Shown: positions 1-64,000 of the stretch, piece after piece | How positions within the stretch are numbered: the first letter of the stretch is position 1 | How the letters are laid out: the number at the start of each line of letters is the position of its first letter | IMG/VR virus record: IMGVR_UViG_3300042382_000102 | Coordinates: 16,336-80,335 of that record | Length of the DNA: 64,000 bases | Direction: 5' to 3' (one strand) | Source of the DNA: a virus | Made by a program: the position numbers and the translations under genes | Notes under the pieces: generated by a model | What the model saw: the letters and a program-made list of their open reading frames with translations, nothing else | What the model was told of the DNA's origin: nothing | Database searches by the model: none

Positions 1-66
1 ACTTCTTACAGTCAACGGTGCTGTAAAACGAGCAATCACCTCTCCATTTTCATAGATACCATACAT
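1..66 (-). CDS. 5' part of the gene after the tape measure gene (probable distal tail protein), truncated by window edge
   Basis: ATG at 66, 4 nt after the TMP stop; open to the edge (MYGIYENGEVIARFTAPLTVRS); function from position only. Confidence 0.5.
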   Translation of the reverse strand, partial: MYGIYENGEVIARFTAPLTVRS

Positions 67-70
67 AATA

Positions 71-3000
71 TTACCTTAAACCTTTCTCTCTATTGTGGGA
101 GTTAACCCCCTCAGCAATAGATGGGAGCATTCTATAAATTTCCGATTTTGTCTGACGACTAATATCGCCAGTGATATTTAAATTAACTACTTGTTGACCT
201 TGATTAGACATAGCAGAGGCTACTCTAGCTTGTTGTGCTTCGTTTAGAATTACTTCACCTGCGTGAGCAAGAACTGGTGTAGCGGTACCTGAAGAACCAG
301 GAATAACACCACCTGAAGCAAATCCAGGTAAGAAGCTAAAGAATGAACTAAAACCTGAAAGTCCTTTAGTAAAGAAGTCTCCAATACCACTTCCAAATCC
401 TTTTAGTTTATCAAACATGCCTGTAATACCTCCAGTGCCACCTAATAAATCTTGAGCACCTGCAACTATTGAAACATACATTGGTTTTAGAGGAGATTCT
501 CCTACAGTGCCAAATAGATCTACGCCTAGAGATTCACCTAATGATTTACTAATATCTTTAAATAAAAAGTCATTTAATTGACCAGCAAAAGCATCAGTAA
601 CAGTACTAGTAGCAGCATTTAAGAAAGTTTTGCCCCTATCTTTTTCACCAGTAATAGTATTTTTAATTAGGTCTTTACTTGAACCAAGCAATGAAGAACC
701 AATTTGTTTCTTACGATCTTCTTGATCACTAATACCTTGAACGATAGCAAGCTCTTTTTCTAGTACAGCTAATCTCTCTTTATCTAGAGTATTTCCTTGT
801 AGTTTTAAATTGTTTATTTCTTTATTAATATCAGCTATTTTTGTACTTGCAGCTTGAGCTAAACCAAATTCTTTAGGGTCTAATTTTCTTAATAAATCAG
901 TAGGTAGTCCAGTATTAGCACTTATTTGAGAAAATAATTCACCAAATGTTGTTGGTTTAGCTTTAAATTCATCTAGGCTATTTGTAATTGCCTTGATGCT
1001 ATCTTTAGCTTGATTAATTCTCTTTAGACTTTCTTCTGAAAGTGGATCAGCGCCTTTTTCAAGATCAGCTAATTTCTTTTGCTCTGTACCTAAATCAATT
1101 AATAGTTGTTTTACTGTAGTAGCATCTTTTCCAAAACCAGCAATATCAACAATTTTAAAGTCATACTTAGCCTTCTTAAGAATATTAGGTATCTCACCAT
1201 TTACAAGTATATCAAATCTGTCTTTTACTTCTTCAACAGCTTTAAAATTTTCCTGTAATGCTGCTCTATCTAAAATCTTAAACGTATCACCCTCAGTAAC
1301 TATTAGTTTCTTACGAGCATCATCTAGGTTATTAAGTTGTGTCCTAATAGCTTCAAACTTACCCGTGTCAGCATCTGTAAATCCTTGGAAGAATTCTTGA
1401 CCAACAGTAACACCTGTACGACTAGCTAACGATTCTATTTTAGTAACTATATTACGATCTAACGCAGAATCTCTTTGTTTGTTTAATTCCTTAATTTGTC
1501 TATCAAATTCAGCAATCATTCCAACATCAAGGGTTGTTAAACCATTAGGATCATTTCTTCTAGTTAGTAGAAATTTATCTTTTTGATCTTGTAAAGTTCT
1601 TATCTGAGTAGTAAAGCCTTGTGCATCAAGAATATCTTTTGTAGCTAATCCAGAGGTAAATAGTTCATTAATGTCAATCTTTGATCCACTTTTAGAGATA
1701 CTATCAGCAAATATTTCAAGAACATTCTTACCTTTGTCTCTCATAATACTAGCATACTCTGCTTCAGTACCTACAATTCTATCAGAAATTTCTTTAGCTC
1801 TTTTAGGATCACTTGGTAAACCTGTTATATTAGCCGATAAGCTCTTAAGTAAATTTTTGTCGTTAAAGCTTTGGACTAATAACTCAGACGCACGTTTAGA
1901 CTCTGCTGGAGATAACATCAAAGACTTCATTAGATCAGCAGAAAGGTTTGTTTTACCAATTTGGAAACTAAAGTTTTCTGTAAAGTCTCTAACCTGAAAT
2001 TCTTCTTGAATTATCTTCTTAGCTGCGATAGCTTGACGAGCAATAGCCGCCTTATAATTTGGTGGTAATCTTGGATCAGCACTTATAGCATCTGCCTTTT
2101 CAAGTTGTTCTCTAAACTTCTCTAGTCTGGCAGTACCTCTTGCCCCAAAAGCATCAATAAGCTCTCTGTTTAAGTTTACACCCAAACCTGATAAAGATTT
2201 AGATAAACCTTCATTTCCAGTTAGTCTTTCAATTTCTTTATTAAAATCTCTAAGTGCATCTCTACCCATTAAAAAGGCTTTAGCTAATTTTTCAGCATCA
2301 GTTCCTGCTTCTGCCTCGGCTACTTTTGCTTCTTGTAATCTCTTTGTATATACAAATAAAGCGTCTTGTAATACTTTAGCATTATCAGCTCCTGCAAATT
2401 TGAAGAAGTCAGGTACACTAATATTTGTACCAGCTATTTTAAATAAGTTTTCAAGTTTCTTTTTAAGAGACCCTGCAGCTTTAGATTGTTCTAACTCAAA
2501 GTTTAGATTTTCAACCTTAGCATCAATCTGAACTTGAATAGCTAATGCTTCATCACTACCTTTAGCTTTTTCGCTTAATTGTTTAAATAATGCTTCTAAC
2601 TCATTTGTAAGTGCATTGACTTGAGCAGGATTATCAAAACCAAATAAATCTTTTAACTCTACCTTAATACCTGCGCCTACTTGGAATTTCTCTAATCCAG
2701 CTAATGCTTTCTGTGCATCACCTAATGATGTTTTATATTTGTCAACAGCGGCACGTTCTTCAGCCAGTTTCTTAAACTCAGTACTTAATTTATTAACTTG
2801 TTTTCGAGCAAGCTCTAGTTCTAACTCTGATCTTTTAAATCCACCAAATAGTCTTGAGAATATTCCACTAAATCCAGTTAGATTACCAATAGCATTATTA
2901 AGTCTATTAAATGCCATTACTGACATTTGTATTTCTTCTGGCTTTAGATATTTGTCAATCTCTTTAAATACATCTACATTAGAAGAAAGTTCTTTGTTTA

Positions 3001-6000
3001 CGTCTCTAGCACGAGAATCATTAAACTTACTAAACTTATCAATTATCTTTTCAAAAGGTAATACAAAGTTCTCAATAGAAAAGCTTGAAAAGAATGGTAC
3101 TTGTCTATTTAAATCTCTATTCATAAATGCGAATAAAGAACCTGCTTGAATTTCAGCAGCTTTCATAGAGGTAGCTAAATCATCCATGCTACTATTAAAT
3201 GCGTACTTATCAGCCTTCTTATCAAATAAATCTCTAAGTTTCTGTAGGTCTGCTGTAGTTTCAGCTGTAACAGAACCTAAGTCTTCTTCTTCTTCTTTGG
3301 CTCTCTTAATAACTTCAGAGAGTCTAGTAGCTAAACTATTTAATGATTTAGATTGACCTTCGGTTAATTTACTATAGTTAATACCACTAATTTTTCCTGA
3401 GAAATCTAATGCTTGACCACCTAATTCAGACTTAGGTAATAATGCCTCTAATTGCTTTTGACCAGATGGTTTCATACGGAATAACTTTGCAAGCTTCTCA
3501 ATGACATCATCAAGTTTAGCCATGAAGCCATCACCTTCACCAAATAACCATATTGCAATAGCACCAATACCAAGAGTAGCTACAATAGTAATAATGCCTG
3601 CTACTGATGTGACTATAAGAGCAATACCCTTAATAACAACTCCTATAGCATATATTATACTACCTACTACACCACCTAGAATACCACCTATAACTAAAAT
3701 ACCACTCATTAACGCTTTAAGACCAGCTGCTGTTTTAGCAAAGAAACCTATCCATCCACCAGTAAGTAATTGTAAAGAACCTGCAAGTACTCCAGTTGCA
3801 ATACCTGCATAATTGATAGCCATACCTACACCCCAAAGGGCTTTGAGTCCAGCATTACCCATAATACTAAAGGCAGTAACTACATTCTTAAGTGCTCCAC
3901 CAAAGAATGCCCAACCAGCTGGTGGTAGTAACAAAGCATAAATACCATAGTCACCTACAAAGGAAAGGATAGAATCAAATATATTAGAGGTAATACTAGT
4001 TGTCTCAGCTTGAGCGGCATTTGCTGCACCAGTAAACAATGCAAAGATAGAAATTAAAGCACCAGCAATAAATCCCTTTTTACCTTTAAATAGTTTACCA
4101 AGTAAGCCTTCAGGTCCAGCCATTCCTTCAACATCTACATTCATCTTATTTAAAACAGATTTAATGTTATCTGTATAAACTTTAGCTCTTAACGCTGGAT
4201 CAACTCCTTCTTTACCAAGAAGAGAAGTATCAAGTAAACTTTTACTCTTACCAAGATCTTTGAGCTTATCTGCGGCTTTAGAAACAGTTTCTTTAATAGT
4301 ACTAGAGGCAGATTTTACTTTTTCATCTACCTTTTTCTTTATTGAATCCCCTTCTTCTTTACCGAATAGGAAATCTGTAATACTTATTTTACCTTTAGTG
4401 TAGTCTTCTCTATTTTGACCGTTATTAATATTGCCAAGAACTTTACCTACAATGTCTTTTACTTTATTAATCTTGCTAGTTATTTCACTAGCTTTGATAT
4501 CTCCAAATAAACTAGTAAATAATTTTGTTTTGGATATAGTAGCTGCTGCTGCTAAGGATTGCGTAATAAAGAATTTAAACACAGATGCGAGAGAATCTTT
4601 AATAAGTTTACCTGCAACATCCTCACCGAGCATTGCAAGAGTAACTAATGGAATGCCAGCAGCCAAAGCTACGGCCATGCTAACATGATCTGAGAATCCA
4701 GAGAATATTAGAGATACACCTGCAACTAAATACTTAAAGTTAGCGCCTAATAGGGCTTGACCTAATAATCCACCACTGTTTGCACTAGAGCCTGCTGATC
4801 CAGCAACAAAAGCTAAAAAGCCGCTTACAAATTCTTTAACAACAGATACTTTACTAAGTATAGTAGCAATACCTGCTCCAACTAAAATAGTACCTAGTAA
4901 GCCTGAATCCCCTACACTAAAGAAAGAGAAAAGACTAGAGATAGCAGAGCCAATAATACCAAACTGTTCTAGGAATGCTTTTCCAAATGCATCAGCAAAT
5001 GTTACTAATTGACCTAGTAATTCAGGAATAGCTTCTATAGCTTCTCTTAGATAGAACCCAATAATAGATCCTGCAGTTTCACCAATTTCTTTAAATATAT
5101 TAGCGTCAAATGCTTCGTATAATGCTTCTCCTATTTTTGGGATTAATGCTGCTTTGATTAATATTGCAGCACCCGAAAAGAATGCGGCAAATGTAGCAGG
5201 AGCTACTAATGCAACAATAGCAGCTAATACAAACACATCGGCAATATTCTTGAATACTGCGCCAAGTTCTTTGAGTGGTAGGCTAGAGATCATTTCCCTA
5301 ACATCTATCTTTTCTATCTTAAGCTTTACTTTAGCTACAGTATCTTTTAGAGTATCTTTAACAGTACTACCAATGCTACTGTTACCAATTGTATCTCTTG
5401 TGTCTAATCCTTTTGCTGTAATTTTAGTAAAAAGATCTTTAGTACTATTTTTCAAATCAGAGAAAGAAGCTTTAACTTTCTTTGTAAATGCGTCTATCTT
5501 TGTTGTGCCTTCTGTGTATAACTTATCAGCCCAACGTAATACACCATCAACCATATCTGGCCAGTAAGAATTACCTACTACTTTATCGTATATATCAAAA
5601 AAGTAACCCTTAATTTTAGTAGCAAAGTCTCGTATAAAACCTTCTACTTTACTTAACTTGGTAAAAATACTATCTTCAATTTTGCTACTCATATAAAGCA
5701 TATAGCCTACAATAGCAATAACAGTATTTTCGATAACAGCTCTTACTTCTGCAAATGCAGTAACAAATCCGTATAATGAGCCAATTGCTACGTCTAGGCC
5801 TAGCAAGTTAGACACTAGTAATTTGAGACCAGCAACACCTTTGACTTGGAGTATAGCGAATGTTTCCAATAGACTAGGGTTTAAACCAAGTAAACTCCTA
5901 GTAAGATAGATTAAATTAGTTGTAAATTCTGCAATATAAGTTAACGAGAGTACTACTGCAGGTGCAAAGAATCTCTGAATAGTATAGCTTAAGATCTGTA

Positions 6001-7387
6001 ATGATTGTAGACCTAATTCAAGAAACCTATCAAAACGTATATTAGAAAATTCAATAAGTGGATTACTAGCAATACCTAATGCAGCACCAAATGTTTTTAG
6101 TACAGCTACACCTTGATAAAGAGGAGTTACAAAGAAGTCTCTAAATCCTACTGAGAAAGCTAAGAATCCAAAGAAATTATTTGGATCTAAACCCTTTGCA
6201 AGTTTATTTATATTACTTGTAAATTCTACTACTGATTTTGAATTAAAAATATCACCAATAGTTCTTGAAGTTCTAGTATCACCAAAGGCTACGAATAGAC
6301 CTAATTGCTCGACTACACCTCTAACTAATTTTCTAAATTCAAATACACTATCATAAAAGGCTAAGAAAGAGATTCTTAGTCTTTCAAAGAAAAATGAGTT
6401 TGCCAACACTGTTAATGGCGTTGTAAATGTACGAATAACAGGTACAATAGCACTAATGTTTCTACCTACGGCAGAGAATAAATTTCCAAAAGCATTAATA
6501 ACTAATTTTGCATCTCTAACTGTTTGACCAAATCTTGAACTTAAAATAGTAAAGTATACATCAGCAACTTCTGCTAAATTTGTTATGTATATTGAAATTC
6601 TATTTATGTTTCCACCAAGTATTTGTGAAAGTCCACTTGATTTAGATATCTCAGATAACAAAAGATTTACGGAATCTTTTAGTCTAATAATTGATTGTTC
6701 AAAAGTAGGAGCTAGTGTTTCAAATTCACTATTTAATTTATCTGTTTGACTTAGTAATGCTTTAAATACTACATCACTTGTTAATCTACCCTCTTCAGCT
6801 AGCTTTCTTAGTTCTCCAATAGAAGAACCAATTCCATCAGCAATAGCCTGTGCAATTCTAGGGGTTTGTTCTAGAACTGAGTTTAATTCCTCGCCACGTA
6901 ATTGTCCAGAAGCAAGACCTTGCCCTAACTGAATTAAAGCGGCTCTTGCAGACTCACCAGCAGTACCAGAAATAGTAACTGCCTTTTGTACGTTCTCAGT
7001 AGCTTGTAATAGTTGTTTTGTAGATGCACCTGCATTCTTTAATGAAGAACCAAATTTATTAAATACACCTACTGTACCTTCCAATGAGCTTCTAGTCTTT
7101 ACCGATAGAGCCAATAACTGGGATTGTACAACAACTAATTCTTTAGTCCTACCTACAACTAGAGCAATTCTATTCTCTAAATTTGTGAAGGTATCTGAAG
7201 CTCTAGTAATACTGTTAACTGCACCGAATGCAGCAAATGCAGCTGTAACACTAGTTGCAAGACCAGCTAATGTTCTAGTAGCGGAAGTCGTTGTCTTTTC
7301 TATTTTACCTACTGATGTAGAAAGTTTGTCTAAGTCCCTTTGTGCTTGTGACGAGTCAGACGTGACTTTCAATGCGATATCTGACAT
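71..7387 (-). CDS. Tail tape measure protein
   Basis: 2438 aa; N-terminal tape-measure domain (ALIQLGQGLASGQLRGEELNSVLEQTP), hydrophobic and coiled-coil middle, C-terminal FASGGVIPG...HAGEVILN; follows tail chaperones. Confidence 0.93.
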   Translation of the reverse strand: MSDIALKVTSDSSQAQRDLDKLSTSVGKIEKTTTSATRTLAGLATSVTAAFAAFGAVNSITRASDTFTNLENRIALVVGRTKELVVVQSQLLALSVKTRSSLEGTVGVFNKFGSSLKNAGASTKQLLQATENVQKAVTISGTAGESARAALIQLGQGLASGQLRGEELNSVLEQTPRIAQAIADGIGSSIGELRKLAEEGRLTSDVVFKALLSQTDKLNSEFETLAPTFEQSIIRLKDSVNLLLSEISKSSGLSQILGGNINRISIYITNLAEVADVYFTILSSRFGQTVRDAKLVINAFGNLFSAVGRNISAIVPVIRTFTTPLTVLANSFFFERLRISFLAFYDSVFEFRKLVRGVVEQLGLFVAFGDTRTSRTIGDIFNSKSVVEFTSNINKLAKGLDPNNFFGFLAFSVGFRDFFVTPLYQGVAVLKTFGAALGIASNPLIEFSNIRFDRFLELGLQSLQILSYTIQRFFAPAVVLSLTYIAEFTTNLIYLTRSLLGLNPSLLETFAILQVKGVAGLKLLVSNLLGLDVAIGSLYGFVTAFAEVRAVIENTVIAIVGYMLYMSSKIEDSIFTKLSKVEGFIRDFATKIKGYFFDIYDKVVGNSYWPDMVDGVLRWADKLYTEGTTKIDAFTKKVKASFSDLKNSTKDLFTKITAKGLDTRDTIGNSSIGSTVKDTLKDTVAKVKLKIEKIDVREMISSLPLKELGAVFKNIADVFVLAAIVALVAPATFAAFFSGAAILIKAALIPKIGEALYEAFDANIFKEIGETAGSIIGFYLREAIEAIPELLGQLVTFADAFGKAFLEQFGIIGSAISSLFSFFSVGDSGLLGTILVGAGIATILSKVSVVKEFVSGFLAFVAGSAGSSANSGGLLGQALLGANFKYLVAGVSLIFSGFSDHVSMAVALAAGIPLVTLAMLGEDVAGKLIKDSLASVFKFFITQSLAAAATISKTKLFTSLFGDIKASEITSKINKVKDIVGKVLGNINNGQNREDYTKGKISITDFLFGKEEGDSIKKKVDEKVKSASSTIKETVSKAADKLKDLGKSKSLLDTSLLGKEGVDPALRAKVYTDNIKSVLNKMNVDVEGMAGPEGLLGKLFKGKKGFIAGALISIFALFTGAANAAQAETTSITSNIFDSILSFVGDYGIYALLLPPAGWAFFGGALKNVVTAFSIMGNAGLKALWGVGMAINYAGIATGVLAGSLQLLTGGWIGFFAKTAAGLKALMSGILVIGGILGGVVGSIIYAIGVVIKGIALIVTSVAGIITIVATLGIGAIAIWLFGEGDGFMAKLDDVIEKLAKLFRMKPSGQKQLEALLPKSELGGQALDFSGKISGINYSKLTEGQSKSLNSLATRLSEVIKRAKEEEEDLGSVTAETTADLQKLRDLFDKKADKYAFNSSMDDLATSMKAAEIQAGSLFAFMNRDLNRQVPFFSSFSIENFVLPFEKIIDKFSKFNDSRARDVNKELSSNVDVFKEIDKYLKPEEIQMSVMAFNRLNNAIGNLTGFSGIFSRLFGGFKRSELELELARKQVNKLSTEFKKLAEERAAVDKYKTSLGDAQKALAGLEKFQVGAGIKVELKDLFGFDNPAQVNALTNELEALFKQLSEKAKGSDEALAIQVQIDAKVENLNFELEQSKAAGSLKKKLENLFKIAGTNISVPDFFKFAGADNAKVLQDALFVYTKRLQEAKVAEAEAGTDAEKLAKAFLMGRDALRDFNKEIERLTGNEGLSKSLSGLGVNLNRELIDAFGARGTARLEKFREQLEKADAISADPRLPPNYKAAIARQAIAAKKIIQEEFQVRDFTENFSFQIGKTNLSADLMKSLMLSPAESKRASELLVQSFNDKNLLKSLSANITGLPSDPKRAKEISDRIVGTEAEYASIMRDKGKNVLEIFADSISKSGSKIDINELFTSGLATKDILDAQGFTTQIRTLQDQKDKFLLTRRNDPNGLTTLDVGMIAEFDRQIKELNKQRDSALDRNIVTKIESLASRTGVTVGQEFFQGFTDADTGKFEAIRTQLNNLDDARKKLIVTEGDTFKILDRAALQENFKAVEEVKDRFDILVNGEIPNILKKAKYDFKIVDIAGFGKDATTVKQLLIDLGTEQKKLADLEKGADPLSEESLKRINQAKDSIKAITNSLDEFKAKPTTFGELFSQISANTGLPTDLLRKLDPKEFGLAQAASTKIADINKEINNLKLQGNTLDKERLAVLEKELAIVQGISDQEDRKKQIGSSLLGSSKDLIKNTITGEKDRGKTFLNAATSTVTDAFAGQLNDFLFKDISKSLGESLGVDLFGTVGESPLKPMYVSIVAGAQDLLGGTGGITGMFDKLKGFGSGIGDFFTKGLSGFSSFFSFLPGFASGGVIPGSSGTATPVLAHAGEVILNEAQQARVASAMSNQGQQVVNLNITGDISRQTKSEIYRMLPSIAEGVNSHNREKGLR

Positions 7388-7398
7388 AAAATCTCCTT

Positions 7399-7454
7399 AA
7401 AAAAATGCCCTAAGATATATCACGAATAGTGTGATGCATCAAAGGGCAAAAAAA
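7399..7454 (-). terminator. Intrinsic terminator-like hairpin just upstream of the TMP gene
   Basis: Minus strand TGCCCT-TT-GATGCATCAC-loop-GTGATATATC-TT-AGGGCA followed by T7. Confidence 0.6.
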
Positions 7455-7841
7455 TTATATTATAGTGGGTTCGAAACCACTTTTCATTAAAGTTTGTTCA
7501 ATGAAATATGATGGTGCCTGTTTCGACCATCCAGCATTTAAATATGTAATATACTCAGCATCATTATTAATATAATGACTACTTTCGGTTAAGCTAATCA
7601 AAAATTTATTTGATAGTGAAAAGGAGATTTTGAATGACTCTTGTTTATAAGAAGTCCATCTACTTGCAGCATATCCTGTATCTTTTGGAGTAACTCTTTT
7701 GAGTTCTTCTATAGCAGTTTCAACAGCATTATCTATTATCTTGTTAGTTGAATCTTCTAATGCATTTGATATCTTTTTATCTAATGCCTTATTGACATTA
7801 AGTTTAATTTTTATCAATTGTAACCTCCCATGGGATACCAT
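7455..7841 (-). CDS. HK97 gp10-like tail completion/neck protein
   Basis: TPKDTGYAASRW and NDAEYITYLNAGWSKQAP motifs; true start probably near 7820. Confidence 0.7.
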   Translation of the reverse strand: MVSHGRLQLIKIKLNVNKALDKKISNALEDSTNKIIDNAVETAIEELKRVTPKDTGYAASRWTSYKQESFKISFSLSNKFLISLTESSHYINNDAEYITYLNAGWSKQAPSYFIEQTLMKSGFEPTII

Positions 7842-8142
7842 TATCTGCTGCAGCCATTTGAAGTTTATTCAATAATCCTGAGCTAATAATAGAATTTGCA
7901 AGTCTACTCTCATCTTCATTATTAGCTCTTTTAATAGCAGCTAATGAAGCAAATAGTCTCTCGGGTTTTTCTTTAACCCCTTGTGCCTGTAATAACATAT
8001 AAGTACGCTGGTCATCTTGCCAACCAACAGGTCTCTCTCTAAAATATTCGAACCAACCTAATAGTTCTTCATAGGGCATTTCTTTAAGTAGTCTATAAAC
8101 TGGCATATGTAGTTTAAATGCCAAGTCATAGACTTCTATCAT
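7804..8142 (-). CDS. Tail assembly chaperone, frameshift extension (gpT part of G-T)
   Basis: LAFKLHMPVYRLLKEMPYEELLGWFEYF motif; in the -1 frame of the upstream ORF after slippery GGGAAAC. Confidence 0.8.
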   Translation of the reverse strand: MIEVYDLAFKLHMPVYRLLKEMPYEELLGWFEYFRERPVGWQDDQRTYMLLQAQGVKEKPERLFASLAAIKRANNEDESRLANSIISSGLLNKLQMAAADNGIPWEVTIDKN

Positions 8143-8156
8143 TTCCTTATCTAATG

Positions 8157-8453
8157 TTATTTGCCCTGATTCACGTTTCCCAATCCAGAGAATGTGAGTA
8201 CTTCATTAGACAGACGAGATAGCTCATCGACAGGAAATGCACTGAAATCTTCAGTTGATAACTGATCTGCTCCATCAACGGAACAACCAATCACATACTG
8301 TAATAGTTGGATACTTGCATTTTCATCTTCTCCAACAGCTTTTGACTTTTCTTGAATCTCCATAACTTGAGATACAGAAAGCTTCTTAATTGTAACGTCT
8401 TCACCCATAAATTTGGTTTTCTTAGACATTACTTTTCCAACGAGATGTTTCAT
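8157..8453 (-). CDS. Tail assembly chaperone (gpG-like)
   Basis: Start MKHLVGK with AAGGA RBS; between major tail and TMP genes; ends with G GGA AAC slippery site. Confidence 0.8.
   Translation of the reverse strand: MKHLVGKVMSKKTKFMGEDVTIKKLSVSQVMEIQEKSKAVGEDENASIQLLQYVIGCSVDGADQLSTEDFSAFPVDELSRLSNEVLTFSGLGNVNQGK
8175..8181 (-). promoter_or_regulatory. Programmed -1 ribosomal frameshift site GGGAAAC
   Basis: In-frame G GGA AAC; the -1 frame reads RESGQITLDKE-MIEVY without a stop into ORF 7804..8142. Confidence 0.85.
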
Positions 8454-8469
8454 TTTATATTCCTTACTT

Positions 8470-8715
8470 TTATTTACTATCATTAAATAACTGTTTGTTA
8501 TTTTCTTGGAAGTCATCGAGTACTTTACGTACTGTATGTAACACAGATAATGTTTCCATGATCTCTCTACCTACTTCACTATTCTTGTCAAAATCTTGAA
8601 ATCTTTCAAATGATTTACGAATACTAATATCAACACTACGTCTCATATGACGAAATGTAGTCTTCATAACAAATGATTTACTGAATGGTGGTTTATCTTG
8701 ATTGTTATCAATCAT
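8470..8715 (-). CDS. Hypothetical protein (81 aa) directly behind a phage promoter
   Basis: AAGGA RBS; ORF fills the gap between major tail and chaperone genes. Confidence 0.7.
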   Translation of the reverse strand: MIDNNQDKPPFSKSFVMKTTFRHMRRSVDISIRKSFERFQDFDKNSEVGREIMETLSVLHTVRKVLDDFQENNKQLFNDSK

Positions 8716-8762
8716 AATTATCCTTAATATATACTATAAATACAACCAAGGGGAGCCTCAGA

Positions 8763-8787
8763 TCTCTCTTTAGCGTCCCCTGGTAAA
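8763..8787 (-). promoter_or_regulatory. Phage single-subunit RNAP promoter (SP6-like), copy 1
   Basis: TTTACCAGGGGACGCTAAAGAGAGA; one of four intergenic copies; predicted +1 G at 8768. Confidence 0.8.
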
Positions 8788-8814
8788 TGGACTAGAAACT
8801 AGCCCAAATTGTCA

Positions 8815-9366
8815 TTAGACGAGACCAACAGTCGCAGGACCGAAGAAGCCGCCTTGTGAAGACAATGTTAGTGTAGCTTGGTTAGCATCTGTTAACTGTG
8901 GGCTAACTAATAGAGCTTCGATTTTACCAACGAAGTAGAAGTTAGAGTTGTCAACAGAACCTAGACCAGTAGAACCTGCAGTGGTGCTTAGACCAGCTGG
9001 TTTAGCATTTAGCATAGAAAACTGGAAAGCATAAATCTTACCATTACCTACTAAAGCACCTAATGCTGAGGATGGTGCCCAGTCAGCAGGAATGTAGTTT
9101 AGAGTAATTTCTAAGTTAGGTGAATCAGACTGGCCTTGAATTTGGCTAGAAGTCTTTTGACCATAAACAGGTACGTTAACGATGTTAGCTGGTGTACCGA
9201 TTTGTGGGAATTCACGGACGTTCTTAATTTCAGTGAAAGAACCAGTAGTAGCAAACTTAGCTACTAGTTCTGCTAATGTATCTACAGTTGTGAGATCAGT
9301 AATCTCAGTTGTATTTACGGCCATTGCTGAGAAAATACCAGCTCCGATTGATGTAATATGTGCCAT
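8815..9366 (-). CDS. Major tail (tube) protein
   Basis: 183 aa; EIKNVREFPQIG...QIQGQSDSPNLEITLNY siphophage tube-like motif; position. Confidence 0.8.
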   Translation of the reverse strand: MAHITSIGAGIFSAMAVNTTEITDLTTVDTLAELVAKFATTGSFTEIKNVREFPQIGTPANIVNVPVYGQKTSSQIQGQSDSPNLEITLNYIPADWAPSSALGALVGNGKIYAFQFSMLNAKPAGLSTTAGSTGLGSVDNSNFYFVGKIEALLVSPQLTDANQATLTLSSQGGFFGPATVGLV

Positions 9367-9371
9367 GTGTT

Positions 9372-9779
9372 TTAATCTCCATAAGCTTTAAAATTTATTG
9401 AATAATCACCACGATAAAGAGATTTATCTGCGGGATCAAGGCCAAGCTTCATTACTGTGCTTGCGCCAAATTGGGTTCCATTTGTCAAAGTCTTACCTTG
9501 AAATAAGGAATCTATAGTATCAGCAATAGTGAACAATTCTGCATCACCATTACCTGCCTTGACAAAGATTGATAGTATTAACATACCTGAGAATTTTTTC
9601 TTAAACCCATGAGCATCAACAGTGCCTCTTCCTGGTAGAATACTAATTCTAATAAAAGAAGTAGTAGTATCTATTGTTCCACTATAGTTGGCAGGATAAG
9701 CTTTGTATCCAGTTGTTGTCCATGCGCTTGAAGCGAATAAACCATATATGTCTGACTTTAATTTACTATACATACTCAT
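9372..9779 (-). CDS. Tail terminator-like protein
   Basis: 135 aa immediately before the major tail gene; GMLILSIFVKAGNG pattern. Confidence 0.6.
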   Translation of the reverse strand: MSMYSKLKSDIYGLFASSAWTTTGYKAYPANYSGTIDTTTSFIRISILPGRGTVDAHGFKKKFSGMLILSIFVKAGNGDAELFTIADTIDSLFQGKTLTNGTQFGASTVMKLGLDPADKSLYRGDYSINFKAYGD

Positions 9780-9780
9780 A

Positions 9781-10125
9781 TTATACTCCTGCTAATGAGA
9801 GTACAACAACAAACTCATCTTTTGAAATAACGTTACAACCATATTCTACATTATCAACGGTTACCCGTGAATAGCTATCGAAGTTAATTGCAGGATTACT
9901 TTTAATTGTGAGTGAAGTTGTAGTAACAGGAATACCAGACTCAAAGGACTTACTAGTACCTAAAAAGCCTTGAGCGGTGTATGTCTGATCCGTTTTTACA
10001 ATCGAACCAGTAGCAAAATTAAATCCACTGACGATCTTGTTGTCAAAAGTAGCAGTAACCGAAAGATCCTTTAATTTTTCAAAGGCAGTATCCACGGATT
10101 TTTGTACTTTTGATTTGAGGGACAT
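9781..10125 (-). CDS. Head closure / head-tail joining protein
   Basis: 114 aa, beta-rich; position between adaptor and terminator. Confidence 0.55.
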   Translation of the reverse strand: MSLKSKVQKSVDTAFEKLKDLSVTATFDNKIVSGFNFATGSIVKTDQTYTAQGFLGTSKSFESGIPVTTTSLTIKSNPAINFDSYSRVTVDNVEYGCNVISKDEFVVVLSLAGV

Positions 10126-10623
10126 TTAGTTTGCCCTCCACCATTGAGTAGAACCTTGGTTTACTAAAAGTGGTTTTAGGTATTTTCTAACAATACTAGG
10201 AACTACTGGAGTTCTAGTTGTGTCATTATTACTATCTTTCAATGTAATAGTACCAATTGAAATTTCTTCAAAGTTTTGTGTTTTATTATCTAACAAATTT
10301 TCATTGGATAATAAATGATGAGCCATTTCTAAAACAGCCTGTTTCATTCTCTTTGGAATTTCACTCACACTAAAGTTAACTTCTTGTCCTAATCTAGGAT
10401 CAAAAATATAAGCCCCTTTACGAGGCCACGCAAGACTCTGTGTGGAACTGACAGCAACACCGATAAATTGATTTTCATCAAGTATAAGAGTTGCAGTCAC
10501 TAATGCTGACTCCTGGTCGTCGTCTTGAGCATTTAACCATGCACCCGCATCAATGCGAGTATCAAAGTATGCATCAGCTTCGGCCATAGTTACATATGTG
10601 TTTGTACCTAGGACTAGTGCCAT
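10126..10623 (-). CDS. Head-tail adaptor protein
   Basis: NTYVTMAEADAYF...QSLAWPR motif; directly after capsid gene. Confidence 0.75.
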   Translation of the reverse strand: MALVLGTNTYVTMAEADAYFDTRIDAGAWLNAQDDDQESALVTATLILDENQFIGVAVSSTQSLAWPRKGAYIFDPRLGQEVNFSVSEIPKRMKQAVLEMAHHLLSNENLLDNKTQNFEEISIGTITLKDSNNDTTRTPVVPSIVRKYLKPLLVNQGSTQWWRAN

Positions 10624-10640
10624 CAGTTCCTCCTAATAGA

Positions 10641-11735
10641 TTAAGCGTGGAGAATAGGTAGAATACCTAAGTTCAATGCACTCATCTTACGTGCCCATGA
10701 ACCAGCAGTTGCAAAAGCAGTGTTGGTAGCAAAAGCGTTAGTAGCGCCAGCCCAGTCGTAACCCATTGGATGTACAACGAAGCCATAACGATACCAGATA
10801 GATGTAGAACCACCACCAGTGTAGGAAGCAGCAGAGCGGTCAACTTCAACAGGTGTAGGAACAGCAATATTTGTAAAGCTGATAGCGCCTGGCTTGCAAA
10901 TGAATGTAGTCTTAGTAGAACGATCATTTACGTTAGCAGAAGCTGAGAGGTCACCTTGAGCAACACGGCTGAGGATCAAACGGAACTTACCACCGAATAC
11001 GGTTTGGAATGTTAGGTTACCATCAGTAACTGTAGTTACGTCTACTAAGTTAGCAGCACGTAATTCAGCTAAAACTTCAGGTGAAGTGATCATGTACATG
11101 AAGTCAGGCTCATAGTCTTTGAATGCCATACCAAGAGCTTGGAATAGACGTTGACCACGGGCAGCACCAATAGCGGTAGCATCAAATAGCTTACGCTGAT
11201 CAGAAGCAGAAGTAGCAGCTGCGGTACCGAATACACCAGCAGCGTTGATGTCTACGAAGTTACCAACAGTAGAACCATCAGCGTCTGTGTCATAGCCAAC
11301 AATACCAGCACCACGAGAAACTTCATAAGCAGCTACACCTTTGAGTGTAGATACGATAGAGTCAGACTCGTCTTGGCTACGAACTTCAGAGAAGTCACGA
11401 GCGATTTTAGAGAGACCGTCTTGTTGAGAAACGATTTGCTGGAGGTTAACTTGTTGTGAACCGAATGTACGGACTGTCTTGATGTAGTCAGCAATTTCAG
11501 TTGACACATCAGTGTAGTTGCCTTCATTAGCGCTAGATAAGCTAGCAACGTTAATGTTGGCAGCTAGAGGTTTGTACCAGCGCATTTGACCAATGAAGCT
11601 CTCGCCTGTTGGGTCAATACGGGCATCAGTACCAACGATACCAGTGCTGTTAAGCTTCTTGGCGTTTGTGTACATTTCATCAGCATATGCAGAAATAGCA
11701 ATAGCTACGTTTTGGAACATTGTATGATTAATCAT
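10641..11735 (-). CDS. Major capsid protein
   Basis: 364 aa after scaffold; strong codon bias; C-terminal VEVDRSAA...RYGFVVHPMGYDW motif of phage coat proteins. Confidence 0.85.
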   Translation of the reverse strand: MINHTMFQNVAIAISAYADEMYTNAKKLNSTGIVGTDARIDPTGESFIGQMRWYKPLAANINVASLSSANEGNYTDVSTEIADYIKTVRTFGSQQVNLQQIVSQQDGLSKIARDFSEVRSQDESDSIVSTLKGVAAYEVSRGAGIVGYDTDADGSTVGNFVDINAAGVFGTAAATSASDQRKLFDATAIGAARGQRLFQALGMAFKDYEPDFMYMITSPEVLAELRAANLVDVTTVTDGNLTFQTVFGGKFRLILSRVAQGDLSASANVNDRSTKTTFICKPGAISFTNIAVPTPVEVDRSAASYTGGGSTSIWYRYGFVVHPMGYDWAGATNAFATNTAFATAGSWARKMSALNLGILPILHA

Positions 11736-11755
11736 TTAAAAAATCTCCTATGATT

Positions 11756-12451
11756 TTAAAGTGTGAAGTTACCGAGTTTACCACCTGCAGCAAGTGCTAA
11801 CACTTCTTCAGTAGTCATATCAGTAATCTTCTTATTGGGATCGAGTTTGGGAGTACCGTTCATATTGCTACCACCACCCCCTGAATTAGATTTAGGTTTA
11901 AATAGGAAAGAATTATCTTCATTCTTTACGTATTGTCCTACAAAATCCTTGATTGATACACCAGATTTGTGAATCCATGCACCAGTTTCTGGATCTTGGA
12001 TGAGTTGATCGATAATATCACGATAGGCCATTTGGCCAGATCGCTCATTACGGAAATCAAGACTGGTTAATGCATTACGAACTGCACCATCACGGGTGAG
12101 TTCAGTTACTTTACCTTCGGCTAACGCAAGCTTTTCAGTGAGTTCTGCGAGCTTCATCTCAGCAACTTCTTTATGCTTACCTTCATCCTCTAAAGCTTTC
12201 ATCTTACGTTGTTTAGCATCATCTTCAAGACGAACACGCTCTTTAACAGCATTGTCACGTTCTTGATAAGCTTTATCTAAACTTTGTTTGATTTTAGAAA
12301 GACGCTCTTCAACCATACGATTGATCATGTCTTCTGTATCTTTATTGTTAGTACCTGCACCTGGATCTCCAACCTGATCGGCTTGAAACTCTGGGTTTAA
12401 TGTGGTACCATCATCGAGGAACTCTTTGTTTCCGAACTTATCTACTTTCAT
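11756..12451 (-). CDS. Capsid scaffolding protein
   Basis: Charged coiled coil with FLFKPKSNSGGG C-terminal motif; immediately upstream of MCP. Confidence 0.75.
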   Translation of the reverse strand: MKVDKFGNKEFLDDGTTLNPEFQADQVGDPGAGTNNKDTEDMINRMVEERLSKIKQSLDKAYQERDNAVKERVRLEDDAKQRKMKALEDEGKHKEVAEMKLAELTEKLALAEGKVTELTRDGAVRNALTSLDFRNERSGQMAYRDIIDQLIQDPETGAWIHKSGVSIKDFVGQYVKNEDNSFLFKPKSNSGGGGSNMNGTPKLDPNKKITDMTTEEVLALAAGGKLGNFTL

Positions 12452-12517
12452 CTTTATTTTCCTTTGGCACAGCCATTTAATTTTAATTTTTTAGGGTTTA
12501 GTTACAAACATAAACTC

Positions 12518-15500
12518 TTACGGTCCAATACCATACCAATCCATACCTTTAGGTATAGGAGCGAGTATCTCTTTTCTCGTAATCTTGTTTTTGGGATTTA
12601 GTAAGCCATCCTCAATAGCTTTTTGGCGAAGCTTATTGTAAGTCTCGTTAGACATACCTTCAGCTTTTAATGCCAGTAATGTTTTCTCTATTGTGTTACC
12701 TTCAAGAGCATCCGCATAGATTTCTCTAAGCGCATACTTGGACTTTGCTGCTTGTCCAATGTTGGTGAAGAAAGCATCATGAATCGTAGCGGTTTCAATA
12801 CCATTTTTACGACCCCATAAATGAAATCTTCTTACAATAGTAGCATCGTTCATGTGGTTACCATTAACCCCCATGCCAATACCTGCCCTCATCAGGCTTG
12901 ATTTTCCTAGAAGTGAAGCATCTTCTGCTCGATCTTCGTAAATGTTACGGACCATCCTATTAGCTTCTTTGTCATAGAACTCAATGCTAGTTTGGATTTT
13001 AGGTCTGTATCTCTGGTATAAAGTCTTACCATCAAATGTTACCCAAGGTACATCAACCTTCTGAGTTTCATCAACGTAAGCTTTAGCAGCTTCTTTCCAG
13101 AATTGTACGAACTTTTGAGTTACTGGTGCTCTCTCAGCTAGTCTTCGAGACATAATCTCAGAGACTGCTTTGAAGTCTTGAGGTCCAATTAGACCCCTAC
13201 GAGCATTCATTAACTTATCGACAAACGCTTCTACGTCTGGGTGAGAATCACGAGCATGTGCTAAAAGTTCTTGCCCCACAGGGGTTTCACCTTCAACAAC
13301 CTCATTCAACTCACGCTTTAATTGTTTCAAACCAAAGACAACATTTTCAGCACCTAGCTTATCTGCCTCTTTGATTTTTCCATCTATAATATTTGTTACA
13401 CCACGAAGTTCTTCACGAGTAACAACAGTATATCCTTTTAACTCTAATACTGAAGCAAATTTAGCCTCAATATTAGCCGCCTGTGTTGCTTTACCAGCAC
13501 CATAGAAAGAAACCATGTTCTGAGCTTTAGCAGCTTTCTGGAGATCAGTCCATTGAACATTAGCATCTCTTAACCCTTGTATCTTTTGAAACTCTGGATC
13601 AGACACTGTATCCATAGCAACTAAGTCATACAAACGATTCTTTTGGAGTGTAGGTAACACATTTGAGTTGATTGAAATGTCTCTATCGCCTGTACTCAAA
13701 CCGATAATCTGAGCACCAGAGGATGAGGCATCATTCTCAATCATTAATTTTGTTTTGTATTCTGCTAATTTATTTACATTAGTAAAATCACCATTTACAG
13801 CTTTATGCGCACGAGCGTATTCTATTGCTAATCGACTAATCTTTGGAACTTCCTCTGCTTCAGTAGCACGGATAATAGGATGCTCTAGGTATTCCCTAAT
13901 CCTTCTATCTCGTTGAGTAGTTTCCATCATTAACCTACCAAGGCTTAGAATTTCTTTTTCATTTCTTAAAAAGATTTCCATTCTACCAGATTGTGTTAAA
14001 GCTTCTGTAGCAGGTCCAAGCATAGACCCAGTTTGAATCATTAACTCTCGTAGAATCTCAGGAGTCATATCTTCAGGTTTTGCACTATTAAGAAATGGTC
14101 TAACCACTTCACCACCAGTTGGTGTTAGGAATCCTTGATAGTATACACGTCCACGACCATCAATATTAGCGACAACACTAAAAGGTTTACCAGTATCTCT
14201 GTGATACTTAACCGTCTGCATAAAACTGTAACCTTGATCTCCACGAGTCAAAATAAGTTTTCTAAAATCATTTAAGTCATCGTACTTCTTTACGTTCCCA
14301 CGGGGATCTCTAAAGCGAACTAAGTCTTCCATGAATCCAGCATACTCGTTATCAACCTCATATTGAACTGACATTGTATGATTAAGCATATCAGCAAAAT
14401 CATTGTCAATAAGAATTTTATCGTAATTAGCATTAGCCCTGCGAGTAATAATCGGAATACCTGTATTATTGCCTCTAGCATCAAAATAAGTCTTAGCTCC
14501 AGAACGAACATACAGCTTGTCTCTTGGAGAATTAATACCAATACGTTTTGCTAGCAATGCACTACGATTAGCTCTCTGTAAGTTTAACATATCTTTGTTT
14601 AAGATCTGTACTTCACGACTAACTGTATCTCTCCAAGGACCACTTGCACGACCTGTTTCTAGGTCAACAACTGATCTCCTAGTCTTACCTCTCATGACCA
14701 CACGAATGTAGCCTTTGTCTTTTAAGGCAGTAAGAATTTGGGAACCATCAGCATGATAGTCTTGTAATGTAGGTTTAAAGAACGGGAACTCTGGGACATT
14801 CCAAGATTCTCTCAATGTCTTTCCTACATTAATAGCTAATGAGTCATAGTCAGTAGACTTACCATCAGCAACTACAGTTAAAACTTTAGATAGGGCATCA
14901 ATAGCCTTCTTGTCGTTAAGACCACCCTCAACTAATTGATTTAAATAATTTTGTCTTTGTTTACCAAATAGAAACTCTAAGTCTACTATTCTTCGATAGT
15001 CTTCTCTTCTGTTTCTTAAAAATTCATCAACTAATCTTTCAGTAGGCGCTTTATCTTTAAAAAATAGTTTAGCACCAGGAATATTATCCTCTAAGTATTT
15101 AACTATTTTCTTTTTAAAAACATCAATACCAATTCTAGGAGTACCTTTAAACCATGTGTATAGTGGAGTTCTTCCAGTATAATACAAGCTTCTGGCTAGA
15201 GGTCTACCTTCAGTAGTAGCCCAATTACGAACATATCTTTGATCATCTATATTCTTTTGAATGATTTCATCAAAGGTATAATACTTACCAAATATTTGTA
15301 CTTTAGCAGGTTCTCCAGCAACTCCATATGAGTCAAATTGTGATGATCGTGCTCTTGATCTACGATCTAGAATACGACTAGTGTTAACTACAGAATACTG
15401 CATTTCACCACGGGCAACATTCATGAAGTTTACCCAAGGCTGTTTATCATTGTTATATCGTTCAAATACAACACGCAAATTTTCAGCAATAGCAGTCTGT

Positions 15501-16936
15501 TGGTTAACAGAAACAGAATCATCTAGGCTTTCAACGAATTGTTGAATCCAAACTTTTTGTTCTTGGTTTAGAGCCTTAGAGTTTTTAATAAAGTCTAATC
15601 GTTCCTGTAATACACCAAAGTCTGGGTCATACAAAAGAGTAGAACTCTGTTCACCTGTAAAGGGATCAAAGCTATTATTACGTTCATCAAACTCGTTATT
15701 AGCCCTAATCCTAACTGATCGTTTACCTTGTAATGAGGTACCACGATAGTCTACTAGAGATAGTGTTTGTGCAGTATTTTCAGTGTCCGCTATATACATT
15801 GCCTTTAATTGTTTATTGGCCTCTGTATTTTTAATAAGTTCATTAGGTCTAGCTACATTAACAGCAAATAAATTAGATTCAGCTTCTGCTACTGCGGCTT
15901 GCCTAGTTGGAAAGAATGTTGTTCTTGCATTATCAAGTTTTCTTAATGCTGCAATACTTAATTGTTGACCCTTAGCGGTAGTAAATGCTTTAACGTCAAG
16001 AACACCTTTTTGTAGTAATCCTGCACGTTCTTCACTACCTAAATGTTTAACTTGTACCATCATAGGCTGACGCTTAAGCCATGTACCATAAGTTTCTACT
16101 GGGGGTAAGCTACCATCTAAAATATTCTCAGATGTTTCCTTAAGTTTATTTACTTTAACTCTTGATTCAGCTTCCTCAGAAGCTTTTAATAGTTCTTCTT
16201 TGTTCTTTAAAACAGGAACCATAGAACTACGGCAATTCCAGTGTAAGGGAGGTCTAAAACGAAGATCATCAATCTTATATACTTGACCATCATGGTGAGC
16301 ACAGATCTTTGATGTTCTATTATCTAACACAGCAGTAAATCTATAACCTTTTAGTAATTCGTTATTACGATCCATTACTAGATTAATTGCTTTAGCTTGC
16401 GTATTCGTAATAGCAGTTCTAACTAATACCTTAGCTTGCACTTCAGTCATAGTTGTAGTCTTAATTACATCAGCAATAATTTCTTTAACAGGTTTATTGT
16501 CTGCTAATCCTGACTTAATTTTTCCATCAATCCTAGCTAACTCAGTTGTACCAATACTGTCAAAGTGATCTTTTAAACTCTTTGAGGCAGTAATATTAGG
16601 TCCAATCAGGAGAGGAATAGCATCACTACCTCTAGGTTTTTGTACCCTAAAGAAAGATCCAGCACTTCTCTCTAGATTATTAGCATGGAAGCTTACAGAG
16701 GCATCTGCATAATCACTAACTGAATTTTTAGTAATCATGTGTAACTCTTTAGTTGCTCGAGTTACTTCTGGTTTAACATCAGCCTTAATATTTTTAGATA
16801 ATAAAATCTTTAATCTTTTCTGATGCCTACGGATGCCTCTAGAAACATTGGTTGATGTCTCTGCTTCATATAGCCTAGTGTCAGCTAAGTGTTGTACAAT
16901 ACGATCATAAACTTCCGTATTAATTGGTGTTGGCAT
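12518..16936 (-). CDS. MuF (SPP1 gp7-like) minor head protein fused to a T7/SP6-type single-subunit RNA polymerase (candidate virion RNAP)
   Basis: N-terminal MuF motifs YRFTAVLDNRTSKICAHHDG and PPLHWNCRS; C-terminal RNAP motifs DGRGRVY, NDASSSGAQ (A), KAAKAQNMVSFYG (B), NGNHMND, IHDAFFT (C); one uninterrupted ORF between portal and scaffold. Confidence 0.9.
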   Translation of the reverse strand: MPTPINTEVYDRIVQHLADTRLYEAETSTNVSRGIRRHQKRLKILLSKNIKADVKPEVTRATKELHMITKNSVSDYADASVSFHANNLERSAGSFFRVQKPRGSDAIPLLIGPNITASKSLKDHFDSIGTTELARIDGKIKSGLADNKPVKEIIADVIKTTTMTEVQAKVLVRTAITNTQAKAINLVMDRNNELLKGYRFTAVLDNRTSKICAHHDGQVYKIDDLRFRPPLHWNCRSSMVPVLKNKEELLKASEEAESRVKVNKLKETSENILDGSLPPVETYGTWLKRQPMMVQVKHLGSEERAGLLQKGVLDVKAFTTAKGQQLSIAALRKLDNARTTFFPTRQAAVAEAESNLFAVNVARPNELIKNTEANKQLKAMYIADTENTAQTLSLVDYRGTSLQGKRSVRIRANNEFDERNNSFDPFTGEQSSTLLYDPDFGVLQERLDFIKNSKALNQEQKVWIQQFVESLDDSVSVNQQTAIAENLRVVFERYNNDKQPWVNFMNVARGEMQYSVVNTSRILDRRSRARSSQFDSYGVAGEPAKVQIFGKYYTFDEIIQKNIDDQRYVRNWATTEGRPLARSLYYTGRTPLYTWFKGTPRIGIDVFKKKIVKYLEDNIPGAKLFFKDKAPTERLVDEFLRNRREDYRRIVDLEFLFGKQRQNYLNQLVEGGLNDKKAIDALSKVLTVVADGKSTDYDSLAINVGKTLRESWNVPEFPFFKPTLQDYHADGSQILTALKDKGYIRVVMRGKTRRSVVDLETGRASGPWRDTVSREVQILNKDMLNLQRANRSALLAKRIGINSPRDKLYVRSGAKTYFDARGNNTGIPIITRRANANYDKILIDNDFADMLNHTMSVQYEVDNEYAGFMEDLVRFRDPRGNVKKYDDLNDFRKLILTRGDQGYSFMQTVKYHRDTGKPFSVVANIDGRGRVYYQGFLTPTGGEVVRPFLNSAKPEDMTPEILRELMIQTGSMLGPATEALTQSGRMEIFLRNEKEILSLGRLMMETTQRDRRIREYLEHPIIRATEAEEVPKISRLAIEYARAHKAVNGDFTNVNKLAEYKTKLMIENDASSSGAQIIGLSTGDRDISINSNVLPTLQKNRLYDLVAMDTVSDPEFQKIQGLRDANVQWTDLQKAAKAQNMVSFYGAGKATQAANIEAKFASVLELKGYTVVTREELRGVTNIIDGKIKEADKLGAENVVFGLKQLKRELNEVVEGETPVGQELLAHARDSHPDVEAFVDKLMNARRGLIGPQDFKAVSEIMSRRLAERAPVTQKFVQFWKEAAKAYVDETQKVDVPWVTFDGKTLYQRYRPKIQTSIEFYDKEANRMVRNIYEDRAEDASLLGKSSLMRAGIGMGVNGNHMNDATIVRRFHLWGRKNGIETATIHDAFFTNIGQAAKSKYALREIYADALEGNTIEKTLLALKAEGMSNETYNKLRQKAIEDGLLNPKNKITRKEILAPIPKGMDWYGIGP

Positions 16937-16990
16937 TTAAACTCCTTGATGCTAGTTAACAACTGCATCTTGGATGCCCTCGTTAATAGC

Positions 16991-17227
16991 TTATTCTGGT
17001 TGTTGTGGATATACAACTTCACCCTCTGTTGGAGGATTATTCATAATATCAGTTATAGCTTGTCTATAGGTTGCCCATTTTTCACGAGTAACTCCACTTA
17101 TATTGCTTGATGCAATCCACTCTGTTTTAGCTAGAATTTCAGCACATTTTTCTTGTACTTCGTTTACCTCAATTGGCTCCTCTAGCTTTAGAGGTTTTTG
17201 TTTCTTGTTTAGTTTACTGTATTCCAT
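16991..17227 (-). CDS. Small protein resembling tail-fibre assembly chaperones
   Basis: KWATYRQAITDI motif, similar to EWAEYRQALRDM in 54856..55287; GGAG RBS before MEYSK. Confidence 0.55.
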   Translation of the reverse strand: MEYSKLNKKQKPLKLEEPIEVNEVQEKCAEILAKTEWIASSNISGVTREKWATYRQAITDIMNNPPTEGEVVYPQQPE

Positions 17228-17228
17228 A

Positions 17229-18842
17229 TTAAGCTCCTGAATTATTATCTGTACGATTGTTGTCATTCATATCAGATACATTTGAGTCAATTCTAGTTGC
17301 CATAGTATCTACAAGAGGATCACTCTGAATCTCAGCTATACCTTCTTCATCGTTATACTCAGCAGGGAGTACATCGTTAAACTTAGCAATAGAGATAAAT
17401 GTAGAACGTGGAATAATACCTTGCTGGTACCATTCTGTAACTAGTCTCATCCAGTCAGCACCTACAGGTGTAGGATTAAAGTCAGCACTTAATGTAAACT
17501 TAATGTCTGTTGGAAGAACATCAACATTATATTTCCACTTAAGCATAACTGTAATAATCTGTCTCATTGTCTCTGAGATACGAGTATTAAGCATGCCTAA
17601 TTGAGCAGTCTGAGCAGCATTACGGATTTCTAAGCTTACGCCTGACTCACCTGAAGAACCTTCTGGCGATAACATGCGGATTCCCATACGAGCCATCTCT
17701 TCGATAGTAGCAGCAATACTTGCCTCCATATCTTTTAGAGCACCTGTAGGTGTATCTAGTGCTTTGATATCATCTCCTGCACGAAGTTTAATCCATGAGC
17801 CTAAACCAGCAGCTACAATATCCTCAAACTCTTCATCAGTCATATCTGACATGACTACTGGAGTGTATGTTGCAGCGCCATAGAGTAAATGATTACGTCT
17901 ACTAATCTTGTTGTATAGTGCAATCTCACGATCAATTAATGATTGTAGAATTGGTTCAACAGGATCAATTTGACCATTTAATGGGTAGGCAGGAATGAAA
18001 TTCATTCTCTCACCATTCATTAATGGTATTTCTGTGCGTGTTTTAGTCCATGCTGCATTAGCGTTATCTGTCTGATACTTAGAAGTAACATTACCATTAA
18101 TAACGTTAACAGACTCATTAGTGTCTCGTGTGTAAGTATCCACAACAAGTAAGCCTGCATCATCTAGGTAGTAGTGAGTAACTGTGTCTACATAGTCTGG
18201 ATGGAATTGATTTTTAGTATAGTCTTCCATATAATAACGGAAGAGTAAACTTGTTAATACTTGTTTGTTAGTATTACGGTCTTGACCTCTACGCCAGTTA
18301 ATAATATTCTCTGCTTGAATGAGCATAACATATGGTGATAGAGCCTTAGCTTCTTCTACTGTTAATGCGTCTGGGTTAGCAACTGTAGGATAGTCTACTA
18401 AGCACCAAGCTCTGGATGACTGTAATTCTTCCCAAATAGCAGCATCTAAAAATCCATGTAGTGAGGTACCATCAGAGCCAAAAGAAGTACGAATCCAATC
18501 TTCAGTTCCTTCTGGGAACATATTATCAGGTAATTCAATAGCCGCTTGTTTACGTAGTAGTCCACCCACTAAAACTTTAGCATATTGTGCTGTTAGACCT
18601 GGAAGTTCACCTTCAGCACGATAAAAATTGTACTGTTGAGAACTCATTGTAGGAGAAAATGGTAACAATAGGTTACTAAAATTTACTGGATCAATTGTAT
18701 CATCATATGCTCGTGCATGTGTCTGTCCATTTAGAACAGCTCTGGATCGTTCCCAGAGTGGCCGCATAGATTCGTATGCAGCATTAGGATCCCCAAGGCT
18801 TTTTGTCTTAGCCTTTGATGGGGTCGTTGTTAGGTTTGCCAT
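17229..18842 (-). CDS. Portal protein (DUF4055-like)
   Basis: 537 aa; IQAENIINWR and ESGVSLEIR motifs; upstream of MuF, scaffold and MCP. Confidence 0.85.
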   Translation of the reverse strand: MANLTTTPSKAKTKSLGDPNAAYESMRPLWERSRAVLNGQTHARAYDDTIDPVNFSNLLLPFSPTMSSQQYNFYRAEGELPGLTAQYAKVLVGGLLRKQAAIELPDNMFPEGTEDWIRTSFGSDGTSLHGFLDAAIWEELQSSRAWCLVDYPTVANPDALTVEEAKALSPYVMLIQAENIINWRRGQDRNTNKQVLTSLLFRYYMEDYTKNQFHPDYVDTVTHYYLDDAGLLVVDTYTRDTNESVNVINGNVTSKYQTDNANAAWTKTRTEIPLMNGERMNFIPAYPLNGQIDPVEPILQSLIDREIALYNKISRRNHLLYGAATYTPVVMSDMTDEEFEDIVAAGLGSWIKLRAGDDIKALDTPTGALKDMEASIAATIEEMARMGIRMLSPEGSSGESGVSLEIRNAAQTAQLGMLNTRISETMRQIITVMLKWKYNVDVLPTDIKFTLSADFNPTPVGADWMRLVTEWYQQGIIPRSTFISIAKFNDVLPAEYNDEEGIAEIQSDPLVDTMATRIDSNVSDMNDNNRTDNNSGA

Positions 18843-19568
18843 TTAAAGATTCTCCTCCATAAGCATCCTAACAATTCTAGCAACGATGTCTGAACGAACA
18901 ATATCGTCTACACCAAACTCGATGATAGGAATGTCAATGTTATGTTTTTTACATAGGTGGACAAATTTGAGTATGTCCTTACCACTATTAATGTCACTCT
19001 GGGCAGGATCGCCACAGAGGACCATTTTAGAATTTTCACCAAGCCTTGTTGTAATAGCTTTTAATTCTTCAAATGTTAAATTCTGACACTCGTCTACAAT
19101 GACAAGTGAGTTTTCATAAGATCGACCACGAATAGTTTCTAGTGGTTGGATCTCGATTGAACCTTTATTTACTAGGTATTGATAGAAGCCTAATCCGAAA
19201 GACTTTTCTAAAACACTAGTAATAGGCATTAACCAAGGAGCCATCTTATCAGCGATGGTCCCTGGGAAATGTCCTAAAGATTTTCCCGTAGCTACGTTAG
19301 CTCTACTTAAAATTATTTTGTCATACTTCCCTGTTAAAAACAGAGAGGCTACCATAGATGAGGAGCAATAAGTTTTACCTGTACCAGCGCAGCCAATAGT
19401 GACAGTGATAGGATAGTGGCGAATTGCAGTAAGTAGATTATCTTGCTTGTCATTTTTTGGTTGAACATGAAATGGCCTTGGGGCCTTAATAACTTTAACA
19501 TTAGATTGATAATCCTCAATATGTGTAACTTGAGCTTGTTTACGTGGAACTCTACGGGGTTTATTCAT
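18843..19568 (-). CDS. phoH: PhoH family ATPase
   Basis: GCAGTGKT, LGHFPG, IRGRS, IVDECQN, TRLGENSK, GDPAQSD, DIVRS motifs. Confidence 0.95.
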   Translation of the reverse strand: MNKPRRVPRKQAQVTHIEDYQSNVKVIKAPRPFHVQPKNDKQDNLLTAIRHYPITVTIGCAGTGKTYCSSSMVASLFLTGKYDKIILSRANVATGKSLGHFPGTIADKMAPWLMPITSVLEKSFGLGFYQYLVNKGSIEIQPLETIRGRSYENSLVIVDECQNLTFEELKAITTRLGENSKMVLCGDPAQSDINSGKDILKFVHLCKKHNIDIPIIEFGVDDIVRSDIVARIVRMLMEENL

Positions 19569-19581
19569 ATATAATTAGTCC

Positions 19582-19695
19582 TTACTTCTTGAACTTAGAT
19601 ACTAGCTTGTCTTGTATTGTAATTGCCCATGATGGTTGCGGAACATGCCAACCAATAACAATACCTACGGCAATGCAAATTAATGCTGTTATCAT
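19582..19695 (-). CDS. Small membrane protein (37 aa)
   Basis: MITALICIAVGIVIGWHVPQPSWA...; not in ORF track; AGGGG RBS. Confidence 0.55.
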   Translation of the reverse strand: MITALICIAVGIVIGWHVPQPSWAITIQDKLVSKFKK

Positions 19696-19704
19696 AATAT
19701 CCCC

Positions 19705-19890
19705 TTATTTCTTAGTAGGTACTTCTGTACCTTCTAGCTTTTTATGTATTTTAATTTCTTTACATACTTCCTTAGACTTTCCAGTCTTAGGGTCTTTAGT
19801 CTCTTTACAAACCTTCTTTGTTGTTTGTTCTGCAGAATGAACTGTAGGAACTATAAACATAAAGGCAAATAATAATATAAACTTATTCAT
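19705..19890 (-). CDS. Small secreted basic protein
   Basis: Signal-peptide-like N-terminus; two VCKE repeats. Confidence 0.6.
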   Translation of the reverse strand: MNKFILLFAFMFIVPTVHSAEQTTKKVCKETKDPKTGKSKEVCKEIKIHKKLEGTEVPTKK

Positions 19891-19899
19891 TTGTATCCT

Positions 19900-20367
19900 T
19901 TAAATAAGGGGATGCTCTGGATGAGGAGGTGCTAGCTTACCACCATAACCTGTAGTTACAGTAGTCTCAGTAATTGTACGCTGTTGTTGTACTGCTGGAT
20001 AATTTTGTCCATACTGTTGTGGTTGCTGGTTGCCCATAGGCATACCCATTGATTGGCTTTGAATTGGACCTGAAGACACTCCTGCCATTTTCTCTTGACC
20101 CCTAGACCAGGCAGTAATACCTAATACAGCACCCATAGCCATATGAAATAAACCACCGCCCTGAAGGGTTAATGGAGCCCACTGCCTAAAGGCATCATTT
20201 TGAATAGCAACTTCCCAGAATTGTACAATAGTAAATCCAATAGGGAATATAATAAAGTCACATGCGCATACACACATATACATCATAGCCATTAGTGGAC
20301 GCCATTTCTTTTGCATCCAACTTTCTTCTTCTTTCTTAGGTTCTTCAACCTTAGCTTCTTCTGCCAT
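19900..20367 (-). CDS. Holin-like membrane protein (GTA 3TM holin type)
   Basis: WMQKKWRP...AVLGITAWSRGQEK pattern with two hydrophobic helices; in lysis cluster. Confidence 0.65.
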   Translation of the reverse strand: MAEEAKVEEPKKEEESWMQKKWRPLMAMMYMCVCACDFIIFPIGFTIVQFWEVAIQNDAFRQWAPLTLQGGGLFHMAMGAVLGITAWSRGQEKMAGVSSGPIQSQSMGMPMGNQQPQQYGQNYPAVQQQRTITETTVTTGYGGKLAPPHPEHPLI

Positions 20368-20376
20368 AAGAAATCC

Positions 20377-20925
20377 TTAAATTGTTAGGGGTAGCCATAG
20401 CCATATAGCTTGTGACATTAAGAATGCTGCTACAGCACCTACTCCAATACTTGCTTGGAATAATTTTCTATTAACTGCTAGTATAGAAGCAGTAAGCAAT
20501 ACAATAGCAATCTGGAATAATGATCCAGCGTATGTATAAAACGGTGAACGCTGTTTAGCTACTGTTCTTTCAGCCTCTAGCTTACGAGCTTTAGCCATAA
20601 GTTCTTTCTTACCTTCACCTGTAGAAGGTTCTGACTCATATCTATCTATTTTCTTTTGAAGCTCTGCGGCTTTCTTAATGTTGCCTCTAGCTAATGCATT
20701 CTCTTGAGAGATCTCAGCTAGGCGACTCTTGATATCTTTAGATTGGTAGAATGACCATGTGTTATTAGCATCAATTGTGTTGTTGAGTACTTTAGAACTA
20801 TTAGATCCACCCATTAAGGTGTTAATAGCAAGCAATGCAGCAAGCACTGTAATAACCCATCCAGCCTTATCTTTTAAGAGGGCTTCTCTCTCGCTTCTAC
20901 TTAAAGGTTTAGTTTCTTCTGTCAT
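20377..20925 (-). CDS. DUF4337-like membrane protein
   Basis: ANNTWSFYQSKDIK motif; N- and C-terminal TM helices. Confidence 0.65.
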   Translation of the reverse strand: MTEETKPLSRSEREALLKDKAGWVITVLAALLAINTLMGGSNSSKVLNNTIDANNTWSFYQSKDIKSRLAEISQENALARGNIKKAAELQKKIDRYESEPSTGEGKKELMAKARKLEAERTVAKQRSPFYTYAGSLFQIAIVLLTASILAVNRKLFQASIGVGAVAAFLMSQAIWLWLPLTI

Positions 20926-20932
20926 AGTGTCC

Positions 20933-21085
20933 TTAGAAAGGTAAGTATTTAGCAATTAGCCCATTAACAATTCTGTCTGATAGGTCGTCAGGTAGGAACT
21001 TAAGAAAACCTAGAAAGTATAGGCCTACAGCACCATAGCAGAATATCTTTAAACATAAGTCGAAGGTCTTTTGATACTCGTTCAT
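20933..21085 (-). CDS. Small membrane protein (50 aa)
   Basis: MNEYQKTFDLCLKIFCYGAVGLYFLGFLKFLP...; ATGA-coupled to upstream ORF. Confidence 0.55.
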   Translation of the reverse strand: MNEYQKTFDLCLKIFCYGAVGLYFLGFLKFLPDDLSDRIVNGLIAKYLPF

Positions 21086-21579
21086 CGTCCACACCTATTG
21101 CCTACTTGACAGTATTGCATTAGCTCGTAACCACCAATAACCATTATAAATAATACAAAGGAAACTACACTTAAAATAATAGCTAACTCATTTAGTTCTT
21201 CTTCTTTTTGTTTACGTTTCCGTTCATTAGCATTAAATAGTCTTAACTCTTGAGCATCGTCAGCATCCATCTCAGCTTGACGAGCCTTAATTTTATTCCA
21301 CACATCTATCTTACCTGTTTGCATAAAAAGCATTTTAAGCTCTTCTTCGAATGCCCTAGCTTGTTCTAGAGCCATCTCGATCTGGAGAGCCGTTCCCATA
21401 TTGGAACCCTTGCCACTTTTCTTAGCCTCTATCAAGGCTTTAGTAGCAGTACTCTTAGCATCAAACATCTTGCCTATCATAGGTGCAAGAGAACCTAGGT
21501 CATTAGCTACTTTACTAGCTTTCTTAACCATTGATATAGCTGACTGTATGCCAGCAAGAGCCGTTAGCGGATCAATCAT
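21082..21579 (-). CDS. Hypothetical coiled-coil protein with C-terminal TM helix
   Basis: 165-aa ORF, tightly packed in lysis cluster. Confidence 0.65.
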   Translation of the reverse strand: MIDPLTALAGIQSAISMVKKASKVANDLGSLAPMIGKMFDAKSTATKALIEAKKSGKGSNMGTALQIEMALEQARAFEEELKMLFMQTGKIDVWNKIKARQAEMDADDAQELRLFNANERKRKQKEEELNELAIILSVVSFVLFIMVIGGYELMQYCQVGNRCGR

Positions 21580-21731
21580 TTTCTTTTTTCCTTATCCGTT
21601 TTGTCGTTGTTCTTCCACTTTAAACAACTAACCTTACGGTTATAAGGAGGACCTTGCCATGTCCATCTCTCGCATTGAGGAAGGCGGGGGTCATAACCAG
21701 CTAACACTAAGGTAAGAAGAATAGTAGACAT
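21576..21731 (-). CDS. Small hypothetical protein (51 aa)
   Basis: MSTILLTLVLAG...CERWTW...CLKW; abuts endolysin stop and overlaps next start. Confidence 0.5.
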   Translation of the reverse strand: MSTILLTLVLAGYDPRLPQCERWTWQGPPYNRKVSCLKWKNNDKTDKEKRK

Positions 21732-22346
21732 TTACACACCGAGTACATGGAGTGCATGTGCATAGTGCTTTTTACGGTCCTCGATACCAATGGTACCTCC
21801 GTTAATTTTTCTTGTTAATGTCTCTATATCGCCTTGATCTGCCCATTTATTTAAGTTATTAGTTTCCCAGAACCAGCAAGCACTCTGTGCAGCACCCTCA
21901 AAGGTACTCATGTACTCACTAGCTTCTTCTGCGGAAATACCAATAGACTCAGCAAACCAAAAATAATTATCTTTACCTGTTAACTGGATTAGGCCTCTAC
22001 CAGAGTACCTATATCCATCTCCTGAAGCCTCATCCCCATTACCCATACGATTAGCATAAACCTTATTAGCAATAGCTTCAGGCTTCTGAGCGAACTGTTT
22101 AGCAAGTTCATCTGTAGGGAAATATTTAGGGAATATCTTACGGAGTGTCTCCCAACGATAGTTGAGATTTTCTTTAATCATTGTGAACTCACCTGACTCA
22201 TGAGCGCATTGAGCAACAAATGCTGCTATACGCTTCTCATTATCAATACCATAGTCTGGTAGGAGTTGTTCTAAGGCATTATGCCAGTACGTAACATGCT
22301 TGTTCTTTGGGATAAGCTGTTTAAGTTGGTCTAGTGTTAGATTCAT
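21732..22346 (-). CDS. Endolysin, glycoside hydrolase family 19
   Basis: AQCAHES, ENLNY, YSGRGLIQLTGKDNY, SACWFW, TRKINGG motifs. Confidence 0.93.
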   Translation of the reverse strand: MNLTLDQLKQLIPKNKHVTYWHNALEQLLPDYGIDNEKRIAAFVAQCAHESGEFTMIKENLNYRWETLRKIFPKYFPTDELAKQFAQKPEAIANKVYANRMGNGDEASGDGYRYSGRGLIQLTGKDNYFWFAESIGISAEEASEYMSTFEGAAQSACWFWETNNLNKWADQGDIETLTRKINGGTIGIEDRKKHYAHALHVLGV

Positions 22347-22606
22347 TTAAGTGCCTCAAAAAGTTTCTTTTGTTCGATATACCACTCATTCCAAGCATCT
22401 AGGCGGATAGCACATATGTGATATTCAGCATAGTTATGCAGAATAGTCTTAGTAAGCTCTGATAGTTCAGGCTTAGAGTCAGCCTCTTTTAACTTAGCAC
22501 ATGCCACAGTTAGCTGACTAGGTACCTCTGGGAACTTAGCTACAACAGGTACTGTAGTAGAGCATCCTGATATCGTTAACAATAGAATAGCTAATAGGTA
22601 TTTCAT
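22343..22606 (-). CDS. o-spanin (Rz1-like lipoprotein)
   Basis: Lipobox LTISG-C; Pro/Cys pattern; adjacent to i-spanin and endolysin. Confidence 0.75.
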   Translation of the reverse strand: MKYLLAILLLTISGCSTTVPVVAKFPEVPSQLTVACAKLKEADSKPELSELTKTILHNYAEYHICAIRLDAWNEWYIEQKKLFEALK

Positions 22607-22992
22607 TGTGTAACTGCCTTATTATGTATAGTTATAACCTCTGGAGGAATCTTACATTGATCATTGTATTTAATTATCTCACGATCAACATATTGTATTT
22701 GGCCTTCAACAACCTGTTTAACAATTAATTCTTTATTAACAACTTTTGTTACTATTTTAGTATTAACTATTGCTTTCTTAGCATCTAACTCAGCTACCTT
22801 CTTTTCAAGTTCAGTAACTCTGTCTTGCCATACTTTATCAGCAGTCTTATAACCGATTAGAAATAAAGATGCAAAGATTAATCCCACAGCAATAGGTCTG
22901 TAAGTCTCAAATTCCTTTACTAACCATCCAAACAACCCTACCATTAGGGTAATAAACAATAGCCAAGTAGGTATATAGTTTAATATAAACAT
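22603..22992 (-). CDS. i-spanin (Rz-like)
   Basis: N-terminal TM segments, coiled coil, C-terminal Cys. Confidence 0.7.
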   Translation of the reverse strand: MFILNYIPTWLLFITLMVGLFGWLVKEFETYRPIAVGLIFASLFLIGYKTADKVWQDRVTELEKKVAELDAKKAIVNTKIVTKVVNKELIVKQVVEGQIQYVDREIIKYNDQCKIPPEVITIHNKAVTQ

Positions 22993-23010
22993 TTAAATCC
23001 TTTAAAAGAA

Positions 23011-23083
23011 GAGTGATAGTGGGAGTCGAACTCACATTCCGAAGCAATTAAATCCTCGATTCTACCGATTGAATTATACCACT
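23011..23083 (-). tRNA. Degenerate tRNA-like gene (nominal anticodon TAA; probably pseudo or undetermined)
   Basis: AGTGGTA/TATCACT acceptor, ATTC/GAAT D stem, GTTCGACTC T loop; mismatches in anticodon and T stems, U at 37, no CCA. Confidence 0.6.
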
Positions 23084-23086
23084 CTA

Positions 23087-23130
23087 GTGACGCCTTTTAC
23101 TGTAGCGACAACAGCCCTAAGGTGGGATCA
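23087..23130 (-). ncRNA. Possible H-type pseudoknot RNA element
   Basis: GCTGT-TGTCGCT-ACAGT stem whose loop can pair with downstream GGCGTCA; intergenic. Confidence 0.3.
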
Positions 23131-23271
23131 TGCTGAATACCTCATGAACTTAATCACTTGGCTACCAGAGGGTTATTTAAATTTGTTTGTCCACTTAACT
23201 ACCCATGCTAATCAATAGCCATGGTTACTTACCTTTAGGCTTAGGTGGTTTTTTCTTTTTATTGTTATACA

Positions 23272-23490
23272 TTATTTTTTCTCTTTTTGAGGATATAGAA
23301 TATCTGATTGTTTATCAAAACAATATTTTGTAATAGTTGTTGTATTATTTACTACCATGTTAGCCCAAGCTGTTTGAGCATCAATAAAGTCATTGGCTAC
23401 TTTATTTAAAGTGGTATCAGTAATGACCTTATTAGTAAAGTCATGCTTAAGACTCTGAAAAGAGTTAATATAAAATTGAGGTGTAAACAT
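23272..23490 (-). CDS. Hypothetical protein, possibly phasin-like amphipathic helical protein
   Basis: 72 aa with AAGGA RBS; family call weak. Confidence 0.5.
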   Translation of the reverse strand: MFTPQFYINSFQSLKHDFTNKVITDTTLNKVANDFIDAQTAWANMVVNNTTTITKYCFDKQSDILYPQKEKK

Positions 23491-23499
23491 ATAGTTCCT

Positions 23500-24825
23500 T
23501 TAAAACATAAAACCTTTAGTGACTGTCTTAGTACCTGAACGAACAGGGAATAAGTATTCAACAGCATACCTTAGTGCATCTGTCCAATGTTCTACATTTT
23601 CAGACTTAGATATTTGTGCTGTATTAGGGTTATTCTCAACCCATACAGTTCTTTCAAGGGATCGAATTGTGTGTTCTGCTCGTGGATGAATATACATGTC
23701 TATATCACCATTAGCATTCTTAAATTTACGATTAACAGCAGCTACAGAGTCAACAATAGGAGGAGCAGCTCTATGTGCTCTACAGACAATGCCATAACTC
23801 TCTAAGATAGAGAAGTCAGTGGCTCCAGCAACAGCACTAGTTTTTCTAGCACGTCCTGCAGGATCTGGATAAGCAAATATCCTGTGTCCCTTGTCCTTAA
23901 ATTGTGTCTTAAGCTTTTTAGCTAATTGTTCAGTATCGAGTACATTCTGCATATCCTCTAAGATATGTATTTGTCCAGCTCTAACAGCAAATACTACTGC
24001 GGCCATAATACCAATGTTAAAGTCGATAGCTACATGTACATCTTCTTTGTTTGCTGTCTCTACATTGAAGTAAGGGAGATCAGCAGTAACATGAGTCTTA
24101 CGATCAAACATGTAGAATACCTTAGCACCTGAGTCTTCAAAGGAACACTCATACTCTCGAGCAAACTTCATAGGATCGATTAAACGCTTAGTTCTCTCAA
24201 TCTCTTGTACAGATAAATATGGAGAGTCTCTGTAAGTATATCTAAAGGTTTTCCAACGATTATCCATTGTCTCAAAGTTAGTCATGTCATAAAAGTAATT
24301 CATACCTTTAGGAGTACCAATAATGAGAGCCTTGTGATTACCTGCCCAACGTGTAGTCATGGCAGGTTGAATGATAGATTCCCAAGACTCTTTAAGTCCT
24401 GGTTGACCTGTCCAGTCAGAGACCTCATCTCCAACAACAAAGTATTGACCTGATCCTCGCATCCTCTCAGATGCTTCATAAGACCATAACTTAAGCTTAA
24501 CATTATTTGGAAACCAAAATGTTCCAGCTGTCTGGGAAGACTTTTCAGCATAATCCTCTAGACCTAAGTTATAGGCTAATAGTGGCCAATAAATATCTAA
24601 TGACTGTTGATATGTAGGGCAGATGATAGACACATTCTTATTAGGAACATCCTGATCCATCTCCAGTAACTCATGCACAGCCATTGTAGCAGCAACACTA
24701 GCAAGGTAACTTTTACCAAAGCCTCGTGAGGCAACTGTGGCAGCATATCTTGTGCCGCCTTTCTCAGAGAATAAATACTTTAATACTTCTGACTGACCTC
24801 TGTGTAATTTAATTTCATTTGACAT
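23500..24825 (-). CDS. terL: Terminase large subunit
   Basis: Walker A ASRGFGKS, Walker B VVGDE, coupling GTPKG, FAREYECSF, nuclease IDFN and HWTDALRY. Confidence 0.93.
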   Translation of the reverse strand: MSNEIKLHRGQSEVLKYLFSEKGGTRYAATVASRGFGKSYLASVAATMAVHELLEMDQDVPNKNVSIICPTYQQSLDIYWPLLAYNLGLEDYAEKSSQTAGTFWFPNNVKLKLWSYEASERMRGSGQYFVVGDEVSDWTGQPGLKESWESIIQPAMTTRWAGNHKALIIGTPKGMNYFYDMTNFETMDNRWKTFRYTYRDSPYLSVQEIERTKRLIDPMKFAREYECSFEDSGAKVFYMFDRKTHVTADLPYFNVETANKEDVHVAIDFNIGIMAAVVFAVRAGQIHILEDMQNVLDTEQLAKKLKTQFKDKGHRIFAYPDPAGRARKTSAVAGATDFSILESYGIVCRAHRAAPPIVDSVAAVNRKFKNANGDIDMYIHPRAEHTIRSLERTVWVENNPNTAQISKSENVEHWTDALRYAVEYLFPVRSGTKTVTKGFMF

Positions 24826-25029
24826 TTAAACGTATAAGTCTACACTATCCTTAGTTAAGACACCCTTTTTATTCTTTGCATTAATCTCTTCAAGTTTTCG
24901 ATAGAACTCTGCTATCTCCATTCTAGCTTGGAGGCCTTCTCGGAATACTTTATCAGAAGCTTCCTTGAGTGCATTGTATTGTTCTTGGTACTTCTTTATG
25001 CTGTATTCAGCAGGTGGTTGGACTCTCAT
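24826..25029 (-). CDS. Hypothetical protein
   Basis: 67 aa with AAGGA RBS between TerS and TerL. Confidence 0.6.
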   Translation of the reverse strand: MRVQPPAEYSIKKYQEQYNALKEASDKVFREGLQARMEIAEFYRKLEEINAKNKKGVLTKDSVDLYV

Positions 25030-25095
25030 AGCTTATCCTTAAAAATGTATACTTTATTACTAAAAAACTAATATCTAATTAATTTGTATACTTTA

Positions 25096-25494
25096 TTATT
25101 CGTTTGTAAACACAATTTTAAGAGGCTTTTTGTCCTCAATCACTTGTTCGGTCTTCTCAGGAACCTGTCTATAACCATAGCGCATTAACGTGTTCATGAC
25201 ATTGGTTTGTATGTTAAGTAGGTTAGCCATAGCAACAGCAGAGAACCTTGTCTTGCCTTCTTCCATGTCCGTAACCTTATCCTGTACAGTGTAGTAGTGC
25301 TCCACTAGCTTCTCAATAGGATCAAATCCCAATGTCTGAAGCTTCTTAACAGACTCCTTAGAGTATATAGTGGTAGTTCCCTTTGGACGTCCTTGTCCAG
25401 GTCGCAAGCCTCCACGCTGACCATAAGTAGTTCTAGCTTTATAGTCTTTACTCGTGGGATCAGGTGAAGACACTTTTTCATCAGTGTCTGACAT
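25096..25494 (-). CDS. Terminase small subunit (putative)
   Basis: GGLRPGQGRPKG motif; upstream of TerL. Confidence 0.65.
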   Translation of the reverse strand: MSDTDEKVSSPDPTSKDYKARTTYGQRGGLRPGQGRPKGTTTIYSKESVKKLQTLGFDPIEKLVEHYYTVQDKVTDMEEGKTRFSAVAMANLLNIQTNVMNTLMRYGYRQVPEKTEQVIEDKKPLKIVFTNE

Positions 25495-25497
25495 AGT

Positions 25498-25797
25498 TTA
25501 TTTTCCTTGCATTGGGTTCTTGGAGTTGCGTCTAGCTACTGGTTTAGCAGGAGTCTTAACAACAGGAACAATATTATTGCTGTGTAATTGGATCTTTAGA
25601 TCAGAGATCATAGTGAGTAACTCATCTTTATCTCTAAGCAGTTTGTCAACTTTACCCTCTAACTTCTTCACCTCTGACATAAGCAGATTAGTGAGCATAT
25701 CATGGGCCTCTTGGCGCTGCTTATCTTTGTTATGGAGGTAGGTCCAGAAGGCACCAGTACTTAACACAACAATAGCCACTTGTACGATTGATTCCAT
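25498..25797 (-). CDS. Membrane-anchored coiled-coil protein, first late gene
   Basis: N-terminal TM helix plus coiled coil; AAGGA RBS before MESIVQ. Confidence 0.6.
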   Translation of the reverse strand: MESIVQVAIVVLSTGAFWTYLHNKDKQRQEAHDMLTNLLMSEVKKLEGKVDKLLRDKDELLTMISDLKIQLHSNNIVPVVKTPAKPVARRNSKNPMQGK

Positions 25798-25895
25798 TTT
25801 AATTCCTTTAATTTTGGCGATTTCTATACACATCGGGAGGTACCCTCTATTGGTCGGGAGCCAATAGTACCTCTACACAAATGTTACAGAAACAT

Positions 25896-26003
25896 CTAAA
25901 ATAATATTTTAAAGTACTTTTTAAAGTACTCCTTAAAAATATTTTATAATATTATTTTAATAATAACAACAATAACAATAATAATTTAAATATTATTATA
26001 GTT
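25896..26003. repeat. Very AT-rich low-complexity tract with short direct repeats
   Basis: TTTTAAAGTACT twice in tandem; AAT/AAC triplet run; non-coding. Confidence 0.6.
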
Positions 26004-26033
26004 AACCCCCTAAATCCCCCTTTTGGGTAGGAC

Positions 26034-26056
26034 TCTCTCTTTAGCGTCACCTGGTC
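26034..26056 (-). promoter_or_regulatory. Phage RNAP promoter (SP6-like), copy 2, heading the late operon
   Basis: GACCAGGTGACGCTAAAGAGAGA. Confidence 0.8.
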
Positions 26057-26065
26057 TTTTTTGAC

Positions 26066-26142
26066 AAAAAAAAAAAGAATTACCCCTCCAGAGTACCCTC
26101 TAACCACCCCCGAAGGAGCAGCTAAAGAGTACCCTGGAGGGG
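26066..26142 (-). terminator. 28-bp RNA hairpin with C(UUCG)G loop followed by T11
   Basis: CCCCTCCAGGGTACTCTTTAGCTGCTCC-TTCG-GGGGTGGTTAGAGGGTACTCTGGAGGGG; all non-Watson-Crick pairs are G-U. Confidence 0.8.
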
Positions 26143-26155
26143 ATCTTTTGGCTAA

Positions 26156-26629
26156 TCATGCATAAAACACATGATTGCCTATTGTTACAGTTTTAGTAAC
26201 TTTACTAGCCCACTTTGGTAGGACATAGTGAGCATGATAGAAGATAGAACCATTTGTAGGATCTTTTAGCTTCCCTTGAACGTAGTTAGATGCAATAGCA
26301 TGAGCTAACTCGTATCTCTTCCTGTCTTTAGGTGAGTGGTTCTTTAGTAGTTTAACCCAAGAGAACTGATTGGGTTGATAGACTACTTGGCAAATAGAGG
26401 TTGGATACCCCTGTGATAAGAGTCTATTGATCGTGACAGCTGCAACAGCTATCTGACCCTTTATTGACTCTCCCCTAGCTTCATGGTAAATGTTATGAGC
26501 TAGGCAGTCTACTTCTTTTTTAGGTTGAAACCCTAGATTAAAGAGTTTCGTGTTAATTGAATCTAGTGCTGTGACAGTAGATAATTGTAGAGGAAAAAGA
26601 AGTAGCATTATTAGTGCTAACTTGTTCAT
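26156..26629 (-). CDS. Cell wall hydrolase, SleB/Hydrolase_2 family
   Basis: CLAHNIYHEARGE, AVTINR, QFSW, FYHA, IGNHVFY; signal-like N-terminus. Confidence 0.9.
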   Translation of the reverse strand: MNKLALIMLLLFPLQLSTVTALDSINTKLFNLGFQPKKEVDCLAHNIYHEARGESIKGQIAVAAVTINRLLSQGYPTSICQVVYQPNQFSWVKLLKNHSPKDRKRYELAHAIASNYVQGKLKDPTNGSIFYHAHYVLPKWASKVTKTVTIGNHVFYA

Positions 26630-26640
26630 TTTGATCTCTC

Positions 26641-26663
26641 TTTCTCTTTAGCGTCCCCTGGTA
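26641..26663 (-). promoter_or_regulatory. Phage RNAP promoter (SP6-like), copy 3
   Basis: TACCAGGGGACGCTAAAGAGAAA directly upstream of the SleB-like gene. Confidence 0.8.
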
Positions 26664-26666
26664 GTT

Positions 26667-26888
26667 TTAGCTGATAAAGACAGCCTTTGCCTGTTTATTA
26701 AATGGGTAACTATTGTTAGGAGTTACTAGCTCATGAGGTCCATAATACCACTCATTGTTAATGTCTAATGCAATTGTGCATGGACCAGTTCCTGCGATCT
26801 CAGTAACCCCTCCCTCATAACCAGCCTTAACGACTATTACTTCAGGGTCTAATTTACTAAGTTGTTCGATTAATTCTTTAACTTTCAT
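26667..26888 (-). CDS. Hypothetical protein
   Basis: MKVKELIEQLSKLDP N-terminus common in small phage proteins. Confidence 0.6.
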   Translation of the reverse strand: MKVKELIEQLSKLDPEVIVVKAGYEGGVTEIAGTGPCTIALDINNEWYYGPHELVTPNNSYPFNKQAKAVFIS

Positions 26889-27063
26889 AGTCTAGTCCTA
26901 GTTCCCTAGCATCCTCAGCTTTCTTCTCTAAAGCATCCTGAGCTTTATCGAAAGCAAAGTCACGTTCTTTGTCACCTTTATCACGACCAAAGATCAAATC
27001 CCACCTAGCTTCATACTGTTCTTGAGCCACACTAAATGGCCTTGGCTTAGATCCTTTACTCAT
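26878..27063 (-). CDS. Hypothetical protein
   Basis: MSKGSKPRPFSV...WDLIFG; tightly packed ORF. Confidence 0.6.
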   Translation of the reverse strand: MSKGSKPRPFSVAQEQYEARWDLIFGRDKGDKERDFAFDKAQDALEKKAEDARELGLDYES

Positions 27064-27066
27064 ATC

Positions 27067-27591
27067 TTAATCCCATAGTGCTTGATAATATTTGCCAAAT
27101 AGCCTAAATCCGTTTTGGATTCTAGCCTCGTGTTTTTCTAGACCTTCCATGTCTATTTTGAATGTATCGTTGGGTCCTCTTACCATCTCAGAATAAAATG
27201 GATATTCTTTTGATTTAATAAACTGGAGATCATGTGTTCCTGAATAGAACTTTTTATCATGATCAATATCAATTTTAGTACTAAATGACCAAATCATTTC
27301 ATCTAAAATCCAGTCCCATCGCTTAAACCAATTTTCATCTGTATCCCACTCGTTTTCTTTAGGTGGGGCACTTGTACTTTTAAGATAATCAGGTACGTCA
27401 TCATCATCTATATTAGGACTACCCTGTTTCTTTTCTTTAAGCAAAAGAAGAGCAGGATGAATAATATAAGCTAATGTATGATCTAAACTCCAGATATCAT
27501 AGTTGTCAATTGTGACATCAATCTCTCGATCAAGGTCATCGTCACGGTATTCACCAATTAATACTTTCATACTAAATCTAAATTTTCCCAA
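27067..27591 (-). CDS. Conserved phage hypothetical protein
   Basis: DIWSLDHTLAYII...WDWILDEMIWSF...GFRLFGKYYQALWD. Confidence 0.7.
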   Translation of the reverse strand: MGKFRFSMKVLIGEYRDDDLDREIDVTIDNYDIWSLDHTLAYIIHPALLLLKEKKQGSPNIDDDDVPDYLKSTSAPPKENEWDTDENWFKRWDWILDEMIWSFSTKIDIDHDKKFYSGTHDLQFIKSKEYPFYSEMVRGPNDTFKIDMEGLEKHEARIQNGFRLFGKYYQALWD

Positions 27592-27914
27592 AGTTCAGGT
27601 ACACAACAAATTAGTAGTTCATTCTTTGAGTAACGATAGAATACAAGACGACTAGGTACTCCAATACTATTATTAAGAATATCAAATACTTCTTCACAAA
27701 ACTGGCCTATATACATAGTACCATTAATAACAGCCTTTATCATATGATGATTATTTTTTGTATAAAATTCGGTGACAAAAGAGACTAAACAATTTTCATA
27801 TGTTTCAAATAGTTTATATGAGCCAGATACATATTTAGTTGTGCTATCGATTTTATGCATTTTACTTTCCTTATTAAATAATTTTTGCTGAGATAAGATC
27901 ACCTGTACTATCAA
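27567..27914 (-). CDS. Hypothetical protein
   Basis: ORF track; start probably MHKIDS. Confidence 0.5.
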   Translation of the reverse strand: MIVQVILSQQKLFNKESKMHKIDSTTKYVSGSYKLFETYENCLVSFVTEFYTKNNHHMIKAVINGTMYIGQFCEEVFDILNNSIGVPSRLVFYRYSKNELLICCVPELWENLDLV

Positions 27915-28170
27915 ACTCTAACTCAAGATTTTCTATTTCACCATGAGTAGCTACTTTAAATATAGGTGCTCTGCCAATCTGGATTACATTATACCTATAA
28001 ATTTTGTTTTTAGGCGTTTCTCTATACTCTACATTTTCATTAAAGCTAGGGAAATTACCACCCATTACTGATAGTCTAGGCACATCAACCCATTCGCCTA
28101 AGCTATAGTACTGAATTTGCTTATCTTCTAGATAGGCAATAATTAAATCATGATGAGGATGAATTTTCAT
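27874..28170 (-). CDS. Hypothetical protein
   Basis: ORF track; dense minus-strand cluster. Confidence 0.55.
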   Translation of the reverse strand: MKIHPHHDLIIAYLEDKQIQYYSLGEWVDVPRLSVMGGNFPSFNENVEYRETPKNKIYRYNVIQIGRAPIFKVATHGEIENLELEFDSTGDLISAKII

Positions 28171-28396
28171 ACATTTCCTGTGTAATATAGTTGTTTTTCA
28201 TTAGCTGATTCCTTACATCGGTAGGTAAGAAATAAACACCATCATAGTCTTCTAGTTGCATATCTTTATCAAACCAAAGACCACCTCCATTTTCGTCACC
28301 AAAAATCTTATCTTCAAACCAACCATATCTAGCGTCAGTATTAATCCATATCTCAAACTTATTAGTTGAGAGGTTTACGTTGTACGAATTCAACAC
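28148..28396 (-). CDS. Hypothetical protein
   Basis: GGGLWF...LEDYDGVYFLP motif; GGAGG RBS. Confidence 0.6.
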   Translation of the reverse strand: MLNSYNVNLSTNKFEIWINTDARYGWFEDKIFGDENGGGLWFDKDMQLEDYDGVYFLPTDVRNQLMKNNYITQEMYENSSSS

Positions 28397-28991
28397 GTAC
28401 CTCCTCTGGATAAACTAAATTGTAAATAGTATTTAATGTTTCAAAGGTACTATCAGACAGTTGCCCAACTACAACACTAGTAGTAATCCATCGATTTACT
28501 AAGTCTGGTCTACCTTCATGTCCAATACAAAATCCCTTTAACCGATCATGAATACCATCAGAGGAAACAGCCTCATTATCTAGTTTAACAACTAAAATAG
28601 CTAAAGGTTTACCTTTACGAAACTCTAATTCATCTCTGAATACTTTGACTAAGTGTTGACGAGCATAGCCTTCATCAAGAATCTTTTCAATATGATTCGT
28701 TGATAAATGCTTTAACTTTGACCATACAAGCGGTCCTTTACCTTCTTTGCCATAAGTACCCCATCGGAACCAATCACGAATTTTAGCATGAGGATCATCA
28801 TCATAGACTGACAAGTCTTCCCCATTATCTTCATCGTGCCATGTTCTACGGATGTACTGGACACCACCATCCACCATATACAACTTACCATTAGCATCTG
28901 TATGTTCTACATAGTCATGCACATGACAGGATTGTAATACAGTACCGTCTGGTGTCCTCATTACATTAGCTAATAATTTACGTTCATTCAC
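28362..28991 (-). CDS. Hypothetical protein
   Basis: RTPDGTVLQSCHVHDY...MVDGG...WGTYGK motif. Confidence 0.65.
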   Translation of the reverse strand: MNERKLLANVMRTPDGTVLQSCHVHDYVEHTDANGKLYMVDGGVQYIRRTWHDEDNGEDLSVYDDDPHAKIRDWFRWGTYGKEGKGPLVWSKLKHLSTNHIEKILDEGYARQHLVKVFRDELEFRKGKPLAILVVKLDNEAVSSDGIHDRLKGFCIGHEGRPDLVNRWITTSVVVGQLSDSTFETLNTIYNLVYPEEVRVEFVQRKPLN

Positions 28992-29173
28992 TTAATATCT
29001 CCACTATTAGTTAGCCATTCAAATGTATTCCATAATTGTTTAAATTTTAAATCATAGTATTTTGCTAATACTTCAATATCATTCTCGTTATCAATTCTAC
29101 GAAGATCCTCAATCACATTCATACATGCAAGGATGTCTTGCTCAAGATCGATTCTTGTGGTTTCTTTTTCCAT
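28988..29173 (-). CDS. Hypothetical protein
   Basis: ORF track; ATGA-coupled. Confidence 0.55.
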   Translation of the reverse strand: MEKETTRIDLEQDILACMNVIEDLRRIDNENDIEVLAKYYDLKFKQLWNTFEWLTNSGDIK

Positions 29174-29260
29174 ACAATGTAAATTCCATTTGCGTTAAGT
29201 TTAGCCCATTCAATAGCCTCTTTACGAGTTTTGAATACCTTGTCAAGATTACCCGTTGTC

Positions 29261-29473
29261 CTACAAATCCACTTCATTTTCAGCTTTCCAAATATTTATT
29301 TCAGATGGTGTCATATAGTATTCCAATATTGCTTGTATGTGAGGTAAAATACTTCTGTCTAAAACATTATTATTTGAACTGTGAGTATTAATAAACTTAT
29401 AGTTTGCCTTTAATTCTTGAACAATTATTAAGTCAATTTGTTCAGGTTCTAAATCAATAGTTACTCTAGTCAT
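29261..29473 (-). CDS. Hypothetical protein
   Basis: ORF track. Confidence 0.5.
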   Translation of the reverse strand: MTRVTIDLEPEQIDLIIVQELKANYKFINTHSSNNNVLDRSILPHIQAILEYYMTPSEINIWKAENEVDL

Positions 29474-29612
29474 TTTGCTGCTTCCATATATAATCCTACA
29501 TTACCTAATGCATAACCTACAAAGGCAATACCTAATCCTGTACTGCCCTTCATAAGTAAATCGATTGCTACTACAGTGTATACAACACCTACTACTCCGA
29601 TCAACCAAGCGC

Positions 29613-29837
29613 TCATTTTATTTCCTCATAAATAGTGTCATTATATGTGTCTTTAAAAGACCATACTCGATTACAAGAAGAGCAGCTTAACTTACCAGTA
29701 GTTACACTTAAATCTACTGCTAAATTATTTCCTTCTTTGTCATACATAGGCGCAGAATAACCACCTGTCCTATCGGTATCAGTAAGCGTAAACCTACAAT
29801 CACTTCTCATACAATCTAACAATTTAAAGTTTTTCAT
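29613..29837 (-). CDS. Hypothetical Cys-containing (possible Zn-ribbon) protein
   Basis: CxxxxC and CSSC motifs. Confidence 0.5.
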   Translation of the reverse strand: MKNFKLLDCMRSDCRFTLTDTDRTGGYSAPMYDKEGNNLAVDLSVTTGKLSCSSCNRVWSFKDTYNDTIYEEIK

Positions 29838-30139
29838 GTGTGTTCAATTATTTTAATACCAGCCTCTTTAATAGCTGACATACAGATCGGACAAGGTTTG
29901 GCATTTAATGAATCACCCTGTCTGCCGTATCTAGCTACAAAGATTCTGTGAGCTTTGTTTAAATCTTTACATTTAAGAATAGCATGTACCTCTGCGTGTA
30001 AATATATTTTATATGGTTCACCAACCCCCACAGCATGTTTTGCCATAAGAGGGTGGCTCTTCACATAATTATTTTGACCTACAGAAAGTACACGTCCCTT
30101 CTTATCATATAAGATAGCAGTCAGGGCATGCTTAGTCAT
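29834..30139 (-). CDS. Cytidine/deoxycytidylate deaminase-like protein
   Basis: HAE and PCPIC zinc motifs. Confidence 0.8.
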   Translation of the reverse strand: MTKHALTAILYDKKGRVLSVGQNNYVKSHPLMAKHAVGVGEPYKIYLHAEVHAILKCKDLNKAHRIFVARYGRQGDSLNAKPCPICMSAIKEAGIKIIEHT

Positions 30140-30420
30140 TACTCGTAATCGTAATCCCAGTCAATATCTTTTTGGTTTAAAAATGCATCACTGATTTCAT
30201 CAAGAATATCTTCCTTAATAATATCTGTAACATCTACCCCTTTAAGACTAACAGAGATTACATTTGCTACCGCATCATAATCTGGGTCAAGTTGTAGACC
30301 TGTACCGTATTCTCGAGAACCCCTCTCACCTGGCTCATACTCAATTTTACAATCAAGAAATAAACTTCCATATTTAAAAGTATAATCGTGATCTCTAAAA
30401 TAAACTTTAGTTGTACTCAT
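30139..30420 (-). CDS. Hypothetical protein
   Basis: ORF track; GAGG RBS. Confidence 0.55.
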   Translation of the reverse strand: MSTTKVYFRDHDYTFKYGSLFLDCKIEYEPGERGSREYGTGLQLDPDYDAVANVISVSLKGVDVTDIIKEDILDEISDAFLNQKDIDWDYDYE

Positions 30421-30561
30421 ATTACCTCATGTGTAAAGCTTGGATTAAAATATTAATGGATTGGATTACCATTTGCTGTCGTTGGATTCCTAACTTATGC
30501 CAATCAGGTAAAGGTTCAGGCCATTTAGCACGAATAGCATCATAGTACTTTTCTACATCGC

Positions 30562-30780
30562 TCATTCTAACTTCAACTCCATTTCACAATAAACATCATC
30601 ATTAAAACGTTCAGCAACCCACTCTTCAGGATCACCTGTTCTAGCTTTCTTTATACCATAAGGTATATCATCAAAATAGTGGTCATAAAGGTCTTGAAAT
30701 AATTCGTCTGACATATCCCATCTTTCTAAAAAATTAGGAATTTCTTCCTTGTGCTTTTCACATATTTCAGTTAGTGTCAT
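30562..30780 (-). CDS. Hypothetical protein
   Basis: IPYGIKKARTGDPEEWV motif. Confidence 0.6.
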   Translation of the reverse strand: MTLTEICEKHKEEIPNFLERWDMSDELFQDLYDHYFDDIPYGIKKARTGDPEEWVAERFNDDVYCEMELKLE

Positions 30781-31003
30781 AAATCTGTTCTGCTAAATTA
30801 CAGATGTCCCAGAATGGTGCTCTACGAATTGATGCATTATCTGGCAATTCAATCCAAAAGTCATTCCAGAAATAAGGGGTATTCATCTTCATATTGCGAT
30901 CAATATAATACTTTCTTACAGTATTAAAAATATGAATATAGTAATCATGAGCATAAACTAACTCAACTACTTTTGCATGTTCTTCATCTGAGATCATATT
31001 CAA
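30767..31003 (-). CDS. Hypothetical protein
   Basis: ORF track. Confidence 0.5.
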   Translation of the reverse strand: MNMISDEEHAKVVELVYAHDYYIHIFNTVRKYYIDRNMKMNTPYFWNDFWIELPDNASIRRAPFWDICNLAEQIYDTN

Positions 31004-31187
31004 CCTTGTTTAAAAATACTTCTGCATCTTCTTTAGTTTTAAATGGTCCATAGATATTATCTGAATCATAGTGATAAGCAGTAAATGTATTATCATTAGG
31101 GTCTTCAGTTACATCACCAATTGGATAGCCAAATAAATCTTCAAGAGTATAAACTATTTTCATACTGTGTTTCCTAAGAATGTCCAT
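30984..31187 (-). CDS. Hypothetical protein
   Basis: YGPFKTKEDA motif. Confidence 0.5.
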   Translation of the reverse strand: MDILRKHSMKIVYTLEDLFGYPIGDVTEDPNDNTFTAYHYDSDNIYGPFKTKEDAEVFLNKVEYDLR

Positions 31188-31414
31188 GTTTTAGGTAATA
31201 TAAATCCAAACTCTCTCTTGAATTTGAATCTCATAAATACCTGAAGTTCTTCAAATGTCTTTTCTAATAAAACTTTCTTTATATAGATTTGTGCTAATAT
31301 TTGCCTTGTCTTTTTATCTAATAATTGAACTTTAATTGTACCGTCTTTCTCTGGTCTAAAACGATTATATGCAATAATGACTTGCTCCAATTTAACATTT
31401 TTATTGGCGTTCAT
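31160..31414 (-). CDS. Hypothetical protein
   Basis: ORF track. Confidence 0.5.
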   Translation of the reverse strand: MNANKNVKLEQVIIAYNRFRPEKDGTIKVQLLDKKTRQILAQIYIKKVLLEKTFEELQVFMRFKFKREFGFILPKTWTFLGNTV

Positions 31415-31560
31415 TCTCGATTACCCTATAAAGTTCTTTTCTTAAAATAGCTAACTCGTCTAGAGTGTCAACTGTTGCTTCTCCTGAGATTTGTATTAGG
31501 CTTAGTAGCAAGAATCGTTTAACGATTTTATCTTGCTCTCGAATTAACTTATTTACTACT

Positions 31561-31758
31561 TTAATCAATCCAAGTTGCTCCTACTACTGATGGATAAAAT
31601 CCGCTTACCATATTATTTTTCTTTACATATACTAATCCAGTAGAACTAGAGTTATGTGGTTTAACGAAACTAACAATTTCACAAAGATCACCACGGAAGG
31701 TTTTAACTTTATCTCCTTCCATTACACAACGACCTGTATCATCATAAACTAGTTTCAT
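31561..31758 (-). CDS. Hypothetical protein
   Basis: ORF track; AGGAG RBS. Confidence 0.55.
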   Translation of the reverse strand: MKLVYDDTGRCVMEGDKVKTFRGDLCEIVSFVKPHNSSSTGLVYVKKNNMVSGFYPSVVGATWID

Positions 31759-31760
31759 GT

Positions 31761-32906
31761 TTACTCCTTGTATAATATATCAAACAAATACTCAATTACT
31801 TGATGCTCTTCATAACCTACACGAATCATATCTTCTGCATCAAGAATAACTTCCTCTGTTAATGCATTTCTATTTAAGAATTTAATTGCAGTATCTGGAT
31901 TTTCAGGATGAATAAAGTTAGCTACTAAGTTTAATAACTCTGTCTTTAAACCAAACTTAGCATCTGCTAAACAATCAATCAACGCAGTAGCTTCTTCCGT
32001 ATATGTTGTTGGACCTACAGGATCTTCATCGTTATCTAAACCATAATCAGCAGAAGGAGTTCCATAGTTACTATAGCCATAAGCATCTTTATTATAGGTA
32101 GGGAATGAGGTATAATAAGTAGGCGCAAGCTCATCTGGATCTGGTAAACTTGGATCACGAACTACTGGTAATTTATCCCATTGCATTTCTAATACAGCTT
32201 TAGCTAAGTCTTCAAAGTGAATTATATCTAATTTTTCATTAGGTGTATGTTCAGAATAATAACCAACACTAATATTAGTACATTCAGGGATTATTCCAGA
32301 GAATTCAGCAGTATCAGTATAAACACCAGTATCATCAGGGACATACATAAAATCAGGGCATAAATCGTTAAGCTGATCAGATAATGCGTAAGCAAAATCA
32401 TCAGAGCAAGTACGACCACACATTTGATGAGTAATAACACTATGAGTTCCTTTACGATCAAATGTAATTGCCTTAGTAAACTGTTCAACTAATTCTTGAT
32501 CATTTAACGCTAGCCAGCTAGAACCGATACCGCCTTTTTCTTCGCCTTGAAAGAACACATAGTAACCAGGTACTCTATGGTCAATCATATGAAGTAAAAT
32601 AGCAACACCTGCACCGTCATCAGCGCCAAGAGGTTTTCCACCATCAGCTAATAAGTATTGGCCCTCATATTTAAAAGTATTAAAGCCATCTTCACGATGT
32701 ACAGTGTCTACGTGAGCAGTAAACATAGTTTCGTTAGATGAATCATCTCTCATGTCAACATGAATATTACCACAGAAATCTACGGATAGATCTCCCTCAC
32801 CAACACGTTCTACAATATAGTTACATAGCGCAGTTACTCCAGTTCCACCATGTGGTCTCTTGAAGGATAACGCATATTCTAGATCTTTGATTAATTGAGT
32901 CTTCAT
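31761..32906 (-). CDS. M20/M28-family zinc peptidase-like protein
   Basis: AHVDTVH, LGADDGAG, GEEKGGIGS, YTDT and EHT metal-ligand motifs. Confidence 0.85.
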   Translation of the reverse strand: MKTQLIKDLEYALSFKRPHGGTGVTALCNYIVERVGEGDLSVDFCGNIHVDMRDDSSNETMFTAHVDTVHREDGFNTFKYEGQYLLADGGKPLGADDGAGVAILLHMIDHRVPGYYVFFQGEEKGGIGSSWLALNDQELVEQFTKAITFDRKGTHSVITHQMCGRTCSDDFAYALSDQLNDLCPDFMYVPDDTGVYTDTAEFSGIIPECTNISVGYYSEHTPNEKLDIIHFEDLAKAVLEMQWDKLPVVRDPSLPDPDELAPTYYTSFPTYNKDAYGYSNYGTPSADYGLDNDEDPVGPTTYTEEATALIDCLADAKFGLKTELLNLVANFIHPENPDTAIKFLNRNALTEEVILDAEDMIRVGYEEHQVIEYLFDILYKE

Positions 32907-34252
32907 TCTGTTTCTTCCAATGTTACTGGCAAATGTTCAGGGTGATAAGTCTTACCATTAAATTCTACAGGCTCTGCATCATCTATTAAATACCAAGTAA
33001 GTGATGCGTAACAGCAATACACTTCATGTCTTGGATAAGCAATACCATCATGCAAGAGCACCCAGTCTTTTTCTGGACCTACATCAGATTTTAATACACG
33101 GATATCGTCACTATTAGTCTCATATGTATCCTCTTCTTTAGCATACTCACCATCTTGTACTTCTACTAAATCATGATGATCTAAATACTCCATATGGTAG
33201 TATTCGCCTTCAAATGTAATCACATTATCTTCATGAATACGCTCTTTATAGAGAGTACTATCTACATAAGCCATTACATAATAGTTATCTGCACAATCAT
33301 AGCAAACATCATCATCTTCGTATACAGATCTCATATCATCTGAATTATAGTACTCATCGCAGCAATTACAATGACAATCAGCACTATTGCAAGGAGCGCC
33401 ATCAGTATTAGTACATTCAAAGTCACCATCTTCACAAATAACTAAGCTATGTGGAACCCCTTTATAAGTCATTCCACTTCTTTTACTTACTCGCTGATGT
33501 TCTCCGTCAATATACGGAGCTAAGAATTCACTATTGTTACTAAAATACTTTAATGGAGCGCCATCAGGCCATCCATCATAGTGCATGTAACCACTCTCTT
33601 TTAACCAATACTCTAATGCCTCATCAGCATAACTATAATCAGTCCCTCTCTTATAAGTACGAACAAAACATTTTTGCTTATCATCATCAGAATGCCATAC
33701 TAAAGCACGACCATTAATTGACTTTGTATCAGGGTCAAGTCTAACTGCAGCTTTCCAACCTAGTTCAGGTGCATAAACCCGATAAGGATGTAAATAATCA
33801 GGGCAATATTCATCATGTCCAGGTGTATAGGCAGAATCCCAAGTCATGCAAGAACGTGGACCTTTCTGAACACTTAGAATAATACCATCTGAGTCTTCCC
33901 AGATCTCAAATGTATCATTACGACATTTAGTAGCAAAGTCACGGATCTCATGATCTTTTAACTGTGGAAACATTCTACGGATATAACGTCCGAAGGTAGT
34001 AACAGTTTGACGATCACTTTCGCCTGAACGCTCATCACGAGTAAATGCAACATTACTAGCATCCTTAATAGACATATGAGGATACTCTAATGCTAACAAG
34101 CGATAATTTTCAGGAACATGTTTCTTCATGATATCTTTAATCACAGGGTGAAACTCATAAGCCCTCTGTTCTCTTGCATGCCAATCTCTTGACATACGGA
34201 GAATCTCTAATACTACAGGAAATTTAACTTCTAACTCTTGAATTGTGATCAT
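32903..34252 (-). CDS. Hypothetical protein with Cys/acidic C-terminal region
   Basis: 449 aa; SCMT, APYIDG and several CxxC motifs; ATGA-coupled to peptidase. Confidence 0.7.
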   Translation of the reverse strand: MITIQELEVKFPVVLEILRMSRDWHAREQRAYEFHPVIKDIMKKHVPENYRLLALEYPHMSIKDASNVAFTRDERSGESDRQTVTTFGRYIRRMFPQLKDHEIRDFATKCRNDTFEIWEDSDGIILSVQKGPRSCMTWDSAYTPGHDEYCPDYLHPYRVYAPELGWKAAVRLDPDTKSINGRALVWHSDDDKQKCFVRTYKRGTDYSYADEALEYWLKESGYMHYDGWPDGAPLKYFSNNSEFLAPYIDGEHQRVSKRSGMTYKGVPHSLVICEDGDFECTNTDGAPCNSADCHCNCCDEYYNSDDMRSVYEDDDVCYDCADNYYVMAYVDSTLYKERIHEDNVITFEGEYYHMEYLDHHDLVEVQDGEYAKEEDTYETNSDDIRVLKSDVGPEKDWVLLHDGIAYPRHEVYCCYASLTWYLIDDAEPVEFNGKTYHPEHLPVTLEETE

Positions 34253-34577
34253 TTATTTCTCTTGAAAGATTTAAAATATAATTTGCTTTCTGGAAAACCC
34301 AAGGGTTTCTGTGTGGCAGATGTGCTCCAGTAGCTCCATCCCAATCTCTAAATTCCCAATCGTAAAAATCAATTCTTAAACAACTTGGGTGTTCTTCTTG
34401 TAGTTTTTGTAATTCATCAGCCCATGCTTGCCACTGATGATCAGAGATTATGCTTTCATTTAGCTCATAATAGATACACGAATGTATTAACATTTGTGAT
34501 CTTCGCCTTCTTACTAATTCTACTAATTCGCTTGAACAAATAGTTTTAGTAGTCGTTATTTTCTTAGGCCGTGGCAT
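34224..34577 (-). CDS. Stand-alone protein resembling N-terminal subdomain Ia of NAD-dependent DNA ligase
   Basis: HSCIYYELNESIISDHQWQAWADELQKLQEEHP resembles the LigA HxxxYYxxDxPxIxDxEYDxLxxELxxLExxxP pattern. Confidence 0.65.
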   Translation of the reverse strand: MPRPKKITTTKTICSSELVELVRRRRSQMLIHSCIYYELNESIISDHQWQAWADELQKLQEEHPSCLRIDFYDWEFRDWDGATGAHLPHRNPWVFQKANYILNLSREINDHNSRVRS

Positions 34578-34836
34578 CTTCCCTACTCAATATTTTAAAG
34601 AGAGTTTCTTGTCTGATTCTTGTAGGTGGGCCATCTTCTAATAATTCAAGTGTATCCTGAAGTAGACTAATGTTATCCCATTCAAAAGAGTATCTTGACT
34701 GAATAACATTACTAGATTTAATCATACGTAATGCTAAATATGCTCCGTAGCTAGAGGTATAACTAAAGTTAGTAGTATTGTTAATTGCATGAATTTCTTC
34801 TAACAATTCATTTGCTAGTGTCGTCAGTGTTTTCAT
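34564..34836 (-). CDS. Hypothetical protein
   Basis: ORF track. Confidence 0.5.
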   Translation of the reverse strand: MKTLTTLANELLEEIHAINNTTNFSYTSSYGAYLALRMIKSSNVIQSRYSFEWDNISLLQDTLELLEDGPPTRIRQETLFKILSREDATA

Positions 34837-35113
34837 CTGTAAGTTCCTTTATGATATAAGACCTTGTATCAAATATTGTGGAGTTATGAGGGTTATAAGT
34901 ATCCCTCCAACTAAACCTTCTTCCTCTACTTTCCATCTCAAATCTACGCTTACTATTAATATTACTTACTGCCATAGCTACTATCTTATCTGCAAAGAAA
35001 TGTTCTCTTCCTTTCTGATCTGCTTTTGGTTTAAAATCTTTTAATTCTCCAAGTAGTTTGTATTCTTTTAATACTCTTCTAGCTTCTATTGATAATGTAT
35101 TTGATTTAACCAT
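34808..35113 (-). CDS. Hypothetical basic protein
   Basis: ORF track. Confidence 0.5.
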   Translation of the reverse strand: MVKSNTLSIEARRVLKEYKLLGELKDFKPKADQKGREHFFADKIVAMAVSNINSKRRFEMESRGRRFSWRDTYNPHNSTIFDTRSYIIKELTDENTDDTSK

Positions 35114-35318
35114 CTATATCCTTTTTACATAATGCACAAACTTTATTTAATTTAGGAAGTGAGTCTAATGCTTCAGAGAGCCCCTCATAAGCATAGTGAC
35201 TAGCACAGGCATAACCATTTTCGAAATCATTCTTAATATCATCTGTTTTACTTTCATTTTTAAATCTATCTAAAAGTTTAATTAGTAATTTATAATTCTC
35301 GATTGGAATTGATATCAT
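35106..35318 (-). CDS. Hypothetical protein
   Basis: ORF track; GAGG RBS. Confidence 0.5.
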   Translation of the reverse strand: MISIPIENYKLLIKLLDRFKNESKTDDIKNDFENGYACASHYAYEGLSEALDSLPKLNKVCALCKKDIDG

Positions 35319-35490
35319 TTAACCTCTTTAAAATACGTGTGATTTGGCCAAGACTTTTATTATAAGAATGTTTAAGTTCCTCATTAGTACATAATGAATT
35401 AGAGAATTGCCAATAACTCTTTTCCATTTGCTGTTCTACTTCCTTTAGTTCATAATGTAACCAATCTTCAATATCTTTTTCACTTATCAT
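35290..35490 (-). CDS. Hypothetical protein
   Basis: ORF track; AAGGA RBS. Confidence 0.5.
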   Translation of the reverse strand: MISEKDIEDWLHYELKEVEQQMEKSYWQFSNSLCTNEELKHSYNKSLGQITRILKRLNDINSNREL

Positions 35491-35502
35491 AGTATCCTTA
35501 AT

Positions 35503-35533
35503 AAAATAGCCCCAACTATTTCTAGTCAGGGCT
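35503..35533 (-). terminator. Intrinsic terminator after ClpP gene
   Basis: AGCCCTGACTA-GAAA-TAGTTGGGGCT-ATTTT. Confidence 0.65.
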
Positions 35534-35537
35534 TGGG

Positions 35538-36263
35538 TTATGGATTCTTAATCACTTCATCTACAATACCATGTATAACTGCTTCATCTGGAGAGAAGAA
35601 ACAATCTGATTGTTGTAGTAAGTGTTTACGAATATATGCTACAGATTTACCTGTACATTTACGATAATGGGTTAGCATTCTTGCTGAATCTAATTGGAAA
35701 TCTTTTGAGGCAGCAGCTATTTCATGTTCTTTACCAACTACTCCACGAGAGAATTGATGAGACATTACAGAACAATTTTCAGTAATAAACCGATTGCCTT
35801 TAGCTCCAGCCATTAATAACATTACCCCAGCAGATGCAATTTCACCTGTACCAATAGTAGCTATTGGAATAGTAGACTGTTTAATAGTGTCAATTAAATG
35901 ATATGCTGATGAAACAAAACCACCTGGACTGTTAATAAATAGTACTAATTTAGTTGGTTGATCTTCTTTAGCCATAAGATTATATTCCATAATAGCCATA
36001 ATAATAGGCTGTACAGAATCGTCTTCTACTTCACCCATAAGATACATAATGCCATTACGCATAATGTTCTTTCCAAACCAATAGTAATTACCTTCATTAT
36101 CTTCAGGAATTACAGGTTGAGGTGGATTTGGGGACTCTGGCTCTTGAGGTGCTTTAGGTCTAGCCTTCGCATTAAATACACTTGAGTAGCTTTTGAACTG
36201 GCAACCGAATAGTTTGCTCATCTGATAATTCCTTAGTTGAAATAAATAGCTCTGCTGGTTCAA
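35538..36263 (-). CDS. clpP: ClpP-like serine protease
   Basis: INSPGG, GEIASAG (catalytic Ser), MSHQ (His), DCFFSPDEA...GIVD. Confidence 0.88.
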   Translation of the reverse strand: MNQQSYLFQLRNYQMSKLFGCQFKSYSSVFNAKARPKAPQEPESPNPPQPVIPEDNEGNYYWFGKNIMRNGIMYLMGEVEDDSVQPIIMAIMEYNLMAKEDQPTKLVLFINSPGGFVSSAYHLIDTIKQSTIPIATIGTGEIASAGVMLLMAGAKGNRFITENCSVMSHQFSRGVVGKEHEIAAASKDFQLDSARMLTHYRKCTGKSVAYIRKHLLQQSDCFFSPDEAVIHGIVDEVIKNP

Positions 36264-36513
36264 GATAAATATCTGCTGGAGTTGTTACTTTCCAACGACC
36301 AATAGATCCTGACCGATTAATAATTTTGTTGTTTAGTTCATTTAACGCAACTAAATCTGTAGAACCACTTACAATAAATGTAATACCAGTATCCCATAAA
36401 TCATCAACAAGTTTTGTAGTTGTCTTGTTAATATCATCAATAATTAACCTAAACTGAGAGACATGAACAGTACTATTAACTACAAAGTCTTTAATTTGAT
36501 CCGTCAATGTCAT
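36172..36513 (-). CDS. Hypothetical protein
   Basis: Likely start MTLTDQIK; upstream part of the track ORF overlaps another gene. Confidence 0.5.
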   Translation of the reverse strand: MTLTDQIKDFVVNSTVHVSQFRLIIDDINKTTTKLVDDLWDTGITFIVSGSTDLVALNELNNKIINRSGSIGRWKVTTPADIYLEPAELFISTKELSDEQTIRLPVQKLLKCI

Positions 36514-36691
36514 CGTCTTCTTCGGAACTATATTCGTCCCACCATCTTCCTTGTTGTCGCTCTCGCTTATAGGGTCTTTTGTGTCTATCTGAGTGAGAGG
36601 TTCGCTCGTCTTTAAATTGCTTTTCTTCACGTTCTAATTCCTGCCAATTTGTGGTATTATTTCTGTTCATCTGTGTAACTACGTTTAACAC
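36491..36691 (-). CDS. Small highly charged hypothetical protein
   Basis: ORF track; probable start MNRNN. Confidence 0.45.
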   Translation of the reverse strand: MLNVVTQMNRNNTTNWQELEREEKQFKDERTSHSDRHKRPYKRERQQGRWWDEYSSEEDDDIDGSN

Positions 36692-36908
36692 CTAACTTAT
36701 CCGCTTTCTTTTGTAGATATACTGCAAAGAATTTTACAAGATCTTCTGAATCTTCAAAAGAAGATCCTTCTACAATAGATAAAGAAACTCTCTCAAAATG
36801 ATTCATAATTTCTTCTGGATTTGTTACACTTAATGCTGATAAAGTATGGTTAACACCTTGATCAACCATATTTGTAAGTTTAATTTTATCTGATGGAGTC
36901 ATTACCAA
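36657..36908 (-). CDS. Hypothetical protein
   Basis: ORF track; follows nrdB. Confidence 0.55.
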   Translation of the reverse strand: MVMTPSDKIKLTNMVDQGVNHTLSALSVTNPEEIMNHFERVSLSIVEGSSFEDSEDLVKFFAVYLQKKADKLGVKRSYTDEQK

Positions 36909-37885
36909 TCCCAGTTACCATTCATACCATTAACACTATACTCAGTAACACGCTTCTCAAAGAAGTTATCGTGAGATACACCTGATAAAACCCAGTCAAG
37001 CCAAGTTAAAGGATTTTCTTTTACTCGGAATACTGGTTTTAAACCAAGCTGAATAAGGCGACGATCTGTGATAAATCTAATATAATTTCTTACATCTTCT
37101 TTAGTTAATCCTTCAATTTTATTACCAGTAAAGGCAAGATCAATAAACCTATCTTCTAACTCAACAGCTTCTTTAGCCATTTGATAAATTTTAGATTTAA
37201 ACTCATCATTGATAATACGAGGATGTTCTTCACAATACTTACGGAATAATGCCGCACCGCCCTCTACATGTACTGTTTCATCTCGAATAGACCATTCAAC
37301 TACAGTTCCCATACCTTTCATTTTACCGAAACGTTGGAAGTTAAGTAACATAACAAATGAAGCGAATAAAGCAACACCTTCATTAAATACACCTTTGGCT
37401 AAAGTTAAAGCTACGCCAGAATGTGTTCCTGTATCATTAGATTGCATAAAGTCAATCTTATCTGCCATCTCTTTGTATTCTAAAAATCGATGATATTCTT
37501 CATCAGGCAAACCTAGGGTATCATTCAATAGTGCATAAGCTCTTTGATGAGTACCTTCACGACCAGCAAAGGAACCTAGCATAACACGAACTTCATTGTT
37601 CTTAAATTTAGGTATTAAATAGTCATAATAGTTTTGACCTACTTGAACATCACCTTGAGTAAATAATCTTAAGATATGAGTAATAAACTCTTTTTCCTGA
37701 TCATTTAACTTTAGTTTCCAATCTGATACATCTTCAGATAAATCAGCTTCATCTTCAGTCCAATGAATTTCTTCATGTTTCTTTGTTAAATCTACAGCCC
37801 AATCATGAAAGAAAGGTTTATAAGTTTTATTAAAAGTGGTTAATGTTGATGCAGGAATATTATCCTTCACAAGCTTTGCATTCAT
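36902..37885 (-). CDS. nrdB: Ribonucleotide reductase class Ia beta subunit
   Basis: FTQGD, REGTHQRAY, EGVALF, RDETVH iron ligands; NFFEKRVTEY. Confidence 0.95.
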   Translation of the reverse strand: MNAKLVKDNIPASTLTTFNKTYKPFFHDWAVDLTKKHEEIHWTEDEADLSEDVSDWKLKLNDQEKEFITHILRLFTQGDVQVGQNYYDYLIPKFKNNEVRVMLGSFAGREGTHQRAYALLNDTLGLPDEEYHRFLEYKEMADKIDFMQSNDTGTHSGVALTLAKGVFNEGVALFASFVMLLNFQRFGKMKGMGTVVEWSIRDETVHVEGGAALFRKYCEEHPRIINDEFKSKIYQMAKEAVELEDRFIDLAFTGNKIEGLTKEDVRNYIRFITDRRLIQLGLKPVFRVKENPLTWLDWVLSGVSHDNFFEKRVTEYSVNGMNGNWDW

Positions 37886-39863
37886 TGTCTTCTGCCTCTA
37901 CTGCGTTTGTTAATGTTTGGAAATGAGCATATAGTTTATCAAATCCACCGATATACTCTCCGTCTAAATAAATTTGTGGTAACGATCTAACATCATCACG
38001 ACCAGTAACTTCAGCCGCTGTTTTGCCTAAAGCTACAATATCAATATAGTCAAATGGAATACTCTTTGAATTTAACAAAGCTTTAGCCATTTCACAATTT
38101 GGACAATTTGGTTTACCATATATGATTGTTGTCTTCTCATATTTTAATTTATCTTCTTTAACTTTTTCTGAGACATTTTCAGCACGAACTTTAGCTTCTG
38201 TACGGAGATAATACAAACCTTTCAACCCAGATTCCCAAGCTAAAATATGTGCATCTTTAACATATTTCTTTTCTGCTCCTGCAGGGAAAAATAAGTTAAC
38301 AGATTGGCCTTGACAAACATATTTTTGTCTATCTGAAGCATGTTTAATAACCCAACTTTGATCTAACTCAAAACTAGTTTTAAACACATCTTTTATACTA
38401 TCTTCTAAGAATGGCAAATGTTGCACAGATCCACCACTAGTAATAATATTAGCCCATACTTCATTTGTATTATGTTGAATCTTATCTAAATACTTTTCAA
38501 GATATTTGTTTTTAACTAAGAAAGATCCTGCACGAGTACGATGTGTATATGCATTAGCCTTATTAGGTTCAATACTAGGAGAAGTACTTAACAGAATACC
38601 AGAAGAAGCATTAGGGGCTACTGCTAGTAAATGTGAATGCCTTACCATTACTGGAGACATATCTGGAGCAGGTCCACGACTTTCAGCTAAAGCGCCAGAG
38701 ATCTCTTTTGCTTGATTTTTAATATAATCAAATATTTCAATGTTTAGCTTGGATGCATCGTTACTTTCAAAAGGTATCATTCTACTCTGTAACAAGTTAT
38801 GAAAACCCATTGCTCCAACACCAATAGATCTTTCTTGAGTAGCGCTATATACTGCCCTACTAAGACTGTCTGGAGCATTCTCAATAAAATATTCTAGTAC
38901 GTTGTCAAGCATTGTTACTAAATCTTTGACCATTGATGTATGTTTCCATTGGTCATAGTGTTCTAGATTAACAGAGCTTAAACAACATACTGCTGTACGA
39001 TCTTCATTCGTAGGTAAATGAATTTCATTACAGAGGTTGCTACCATGTACTTTTAAACCTTTTTCCTTTAATTGAATAGGTAATGCGTCATTAACAGTAT
39101 CAATGAAGTTAAGGTAAGGCTCACCTGTACGGAAGCGAGTTTCCAATAACTTGATAAATACTTTTCTAGCATCAAGGGATTCGCCTGTTGGTCCTTTCTT
39201 TGGATCAACAAGCTCATATGTTCTACCTTCTTTGACAGCTTCCATGAAATTATCAGTGATATTAACAGCGTTATGTAAGTTAAGACATTTACGATTGTTA
39301 TCACCTGTGGGAACACGAATACTAATAAATTCAAGAATATCAGGATGATCAATATCGAGATATGCAGCATAAGAGCCCTTTCTAGTTTTACCCTGCCTAT
39401 AAGCAGTCATATCAGCATCAATTGTGCTTAAGAAAGGTATAGGCCCAGGAGCAATGTCAGATACACTACGGATGTCAGACCAATGACCTCCGACCCCTCC
39501 GCCCATGACGGATAACCAACGAATTTCAGAACTATGATCAATAAGACCAGAGACAGTATCAGGAACATAAGTTAAAAAGCAAGAGATTGGCATTCCTTTA
39601 CCTTTACCATTAATATCGGGAGCATTCGATAATACAGGTGAGGCAAACATAAACCATTTGTTTGAGATATAGTCATACAGTCTTTGAGCTAACTCTAAAT
39701 CTGTTTGACCTTTAAATGTGCTCCAAGCACGACAAGCTCTAGCATAAACTTCCTGTGGAGATTTTTCATTATCTTTTGCATAGAACTCTAGTACCATGTC
39801 AAAGGCATAATCTGTTAAAAGTTTATCTTTATCTAAATCAATTTCAATATCGTAGTATTTCAT
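37860..39863 (-). CDS. nrdA: Ribonucleotide reductase class Ia alpha subunit with fused glutaredoxin domain
   Basis: ISCF, SNLCNEI, VCCLSS, APNASS, GLYYLR; then IYGKPNCPNC...LPQIYLDGEYIGGF; terminal CKAC. Confidence 0.93.
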   Translation of the reverse strand: MKYYDIEIDLDKDKLLTDYAFDMVLEFYAKDNEKSPQEVYARACRAWSTFKGQTDLELAQRLYDYISNKWFMFASPVLSNAPDINGKGKGMPISCFLTYVPDTVSGLIDHSSEIRWLSVMGGGVGGHWSDIRSVSDIAPGPIPFLSTIDADMTAYRQGKTRKGSYAAYLDIDHPDILEFISIRVPTGDNNRKCLNLHNAVNITDNFMEAVKEGRTYELVDPKKGPTGESLDARKVFIKLLETRFRTGEPYLNFIDTVNDALPIQLKEKGLKVHGSNLCNEIHLPTNEDRTAVCCLSSVNLEHYDQWKHTSMVKDLVTMLDNVLEYFIENAPDSLSRAVYSATQERSIGVGAMGFHNLLQSRMIPFESNDASKLNIEIFDYIKNQAKEISGALAESRGPAPDMSPVMVRHSHLLAVAPNASSGILLSTSPSIEPNKANAYTHRTRAGSFLVKNKYLEKYLDKIQHNTNEVWANIITSGGSVQHLPFLEDSIKDVFKTSFELDQSWVIKHASDRQKYVCQGQSVNLFFPAGAEKKYVKDAHILAWESGLKGLYYLRTEAKVRAENVSEKVKEDKLKYEKTTIIYGKPNCPNCEMAKALLNSKSIPFDYIDIVALGKTAAEVTGRDDVRSLPQIYLDGEYIGGFDKLYAHFQTLTNAVEAEDNECKACEG

Positions 39864-39877
39864 TATTATTTTTATTA

Positions 39878-40081
39878 TTAAGCGTTAAAGCAAGCACCAG
39901 GGCGTAATAACACTTCTGCTATCATACCCTCCATCGACTCATCTGAAATACATATAAAGGCAGTAATATCAAACTCCGTAAAGCTTTCAAGAGCTGCCTC
40001 ACATTCTTTACTATTTTCATAGATATACTCATTATATTTTTTACTAGAGTGATCAAAAGCAAATACAGAATATCTCATCAT
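39878..40081 (-). CDS. Hypothetical protein
   Basis: ORF track; GAGG RBS. Confidence 0.5.
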   Translation of the reverse strand: MMRYSVFAFDHSSKKYNEYIYENSKECEAALESFTEFDITAFICISDESMEGMIAEVLLRPGACFNA

Positions 40082-41709
40082 ATAGTAAGATCCTCAAAAC
40101 TATTACTTGCATTAATCAATCTACCAGTGTCTTCAATAAATCTATATTGACCCATAGGACCAGTTCTGCCAGTCCATCTATCTTTTAGTACCCAAAGCTT
40201 ACTAGTGTGCCTCTGCACAGGGTCTGCTTCAAGTTTATTCCTACTAATAGCAATTAGTTGAGCACCAATTTGCTTTAGAGAACCAGAACCTTTTAAATCA
40301 TCATCTGAAGGTACAGCACCCTCTTCAAAAGATTTTTGATTATTGTTTGTTTTTCTTAAATGACTAACAACTCCAAGCCATATCCCATGACGCTTGGCTA
40401 GCTTTAGTAGGTCTGACATAAGTTTATCTGTAGCTCGATTAACATCATTATCTTCAGCATCTGATACTGCAATAGTAATGTGATCAAGATATATAAATTT
40501 ACATCCACTTAAAGCCATGAATTCCATTTTATCAATTAGAGAATCGTCTCCCATTGAGCCTTGGTGATCTAAGAACATTATGCGACCTGTACCCATAGTC
40601 TCAGCCCAAGCAGACTTTTCTTCATCTTCAGTAACTTCAACATCAGGTAATTGGATACGCTTATTTAAGTGTAAAGCCATAATACCTTCAACTGTCTCAG
40701 ACACACTTTCTTCTAAAGAACAAATACCAATCTTTTCATTTGTTGTTTGAAGTAAATGATATTGATCTTCTTTTAGAAAAGAACTCTTACCCATACCAGT
40801 ACCTGAGCAAAGTACAGTAATAGAGCCTAAACATCTACCATAAATCTTTTTATTAAGATCTACAGCAAATTCAGGCCAAGGTACATAATCAATCTCTGAT
40901 TCGGCCTTGTATAAATCCCAAGTATCCGCTGAGTTAACAATGCCAACTGGACTCCAAGCTTGAGCATCCCAAACTTGAGATAAGACTGCCATATGCCCTT
41001 CTTTTAAATAAAGTTCATTGGCATCTTTTAACTTAGTGTTCTTAACAATTTTAACTTTGTCAAAACCAATAATCTTAGCAGCACGATCAGCAGCTTCTTT
41101 TCCTGGCTCATCATTGTCAAACCAAATAACTACTGAATCAAAACTACGTAACCAATCTCTATTACTCAATAAGATACTAGTTTGACTTGCTGATGGTATA
41201 GAAACTACTGGATAAATCTTTTCATATTTATCGAACCAAGCCTGTGATACAGTTAATGCATCAATCTCACCTTCAGTAATTACTAACTGTTTACCCCCAT
41301 TACCCGCTTGCATTTGTCCAAAAAGACTTTTAATTTTTCCGACAACTGTGAAGTCTTTAGGGAGAATCCGTTTCTTATATCCTGTAATTTCATTAATACC
41401 ATATGGGTAATAATGTGTATCCACATCACCTTTTTCATTTACGGTAACCCTTATATTGAAGTGTTCTGCAATTTTCTTTGTGATCTTGCGGTCAGCAAAA
41501 CCTCTTATAGCGTAACTAGAAATTTCTTCTAATGTTTCAGTGCCATAATTTTCCTTCTTAGTTGTCACTAGAGAATCCTTACTTTGATCTGGAAACCAAC
41601 CACTACATGAAAAACAATATGAGGTTCTATCCTCGTATATCTGTCTAGCATCACTACTACCACAGTCTTCACTTAGGCAAGGTTGATCCTTTACAACTAT
41701 TTTTCCCAT
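40078..41709 (-). CDS. T7 gp4-like primase-helicase
   Basis: N-terminal Zn finger (C..CGSSDA...CFSC), TOPRIM ITEGEIDA and FDNDEPG, Walker A GTGMGKS, LDHI, VSHLRK, LKGSGSLKQ, KDRWTG. Confidence 0.93.
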   Translation of the reverse strand: MGKIVVKDQPCLSEDCGSSDARQIYEDRTSYCFSCSGWFPDQSKDSLVTTKKENYGTETLEEISSYAIRGFADRKITKKIAEHFNIRVTVNEKGDVDTHYYPYGINEITGYKKRILPKDFTVVGKIKSLFGQMQAGNGGKQLVITEGEIDALTVSQAWFDKYEKIYPVVSIPSASQTSILLSNRDWLRSFDSVVIWFDNDEPGKEAADRAAKIIGFDKVKIVKNTKLKDANELYLKEGHMAVLSQVWDAQAWSPVGIVNSADTWDLYKAESEIDYVPWPEFAVDLNKKIYGRCLGSITVLCSGTGMGKSSFLKEDQYHLLQTTNEKIGICSLEESVSETVEGIMALHLNKRIQLPDVEVTEDEEKSAWAETMGTGRIMFLDHQGSMGDDSLIDKMEFMALSGCKFIYLDHITIAVSDAEDNDVNRATDKLMSDLLKLAKRHGIWLGVVSHLRKTNNNQKSFEEGAVPSDDDLKGSGSLKQIGAQLIAISRNKLEADPVQRHTSKLWVLKDRWTGRTGPMGQYRFIEDTGRLINASNSFEDLTI

Positions 41710-41886
41710 TTTATTTATTTATTACATTGTTAGCTGCGAAACAAGCTGTTGATACAAAACTTAGTGCTATAGATACTAGTAAAAAGTCTGCTGAAGTCCA
41801 TTGCTCTGTACCTGTTAATAAGTTAACTGATTGTGTTAATACCACAAGCATTGAACAAAAACCAAGTATAAAACCAATTAATTTCA

Positions 41887-42333
41887 TTATTTTAATCCTG
41901 CTAATTTATTTAATCTTTTACGATGTCTGAGAGATACTGTTTCAGAAGAGCGCCATTGTACTTTATCAATGAATCTATTATACCAGATATGATTATTAGT
42001 TGGAACTTCTACAAAACATTGAGACCATGTTTCTGCCCAACTTAAACCTCCTCTAGTATAATATTGCTCTAATACGTGGAATTCAAATGAGTCTATACCA
42101 TTCTCTTCTATTAGTGCATTGATGTCTTTAGATGAACTAGTATAAACTCTCCAATTGCTTGGTTTGCCTTTATTAAGTCTACCATTCCCTTTAAACATCT
42201 TTTTACCAATATACATCATACCATTCTTTTTATCTTTAATTAAATAAATAAATCCAAAAGCATTTTCATGATCTAGTTGTTCAGTAAATTCCCAGTGCCC
42301 ATTATCCTTCTTCTTTAATTTGGAAGTGGTCAT
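41887..42333 (-). CDS. GIY-YIG family endonuclease-like protein
   Basis: GFIYLI...MYIGKK, WRVYTSSS, WYN motifs. Confidence 0.75.
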   Translation of the reverse strand: MTTSKLKKKDNGHWEFTEQLDHENAFGFIYLIKDKKNGMMYIGKKMFKGNGRLNKGKPSNWRVYTSSSKDINALIEENGIDSFEFHVLEQYYTRGGLSWAETWSQCFVEVPTNNHIWYNRFIDKVQWRSSETVSLRHRKRLNKLAGLK

Positions 42334-43006
42334 TTATATAGCGCCAGATGTGGATCAACCTGCCATTGGCAAGTAAATAAGGTTTCCACTGGTCGCCATA
42401 TTGTTGTTTGTAAGCATTTATTACTGCTGCCTTTCTTTTATTATTATTATCACAGCCCTCTAAAATCTTTAAGGCCTTTACTGGCCCGATCTTAGGTAGT
42501 CCAGGAATATTATCTACTGCATCACCCATTAAAATTTGTTTCCAATAGTGTATATCAGCTGATTCCTCATCTACTTCATAATGTTCATCCTTTCCTGGTT
42601 TAAAATGTTTACCAGGAATACAATCTAGATCTTTGTCTATTGTACATACTACAAACGGATCATTATCCCTAGTTGCTTCTACCGCCCAAATTCGAATTAA
42701 GTCATCTGCCTCAAATCCGTGAGCAACTACAGCATTAGGATGATTACAAAACCATTCTTTGAGTTCATCAAAATATTCAGCCCTATTTTTCTTAGATGCT
42801 AACCTAGATGCACTTCTTTTATATTCTTTAAAAAACTCTTCTCTCCAATTATTTAGACCACCAATTGCAATGAGATAATCAGTGCAAAAGGTGTTTTCAA
42901 TAACTTCTTGAAGAACTATGTCTAATTTAATCTTAGCTTCTTCTACGTTTTCAGTATCCCAAATAGCCTGATATAGTAGAACGTCTCCGTCTACTAATGC
43001 TATCAT
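42302..43006 (-). CDS. 5'-3' exonuclease (T7 gp6-like)
   Basis: DGDVLLY, FEADD, DKDLDCIPG, MGDAVDNIPG motifs. Confidence 0.9.
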   Translation of the reverse strand: MIALVDGDVLLYQAIWDTENVEEAKIKLDIVLQEVIENTFCTDYLIAIGGLNNWREEFFKEYKRSASRLASKKNRAEYFDELKEWFCNHPNAVVAHGFEADDLIRIWAVEATRDNDPFVVCTIDKDLDCIPGKHFKPGKDEHYEVDEESADIHYWKQILMGDAVDNIPGLPKIGPVKALKILEGCDNNNKRKAAVINAYKQQYGDQWKPYLLANGRLIHIWRYINDHFQIKEEG

Positions 43007-43191
43007 ACTGGGTAGGTTACTTTCTCAAAGCCATATCTCTTAACTCGAGCTAATAGTTTCTTGCCAACTTTATTACGAACTTTATACTTAATAATTGTAG
43101 GACGATCTACAAAGCTAAGATATAAATACTTATCGCCACGAGGATAAGTATATGTTGCCGATGGAACTCTGTATACTAATGATTTTTTCAT
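43003..43191 (-). CDS. Small basic hypothetical protein
   Basis: ATGA-coupled on both sides. Confidence 0.5.
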   Translation of the reverse strand: MKKSLVYRVPSATYTYPRGDKYLYLSFVDRPTIIKYKVRNKVGKKLLARVKRYGFEKVTYPV

Positions 43192-43601
43192 TTTTGTTGT
43201 ACTCTTATATTACTGTGAATTAATGTTAAAATACCTGAATCAGTTTTATATCTGTCTGAAAATATTACTCTTTCAACGCCAGATTGGATTAGTAGCAGTG
43301 AACAATTGTCACAAGGAGCAGTTGTCACATATACTGTTGATCCTTTTAAACTCAAACCTTCTGCAGCAGCCTTAGAGACTAAATTTGCTTCAGCATGAAT
43401 TACATAGGATAATGTTTTATTATAATCATCTTCACATTTATTAGGAAAACCTGTGGGAGTTCCATTAAATCCGAAGCTGAGAATATTATTATTTTTTACT
43501 GCTATAGCACCAACCTTACGCTTTTCAGCATGAGACATTAGTGCTATTCTTTTAGCAAGATCTAAATACAGGGAATCGTAGCGATCTTCTTTTGTAACCA
43601 T
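43188..43601 (-). CDS. dCMP deaminase
   Basis: KVGA, GFNGTP, HAEAN, PCDNC. Confidence 0.9.
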   Translation of the reverse strand: MVTKEDRYDSLYLDLAKRIALMSHAEKRKVGAIAVKNNNILSFGFNGTPTGFPNKCEDDYNKTLSYVIHAEANLVSKAAAEGLSLKGSTVYVTTAPCDNCSLLLIQSGVERVIFSDRYKTDSGILTLIHSNIRVQQK

Positions 43602-44053
43602 GAAGGTGCATCTCTATTTGTATATCGCATTAAATTTATTTTTTCAGTTAAATAATAATTTCGATATGATTCAACTGTATCATTTAACTTACAATGATCT
43701 GGCATGGCTAAGGGAGGGTCTTGCCAATCTTCTGCTTTAATGTCCCTTGGAAAACTAGAAAGTGTACCTGAATGATCTAAAATAGTTTTATGTACTTTTC
43801 CAAATCGGTGAGTATACTCTTTACCAAGTTCTTCCATAAGAATATAAAGCCACATATAATGCTTAATACTACTACGAACCCAAACAGCAGAAGGATGATT
43901 GTCATGTGTCTTTTTGTAAGGCCCACCATCACCAACTAGATGATGGGCGGTAGATAATAACTGTGCTGACTCAAGAATCATCTTTACTACATGAGAATCA
44001 TAGTGAGCCTTAGCACATTCTGTTTGGTTTTTGTCTAAATAAAAAATGTTCAT
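43562..44053 (-). CDS. Pyrimidine dimer DNA glycosylase-like protein
   Basis: MNIFYLD...HVVKMILESAQLL...HDNHPSAVW...EYTHRFGKVH...YRNYY. Confidence 0.75.
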   Translation of the reverse strand: MNIFYLDKNQTECAKAHYDSHVVKMILESAQLLSTAHHLVGDGGPYKKTHDNHPSAVWVRSSIKHYMWLYILMEELGKEYTHRFGKVHKTILDHSGTLSSFPRDIKAEDWQDPPLAMPDHCKLNDTVESYRNYYLTEKINLMRYTNRDAPSWLQKKIATIPCI

Positions 44054-44688
44054 GATTCGTGTATGTGTGTAAATTCAGGGTATTTAGCTTTAATTTTAGC
44101 TATATACTTTGGATCATCATTCTTTCTAATTAAATGAACTTTGAATTCTTTACTAATGTCAAACTCTACACTAGTGTCTAATTCATAATCTTCCGAATTA
44201 GTTAAATAATCCCAATAATAACCACGAGTATAAGAAGCTTTAGACAAACTTCCATGAAATGTGTTTAACATCTCAATTGGTTGTCTATCACATAATACAA
44301 TTTGAATTGGCATAAAACAATTTTTTACGTTTAATACACCAACAACTCCATTATCTAAACTATGTGTATAATAAGAATTATTTGTTACATCTTCTAATTC
44401 ATCAGCTTGAAGCTGTAATGCTTGTGATATTCTGTCTTTGATACTATTTCTAGACTCATTAGGATACCCATGAATATAGATATCTAAATCCTTTGCAGGG
44501 TTACCTAATGCCCAGTCTCGTGGTGCTCCACCTAGAATACAAGAATAAGGGTCCACAATATGTAACATGTTTAATGCTGCATGAGCACAGTTTTTCTGTG
44601 ATTCAATAGTTTTACTTTTCATTTCAGTTTTTAAAGAAAGAGATTCTAAAAGTGCTTTTTTAATTCTATCATTTATATCGTTATACAT
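44050..44688 (-). CDS. Nucleotidyltransferase (CCA-adding/poly(A) polymerase head-like)
   Basis: LGGAPRDW...KDLDIY motif. Confidence 0.7.
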   Translation of the reverse strand: MYNDINDRIKKALLESLSLKTEMKSKTIESQKNCAHAALNMLHIVDPYSCILGGAPRDWALGNPAKDLDIYIHGYPNESRNSIKDRISQALQLQADELEDVTNNSYYTHSLDNGVVGVLNVKNCFMPIQIVLCDRQPIEMLNTFHGSLSKASYTRGYYWDYLTNSEDYELDTSVEFDISKEFKVHLIRKNDDPKYIAKIKAKYPEFTHIHES

Positions 44689-44699
44689 TTTATTCCCAG

Positions 44700-46577
44700 T
44701 TAATGTACATCATACCAGTTATTACCGATTTTGGACTCACCATCCATAATATCCACACCAAATAACTTTGGACCATCTTGAAAAGCTTTTTTAGCAATTG
44801 CAGATGCTCTTTCAGCATACTCGATAGGAACTTCAAATTCAATCTCGTCATGATAAAATATCAACGGATTGAATGGTATGTTCTCCTCTTGGAGTCTAAC
44901 ATAAGTAAGAGCAGTAGCTGCTTTACATGTAATAGCTTCACAACTCTGTAATAGATAATTGAGAGACTTATGAGCAGATTCACAAGGAATCTTTCTACCA
45001 TCAAGTGCAGGAATCCAAGGACTGCCACGTAACTCTGTTTGGTTATAAACAGCATTAATACGCTTAATCAATGAATCTAGTCCTGGAATACGTTTTGCAA
45101 ACTCAGCTTTAATCTTATTACCAAGTTTAGCATTACGAACACCAGTTAAAATTAAAGAAACCTTCTCACCACCAGCACCAAACAAATAAGCATAAATGAA
45201 TGGCTTCGCTAATTTACGAGATACAGTAGGGTCTTTAATAATCTTAGGAAACTTAGATTGTTCTTCTGTCATTACAGCTGTTAGTACATCTGCATTCTTT
45301 TGATGCACATCTCCATTTAAAACTTCATTAGTATACTCATCATTTTTTAGATAATGACATAAAGCTCTAAATTGATTACCAGAAGAGTCAGCGCCAATAA
45401 TTGCATACCCAGGACTAGCCATAAATAATTTACGAATATCTGGACCCCATTCGGAATCAGCACCTGGAACATTGACAATACCACTATGTCTAGCACGACC
45501 AGTTGGAGTAGAGATAGTAAAACAACTACCATGTAATCTGTTATTCTCATCTAAAGACTCCAACCATCCAGACAATATAGAGTGTCTAGATCTAGTAGTA
45601 TAATACTTATCAATTAGCATCCCTACTTCACCTAACTTCTCTAGTGAACTAGTAGTTAACTTTTCAGATACTTTAATAAATTCATTACCTTGTTTTTTCC
45701 AATTCCAGTCGTCAGGCTCCCAACCAATTTTGTGTAAATATAATTTAACTGAATCAATATTACCTAAATCAGGTTGTACATATTCAAATCGTTGATATGG
45801 ACCCTCTACCATACGATCATCCCTGCCATTAGAAGGATCAATATTAAAATATCTAGCAGTAACGGCATCATAATTACCGTTCTTAATCCACTTTGGTATT
45901 TTAGGTTGTTTATCCAAGACTTTAGTTTCTGTACTAAGTCGTGGCTCAATAACAGCTTGAACTTCTGCCATTTGAGCTTCCATAGCAGCCAATAGTTTTG
46001 TAGCAGCATCTTTGTCAAATTGCCATCCTATATATTCTGCATCAGCACAAAATTGTGCGGTAAGGTGCTCATTTTTAATAGAAGTTTTAAGATATGGCTT
46101 TTTCTCAGTCATACCTTTTAATTCTTTAATAAGACCTCTATAGACCTTAACGTTGATTTTTACGTCTTCTCTACACCGATGTAGCATGTCGGTTGAGTAC
46201 TGACTCCAGTCCTCATGCTCGACCTTACTATGACCAAGGTATTCACCCCATACAGCTAGAGAATGCTTTCCATTAAATCGATCATAATTAATGACTTGCG
46301 ATAGTAACATCGTATCATATAATTTAGTTTCTTTATTTGGAATCCAATTGTATAGTTTTCGGAGAACAAGTAAGTCATAGCCAATAATATTATGGCCAAT
46401 TAAACTTGTTGCTTTCGATAGGTGTTGTAAGCCTTGCTCTAAGCTTGGATATTGTGGATCATAGTCGGTAAAGATTAGCTCTTCACCAGTACTAGTATCA
46501 TTTGTCACAATCATCCAAACTTTACTTACAGTGTCTAGTAAACCATCACTTTCGATGTCAAATACTAGATTGCTCAT
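44700..46577 (-). CDS. DNA polymerase, family A (T7-like) with 3'-5' exonuclease
   Basis: FDIESD, GHNIIGYD, TGRARH, ADSSGNQFR, RKLAKPFIYAYLFG, YHDE. Confidence 0.95.
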   Translation of the reverse strand: MSNLVFDIESDGLLDTVSKVWMIVTNDTSTGEELIFTDYDPQYPSLEQGLQHLSKATSLIGHNIIGYDLLVLRKLYNWIPNKETKLYDTMLLSQVINYDRFNGKHSLAVWGEYLGHSKVEHEDWSQYSTDMLHRCREDVKINVKVYRGLIKELKGMTEKKPYLKTSIKNEHLTAQFCADAEYIGWQFDKDAATKLLAAMEAQMAEVQAVIEPRLSTETKVLDKQPKIPKWIKNGNYDAVTARYFNIDPSNGRDDRMVEGPYQRFEYVQPDLGNIDSVKLYLHKIGWEPDDWNWKKQGNEFIKVSEKLTTSSLEKLGEVGMLIDKYYTTRSRHSILSGWLESLDENNRLHGSCFTISTPTGRARHSGIVNVPGADSEWGPDIRKLFMASPGYAIIGADSSGNQFRALCHYLKNDEYTNEVLNGDVHQKNADVLTAVMTEEQSKFPKIIKDPTVSRKLAKPFIYAYLFGAGGEKVSLILTGVRNAKLGNKIKAEFAKRIPGLDSLIKRINAVYNQTELRGSPWIPALDGRKIPCESAHKSLNYLLQSCEAITCKAATALTYVRLQEENIPFNPLIFYHDEIEFEVPIEYAERASAIAKKAFQDGPKLFGVDIMDGESKIGNNWYDVH

Positions 46578-47196
46578 TTAATAATTTTTCTATATCTTTA
46601 ATTTTAATTGGTTGGTTATTGTTTTTAGTGTAAGCAAGTAGGAACTTTAAATACCATAATGCTTTACCTAATTCTTGTTCTTCAGCATCTTTACCGCCAA
46701 GGCGATCTAGATACTTTCGTACTTGTAGTTCAACTGCTGCCTTGAAGCAATCAGGATTTCTAAAGCTCGGTAGATATTGCATAGCCTCTAGCCATTGTAA
46801 ATCCATTATATAACTCTGATAGTGACTAGGATTAATAGCACTCTGGTAGTTAGGAGTAAGAATAGTGCTCTTTAATGTTGTTGGATTTTCTTTTAAGTAT
46901 TTCATAAGCTGATCTACTTCCCACTCATCATCACCATCTTCAATAGCCCACGTATTTAATAAGTTACGATAGTCATTTACAGCACCAATTGTATTTAACT
47001 CCTTAGATCTGTTTTTTACAGATGTAGGCCAAATACATTTGATAGTAAAGAAATTCATATTGTCTTTCCATGCAGTTACAGCATTTTCAAAGTCATTATA
47101 TGTTCCTACTACCCCACGCTTATCATCATACGAATACACTTCATATACTGGTACGTACATCTTGATCCTCTGGTTTATATAGTTTGCCCTCATCAA
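46558..47196 (-). CDS. DUF3310 (SaV / T7 gp1.7-like) domain protein
   Basis: C-terminal AINPSHYQ...KYLDRLGGK...ELGKALWYL. Confidence 0.65.
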   Translation of the reverse strand: MMRANYINQRIKMYVPVYEVYSYDDKRGVVGTYNDFENAVTAWKDNMNFFTIKCIWPTSVKNRSKELNTIGAVNDYRNLLNTWAIEDGDDEWEVDQLMKYLKENPTTLKSTILTPNYQSAINPSHYQSYIMDLQWLEAMQYLPSFRNPDCFKAAVELQVRKYLDRLGGKDAEEQELGKALWYLKFLLAYTKNNNQPIKIKDIEKLLNEQSSI

Positions 47197-47323
47197 TAGC
47201 TTGTTTTAGCATATGTATAAAAGCATAATTCATAAGGTATTCTCTTGCTTCGTTATCTAAGTCTAGTATAACATTAGCACTACCATCTTCATTTTCATTA
47301 ATCTTAGATATTGTAAACTTCAT
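47141..47323 (-). CDS. Hypothetical protein
   Basis: ENEDGSA motif. Confidence 0.55.
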   Translation of the reverse strand: MKFTISKINENEDGSANVILDLDNEAREYLMNYAFIHMLKQAIDEGKLYKPEDQDVRTSI

Positions 47324-47586
47324 TAGTATACATCTCCATTTTCTTGAATCTTTTTATCTTCATAAGGTGCAGCTATTCTACGATAAAACTCAATCTTAGC
47401 ACCTTCTAGAGCACCTACAATGTCGTTAATTGCTTGGTAGTTACCTTTATCTGTACGATTAAAATAATCTCGTACAATAGAAGTAATAACAAAGTTTAAC
47501 TCACCAGGGGTAGTGCATAAATCACCAACCTCAGCTACACTCTTTGTATGTAAGAACTGTTTAAAGTCTTGTCGAATATAAGGCAT
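47323..47586 (-). CDS. Conserved phage hypothetical protein
   Basis: MPYI...GELNF...EFYRRIAAPYEDKKIQENGDVY. Confidence 0.7.
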   Translation of the reverse strand: MPYIRQDFKQFLHTKSVAEVGDLCTTPGELNFVITSIVRDYFNRTDKGNYQAINDIVGALEGAKIEFYRRIAAPYEDKKIQENGDVY

Positions 47587-47999
47587 TAATCTAAATACTC
47601 CGTAATAATAGTGTCACAAGCTTTGTCTACTGTAGATCTCCACTCTGTAACTAGAGACTCAAAGAAAGGGTGGATAGTAGAAGCATTAGCTTTAAATGCA
47701 ACTACTGGTTTTCGTAATACATAAGAAGCATAAAAAACTTCCATTGCAGTACCGTGTTTAGCAATTGTAGGATTATCTAAATTAACAAGGATTAAATCTG
47801 ATTCTTGAATATCACGAAGATCTAACTCAAATATACGTTTCATATATTTAGGTTGAAATTCATGAACTCTACGAGTGGGATCTAATACTTTCTGATCTGC
47901 TTGTAATAGTAAATCAGTAGCAATTGTTCTCCATCCTTTTGCATCTTCAATAGAAACATGTTCCATTGGACCTGCTAAATATACTGTTCTTTGTTTCAT
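47586..47999 (-). CDS. Nucleoside 2-deoxyribosyltransferase-like protein
   Basis: VYLAGPM, DLRDIQESD, GTAMEVFYA. Confidence 0.8.
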   Translation of the reverse strand: MKQRTVYLAGPMEHVSIEDAKGWRTIATDLLLQADQKVLDPTRRVHEFQPKYMKRIFELDLRDIQESDLILVNLDNPTIAKHGTAMEVFYASYVLRKPVVAFKANASTIHPFFESLVTEWRSTVDKACDTIITEYLD

Positions 48000-48298
48000 A
48001 AAAGTTCTTCTAAAATACGCATGTAGTTAGCGGTATACCATAAACCGCCTTGATTATATGGTCTTTGATGTCTATTGTAGTCTTGAATTTCTACTTTACA
48101 CCACACTCGATCTTTGTAACTCAAGTGAGGCGCATTAGGAGTAGAACAGCAATGCCACCCAGGGCGATAAGCGTAGCCAACAGTAGGATGCGATTCTGCT
48201 CCATATAGAACACCTTTTTGTATTTTCTGTTTACGATTAATAAATAATGGACCATAAGTTCCATCTTTACGTTTCTTAAATAGTTTGTATGCAATCAT
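47996..48298 (-). CDS. Hypothetical protein
   Basis: YKLF...RPGWHCC...QGGLWY motif. Confidence 0.65.
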   Translation of the reverse strand: MIAYKLFKKRKDGTYGPLFINRKQKIQKGVLYGAESHPTVGYAYRPGWHCCSTPNAPHLSYKDRVWCKVEIQDYNRHQRPYNQGGLWYTANYMRILEELL

Positions 48299-48564
48299 TA
48301 TGACTTAAAATTTAACCAATCTGGTTCCATAGTTACAAGGTGCTGAATTAACCCGATGTTCTCTACATCAACTAAATCTGCAATCTCTCTAATAAATTCT
48401 CGTTCTCCCATTAATGATTCAATTGTGCAAACAGTATAATCTTCATTATATGAAAAATCATCTCCAAGTTTACACAATAATAACATTTCAAATTCACTAA
48501 TAGAATCAGTGAATGTTATAGTATATTCAGAAGTAACCAAGAACTGCTCCAATGAAGGGTACAA
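48298..48564 (-). CDS. Hypothetical acidic protein
   Basis: TTG start with GGAG RBS. Confidence 0.5.
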   Translation of the reverse strand: MYPSLEQFLVTSEYTITFTDSISEFEMLLLCKLGDDFSYNEDYTVCTIESLMGEREFIREIADLVDVENIGLIQHLVTMEPDWLNFKS

Positions 48565-48699
48565 AGACTCCGATTATACGACCGATAATCCAACCAAGTG
48601 GGGTATCAGCATTCATGAATAAAATAGCTACAAAGTTTGCTATCCAACCATAAATAGATGCTATTACAATACCTAATCCTACTAAACCTGCAAATATAT

Positions 48700-48837
48700 T
48701 CATTTACCTTGTCCTCGATAGCGTTTAAATGATCGACGTTGTGTCTTGGTCATTGTTGATGTTTTAGGTCGTGAACCACCTTGTGAAGTTCGTTTAACAA
48801 TGCCCTTAACTGTTTCTTTTCCAATTTTCTTTGCCAT
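48700..48837 (-). CDS. Small basic protein ending KRYRGQGK
   Basis: 45 aa with AAGGA RBS; not in ORF track. Confidence 0.6.
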   Translation of the reverse strand: MAKKIGKETVKGIVKRTSQGGSRPKTSTMTKTQRRSFKRYRGQGK

Positions 48838-48850
48838 ATATTCCTTTAAT

Positions 48851-48925
48851 TGGTCCCTCTTGTAGGAATCGAACCTACATTAATAACTTAGAAGGTTACT
48901 GTTCTATCCATTGAACTAAAGAGAG
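48851..48925 (-). tRNA. tRNA-Arg(TCT)
   Basis: Complete cloverleaf: CTCTCTT/AAGAGGG acceptor, anticodon loop CTTCTAA, GTTCGATTC, encoded CCA. Confidence 0.93.
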
Positions 48926-48927
48926 TG

Positions 48928-49002
48928 TGGTGGGACAAGTAGGAATTGAACCTACACTCAATCGATTATGAGTCGACTGCTTTACCATTAAGCTATTATC
49001 CC
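48928..49002 (-). tRNA. tRNA with CAT anticodon, probably tRNA-Ile2 (alternatively Met)
   Basis: Complete cloverleaf with CCA; anticodon arm GTCGA-CTCATAA-TCGAT and TTCAA T loop resemble bacterial Ile2. Confidence 0.85.
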
Positions 49003-49006
49003 TGAT

Positions 49007-49030
49007 AAAATAGGAGACCTAAGTCCCCTA
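49007..49030 (-). terminator. Terminator or processing hairpin after SSB gene
   Basis: TAGGGGAC-TTAG-GTCTCCTA-TTTT. Confidence 0.55.
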
Positions 49031-49038
49031 ATTGCTAA

Positions 49039-49539
49039 TTAATAAGGACTATCTTCAAAGTCATCACTACCATTTGCATCTGCTACTCTTACAATCTCTG
49101 TTTCAGTAAGTTCAAAGTCATCACCAGAAGATCTAGGGATATATTCTTTCAACTTAGTAATCTGCACAGCCATTAGCATAGATGCAATCTTATTCTCTGG
49201 TGGATACTCATACTGGAAAATCTTTACATTAGCAATAGAACCATTACCAATACTAGCAGGATCAATTGCAGTTAAAGAACCATCAACTACAGTTACTGGT
49301 TGATTGTCAGCACCATCTTTCTTTTTAGACTTTTTACGAAGAGTTACAGAATAAAATACTCCATCATCATCTTCTACTGTTTTAGGCTTTAAGTTAAGTG
49401 CTACCCATTCTGCTTTAACTTTCTTGTCTCGAGTGCGAATCTGAACATCCCATGTAGGTTGTTCTTTGTTAAATTTAGAATTAGGTCTCTTGGGGTCTAA
49501 TTGTGCCCAGAATAACTCAACATTTTTTAAAATAGCCAT
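49039..49539 (-). CDS. Single-stranded DNA-binding protein (T7 gp2.5-like)
   Basis: IGNGSIANV, AVQITKLKEY, acidic tail ending in an aromatic residue. Confidence 0.75.
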   Translation of the reverse strand: MAILKNVELFWAQLDPKRPNSKFNKEQPTWDVQIRTRDKKVKAEWVALNLKPKTVEDDDGVFYSVTLRKKSKKKDGADNQPVTVVDGSLTAIDPASIGNGSIANVKIFQYEYPPENKIASMLMAVQITKLKEYIPRSSGDDFELTETEIVRVADANGSDDFEDSPY

Positions 49540-49606
49540 AGGTTTTAGTTTCCTTAATTATAATTTCATTTTTAATATTTAGTATACAATTGAATTTGCA
49601 TACGTT

Positions 49607-49630
49607 AGTGCTTTAGCGTACCCTGGTAAA
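49607..49630 (-). promoter_or_regulatory. Phage RNAP promoter (SP6-like), copy 4, heading the replication genes
   Basis: TTTACCAGGGTACGCTAAAGCACT immediately after the RNAP stop codon. Confidence 0.75.
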
Positions 49631-49632
49631 AC

Positions 49633-51801
49633 TTAACAAAAAGCATAATCAGAATACACAATCTGACCGACATCTAGATTACCCCTTTCAGGAATAAGGT
49701 CTTTACAGTCGAGTTCAGCAAGCAATTTTTCAAGAGGTTTACTTTTGTAAAACTCAACAAACTGTTCTCTTACTCTATAAAACAAATCATCCATTCGTCC
49801 TGGTAAAGTACCAAAAGAATCATGAACAACAGTCATTTCATAAGGAGCAGATACAACAGTCATTGTTAGGTGAGCAGCATCAAAGCTATGAACAATGTTT
49901 GGTGCAGCACCTGTTCTTTGGGAATCTTTATTAATAGTTGTTTCTTCCCAAGTTTGAAGTTGAATCTTTAATTCTTCTTCTCCGTACTTCAACTTAGTAC
50001 GTACAATAGATGGCTTACGATATGCCTGTACAACTGGGAAGTTAGTTACAGGTGTAGTCCATTTTAGAAACACTTCTTTTTCATTAGATCTTTGTGCAAG
50101 ATCCTGAAACATACGCAACATAGTGGCTGGTCCTTTGAGTTTCTCATAACAAGTCTCAAATACCAGATCACCTAATAGCGCACCCCAGAGGTGTTCCTTG
50201 TCACGAAGATACTCAGACATATCACGAGTGTCATCAATAATTTGTTGACCCATGCCGTATGCAGTACCACCGTAACCGAGTGTCATTACATTTCTCTTTA
50301 CTACTTTCCGTTGATCTTTAGGGTTATCGATTTTAAGCCAGTAAACAGGAAATAATTTTTCTCGTATTGCTCTATTTTGATTACGCCATTCTTGGGCAGC
50401 AGCATAGGCTAATGCTTTTTGCTCTGTCTTTTCAGGTGCATCAAAATAAGCTTTTTGTAGTTCTTTAGCTTTACCATAAACAGAGTCAAACTGACCTCTT
50501 TCTTCAGGTGTTAGCTTGTCTGCCATCTCTTGTAAATGTTCCCATACATATTTTGCAATATACATGTAGACATCACCAGGAAGCTCTTGTGGAACTAAAT
50601 TTACTAATGGAGCAATATCTTCATCCTGAGACATAGCTACTAGATGTTGAACTCCGTTATTAGAACCATCAATGTAAACAGGAAGTGAACATTCATATTC
50701 TTCTAACTTATTTCCTTCCATTAGCCACTCCTTAATCTTCTTTAACTCATAACAAGCAGCTAAGAAAGAAAATGGGGCATCAGTATCAATCCAACCTTGG
50801 TTAATAGTTGGCTTCTCTGCATAAGATAAAAATAAATTAATATTCTCATCTACAAACTCTGCTCTTTGTTTTAGTGTAACTTTGTCATTACCGAAAGAGT
50901 TAGAGGTATGTACTTTTAACCAGAATAAACCATTTTCTCCAAGTGGTGCTGGTTGATCTAATAAGAGTAAACCTTTAGCATTATCACTAGATTGCTCATG
51001 CAAGAATGCTGTATTCACATATACACGACCACGAAAATCGAAGTTATACATATGATAAAAGGTATTATCTAAATGGTTTGAAGCTAGTTGTTCAATAGCC
51101 TCAGCTTCAATCAGCAGAGATTTCTTTTTCTCTTCATCAATTTCAGAATGTAATTTAAATGGACTAACTGAATTTTCCTTATGAAGAAAATGTTGATAAA
51201 CTTTAAATACATCTTTGTTAATGCGCCATCCTGTAGCTTGTAATTTATTTAGAACATTGTAAAGTATTTCTTTATCATTATTCTTAAATTGTGCTAATGC
51301 TGTAGAGTGACCTTTCTTAATAATAGGAACACCTAAATTATTATGAGCAGAATCCCATGGGCATGGGGCTTCTCTCATGGGAAAGATATCAACTTTAGTT
51401 TGATCAATTAGACTCCATAAGTCTTTAATTGATTTCCAATCTTTAACTTGAAAGAAATAAGCTTGGTACTTACTCTTCTTGCCATTCTTGTATGTATACT
51501 TTAATTTAAAAGATAAAACATTACATTCAATATAAGCAATACACACAAACCAGCCGACTTGTGCATCAAAGATTGTGTCATTAGGTAATTCAAGAGTTTG
51601 TCGAATTCTCCTGCCAATAGTAGCAATAATGTCTACTAAAGTACCTTGTCTCTCAAGTCCACGTAATACATGAGGATATGAGATGTCTATTAGTGTCTTT
51701 GGATCTACATCTTTCAAGTAGTGAGTATAGATATTTCTATCTGAACGCAACGTAGCTTGACGTAGCTTAATATCATTAACTAATTTATCTAGAACGGTCA
51801 T
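49633..51801 (-). CDS. T7/SP6-type single-subunit DNA-directed RNA polymerase
   Basis: DFRGRVY, DGSNNGVQH, RKVVKRNVMTLGYG, APNIVHSFD, VHDSFGT. Confidence 0.96.
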   Translation of the reverse strand: MTVLDKLVNDIKLRQATLRSDRNIYTHYLKDVDPKTLIDISYPHVLRGLERQGTLVDIIATIGRRIRQTLELPNDTIFDAQVGWFVCIAYIECNVLSFKLKYTYKNGKKSKYQAYFFQVKDWKSIKDLWSLIDQTKVDIFPMREAPCPWDSAHNNLGVPIIKKGHSTALAQFKNNDKEILYNVLNKLQATGWRINKDVFKVYQHFLHKENSVSPFKLHSEIDEEKKKSLLIEAEAIEQLASNHLDNTFYHMYNFDFRGRVYVNTAFLHEQSSDNAKGLLLLDQPAPLGENGLFWLKVHTSNSFGNDKVTLKQRAEFVDENINLFLSYAEKPTINQGWIDTDAPFSFLAACYELKKIKEWLMEGNKLEEYECSLPVYIDGSNNGVQHLVAMSQDEDIAPLVNLVPQELPGDVYMYIAKYVWEHLQEMADKLTPEERGQFDSVYGKAKELQKAYFDAPEKTEQKALAYAAAQEWRNQNRAIREKLFPVYWLKIDNPKDQRKVVKRNVMTLGYGGTAYGMGQQIIDDTRDMSEYLRDKEHLWGALLGDLVFETCYEKLKGPATMLRMFQDLAQRSNEKEVFLKWTTPVTNFPVVQAYRKPSIVRTKLKYGEEELKIQLQTWEETTINKDSQRTGAAPNIVHSFDAAHLTMTVVSAPYEMTVVHDSFGTLPGRMDDLFYRVREQFVEFYKSKPLEKLLAELDCKDLIPERGNLDVGQIVYSDYAFC

Positions 51802-52002
51802 TTAGGCAAATTCGAAAGCTGTTTGATGATTTGATTGTGTTGTTTCCTTGTTGTTTAACTTTTTATAGAGCCAGATAATAAAGGTCTCTAGTAAAAGAAC
51901 TAAAACTTCAAATAGGATTGCTTTTGTCATTATTATTATTATATCCTGTTTTTGATTAAAAAATTCAGAAGAACCCCAAGGCATCTAGCCTCGGGGATCT
52001 TT

Positions 52003-52212
52003 TTAGGAAGCTAATTTAGCGTCCATTGGTAGTTCAGTAGCCTCTACTTCAACTATACCATTTTTTCTATCTTGATACCATGTAACTACTTTATTAGCCA
52101 CATAGAAAGATAAACCGATAACTAAAACTTCCTTAGCAAAATTCAAGGTAAGAAGTGCAGCTAAGAAGCCAAGCAACCAACCAAGAAAGTAACCAACTGT
52201 TGTTAAAGCCAT
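52003..52212 (-). CDS. Early membrane protein
   Basis: Hydrophobic 69 aa; GGAG RBS. Confidence 0.55.
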   Translation of the reverse strand: MALTTVGYFLGWLLGFLAALLTLNFAKEVLVIGLSFYVANKVVTWYQDRKNGIVEVEATELPMDAKLAS

Positions 52213-52358
52213 TTTAATACTCCATTAAATAAAAGGTTTTGGAAAGGGACCACTGAATAAAATTAAAAAGATATAAGCAATTAGTACTATAAAAAATAAT
52301 GGTCTAGCCACTACAAATAGTACAAACATAATAAGCAAAAATATTACAAAGAGGCTCA

Positions 52359-52604
52359 TTACTTCCTCATTGTATTAACATGGCCTACTAGCTTAAATCT
52401 TTGGTTTATGTGAGCTAACGGATTAACTTTCCATAAATCTAGTTCTTGACCAACTTTATCAAAGAAGTCTAAACTATGTGGTTCATAACGAACTTTGATG
52501 TAATTAACGATCTCTTTGCTGACTTGGTAGACATAACCTTCCTCATCAGCAATTCGAACACTAGAATACACAGGTGGACATTTAGTACACATTTTAAACT
52601 CCAA
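52359..52604 (-). CDS. Early hypothetical protein
   Basis: ORF track; probable start MCTKC. Confidence 0.5.
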   Translation of the reverse strand: MEFKMCTKCPPVYSSVRIADEEGYVYQVSKEIVNYIKVRYEPHSLDFFDKVGQELDLWKVNPLAHINQRFKLVGHVNTMRK

Positions 52605-52848
52605 GTTTTTTATCTACAAAAACTAAATCTTCAATTGCTTTAAAGAGCCTACTAAAGTCTTCAGCAGATTCTGTAATAACCGAAGCTACAGTTTCTCCAA
52701 CCATATATGCTGATTTAACATCATACAATGAAGGAGAAACAACTTTCTGTAAGAAGTCATCATAGACAGTTACTTGAACTGAATCAAATAAATTCTCTTG
52801 AATAGCTTCAATAGTATAGTCACCTGATTTTAGAGTCAATCTTGGCAT
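52594..52848 (-). CDS. Early hypothetical protein
   Basis: ORF track; GAGG RBS. Confidence 0.55.
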   Translation of the reverse strand: MPRLTLKSGDYTIEAIQENLFDSVQVTVYDDFLQKVVSPSLYDVKSAYMVGETVASVITESAEDFSRLFKAIEDLVFVDKKLGV

Positions 52849-52850
52849 TT

Positions 52851-53144
52851 TTAATCCTCAATTTTCTGATCATATATAGAAGTGAATTCAATAATAGAAC
52901 CATCGAGTTCAACTTCAGTACACATTCTTTCAATTAAAAACTTAGAGTTACTTGTTGCATAGATTGCAGGTATACCTTTAGTATCATTTGAGAATATATA
53001 AGTTAATCCAAACTCTTCTAACGATTCAATTACCTCTTGTGCAGTAACTCCAAAGTTATCCCCATAAAGTGGATTCAACAATAAGTACTTAGGCATAGAT
53101 TTTTCCTTATCAAGCTCTTTAATTCGATTTGAATTGCTACTCAT
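52851..53144 (-). CDS. Early hypothetical protein
   Basis: ORF track. Confidence 0.55.
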   Translation of the reverse strand: MSSNSNRIKELDKEKSMPKYLLLNPLYGDNFGVTAQEVIESLEEFGLTYIFSNDTKGIPAIYATSNSKFLIERMCTEVELDGSIIEFTSIYDQKIED

Positions 53145-53484
53145 TTACAATTACCTTTATTAATAAACTAGCGCATCAAGACCATGTAATACCAAAGCAC
53201 ATAGGCCTAAGCCAATAGCAATAGCAGTAACAACATCCATAAATGTTTCAGATTCAAAAAACTTTTTCATTTTAAACTTTCTTAGAGTGAACAATTATAT
53301 TTCAATATCCAACTGTTTTGCAGATGGTATAGAAATCAAACAACCGCATGATCAAAAGACCAACAGCCAAACCAGCAAAAAATGTCAATACAATCATATA
53401 ACCTTTCAAGTTAATAGAGATTAGAGTCCTATCTTTTAAGATATTCTTCTATTATAGATACATCATTTTTCTCACTTTTTTTGA

Positions 53485-53517
53485 TAAAAAAGGCCACCCT
53501 TTCGAGTGACCGTTTTT
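53485..53517 (-). terminator. Intrinsic terminator closing the late/bilin transcript before the early region
   Basis: GGTCACTC-GAAA-GGGTGGCC-TTTTTT. Confidence 0.8.
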
Positions 53518-53603
53518 AATTTGTTTCGCAATACCATTTAATATACTCTTTAGTATACCAATAAAATATTGGAGGTACAGTTAGTAGTGCTAAGTATTCC
53601 ATA

Positions 53604-54290
53604 TTATACCTCTGGAAAAAGACATTCTTGAATAAACTTGTTTACTGTTGCTTCATCGAAGCCTAATGATTGCATAACTCTAGGCGTGTGAGGATTTTTC
53701 TTTTGATTTTGACAATACCAATTTTGTTGTTCAGTAAAATTAAAATTTTCTACTTTATACTCATAACTATGTTGAGCATTTAGTATATGTAGCGTGTCTA
53801 AATATTTTTCTAATGATCTCTTAGACAAATCTAATACTTCATTTAGTTCAAACTCAGAGTTAATATTACCAGCAGCTACCATTGATGGACTAAAAATATT
53901 CCTAGCCCATTCGGGTAAGTCTCTTGGTTTACTCCACTCATAATCTTTTACTTCATTAGCAAACCACTTAACTAGCTCATGATCTTTATTTCCTGATGGA
54001 CTAAAGTCATGGAATGCTCCAGTAACTTTTGTTGGACCAGCTATTAAATCAAAACCATAGATAGGTGCATCTGAATAAATCTTTGGAAATACACAAAGAT
54101 GCATCATGAGAAGTTTCTTAGTATCCCTTGCATCTACAACATCTAAATGTGCTCTACGAATATTACCACTAATATAGATTTTATTTTCCCAAGGAAATGG
54201 ATGAGTCTCTTCAGATAAGAAAGTTCTTGACTCTAATATATCTTTAAAGTCTTGTGTATGCTTCTCTAGTTTACTGAATATTATACTCAT
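53604..54290 (-). CDS. pcyX: Ferredoxin-dependent bilin reductase (PcyA/PcyX family)
   Basis: RRAHLD, MMHLCVFP, PIYGFDLI, AFHDFSP, RDLPEWARNIFS, QNWYCQNQKKNPHT, CLFP; adjacent to heme oxygenase. Confidence 0.85.
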   Translation of the reverse strand: MSIIFSKLEKHTQDFKDILESRTFLSEETHPFPWENKIYISGNIRRAHLDVVDARDTKKLLMMHLCVFPKIYSDAPIYGFDLIAGPTKVTGAFHDFSPSGNKDHELVKWFANEVKDYEWSKPRDLPEWARNIFSPSMVAAGNINSEFELNEVLDLSKRSLEKYLDTLHILNAQHSYEYKVENFNFTEQQNWYCQNQKKNPHTPRVMQSLGFDEATVNKFIQECLFPEV

Positions 54291-54807
54291 CAGCTAACTC
54301 ATCAAATAGTTGTGTTGCAAAGGCAAAGACTATTTTGGCTTCATCAGCTAAATCGTCTGTAAGCTTTTCTCTTACAGTAGCAATAAGCTCTGCTCGGTTA
54401 TAAAATTCATACATAGTACCATTTCCTGGAACTAGTTTCTTTAACATTTGACCACCATACATATCACCAAAATGGCGTACATATAAGTGAGCAAGTAGTT
54501 GTTCTTTAGTACAGGTCTTTACATATTCACAATAGTTCATTGTACTCATATGTAAATGTTGTCTTGACTTGTCTCTATGCAGATCTCGTAGATCTTGTGC
54601 AATTTTTGCTGTACGTTTAATAGGTCCAATATCATCTAATAAACCTAATACCTCAGCAGTTTGTTCTAATGCAGCATAACAATGTTTTTGATTAAACAAA
54701 AAGTCACCATACTCTTCTTTTGTAATTTGTCCTGCAAATAACTTTTTTACAAAAGGATGATTCTCTGCACTATCATGTGCATCTTTAATTAATTCTCGTA
54801 ATGCCAT
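54271..54807 (-). CDS. hemO: Heme oxygenase
   Basis: Proximal His in KDAHDSAE; AHLYVRHFGDMYGGQML distal helix; EAKIVF. Confidence 0.9.
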   Translation of the reverse strand: MALRELIKDAHDSAENHPFVKKLFAGQITKEEYGDFLFNQKHCYAALEQTAEVLGLLDDIGPIKRTAKIAQDLRDLHRDKSRQHLHMSTMNYCEYVKTCTKEQLLAHLYVRHFGDMYGGQMLKKLVPGNGTMYEFYNRAELIATVREKLTDDLADEAKIVFAFATQLFDELADEYNIQ

Positions 54808-54821
54808 TTAAACTCCTTAAT

Positions 54822-54850
54822 AAAACAGGGAACCGAAGTTCCCCGTTTTT
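54822..54850 (-). terminator. Terminator-like hairpin between tail genes and heme oxygenase
   Basis: ACGGGGAAC-TTCG-GTTCCCTGT-TTT. Confidence 0.7.
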
Positions 54851-54855
54851 AATAC

Positions 54856-55287
54856 TTACTTAGATGGTTCTGTTGGAACCGTTACTTCTGTTGGATGTGT
54901 TGCATCGGCAAAAGTTTCAGGCATATCTCTTAATGCCTGACGATACTCTGCCCATTCTGCTTTCTTTTCTGCTGATAGTGGTGTATCAGGTAACTGTGTC
55001 CAGTCTGATTTAGTTAATAGAAAATCTCTTAAACCACGAATACCAACTTGAACTTGTTCAATAGTGATTTCTGGTAGGTTTTCTTCAGGCATATACTCAA
55101 TATAGCCTAATTCTGTAAAACCTACTGTATCTTTTAAACCTGTTCTTTCAAGAACTGATTGATAGGACATAGGTCCTTCTAGTACAACCCCATCTACAAC
55201 ATAATTAAATAAAACATTATCCATTACATATCTCCTGTACCTGTTGATGGGAATGATCGGTTTGGTCCCCAAATAATGCGAACACAC
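54856..55287 (-). CDS. Tail fibre assembly chaperone-like protein
   Basis: RDFLLTKSDWTQLPD...WAEYRQALRDMP; probable start MDNVLF at 55224. Confidence 0.75.
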   Translation of the reverse strand: MCSHYLGTKPIIPINRYRRYVMDNVLFNYVVDGVVLEGPMSYQSVLERTGLKDTVGFTELGYIEYMPEENLPEITIEQVQVGIRGLRDFLLTKSDWTQLPDTPLSAEKKAEWAEYRQALRDMPETFADATHPTEVTVPTEPSK

Positions 55288-56078
55288 CCTCTTCCACCAC
55301 GATTAATCTGGTAACCCATATATTGATTACTACCAGTGCCACCAGCACCGCCTCCATATAAACCACCATCTCTACGATGGAAACCATAACTAATCCATGG
55401 ATTTTCACCCATTAATCCATCTTCACCTCCAGAGCCACCTCTTCCAGGTCCTCCAGAACTTCCACCTGAGCCAGAAGAGCCTTGACCAAAAGGGCCAGTA
55501 CCCCCACCTGATGGGCCGCCATAAGTAGAGCTGTAAGAACCACCACCTCCAGCACCTCCACCATTACCTGCAGAGTCCTGAGTTCCACCATTACCAGTGT
55601 AACCTCCAGCACCACCTCCACCATATTGGGCACCGCTTCCTCCATTACCACCGCCTGCGCCAGTCCAGGTACCTCCGCTAGTACCTGATGCTCCGCCTCC
55701 TCTAACAGTACCAGTGTCAATAAAATAGCTATCAGTACCACTATATTGATAACCGTAGCCATCACCCCCTTTACCAACTACTACAGTATAGTTTTGGCCA
55801 GGTACTACAGGAATATTATTTTTCCAACCTAATCCTCCACCACCACCAGCTTGGGATGACCATTGTGAACCTTGAGTAGAAGAACCTCCACCAATACAAA
55901 CAACAGATACACTGGTTACTCCTGGAGGACAAGTCCAAGTATAAGTTCCACTACCAAAACCATAAAAGGCTTGTCCAATTGGGGTAGAAGAACTAGAGGA
56001 AGAGGAAGAAGAAGAACTACTTGTAGCCCCTCCTACTACCCCTAGTCTATTATCAATTGTAGTTAAAAATCTACTCAT
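55224..56078 (-). CDS. Glycine-rich tail/adhesin-like protein
   Basis: WTCPPGVTSVSVVCIGGG, YTVVVGKGG, GGRGCVRIIWG. Confidence 0.75.
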   Translation of the reverse strand: MSRFLTTIDNRLGVVGGATSSSSSSSSSSSSTPIGQAFYGFGSGTYTWTCPPGVTSVSVVCIGGGSSTQGSQWSSQAGGGGGLGWKNNIPVVPGQNYTVVVGKGGDGYGYQYSGTDSYFIDTGTVRGGGASGTSGGTWTGAGGGNGGSGAQYGGGGAGGYTGNGGTQDSAGNGGGAGGGGSYSSTYGGPSGGGTGPFGQGSSGSGGSSGGPGRGGSGGEDGLMGENPWISYGFHRRDGGLYGGGAGGTGSNQYMGYQINRGGRGCVRIIWGPNRSFPSTGTGDM

Positions 56079-56081
56079 AAA

Positions 56082-57581
56082 TTACTCCTCAAAACCATAA
56101 ACATCAATCTTAGTGTCTGAGTTAGTTGCTCTTGCATAAACCTTATCACCTGCATTTAGAATAATTCCTCTATGCTCTAAGTGATTCTTTGCTGGTACAG
56201 TTAAATCTAACTCAAATGCATCTGGCTTAATTGTAGGTGAGCCTAAAGAACTAAGTGTTGTATATTTACCTGTTGAGGTATACACAGCAAACTGAGCAAA
56301 TGTGTCTGTCTTTGGCCCTGTATAAGCACTAGTTAAACTACCAATACCTGACGTAATTATAGAGGTATCTCCCTTAACCCAAGTTGCCCCATCTTTAGAG
56401 AACAGAACATCACCATTAGTTGTGATAGTATAGCCATAACCATTTCTATCTTCAATAAATGGGAAGTAAAAGTGTAGGTTACTAGGGAAAGATGAAGTTA
56501 CATCTGTCCAGTTATTTAAAGATGAAAACCAAGAAGTAACAGGTGCTCTAAAAACTTTATTTGCAGTTCCACCATACACATAATCACCAACGGGACGAAA
56601 CCATAGCCAATTTAAAGAAGTTTGATCATAAGACCCACCCCAGTTAGTTCGTGTAAGATTAACAGATATATTATAACTTTGGTTTGAGGAAGCATCAGTT
56701 ATTGTAGCACCCCATATTGCATTACTACCACTTGTCCAAGAACATCCTGTTACAAGTCTTAGATTTGCAGTACTAAGTCTTGCTGTTGGTAAAATAGAAA
56801 GTGCATAAGGAGAATGTTGACCATAATTAGTATTTAACCAATATGGTGAATTACTACTACTAGTGTAATCACTTTGACTACCATTACTAGAGGTACTGCT
56901 ACCAAGACTATATTGTCTTGTTAAATATCCAGTACTATTTACATGGAAACACTGCTGTCTAAATCCAGCCGTGCCATAATCATAATAACTTGGAGTATTA
57001 TCATAACCACCAAATACAGAAGCAGCGGGATAACCTTCATAGCTTTTATCTAATGTATCCCAAGGATAGCCTTTAACTCTTCGAGGATATCTACTAGAAT
57101 TCATTACAATGTAATCATTCTCTGAGTAAAATCCTGATATTTGGTAACCTCTACCGATCCAATAGCCTGGACCACCCATGGACCATTGTCCAGTACCCCA
57201 ACCTGAATTGTATGGATAACCTAGACTATTAGTACTTTCATTCCAAATACCAAAAGGTGGATAAGAAGTGCTAGGGCTAGGGTCAGAACCAGAGCTTACT
57301 TGTGGACCAACTGCTAAAGAGATTGTAGGGGTACCTATATTAAGAATACCAAGCGGTGCTTGTTTACTAGCAGTATACTCTACACCATTAACTTTTAAAG
57401 CGGATGTATTATCTGCTGGTGAATTTGATAGTTGGCTATGTGCTAAACTAACAACTGAAGAGTCACTACCTACATTCCTTGCAAATACTGATACCGTTGC
57501 GCTTTTACCTGCAGGTACAGTATACACAGCAGTTGTTGCTCCTGCTGCTAATAGCGTTGAAGCTAAACGTTTTTGTGCCAT
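56082..57581 (-). CDS. Tail-associated structural protein
   Basis: 499 aa, S/T/G/Y-rich; termini resemble the 108-aa protein at 61756..62082. Confidence 0.65.
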   Translation of the reverse strand: MAQKRLASTLLAAGATTAVYTVPAGKSATVSVFARNVGSDSSVVSLAHSQLSNSPADNTSALKVNGVEYTASKQAPLGILNIGTPTISLAVGPQVSSGSDPSPSTSYPPFGIWNESTNSLGYPYNSGWGTGQWSMGGPGYWIGRGYQISGFYSENDYIVMNSSRYPRRVKGYPWDTLDKSYEGYPAASVFGGYDNTPSYYDYGTAGFRQQCFHVNSTGYLTRQYSLGSSTSSNGSQSDYTSSSNSPYWLNTNYGQHSPYALSILPTARLSTANLRLVTGCSWTSGSNAIWGATITDASSNQSYNISVNLTRTNWGGSYDQTSLNWLWFRPVGDYVYGGTANKVFRAPVTSWFSSLNNWTDVTSSFPSNLHFYFPFIEDRNGYGYTITTNGDVLFSKDGATWVKGDTSIITSGIGSLTSAYTGPKTDTFAQFAVYTSTGKYTTLSSLGSPTIKPDAFELDLTVPAKNHLEHRGIILNAGDKVYARATNSDTKIDVYGFEE

Positions 57582-57593
57582 TTTTTAAACCTT

Positions 57594-60500
57594 TCAAAAT
57601 GTGCTAAAGAATGCTACTTTAGCCACGGATGGTGCTGATGCAACAACTGCATTCACCGAGTTTGTTAACGATGTTGAGATAGTATCTACATAAGTTTTAA
57701 CTGCGTATTCTGTTGGTACAGCAAGATTACTTGCTCCACTCAATGTTGAATCACTACTAAACTCATTAATAGATTCACCAATTTGAGCACCAATAGAACC
57801 AAGGCGTAAACTTGTAAGACCACTTAAATCGAATGCAGAGGCATCTAATGTAGCTCGTCCTGTAGCTTGATCAACTCGGAAATAGTTACCAATTCTAAAA
57901 TTACCATCTTGGTCTGTAGATACATAGTATACACGACCTGGTAGGTTTTCAATAACCTCATTACCTTGAGATGGAGACTGTGTAGGTACTCCTGGGTAAT
58001 TAGTTGTAGTTTTACCACCAGTGCCAATACTTAAGAAGTCATGACCAGTTAATCGAACTTGAGAATAATTATAACGGATATTAAAATGTTGACCATAATA
58101 TGAATCAGCCGTATCTAATTTTTCTTGGCTTAAAGTAATTGTAGCGGTGCCATTTATAGCGTCCCAACCACTAACTGAAGTAATAATATAACTACGTGTA
58201 TCTGCACCAGTGTTAAGTGGTTCAGTAATATCTGGATTATCTATTGGAGAGTAAGTTGGACCTTCTACAAATTCAATAGATCCACCTGCAATAGGGCTTG
58301 CGGATAAACCACCAAGAACTAATGCAAAGCCATATTGGCCTCTATGAGCATCTGTGCCAACTAAAGTTACAGTAGTTCCGCTATTAGCAATAATTGTAGA
58401 ACCGTCTAAGAAAGGATAAATTGTTTCACCAGTAAATCTATCATATGCAGTAGTACTATGAGCAACTATAGAAATTGAACCACCTGTAGCAGTACCATTA
58501 GATTTGTAGTATAATGTAGTACCTGCTAATGCAGCATCTACTTGTAATCTAACTTCTCTATTAGTTGCAGCAGCAAATCCAGCAATATACGCTGCATTAT
58601 TAGCTACTTGTGTATTATTTAACCAATAGGTTACTCCTGTTGTATATGGCGTAACACCACTTACAGTAGTAGTAAAATATAAGGCTTCTCCTACGTTAGT
58701 TGTATCATTTTGTTCAAATACATATTGTCTAGTTGTATAAGCTGTGAAGCTTAGTGATTTAGTTCCATTAAGGTAAAAACCTTTATTTAAACCAACCGTC
58801 TTAGTGTTTAATTTATACGTATGGCCTGTAGTACCTAGCTTAAGATCACTAATAACTAATCTATGGTAATTTGTACCTAAATTTGTTTGGATATTAGTAA
58901 TAGTAGCTTTAGGTTTAGCAATAGTGATTGTACCAGTAGTTAAAGTAGTACCTACCAATGTTCTAGTCGCAGTGCCACCAGAAATATAGTTACCCATTGT
59001 TGTACCATCTACAGGTATTGTTCTTGCTACATCTGTATATAAGCTTACACGATCGGCATCTAATACAGTAACGTAATAGCTATTTCCATTTAGTTGTGTT
59101 TGACCTAAAATACCTGTGATATCAGAAATTCTTTCACCACTAGTAAATCCATGTGAGTTAATTTGTAAAATAACAGGATTGCTACGTAATGCATCTGTAA
59201 TAGTTAGAGTAGCAATACCCCAACCACCAATAGAACGATTATCAAAGTAATTTGTTAAATCAAAATTAGAGCATAGCTTAAAGGTATTAGGAGTAATTAC
59301 ATCTGCATACCATGTTTTTCTTATACCTTGTGCTTGATCACCTAGAATAGGTTGCCATACTGATTCTGCAATACCTGTAATACTAACTGGTTGACCATTG
59401 TATAAACCGTGGTTGGTACTTGTAGTTATTACAGCTTGAGCCGCAATACTCATTCCAGTTATTGTAAGATTGGTTGGTTCTGTTTGGCTTATAGTATTAC
59501 CAACTGAGAAGCCTGCAGAAGTAGATAAGGTGCTTGGATCATAGGTTAATGTATCACCGTACATAGTACCTGACAAAGCATTTTCATTTACATCAAAACC
59601 ACTAGCCATAGAACCATAAGTACCATAACTATTATTACAGTTTAATGCACGGATTTTACCACCACCAGTAGCGGCTAATCCAAAATCACAGTAATATGTA
59701 AAGCAGCTTACAATTTCAGAAAGACCTCTGTCTTTTACCCAAAAACCTACACCACCATCATGTACTTGAGTAAATGTGTGGAATACCATTGAGCCGCCTG
59801 AACCAACAGGTCCAATACTACCATCAATAATCGCACCTACACCACCAGTAGAGAATGCACTAGATTCTTTAACATAAGGTGATTTAGTAATCATTGAAGC
59901 AGGGTTTAATCTGCAGTATACACCTTTAATAGTAGCTGTATTTAGATCTTCAGGATTACTTGTACTTTTGACAAAGCCAGTTAATCCCTTCATTACCAAA
60001 CCTTCAATCATCACTCCACTAGAGAGGAAAAACATTGTAGTTTGATTATTAGGTGTTATACCATCATCACTTAAACCAGCTTTAGGTTGTATAATAGTAT
60101 TACGCTGCCCATCCCCAACAATTGTAACATTTTCAGGAACAATAATTGGAAGCTGCTCGTTATATACACCATCCTTAACAAAGATAGTTGCAGGACTACG
60201 ATTAGCCATATCTGCAGCAATATACTGACATGCATATTTTAAACTTGCAAACGCATAGTCTACACTTGCACCATGATTAACATCATCTGCACTAGACACT
60301 AAATCTTCAGCTACATAATAAATATTATCGTTAGCGTTAGCAAATTCCCAACTATAGTTTTGTCCATCGGGAGTTTGTAAATATCTGCCATTTTTATTTG
60401 TAGTAGCAGGTAATACATAAGCAGCACCAACAACGAATGTAGTCCATTTGTTTGCAGCTAAATCTTGGAAGAAATCAGCTGTTCCAACATGATCTGTTAA

Positions 60501-61529
60501 GCAAATGTAAGTACTGACTGAATTAGATACAATATCATCTTTTACATAAGAAGTACCTGTAGTCCAAGGACCCATATACCTAACACCAGAATTATATTTA
60601 ATCCATTTTGGTGTTGGAACTGCATTTAAAGCGTCATTAAAGTTGTTAGAAGAAGTATGGCTAATTGTACAAATAAATGTATTACCACCATAAACAACAA
60701 CATCATTAGCACCGTAGTAAGTTACACTAGTCCATGCACCTCTAACGTTTGTACCACTAAAATATAAAGACCAATTTTGTGTTTGGCTACTTGGTTCTGA
60801 GTTAGTATTATTGTTTAATGCTTGATAAATATTACCACCAAACCTTACTGTTTGACCAACAATATAATTTGAACCAGCATTCCAATTACCTTGGAAGTCA
60901 TTCCCTTTAGAATACAAATCCCAATATTGAGCAACTGTTGGAATATTACCTGTAGTCTCCACTTTACATTTGTATAAGTTTGCGCCATAAGCAACGATTG
61001 CACCAGGTACATAAGCAGTAGCTGCATTATAAATACCATCAGCACTAACGCCACTCACAAACTTTTGCCAGTAAGAAGCATTGGTAGGTAAATTATTTAC
61101 TGTATCTTGTGTAGCAATGTAAGCCTGTGCACCATAAGTTACAACGTCATTCTTTTGATAATTTGTTGTACCTACATAAGTACCTTCCCACTGAATACCA
61201 TCAGCAAATTGTGACCAATATGTTGCATTAGGTGGAATTTGATTTTGGCTATCTTTAATAGCAATATAAACCTTACCACCATAAGCAATACCATCACCAA
61301 CACGATATTGTGTTGAAGTACTGAAGTTACCTTTAAATTTAAAACCTTCTACCATTAGAACCCAGTATTGGATGTCTGTTGGTAAATTACCCATGGTTTT
61401 TACTGGGTTTGTATATACATATACGTTACCGCCATATTTGACGATATCATTTGTTTCGTAAGTGGTGGATGATAACCAGTCACCTGCGAAATGAAACCGT
61501 AGTTTCCCTAAATCAATTAATTGTGTCAT
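57594..61529 (-). CDS. Large tail fibre/spike protein
   Basis: N-terminal approx. 45-aa repeats (W...Y..NDVV.YG...Y), pectin-lyase-like TIFVKDGVYNE...IVGDG region, C-terminal VPTEYAVKTYVD. Confidence 0.8.
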   Translation of the reverse strand: MTQLIDLGKLRFHFAGDWLSSTTYETNDIVKYGGNVYVYTNPVKTMGNLPTDIQYWVLMVEGFKFKGNFSTSTQYRVGDGIAYGGKVYIAIKDSQNQIPPNATYWSQFADGIQWEGTYVGTTNYQKNDVVTYGAQAYIATQDTVNNLPTNASYWQKFVSGVSADGIYNAATAYVPGAIVAYGANLYKCKVETTGNIPTVAQYWDLYSKGNDFQGNWNAGSNYIVGQTVRFGGNIYQALNNNTNSEPSSQTQNWSLYFSGTNVRGAWTSVTYYGANDVVVYGGNTFICTISHTSSNNFNDALNAVPTPKWIKYNSGVRYMGPWTTGTSYVKDDIVSNSVSTYICLTDHVGTADFFQDLAANKWTTFVVGAAYVLPATTNKNGRYLQTPDGQNYSWEFANANDNIYYVAEDLVSSADDVNHGASVDYAFASLKYACQYIAADMANRSPATIFVKDGVYNEQLPIIVPENVTIVGDGQRNTIIQPKAGLSDDGITPNNQTTMFFLSSGVMIEGLVMKGLTGFVKSTSNPEDLNTATIKGVYCRLNPASMITKSPYVKESSAFSTGGVGAIIDGSIGPVGSGGSMVFHTFTQVHDGGVGFWVKDRGLSEIVSCFTYYCDFGLAATGGGKIRALNCNNSYGTYGSMASGFDVNENALSGTMYGDTLTYDPSTLSTSAGFSVGNTISQTEPTNLTITGMSIAAQAVITTSTNHGLYNGQPVSITGIAESVWQPILGDQAQGIRKTWYADVITPNTFKLCSNFDLTNYFDNRSIGGWGIATLTITDALRSNPVILQINSHGFTSGERISDITGILGQTQLNGNSYYVTVLDADRVSLYTDVARTIPVDGTTMGNYISGGTATRTLVGTTLTTGTITIAKPKATITNIQTNLGTNYHRLVISDLKLGTTGHTYKLNTKTVGLNKGFYLNGTKSLSFTAYTTRQYVFEQNDTTNVGEALYFTTTVSGVTPYTTGVTYWLNNTQVANNAAYIAGFAAATNREVRLQVDAALAGTTLYYKSNGTATGGSISIVAHSTTAYDRFTGETIYPFLDGSTIIANSGTTVTLVGTDAHRGQYGFALVLGGLSASPIAGGSIEFVEGPTYSPIDNPDITEPLNTGADTRSYIITSVSGWDAINGTATITLSQEKLDTADSYYGQHFNIRYNYSQVRLTGHDFLSIGTGGKTTTNYPGVPTQSPSQGNEVIENLPGRVYYVSTDQDGNFRIGNYFRVDQATGRATLDASAFDLSGLTSLRLGSIGAQIGESINEFSSDSTLSGASNLAVPTEYAVKTYVDTISTSLTNSVNAVVASAPSVAKVAFFSTF

Positions 61530-61756
61530 AAGAATTTCACCTGTAAATGTCCATTGTTACCCCACTGAAACTTTAACGTATCACGGGACCATACCCATTG
61601 GCTATAGTCGAATTTATCGATAATACCTTCATCTGGTAGTACTACTGGAGAACCATCGTTAATGATCTCAATATCTAAGTTACCAGTGTCTGGATTAAAT
61701 CTAAACCCATAAAAAGTCTTGTCAGCTAAATCTGTACCTTCATAAAAGCCAGCCAT
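61526..61756 (-). CDS. Small tail-associated protein
   Basis: 76 aa; translationally coupled within fibre operon. Confidence 0.6.
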   Translation of the reverse strand: MAGFYEGTDLADKTFYGFRFNPDTGNLDIEIINDGSPVVLPDEGIIDKFDYSQWVWSRDTLKFQWGNNGHLQVKFL

Positions 61757-62082
61757 TATGCTACTCCTGCTAGAATTGAAGCAATAGCGTCAAAAGCATT
61801 GTTATCAACACTGATAGATACTAATTGATCGCCAGGTAATAGTATAATTTTATTACCCTTCATTACTTCTTCGTTATCTCCGTTACCTACACGTTTATCT
61901 TTTACGATATATGCATCGCCAGTAGACTTACGTAAGATAAGACTAACAGGAAGAAAACTACCTGTTTTGTTTGCCAAGTTACATCCAATAAGAATTGCTT
62001 TGGTATTAGCAGGAGCTGTATAAATTACAACTTCAGTAGTTCCAATATTAGATGCAACAGCGTTAATAAAATTATTTGCCAT
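61756..62082 (-). CDS. Small beta-rich tail-associated protein
   Basis: IYTAPANTKAILIGCNLAN...GNKIILLPGDQL; AGGAG RBS. Confidence 0.65.
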   Translation of the reverse strand: MANNFINAVASNIGTTEVVIYTAPANTKAILIGCNLANKTGSFLPVSLILRKSTGDAYIVKDKRVGNGDNEEVMKGNKIILLPGDQLVSISVDNNAFDAIASILAGVA

Positions 62083-62092
62083 TGTTTTCTCC

Positions 62093-64000
62093 TTAACCTA
62101 AAGCAATTGCCATTGCCAATATATCATCCATAGTTACTGAATTAGTAGCCTGAGAGACAATACTATTTGCAACCGCTGGAGATACCAGTCTCACATTATC
62201 AATATGTAAATACTGTGGATGGTCATCATTTGTTAAACCTGAAAGATTTGAGTGATTAGTTACTGGTGTTGTTACTGAACCACCAGATGCTGCAATAGCT
62301 CTTAAATCATATACTCCTCTTAATCTAGCATTAACACTGTTATCATAACCATTTTCACCTTGGAAAATAAGCTTATATAGTGGTCTAAACTCAACTGAGG
62401 GAAATCCAGATAAGTCTAAGCTTTCAAACAAAGCTGCTTGAGCATTATTTAATGTGCTAAGATTAGACTGACTTAAAATACCAATTACAGGATAATTTAA
62501 GTTATTAGTTGCTAAGATCCAAGTACATGTATAATCTGTATTTGTAACATCTGTAGTAACCCAAGCGGAACCATTATAATTGTTATATTGAGGTCTACTT
62601 GTTCCTTGTTTCAAAGGGAAATTTGTAGGTTCATCCATTACCCAAGCATTACCAGAATGATACATCATTGGGATTCTAGCTGGAGAGCTTAGATCCTGTT
62701 GAAATGTATTTGGTGTTGGTGTATTGGTAGATACAATATCAACTTGGAAGTCTTCATCAAAGAAAGTACCACCCTCAATTGTAACTTGTGCATGAGAGTC
62801 TAAATCACCTGAACCTGTAGTTGTATAACCACCTGCAGCAAAACCAGTAGCATAAGCTGCTCCACGAGTTCTATGCAAGTACTCATGAGTCTGCCAGTCT
62901 AAGGTTGTACCATGACGTTCATCACCAAAGTATACAGCCTTTTGAGTTGTAGCATTCCAATAGATGTAAGCAGTAAAGGTATCAATACCAAAAGTAAAGA
63001 ATGTAGTCTTTGTAGACAATACACCAGTACTACTAAAATAGATATAATGCAATCCAGTTGTATTAGGAATAGTTACAGTCTGTGTTGTTAAGAACACATG
63101 TTTATTACCTTTACACCAAATCTCAAATGAAGTATTACTTGGACTAATAGTGAATGTACGACTTGCATTATCAAAAGCTATTACTGATTGACTAACGTCT
63201 GTATGACCATTAGGTTCACCAGTAGCTGTTAATACGTCTTCAAATTTAGCACCTTGAGCAGCAGTAGCAAAATCTTCATTATCAGATAAAGCAGCTGTAC
63301 CAAGGCCTAGGTTTGCTCTTGAAGTAGGAACACTTACAACATCACTTAAATTATTGGCAGGTAGCATAAAGCCACCACCAGAAACATAAGCAGAAGTCCA
63401 GAATGAACCTGTATAAACTCGCATACCTACGTTAGTTTGGAAGTATAACATTCCAGCTAACAACTGACCACCATCATTATCAGTTGAGGGATCTTCTAAC
63501 TTTGCACCTAGATACCTATCATCAAAACTATCATAAGCGCCTAAAGCAGCATCTCTAGCTGCCTCAGCACCTAACTGAGCATTTATAGCGGCATTCTTAG
63601 AAGTTAATGCACTAGCAGCACTTGTAGCTGCGTTTGTTGCATTGTATATTGTTTCATTCTTATATGATAAAGAAGTAACCTCAGAGGCTAATGCATTACC
63701 TGCACTTGTAGCTGCATTTGTTTCGGATGTAGCAGCATTAGTAGCACTAGTAGCGGATGCATTTTTAGAACTTAAGGCTGAAGCAGCACTTGTCGAAGCT
63801 GAGTTAGCACTTGTTAAAGCATTTGCCTCAGAAATATCTGCATTTGCTTCGCTAGTTGCAGCGGCATTTTTATATGCCAAAGCATTTTGTTCGCTTGTCA
63901 AAGCATTGCTAGCACTTGTTCCAGCACTAGAGGCACTATTAGCCGCAGCCACTTTAGATGCATCAGCATTATTGGCACTTGTTAAAGCATTAGTAGCACT
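62093..64000 (-). CDS. Tail fibre protein, 5' end beyond window
   Basis: Ala/Ser/Asn heptad-like repeats, FDDRYLGAK, NNLSDV...RANLGLG, HSNLSGLTNDDHPQY; frame open to window edge. Confidence 0.8.
   Translation of the reverse strand, partial: SATNALTSANNADASKVAAANSASSAGTSASNALTSEQNALAYKNAAATSEANADISEANALTSANSASTSAASALSSKNASATSATNAATSETNAATSAGNALASEVTSLSYKNETIYNATNAATSAASALTSKNAAINAQLGAEAARDAALGAYDSFDDRYLGAKLEDPSTDNDGGQLLAGMLYFQTNVGMRVYTGSFWTSAYVSGGGFMLPANNLSDVVSVPTSRANLGLGTAALSDNEDFATAAQGAKFEDVLTATGEPNGHTDVSQSVIAFDNASRTFTISPSNTSFEIWCKGNKHVFLTTQTVTIPNTTGLHYIYFSSTGVLSTKTTFFTFGIDTFTAYIYWNATTQKAVYFGDERHGTTLDWQTHEYLHRTRGAAYATGFAAGGYTTTGSGDLDSHAQVTIEGGTFFDEDFQVDIVSTNTPTPNTFQQDLSSPARIPMMYHSGNAWVMDEPTNFPLKQGTSRPQYNNYNGSAWVTTDVTNTDYTCTWILATNNLNYPVIGILSQSNLSTLNNAQAALFESLDLSGFPSVEFRPLYKLIFQGENGYDNSVNARLRGVYDLRAIAASGGSVTTPVTNHSNLSGLTNDDHPQYLHIDNVRLVSPAVANSIVSQATNSVTMDDILAMAIALG
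63560..64000 (-). repeat. Degenerate coding repeats (ASSAxNALTSxxNA type) in tail fibre
   Basis: Recurrent GCACTTGT(T/C)AAAGCATT-like units. Confidence 0.6.

Follow-up and report, generated by a model that had tools for sequence, protein, structure and literature searches.

A single gene of this phage joins an N-terminal MuF minor head domain to a T7-type RNA polymerase (RNAP), and it probably encodes a virion polymerase that is packaged in the capsid, injected into the host, and starts a transcription relay like that of coliphage N4. The proposal is built on sequence comparison, structure prediction and analogy. The backing for the protein's packaging via the portal, its ejection along with the DNA, and its role in early host-independent transcription or in pulling the DNA is circumstantial: the gene lies in a late operon, it is the sole MuF gene, MuF proteins that carry cargo are a precedent, and a conserved element of the early region does not look like a sigma70 promoter. 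All coordinates refer to the window, which is the whole stretch of DNA analysed (64,000 nucleotides, positions 16,336 to 80,335 of IMG/VR record IMGVR_UViG_3300042382_000102).

Layout of the fusion gene and its neighbourhood

The fusion gene, its domains and the adjacent head genes are as follows.

12518..16936, minus strand: MuF-RNAP fusion gene, a single uninterrupted ORF of 1472 aa
15902..16936, minus strand: MuF / SPP1 gp7-like minor head domain, aa 1-345 (Pfam PF04233, phrog_241, AF2)
14957..15871, minus strand: conserved helical middle domain, aa ~356-660 (AF2, conserved positions)
12521..14944, minus strand: T7-type single-subunit RNA polymerase module, aa ~665-1472 (PF00940, profile, AF2, Foldseek, VIA)
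17229..18842, minus strand: portal protein, immediately upstream of the fusion gene (phrog_145, 1e-57)
11756..12451, minus strand: scaffolding protein, immediately downstream of the fusion gene (phrog_206, 1.9e-10)
10641..11735, minus strand: major head protein (phrog_247, 1.7e-26)

The ORF is unbroken over its 1472 residues, as the original prediction had it, and the motif positions given there agree with the ORF translation to within one base. Its assignment of MuF to the N-terminus is upheld by two profile searches. In Pfam, Phage_Mu_F (PF04233) matches residues 141-239 with 42.9 bits, against a curated cut-off of 29.6 (E 9.6e-11), while the PHROG head morphogenesis family phrog_241 matches across residues 52-349 at 3e-53. 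The MuF motifs lie at residues 204-217 and 229-237, and the AF2 model has a domain at residues 1-340 with a low-confidence linker (342-355) next to it. When the whole 80-kb genome was searched with the Pfam profile, PF04233 matched the fusion gene only. The middle domain is predicted by AF2 with a pLDDT of about 90 over residues 360-530, and in the family alignment it has conserved positions (G399, L456, R488); comparison with the PDB and the Atlas gave no informative match for it.

The fusion gene fills the canonical MuF slot in the order portal-MuF-scaffold-capsid, among the late genes, and no clear terminator was found inside the late unit that holds it. In the cultured roseophage DSS3_VP1 the order is likewise portal-fusion-capsid.

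The polymerase module

The polymerase motifs were located as follows.

14141..14161, minus strand: T/DxxGR motif DGRGRVY, aa 926-932; R930 invariant
13715..13735, minus strand: motif A NDASSSG, aa 1068-1074; D1069 equivalent to T7 D537, invariant
13499..13537, minus strand: motif B KAAKAQNMVSFYG, aa 1134-1146; K1134, K1137, Y1145 and G1146 invariant
12770..12784, minus strand: motif C IHDAF, aa 1385-1389; H1386-D1387 equivalent to T7 H811-D812, D1387 invariant

The Pfam search matched RNA_pol (PF00940) with 29.4 bits against a curated cut-off of 22, so that both halves of the fusion exceed their cut-offs, and the PHROG RNA polymerase family was matched as well. A profile of the family run against the PDB found T7 RNAP at 1.3e-16, with the four motif blocks in unchanged order. 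The AF2 model of the module has a pLDDT of 85.7, and Foldseek aligns it with T7 RNAP over about 900 columns (3e-20). By VIA it superimposes on the T7 elongation complex with Z 33.0 and an rmsd of 3.3 A over 519 residues, and on the T7 promoter complex (1cez) and the intermediate initiation complex (3e2e) with Z 27-28 over 616-627 residues, the alignment starting at T7 residues 90 and 107, respectively. The structural match covers the N-terminal promoter-binding domain of T7 RNAP. The polymerase part had been put at some 600 residues; it is in fact about 800, equivalent to T7 residues ~90-883. The same comparison gave Z 29.6 for mitochondrial RNAP and 18.9 for the N4 mini-vRNAP, and the superposition that had been proposed as a check places the module closer to T7 and mitochondrial RNAP than to the N4 enzyme.

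The claim that both catalytic Asp and the Lys and Tyr of motif B are present holds throughout the family: the 25 sequences compared, at 17-56% identity, all have D1069, K1134, K1137, Y1145, G1146, D1364 (in NGNHMND, aa 1358-1364), D1387 and R930 unchanged. In motif B, K1137, Y1145 and G1146 are the equivalents of T7 K631, Y639 and G640. The motif B Arg had been read as replaced by Lys. The position that aligns by spacing with T7 R627 is Gln1133; the invariant Lys1134, one residue later, may or may not take the place of the Arg. In one relative a group I intron interrupts exactly motif B. Judged from its sequence and its model, the module is a complete T7-type enzyme with intact catalytic residues, and is apparently active.

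Conservation of the fusion

The same ORF, 1468-1483 aa long, was found in about 25 independent IMG/VR loci when metagenomes were searched for the fusion, as had been suggested, and the family comprises at least 431 protein clusters. Among 25 family members, 22 carry MuF by Pfam and 20 match PF00940 at E<0.001, and Pfam found no domains other than MuF and RNA_pol. Two cultured roseophages of the Naomviridae, DSS3_VP1 and DSS3_PM1, have a full-length orthologue at 48.8% identity (accession YP_010105321.1); both phages grow on Ruegeria pomeroyi DSS-3. By sequence comparison the fusion is a conserved feature of a large clade of phages, the Naomviridae among them. A chimeric join had been a concern, and an assembly artefact is excluded because the ORF recurs at nearly the same length in independent contigs, in this many clusters and in two cultured phages.

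Databases annotate these proteins only as head morphogenesis or minor head proteins, which makes the polymerase invisible to surveys based on annotation. No paper describing a fusion of MuF with a T7-type RNAP was found in the literature, and the paper on the family Naomviridae never mentions an RNA polymerase (PMC8323127).

A free polymerase and two classes of promoter-like element

The fused polymerase had been called the second of its genome, and a free-standing one is indeed present. It was found in 6/6 genomes (this phage and five relatives) at 722-737 aa, in one case with an in-frame insertion. Free and fused polymerases are only 21% identical, and a single-sequence search of 1.84 billion proteins with the fused RNAP gave no match to free RNAPs. 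Two classes of promoter-like element accompany these genes.

49633..51801, minus strand: free RNAP, T7/SP6-type, 722 aa (phrog_414, 4.5e-131; PF00940, 267 bits)
49608..49628, minus strand: copy of the class-1 (SP6/T3-like) promoter, immediately following the free RNAP gene
26643..26663, minus strand: class-1 promoter copy
26036..26056, minus strand: class-1 promoter copy, the last before the terminase, portal and MuF-RNAP genes
8765..8785, minus strand: class-1 promoter copy, ahead of tail genes
53443..53480, minus strand: class-2 element, 38 bp, candidate early promoter, directly after a terminator at 53492-53511

No class-1 promoters occur upstream of the early region. The class-2 element heads the early region, which runs on to the free RNAP gene; it is present there in 1-3 copies per genome (in G000, G003 and G004, in 24 IMG/VR stretches and in DSS3_VP1). 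It forms a conserved island in non-coding DNA that is otherwise unalignable, and about 38 contiguous bases are shared between the freshwater phage (35% GC) and DSS3_VP1 (47.5% GC). In the latter both promoter classes are present, the class-1 sequence having diverged. The class-2 core, TATAAT-GAAGAA, resembles a T7-group start site; it contains a perfect TATAAT and has an A-rich block upstream. The element has no -35 hexamer at 16-18 nt and no extended -10, a sigma70 scan of the gap that contains it found nothing, and no conserved hairpin was seen in it. In 7/24 of the IMG/VR stretches its distance to a contig end is 0.4-2.4 kb, which may hint that a genome end is close to it; in other contigs it is internal. 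The assignment of class-1 promoters to the free polymerase and of the class-2 element to the fused one is by analogy only.

Proposed mechanism and alternatives

We propose that the MuF domain would bind the portal during procapsid assembly, as SPP1 gp7 does, and would thereby place a few copies of the 165-kDa protein inside the head. At infection the protein would leave through the tail together with the DNA. The folded protein would then have to pass the tail channel, a demand that weighs against the proposal, although N4 gp50 shows such passage to be feasible. Once inside, the fused polymerase would initiate at the 38-bp class-2 element and, independently of the host RNAP, transcribe the gene of the free RNAP along with the small early genes. 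The free polymerase would next read the class-1 promoters, which stand ahead of the middle and late units, including the unit from which new MuF-RNAP is made. By transcribing, the injected enzyme may also help to pull the genome in. Whether a relay from MuF-cargo RNAP through the 38-bp promoter, nearly unchanged between phages whose hosts differ widely, to the free SP6-like RNAP makes the whole long-tailed clade (freshwater phages, other uncultured phages and the dU-DNA Naomviridae) self-contained with its two polymerases is, in our judgement, evenly balanced.

Several other readings have to be weighed against an injected early polymerase. It is unlikely, but deserves attention, that the class-2 element is a host promoter and that the packaged RNAP acts on other sites, such as the class-1 promoters, signals of hairpin or single-stranded type, or a place where replication is primed. 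The perfect TATAAT hexamer and the A-rich upstream tract mean that the element could be a host sigma70 promoter lacking a -35, as at the left end of T7, and the injected-polymerase step would then be left without its promoter. T7-like phages do begin with host promoters, and priming DNA replication is a known ability of the T7 and mitochondrial RNAPs. Against this, the element has neither a -35 at the proper spacing nor an extended -10, its roughly 38 conserved bases include positions that sigma70 does not read, and the GAAGAA right after TATAAT resembles an SP6-type initially transcribed sequence. It is distinctly improbable that the protein is packaged and injected for a mainly mechanical job, in which transcription from the entering end pulls the genome in and early expression is left to the host RNAP. 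Entry of the T7 genome is driven by transcription, and the contig ends near the class-2 element in 7/24 stretches would fit. SPP1 virions without gp7 are only about 25% infectious (PMC6316719), which implies a role for a MuF protein at the onset of infection and so counts on the same side. However, the element is internal in other contigs, the early region has no good sigma70 promoter, and a mechanical role does not exclude one in early transcription.

A similarly low probability attaches to a late-made polymerase whose work is done in the producing cell, for instance as a late-gene polymerase or as an enzyme tethered to the portal, where it would couple transcription or R-loop clearance to packaging, with the MuF domain keeping just its usual head role. 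The gene does lie in a late unit with the structural genes, and a polymerase made late could also act in the cell that makes it. But the free RNAP already explains the class-1 promoters ahead of the late units, MuF proteins go to the procapsid interior (PMC6316719), and MuF with a C-terminal cargo is a recurrent delivery architecture (PMC5512222). Were tethering irrelevant, it would also be hard to explain why so deep a clade has strictly kept the fusion. That the polymerase module is a catalytically dead relic with a structural part in the head or in ejection, or that the ORF is an assembly chimera, we find barely credible. The Pfam RNA_pol match is weak (29.4 bits) and motif B lacks an Arg where T7 has it, but the catalytic residues are all invariant at 17-56% identity, T7 RNAP is matched over the full length and with high confidence, the intron of a relative sits at the most conserved motif, and the same ORF stands in about 25 independent contigs and two cultured phages.

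Comparison with known systems

[quoted passage not shown] In N4, too, a second phage RNAP (RNAPII) takes over, and a few early promoters head the early region. N4 gp50 has about 3500 aa, with the RNAP at its centre, an N-terminal injection region, a C-terminal encapsidation region, a fused zincin metallopeptidase and no MuF (PMC5512222); the fusion protein, at 1472 aa with MuF at its N-terminus, does not have this giant architecture. Membership of the gp50 family (Schitoviridae) was rejected on this length and on the lower Z for the N4 mini-vRNAP (18.9, as against 33 for T7). The early promoters of N4 are DNA hairpins, whereas the class-2 element shows none that is conserved, and N4 is a podovirus, whereas this phage is long-tailed and encodes a 2438-aa tape measure protein.

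With SPP1 gp7, Mu gpF and the MuF-toxin or -effector fusions the protein shares an N-terminal MuF domain and the slot after the portal. The C-terminal cargo of such proteins is believed to enter the capsid by way of the portal interaction and to be delivered when the phage infects (PMC6316719; PMC5512222). Among the cargos on record are predicted RNases, ADP-ribosyltransferases, RelA/SpoT, PRTase and kinase domains; RNA polymerase is not listed among them, and virion RNAP modules are said to be confined to N4-like phages (PMC5512222). The T7, T3 and SP6 (Autographiviridae) and mitochondrial RNAPs share the fold of the module all the way between the promoter-binding N-terminal domain and the C-terminus, with the T/DxxGR, A, B and C motifs and the rNTP-selecting Tyr. 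The T7-type enzymes, however, are free, made early and unpackaged, while the fusion protein has about 660 extra N-terminal residues and is about 14-17% identical to them. The virion RNAPs of phiKZ/AR9-type jumbo phages and crAss-like phages share the concept of a packaged polymerase and host-independent early transcription, but they are multisubunit or two-barrel enzymes of a fold unrelated to T7 RNAP. AR9 and PBS2 have dU-DNA, as do the Naomviridae. DSS3_VP1 and DSS3_PM1 (Naomviridae, Noahvirus) agree with this phage in the orthologue, the gene order, the free RNAP and both promoter classes; they differ in being marine, with 47.5% GC and demonstrated dU-DNA, whereas this phage is from freshwater with 35% GC.

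Implications

Virion-packaged RNAPs are known from N4-like, phiKZ/AR9-like and crAss-like phages. If the proposal is correct, there is a further and structurally simpler route to a virion RNAP, in which an ordinary T7-type enzyme is joined to a generic capsid-targeting domain. The system would have evolved independently as a compact counterpart of that of N4, and the polymerase would be the first information-processing enzyme for which MuF is shown to serve as a delivery tag. MuF would then be able to bring an 800-residue enzyme into a cell, which bears on phage engineering, and the phages may supply a new orthogonal pair of polymerase and promoter for biotechnology. The existence of cultured members (DSS3_VP1 and DSS3_PM1) opens the hypothesis to direct test. 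If true, it would explain host-independent transcription in an abundant aquatic group of at least 431 protein clusters that includes the dU-DNA Naomviridae.

Genome setting of the fusion gene

The window covers the final 64 kb of a virus record in IMG/VR (80,335 bp, rated complete by CheckV), and almost all genes of this genome lie on the minus strand. The original prediction placed a single 1472-aa ORF in the slot between portal, scaffold and capsid that a MuF protein would occupy, and this proved right: the frame is uninterrupted, with the portal gene upstream and the scaffold and major capsid protein genes downstream. The MuF and T7-family motifs quoted in that prediction were also found again, to within one base. 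With a terminase, PhoH and a tape measure protein of 2438 aa also encoded, the gene falls within a siphovirus-type late module.

12518..16936 (-), fusion gene, uninterrupted ORF of 1472 aa

A tRNA gene (Leu-TAA, 23010-23084 (-)) lies ahead of the terminase gene. The first 2161 positions of the genome, which precede window base 1, are highly repetitive, with many near-identical 13-mers, and probably code for a repeat-rich tail or fibre protein. The large subunit of ribonucleotide reductase (37860-39863 (-)) has a thioredoxin-like domain at its C-terminus (phrog_22, aa 565-656). There are two dCMP-deaminase-family ORFs, at 43257-43577 (-) and 29852-30130 (-), and no ThyA, ThyX or YfbR-type HD phosphatase was found in the 80-kb genome. 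This combination would fit dU-DNA, which the related Naomviridae have.

Domain architecture of the fusion protein

The domain architecture of the fusion protein is certain. Both of the profiles proposed as a check gave matches over their cut-offs, Phage_Mu_F at aa 141-239 (42.9 bits, cut-off 29.6) and RNA_pol at aa 1053-1436 (29.4 bits, cut-off 22). PHROGs likewise matches a head morphogenesis family (phrog_241) to aa 52-349 at 3e-53, and an RNA polymerase family (phrog_414) to the protein at 3e-22.

A second predicted model, for aa 1-680, has a pLDDT of 83 and consists of three pieces:

aa 1-340, MuF domain
aa 342-355, linker, predicted with low confidence
aa ~360-660, conserved helical domain, well predicted

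Foldseek found no PDB match to the N-terminal half at E<=0.001, and a wide VIA search with this half returned only generic helical bundles (Z<10). The ESM Atlas gave nothing usable for aa 350-665, and no informative match to the middle domain was found, either structural or by feature.

The polymerase module

A single-sequence search with aa 600-1472 against 1.84 billion representatives matched 129 clusters and reached no free T7-like RNAPs. Nearly all of the full-length clusters are 1400-1560 aa long, with the match at ~600-1500. Residue conservation was assessed in an alignment of the fusion protein with 24 of the 129 clusters (17-56% identity). The motif A and motif C aspartates (D1069 and D1387) are invariant here, as are D1364, the motif B residues K1134, K1137, Y1145 and G1146, and R930, the arginine of the T/DxxGR motif. 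The catalytic aspartates and the motif B lysine and tyrosine are therefore present as originally described; the accompanying statement that the motif B arginine is replaced by lysine needs correcting, as spacing aligns Gln1133 with T7 R627, and K1134, which is basic and invariant, comes one residue later.

A profile of the fusion family matches T7 RNAP (1.3e-16), mitochondrial RNAP (1.6e-11) and N4 RNAPII (8e-6), and the profile comparison has the four motif blocks in the same order in the fusion family and in these RNAPs. The AlphaFold model of aa 600-1472 (pLDDT 85.7, pTM 0.80) was compared with known structures. Foldseek matched it to T7 RNAP with E 3e-20 over ~900 columns, and VIA-align superimposed it on the T7 elongation complex with Z 33.0 (rmsd 3.3 A, 519 residues), so that the expected fold is what is predicted. 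Mitochondrial RNAP reaches Z values up to 29.6, whereas N4 mini-vRNAP, the other comparison suggested at the outset, gives only 18.9. Alignments to the T7 intermediate initiation complex (3e2e) and promoter complex (1cez) have Z 27-28 over 616-627 residues and begin at T7 residues 107 and 90, respectively. The T7-like module is therefore ~800 aa long (aa ~665-1472) and includes a promoter-binding N-terminal domain, rather than the ~600 aa first proposed. By its predicted features, the polymerase part of the fusion protein looks complete and active.

Distribution of the fusion

The same fusion was sought in viral metagenomes, and IMG/VR contains 50 loci of the gene, at 51-99% identity. In every locus with enough upstream DNA it is a single ORF of 1468-1483 aa, with one exception (L043, described below). 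Phage_Mu_F was found in 22 of 25 representatives, the remaining three being the fragment from the window and two short entries. The family has at least 431 clusters in the 90% collection, most of them with both Pfam domains precomputed, and the clusters are named only as 'SPP1 gp7 family putative phage head morphogenesis protein' or 'minor head/capsid protein'. In two cultured roseophages of the Naomviridae, DSS3_VP1 and DSS3_PM1, the protein has an orthologue over its full length, 48.8% identical and labelled a head protein. A chimeric join of MuF and RNAP is ruled out by the ORFs of the same length in IMG/VR and by the orthologues in cultured phages. Judged from these sequences, the fusion is real, old and widespread.

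Some family members are short (785-968 aa). Their starts vary, from aa 292 to aa 685 of the full protein, which suggests that they are 5'-truncated fragments and not free forms; one, of 812 aa and with its own N-terminus, may be either. One further contig of 13.9 kb, from a lake metagenome and labelled MAG: Phycisphaerales bacterium (JBIKJV010000357.1), is collinear with the phage genome by tblastx. Most likely it is a piece of phage DNA binned in error, and it gives no evidence of the host.

In the exceptional locus L043 (IMGVR_UViG_3300034072_000514), the fusion gene is broken within motif B, after the lysine equivalent to K631. The insertion (9593-10403) combines a group I intron (Rfam RF00028, 86 bits) with an ORF of 178 aa behind it, and many database entries of the family start or stop at the residue where this intron sits. 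In EBPR siphovirus 1, an HNH endonuclease gene splits the fusion gene. The sites that homing elements invade are usually those most conserved and essential to function.

The free RNAP and class-1 promoters

A second RNAP of this genome, a free one of 722 aa (49633-51801 (-)), is canonical (PF00940, 267 bits) and only 21% identical to the fused one. Both polymerases are present in all five relatives examined, DSS3_VP1 included. In the relative G003 (L054), the free RNAP (G003:C1:7322-9337) is a 1020-aa open frame; ~300 extra aa, inserted in frame and perhaps an intein, interrupt its Pfam match.

An SP6/T3-like promoter motif, termed class 1, has the consensus TACCAGGGGACGCTAAAGAGA. The genome contains five full copies, each in the orientation of the genes:

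49608-49628 (-), first copy, directly after the free RNAP gene
26643-26663 (-), class-1 copy
26036-26056 (-), class-1 copy
8765-8785 (-), class-1 copy
genome position 3142, class-1 copy outside the window

The copies other than the first stand at the heads of later units. A weaker variant, with three mismatches, is found near 52014-52030, just upstream of the free RNAP gene. The motif is kept in G003 and in a second relative, G004. Its analogue in DSS3_VP1 has diverged; there are at least 10 copies of it, and they begin right after the free RNAP gene of that phage. Just past the first copy in our genome are tandem tRNA genes for Arg-TCT and Met-CAT (48851-49002 (-)).

A second conserved element

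A 38-bp element, termed class 2, was recognised by comparison with relatives, and is single-copy in this genome. When the genome's own intergenic DNA was searched for repeated k-mers, the class-1 motif, the arms of tRNAs and a repetitive coding region came up, and nothing else. The class-2 element is the only alignable island in the non-coding DNA around it in comparison with G003 (2-3 copies) and G004 (one copy):

53443-53480 (-), class-2 element of this genome, AAAAAGTGAGAAAAATGATGTATCTATAATAGAAGAAT
L054 817-839 and 1401-1423, copies in G003
L062 457-479, copy in G004

It is located directly after the terminator that closes the tail-fibre and hemO unit, and heads an early region that runs to the free RNAP gene. 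An exact-pattern scan found 24 IMG/VR stretches with one or two copies each, at least nine of them on contigs known to carry the fusion gene. Two copies (35811 and 36258) stand where the early region of DSS3_VP1 starts, and a third copy in this phage is partial. The 38 bp are kept almost letter for letter from freshwater phages of 35% GC to a marine roseophage. The distance from the element to a contig end is 0.4-2.4 kb in seven of the 24 stretches (L066, L067, L074, L075, L077, L080 and L087), and the remaining stretches have it internally; either this is chance, or the genome may physically end close to the early region. Contigs from four freshwater metatranscriptome runs (Logan) cover scattered parts of 48500-54000, these giving no starts, ends or strand and possibly reflecting DNA carry-over.

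The element contains a perfect TATAAT, and could serve as a host promoter of an unusual kind. At 16-18 nt upstream the hexamer is rich in A and unlike the TTGACA of a -35 box, there is no extended -10 in the element, and the conserved block takes in positions that sigma70 does not read. Directly after TATAAT is GAAGAA, which resembles the SP6 start region. A scan of bacterial genome contigs turned up nothing but a phage contig that had been mis-binned and, by chance, one match within an ORF. The class-2 element is a candidate for the promoter of the predicted packaged polymerase.

Probable packaging and delivery

Apart from the fusion gene, the genome has no MuF homologue, and the fusion protein must therefore also do the head job of a MuF protein. 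The gene is part of a late unit along with structural genes; going upstream, the nearest class-1 promoter is the one at 26056, and no convincing terminator was found between this and the capsid gene. If a polymerase is produced only late, at the same time as head proteins, the next cell would be its most sensible destination. N4 gp50 is likewise encoded late and works in the next cell.

In SPP1, the portal protein gp6 binds gp7 strongly and sends a few copies into the procapsid interior, and virions without gp7 have only ~25% infectivity (PMC6316719). MuF proteins with a C-terminal toxin cargo are thought to be delivered by this portal-binding route (PMC6316719; PMC5512222), and have the same topology as the fusion protein, with MuF N-terminal and cargo C-terminal. 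A complex prediction for the portal (537 aa, 9-row alignment) with MuF aa 1-345 (32-row alignment) scored 0.10, below the mark, a value that carries no weight for or against binding. Overall, packaging is the likely purpose of the MuF-RNAP fusion.

No published description of such a fusion was found, and one may exist in the subscription journals, most of which lay outside the search. RNA polymerase is nowhere mentioned in the Naomviridae paper (PMC8323127) or in that on the dU enzymes (PMC12697855), and a survey that covers polyvalent proteins and MuF fusions, with a long list of MuF cargos, states that only N4-like phages have virion RNAP modules (PMC5512222).

In the simplest assignment, class 2 would be read by the injected fusion polymerase, and class 1 by the free RNAP. 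Delivery of the fusion polymerase, followed by a relay of the two polymerases, is a mechanism that we regard as rather probable. The fusion would join two known things, the virion RNAP and the MuF cargo route.

Follow-up and report, generated by a model that had tools for sequence, protein, structure and literature searches.

How might a phage with two RNA polymerases (RNAPs) of the T7 family, one free-standing and one fused to a head protein, divide the transcription of its genome between them? The window that we analyzed is a stretch of 64 kb out of a complete phage genome of about 80 kb, and all its genes, like all features described below, lie on the minus strand. The phage is long-tailed and of marine type. 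Sequence comparison places it as a distant relative of DSS3_VP1 and PM1 (Naomviridae, roseophages of siphovirus type with uracil-DNA), at around 50% protein identity. DSS3_VP1 matches were found for 29 of the 111 ORFs, with 25-61% identity and in the same circular order, whereas about three quarters of the ORFs have no match there, and the GC content is 35% compared to 47% in DSS3_VP1. A homolog of the VP1-type dCTP deaminase is present (43188-43601). Searches of the window phage returned neither ThyA nor ThyX, and, as a difference from DSS3_VP1, no homolog of the HD-type dTMP phosphatase.

The candidate virion RNAP is a fusion protein of 1472 aa (12518..16936). Pfam finds MuF (PF04233, 42.9 bits, cut-off 29.6) and RNA_pol (PF00940 at aa 1053-1436, 29.4 bits, cut-off 22) in it and nothing else, and its PHROG matches are likewise to head-morphogenesis and RNAP families. 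The MuF module, similar to SPP1 gp7, spans approximately aa 50-350 (15887..16789; phrog_241 at aa 52-349, E 3e-53; PF04233 at aa 141-239). Upstream of the fusion gene lies the portal gene (17229-18842), and downstream are the genes for the scaffold (11756-12451) and the major head protein (10641-11735), so that it occupies the portal-MuF-scaffold-capsid slot. Both the domain content and this position agree with the first-pass annotation, which had described a MuF-fused RNAP among the late genes. The polymerase module occupies aa 560-1472 (12521..15259). The AF2 model of these C-terminal 913 aa has a pLDDT of 82.9 and aligns with T7 RNAP over residues 45-882 of the latter (VIA-align, Z 31.5, rmsd 3.6 over 518 residues), and the sequence match has an E of 4e-5. 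The module is thus modeled as a whole T7-fold RNAP. It carries the motifs DGRGRVY, NDASSSG, KAAKAQNMVSFYG, NGNHMND and IHDAFF, and the catalytic motifs are invariant among 23-26 fusion homologs with 48-83% identity. The weakness of the Pfam match and the absence of the C-terminal FAFA foot of T7 RNAP could be taken as signs of a structural or ejection protein without catalytic activity. We give this reading hardly any credence, as the Asp residues of motifs A and C, the Lys and Tyr of motif B and the equivalent of His784 are invariant in all aligned homologs, and in several lineages mobile insertions have hit motif B of the fusion gene.

In a phmmer search over 1.84 billion representatives, the RNAP clade of the fusion always occurs, in full-length proteins, preceded by some 560 aa of N-terminal sequence. 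The fusion is strictly kept in the clusters formed at 50% identity (at least 130) and at 90% identity (more than 431), which would be hard to explain unless co-packaging were the point. In MuF polymorphic toxins and SPP1 gp7, an N-terminal MuF is joined to a C-terminal cargo, which is presumably delivered along with the DNA (PMC5576092, PMC5512222). The cargo in our phage would instead be a 913-aa RNA polymerase, a type of cargo listed in neither of these two papers. The fusion might also not be delivered by the virion, and act in the producing cell, for example as a polymerase for late genes or linked to replication, or lose its RNAP by cleavage before packaging, since processing occurs in some head-targeted proteins, among them those of the P1 DarB type (PMC5512222). 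We rate this as quite improbable in view of the strict fusion to a portal-associated head protein. Moreover, the fusion gene itself lies under a promoter of the class M/L described below, and the fusion could therefore not start this class.

The second enzyme is a free-standing T7-like RNAP of 722 aa (49633..51801), whose gene closes the early block. It matches PF00940 with 271.9 bits (cut-off 22, E 1.3e-80) and T7 RNAP with an E of 8.7e-63 (phmmer), and it is 26-28% identical to the T7, SP6 and Xp10 group. The motifs FDFRGRVY, DGSNNG, KRNVMTLGYG and HDSFG line up with those of T7 RNAP, with DGSNNG at DGSCSG, RKVVKRNVMTLGYG at RSVTKRSVMTLAYG and HDSFG at HDSFG. These similarities mark the protein as a genuine T7-like single-subunit RNAP, to judge from its sequence. 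The first-pass annotation had reported an enzyme at the end of the early region that is about 160 aa shorter than T7 RNAP, apparently at the N-terminus. We find the same: the protein aligns with T7 residues 391-883 and the deficit, which sets it apart from the T7, SP6 and Xp10 enzymes, is wholly N-terminal, although the alignment is secure only from T7 residue 391 and weak from 296, and the promoter-binding loop regions align poorly.

The 722-aa enzyme and the fusion share 21% identity over 631 aa, and their motifs differ (DGSNNG and RKVVKRNVMTLGYG versus NDASSSG and KAAKAQNMVSFYG). A recent duplication had been dismissed on the basis of these motifs, and a phylogeny proposed as a check. In our tree the two RNAPs fall into separate, well-supported clades, which agrees with that claim. 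N4 stands alone on a long branch, and its virion RNAP is sister to neither enzyme. The two RNAPs are ancient paralogs, and both look active from the presence of motifs T/DxxGR, A, B and C. BLASTP of the fusion RNAP against the N4 mini-vRNAP returned no match, and in structure the fusion RNAP is closer to T7 (Z 31.5) than to N4 (Z 17.9), in agreement with the tree. Neither in size and Pfam content nor in the tree and the Z scores does the fusion fit the N4 gp50 family.

The same pair is found in relatives. All five related genomes that we tested, three of which are rated 100% complete, encode a free RNAP and an RNAP-bearing ORF of 1476-2108 aa. DSS3_VP1 and PM1 also have a free RNAP and a long RNAP-bearing ORF, with 49-50% identity to the window-phage counterparts and in the same head-module slot. 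The founding paper on these two phages annotates the fusion as a head protein only and nowhere mentions an RNA polymerase. In the literature on family members we found neither proteomics of virions nor mapped transcripts nor tests with rifampicin, and no paper in the searched literature describes the two-RNAP design. Pelagibacter phage Kolga differs in having a single RNAP, an unfused MuF and no class E element (see below).

Two classes of promoter-like sequences accompany the two enzymes. The class M/L motif TACCAGGGGACGCTAAAG occurs in four copies in the window, compared to 0 expected in 100 shuffles, and a fifth copy lies outside it. It is of the 23-bp type of the T7 group (-17 to +6), shared with T7, SP6 and Xp10, with AT-rich positions -4 to -1 and G at +1, and its upstream positions match the textbook consensus of T7 at 9 of 17 and of SP6 at 10 of 17. 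The first copy (TACCAGGGTACGCTAAA followed by GCACTA; 49606..49628, motif 49611-49628) starts 5 nt past the stop codon of the 722-aa gene. This resembles the arrangement of T7 and SP6, where the first promoter also comes directly past the RNAP gene (in T7, phi1.1A lies 26 nt past gene 1), and the position is kept in relatives. Downstream of it are a 166-aa gene, with a terminator-like hairpin at its 3' side (49011..49030), and the genes for tRNA-Met and tRNA-Arg. The other copies precede a 157-aa cell-wall hydrolase gene (26641..26663, motif 26646-26663) and head the operon of packaging and head genes that contains the fusion gene (26034..26056, motif 26039-26056) and the tail operon (8763..8785, motif 8768-8785). 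A terminator with a long hairpin and a T-run (26066..26142) separates the promoters at about 26.0 and 26.6 kb. All five copies are non-coding and co-oriented with the genes, the only overlap being that of 26034-26056 with a 51-aa ORF call that we judged to be spurious. The motif scan confirmed that, as the first-pass annotation had noticed, the four SP6-like promoters all lie downstream of the 722-aa gene and none precedes the early genes; the fifth copy is likewise downstream. The same holds for relatives, as no class M/L copy was found upstream of the free RNAP gene in the window phage or in 34 related loci, and DSS3_VP1 has several copies of its own T7-type promoter solely downstream of its RNAP gene.

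The early block itself (51802..53397) contains eight small orphan ORFs of 31-97 aa, several of them hydrophobic and none (0 out of 8) with a PHROG family. Within the block, ahead of its last small ORF and of the RNAP gene, lies a hairpin of nine pairs, seven of them G-C (51974..51996), which may act as an attenuator or mark a processing site. The preceding operon, which contains tail-fibre, hemO and bilin-reductase genes, ends in an intrinsic terminator with an 8-bp stem, a GAAA loop and a T-run (53492..53511). Adjoining this terminator is the element AAGTGAGAAAAATGATGTATCTATAAT(A)GAAGAA (53444..53477), with a predicted start within 53449-53452 and with the eight ORFs and then the 722-aa gene downstream. 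It occurs once in the window, with 0 copies expected by chance, and its sequence and conservation suggest that it is a second promoter class, new in this analysis, which we call class E. The region 53400-53570, flagged by the first-pass annotation, therefore consists of a strong terminator followed by a promoter-like element conserved in the family, and exactly such an element is predicted by a second polymerase specificity.

Class E is near-invariant in 53 IMG/VR contigs, DSS3_VP1 among them, and is still present in relatives with no more than about 50% protein identity. When 12-mers common to the window phage, DSS3_VP1 and another relative (G004) were extracted, class E was the sole non-coding run. 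The conserved stretch covers around 33 contiguous bases, among them the spacer, the upstream AAGTGAGAAAA and bases past the hexamer, and it is shared between phages of a 64%-GC roseobacter and the 35%-GC window phage. In all 24 informative loci, the element lies upstream of the free RNAP gene and after the late terminator, as it does in all eight whose downstream sequence exceeds 7 kb; the hairpin and T-run ahead of it also occur in relatives and in DSS3_VP1. There are two copies in DSS3_VP1, and the most distant relative (G005) has a variant core, GTATCTTATATGAGAAG, also in two copies upstream of its RNAP gene. As to a hairpin form like that of the N4 promoters, the class E variants of the window-phage clade fold with 0 kcal/mol, and a stem of 3-6 bp is possible solely in a GGGG...CCCC subclass.

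Class E contains a perfect TATAAT, and the host sigma-70 enzyme could therefore use it. The early block would then be read by the host RNAP, as in T7 and Xp10, which among phages with a single T7-like RNAP are the best studied, and the MuF-RNAP, packaged or not, would be employed otherwise, for instance in drawing the DNA into the cell, in priming replication or in stimulating late transcription. We consider this unlikely, although it is the strongest of the alternatives. Class E has no -35-like hexamer 16-18 bp upstream and no TGn extension, and a promoter consensus scan lists nothing there. The roughly 33 conserved bases far exceed what sigma-70 needs, the core variant of the most distant relative has ATCTTATATG instead of TATAAT, and a conserved, catalytically intact packaged polymerase would be left without a promoter.

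If each promoter class is served by one of the phage enzymes, the next question is which reads which. The class E core and the specificity loop of the fused enzyme are both far more conserved than class M/L and the 722-aa loop, which both differ from clade to clade; we assigned promoters to enzymes by logic and by these conservation differences, which are confounded by shared phylogeny. The opposite assignment, with the MuF-RNAP on the SP6-like promoters and the 722-aa enzyme on class E, has in its favor that the fused enzyme, unlike the 722-aa enzyme, possesses a full-length T7-like N-terminal domain. It nevertheless appears very unlikely. With its gene placed behind class E, the 722-aa enzyme would have to make itself, and an injected enzyme acting on SP6-like promoters would turn on the late genes first. 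In addition, the 722-aa enzyme is much closer to T7 and SP6 (E 8.7e-63 versus 4e-5), and its specificity loop varies along with the class M/L sequence between clades.

On balance, we favor a two-step relay of the phage's own single-subunit RNAPs, the MuF-RNAP followed by the 722-aa enzyme, as the rather more probable reading. The two genes are intact and encode the catalytic motifs, the fused enzyme has a full T7 fold in its model, the two distinct promoter classes are placed as described, and the arrangement is conserved in the family. Late in infection, the head operon would yield the 1472-aa fusion, which the MuF module would bring into the procapsid at the portal and which would leave the virion together with the DNA when the next cell is infected. 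In the new host, the fusion would start at class E (53444-53477) and transcribe the eight small early genes and the 722-aa RNAP gene. The 722-aa enzyme, from the type and position of the promoters, would then use class M/L, the first copy serving the tRNA, nucleotide-metabolism and replication genes, and the others the lysis, packaging and head (fusion gene included) and tail genes. Host RNAP would be needed at no stage; with two RNAPs, each with its own conserved promoter signal, the whole gene programme probably runs without it. The cascade of two RNAPs read by the first-pass annotation is supported by computational evidence. Counting against the relay, we know of no documented precedent for a 165-kDa fusion passing a long siphovirus tail.

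Two polymerases with two promoter classes fit an N4-like relay. In N4 (Schitoviridae), the virion RNAP gp50 is followed by RNAPII (gp15/gp16) and then by the host RNAP, which the late genes need; gp50 has about 3500 aa, no MuF and hairpin promoters, and RNAPII is a heterodimer. The likeness is that a packaged enzyme of the T7 superfamily would begin infection and an early-encoded T7-like RNAP would come next, the paralogs being very divergent. The differences are that our candidate packaged enzyme is a 1472-aa MuF fusion rather than a giant polyprotein, that the second enzyme is a single 722-aa chain with T7/SP6-type duplex promoters before middle and late genes, and that the virion is long-tailed. 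T7 and SP6 (Autographiviridae) and the siphophage Xp10 package no RNAP and leave their early genes to the host RNAP. The zincin peptidase region required for encapsidation of N4 gp50 (PMC5512222) is not among the Pfam domains of the fusion. The jumbo phages AR9/PBS1 and phiKZ use a virion RNAP for their early genes and another phage-encoded one for their late genes, in full independence of host RNAP, and AR9 and PBS1 also have dU-DNA (PMC5312081, PMC9209446, PMC7598289). Their enzymes are, however, multisubunit relatives of cellular RNAPs in genomes larger than 200 kb, while those of the window phage are single-subunit and T7-type. The design would be one more version of the relay known from N4 and the jumbo phages, with a logic that is not wholly new.

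More tentatively, and with less than even confidence, we suggest that Naomviridae and their relatives are fully independent of host RNAP as an adaptation to dU-DNA. If true, a globally distributed family of long-tailed phages would use just two single-subunit RNAPs: a MuF-delivered virion RNAP with a near-invariant early promoter of about 33 nt, and a minimal RNAP of 722 aa whose T7-type promoters are clade-specific. Uracil-containing DNA would be a poor template for the host enzyme, hence the autonomy, and these phages would represent a third, independent pairing of dU-DNA with a relay of virion and non-virion RNAPs, after PBS1/AR9 and PhiR1-37.

The free RNA polymerase (RNAP), a protein of 722 aa encoded at 49633-51801 on the minus strand, matches PF00940 (E = 1.3e-80) and T7 RNAP (E = 8.7e-63), with motifs A, B and C and the C-terminal YAF foot aligning to T7 RNAP. 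The alignment places its entire deficit relative to the 883 aa of T7 RNAP at the N-terminus, where the first-pass annotation had supposed it to be. The second enzyme is part of a 1472-aa protein (12518-16936, minus strand) composed of a MuF/SPP1-gp7 module (PF04233; phrog_241, E = 3e-53, aa 52-349), about 200 aa of no assigned function, and a 913-aa module (aa 560-1472) that Pfam RNA_pol barely recognises (29.4 bits). This last module carries the motifs DGRGRVY, NDASSSG, KAAKAQNMVSFYG, NGNHMND and IHDAFF. We modelled it with AlphaFold2 (pLDDT 82.9, pTM 0.76) and compared the model with solved structures using VIA-align, obtaining Z-scores of 31.5 with T7 RNAP (rmsd 3.6, 518 residues, T7 45-882), about 28 with mitochondrial RNAPs, 17.9 with N4 mini-vRNAP and 15.4 with N4 RNAPII. 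Judged from these scores of a predicted structure, the capsid-fused enzyme is a complete T7-type polymerase that includes the N-terminal domain, the free enzyme being the truncated one.

The two polymerases share 21% identity across 631 aa. A maximum-likelihood tree built from 17 catalytic regions places the fused enzymes of this phage, three metagenomic relatives, the roseophage DSS3_VP1 (VP1) and EBPR siphovirus 1 in one clade (100/99, long branch), and the free enzymes in a second one with Pelagibacter phage Kolga (95/98). T7, SP6 and Xp10 fall outside both clades. The low identity and the separate clades uphold the earlier view that the pair is not the product of a recent duplication. The N4 vRNAP stands alone on a very long branch; the fused enzyme is no relative of N4 gp50.

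The window takes up positions 16336-80335 of its IMG/VR record, which is 80,335 bp long and rated 100% complete by CheckV. The ends of the record (genome 1-230 and 80105-80335; window 63771-64000) overlap by 230 bp with one mismatch. Since the overlap falls in a repeat-rich, Ala/Ser-rich tail-fibre gene that spans the junction, the map is circular and the contig ends are arbitrary. We therefore rejected a physical terminal repeat and read the 230 bp as an assembly overlap; that the record is labelled 'linear' is a product of the assembly. The contig of the most distant relative (G005; L098, L102) has 69-bp tandem repeats at both ends (1, 70, 139, 208; 81396, 81465).

All substantial ORFs lie on the minus strand. 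Along the direction of transcription, the tail-fibre block is followed by heme oxygenase and bilin reductase genes, a terminator, eight tiny ORFs and the 722-aa RNAP gene; then come tRNAs and genes for nucleotide metabolism and replication (those of DNA polymerase, primase-helicase, NrdAB and a protein of the dCMP-deaminase family), followed by the genes for a cell-wall hydrolase, TerL, PhoH, the portal, the MuF-RNAP fusion, the scaffold, the major head protein and the tape measure, and finally those for very large tail proteins. A PHROG search assigned no family to the eight early ORFs. The nearest isolates are the dU-DNA roseophages VP1 and DSS3_PM1 (PM1) of the Naomviridae, to whose RNAPs both enzymes are 49-50% identical and in which the fusion protein has 1463 aa; 29 of the 111 ORFs are common to this phage and VP1/PM1, and their circular order is kept. 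The genes for heme oxygenase (PF01126) and ferredoxin-dependent bilin reductase (PF05996) overlap (53604-54807, minus strand) and end the tail-fibre operon, with terminators on both sides; they form a pigment-synthesis auxiliary cassette in a phage without photosynthesis genes. tRNA-Met(cat) and tRNA-Arg(tct) (48851-49002, minus strand) lie about 600 nt 3' of the first middle/late promoter, after a 166-aa gene, and tRNA-Leu(taa) (23010-23084, minus strand) adjoins TerL in a 279-nt gap. The middle genes also encode a ClpP-family protease (35538-36263), an M28-peptidase-like protein (31761-32906) and a nucleotidyltransferase whose head domain is of the poly(A)-polymerase type (44050-44688), all on the minus strand.

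A word-indexed search returned more than 431 clusters of the fusion at 90% identity, nearly all of 1450-1600 aa and with both Pfam domains. Their source names, if any, are mostly SPP1 gp7 or minor head/capsid protein. Searching all of 1.84 billion representatives with phmmer gave 130 clusters, 59 of them at E <= 1e-30. In the full-length matches (about 1400-2070 aa) the polymerase part begins at about residue 555-670, and the shorter matches have the appearance of fragments, or of halves divided at motif B. Hundreds of database entries called only 'head morphogenesis protein' hold a polymerase, a point for correction in their annotation. The gene is broken exactly within motif B, between KAAKAQN and MVSFYG, in several relatives, including the fusion ORF of the related genome G003; the insertion in EBPR siphovirus 1 (L041, 25771-31144) carries an HNH endonuclease gene, and among the phmmer clusters about eight N-terminal halves end at the break and about five C-terminal halves begin there. 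This site seems to be a hotspot for homing introns or inteins.

Each of the five related genomes tested has both polymerases, even the one whose enzymes are no more than 31-35% identical to those of this phage. SPP1 gp7 is a portal-bound minor head protein (PMC5512222). From the homology to it, the slot of the gene and the strict conservation of the fusion, we infer that the fused RNAP would be packaged in the virion and ejected into the host. The founding paper of the Naomviridae contains no virion proteomics and never mentions an RNA polymerase.

The region 53400-53570, flagged by the first-pass annotation, holds a strong terminator (53511-53492) and, directly after it, an early promoter-like element that we call class E (AAGTGAGAAAAATGATGTATCTATAAT(A)GAAGAA, 53477-53444, minus strand); the flag is borne out to the extent that sequence comparison finds this element conserved. 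Whole-genome blastn against distant relatives returned coding conservation only at that sensitivity, and shared 12-mers were needed to reveal class E, which is the only intergenic run in the 12-mers common to this genome, a 63-66% relative (G004) and VP1. Intergenic blastn found class E and little else, 94-97% identical where the flanks diverge and with at most one mismatch in loci whose RNAPs are only 63-64% identical. The 3' half TCTATAATGAAGAA(A) is invariant and the 5' AAGTG(A/G)G(A/G)AAA nearly so, while a middle of about 9 nt differs by clade. Several relatives have the element twice in tandem, at a spacing of 200-300 nt. VP1 has two copies (35793 and 36240) just past the tape-measure gene terminator, at a distance of 6.6 kb 5' of its RNAP gene, and G005 has two copies of a variant core, GTATCTTATATGAGAAG, 5' of its own. 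A degenerate pattern (about 43 bits) matched 53 IMG/VR contigs. A homologue of the free RNAP lies 3' of class E on the same strand, 1-6.6 kb off, in 24 of 24 loci with a detectable homologue, and class E is upstream of the free RNAP in all eight loci having more than 7 kb of downstream sequence. Kolga has just one RNAP and a MuF protein of 633 aa that is not fused; it lacks class E. We take these comparisons as evidence that class E would be a functional, family-wide signal.

In both promoter classes of this phage, class E and the middle/late class (M/L), the last bases are C-T-A-(T/A)-A, and a purine-rich start comes within 1-3 nt of them, as in T7-group promoters. We predict that transcription from class E starts within 53449-53452, the exact base not being fixed because of a one-base insertion in this subclade (TATAAT-A-GAAGAA). 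A TATAATGAAGA match at about 48450 was judged to be due to chance, as it lies inside a gene and is not accompanied by the rest of the element. We make no case for a hairpin promoter like those of N4: class E as found in this clade does not fold stably (0 kcal/mol), and one subclass only can form a stem. In that subclass, GTGGGG...CCC(C)TCTATAAT (L051, L053, L059, L061, L063, L064, L067, L069, L076, L092 and L095), a 3-6-bp hairpin is possible just 5' of the invariant core; no such hairpin is possible in the GAGA subclass, which includes the window, and L046 mixes both types. VP1 (L004) has a third, partial early-type core, TCTATAATGAACCA, at 67796, after a terminator and ahead of gp032 and without the upstream AAGTGAGAAAA half. 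The G005 RNAP gene has a 531-aa open frame followed by a long structured non-coding stretch, which may be an intron; a 926-aa frame was also computed for it.

The window has four copies of the class M/L 23-mer TACCAGGGGACGCTAAA-GAGAGA or of close variants, and a fifth lies outside it, always on the coding strand and in non-coding DNA, with none expected by chance. Compared with the textbook consensus sequences from -17 to -1, it shares 9 of 17 positions with T7 and 10 of 17 with SP6, and the +1 G agrees with both. The first copy, TACCAGGGTACGCTAAA-GCACTA, begins 5 nt past the stop codon of the 722-aa gene, much as phi1.1A lies 26 nt after gene 1 in T7, and its position is kept in relatives whose RNAP is as little as about 60% identical. 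In none of 34 loci is there a copy 5' of the RNAP gene; the SP6-like promoters indeed all lie downstream of the 722-aa gene, as first proposed from the four in the window. The equivalents in VP1 are AATAGGGTGCGTTAAAGAGGGG-type sites, found only 3' of its RNAP gene, and in the 48%-identity clade the equivalent is AAATACTTGACCCTTATG. The specificity-loop region of the 722-aa enzyme varies between the same clades as the motif, the co-evolution with the promoter that is usual for T7-type enzymes. Two class M/L promoters are separated by a very long hairpin (26066-26142, minus strand) with a CUUCGG loop and a T-run; one arm holds CCAGGGTAC and TCTTTAGC, promoter-like halves in rearranged order, and the hairpin sets the 157-aa cell-wall hydrolase gene apart as a one-gene unit.

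With two polymerases and two classes of promoter present, each enzyme may be expected to have a class of its own. As the 722-aa gene lies behind class E and has no class M/L site upstream, its product cannot be the starter of class E, which would instead be read by the fused RNAP, the candidate packaged enzyme. The only other candidate is the host sigma-70 enzyme, for which class E offers a TATAAT but neither a usable -35 at 16-18 bp nor a TGn extension. A sigma-70 scan of 47000-56000 gave no match better than 9/12, fewer matches than shuffled sequence gives, and nothing at the head of the early block. Conservation moreover extends to the spacer, the upstream 11-mer and 6-7 bases after the hexamer; it holds across phages whose hosts are as unlike as a roseobacter of 64% GC and that of the present phage, whose own GC is 35%, and the variant core of G005 is not TATAAT-like. 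The specificity-loop region of the fused RNAP (...PWVTFDGK..QRYRP.IQ..I.F.D....R...NIY) varies far less from clade to clade than its counterpart in the free enzyme. This matches the near-invariance of class E and is suggestive of the pairing, an argument weakened by shared ancestry.

VP1 and PM1 carry dU in place of dT (PMC8323127). The window encodes a dCMP/dCTP-deaminase-family protein (43188-43601, minus strand) that shares 37% identity with the dCTP deaminase of VP1, an enzyme characterised in PMC12697855. Neither ThyA, ThyX nor an HD-type dTMP phosphatase/HD phosphohydrolase was found in the whole genome; a nucleoside 2-deoxyribosyltransferase-like protein (47586-47999, minus strand) might fill the role of the phosphatase. 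This gene set is compatible with a dU-substituted genome. In PBS1/AR9, the other dU-DNA phages with known transcription, a virion RNAP is followed by a non-virion RNAP that recognises promoter uracil (PMC5312081, PMC9209446). This parallel raises the speculative and rather doubtful idea that a self-contained polymerase relay is perhaps a general answer to a uracil genome.

The logic of a virion and then a non-virion RNAP is that of N4 and the jumbo phages. N4 uses the 3500-aa gp50, whereas here delivery would be by MuF, the candidate packaged enzyme is closer to T7 than to N4, the second enzyme is a single 722-aa chain with duplex T7-type promoters before middle and late genes, and the virion is long-tailed. 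The original description, N4 logic with different parts and a siphovirus-like body, thus fits. Iyer et al. [quoted passage not shown] (2017; PMC5576092). We found no description of a MuF-RNAP fusion or of this relay in the open-access papers searched.

The relay is testable in the cultured relatives VP1 and PM1 on Ruegeria pomeroyi, with candidate promoter sequences for both enzymes, and the compact 722-aa and very divergent 913-aa RNAPs could serve as mutually orthogonal expression systems. If true, it would be the first virion/non-virion relay of single-subunit enzymes only that also covers late genes, and the first such relay in a long-tailed phage. The MuF fusion would then be a second, independent packaging route for a T7-type RNAP, unrelated to N4 gp50, and the relay may explain how a dU genome that the host RNAP may read poorly is expressed.
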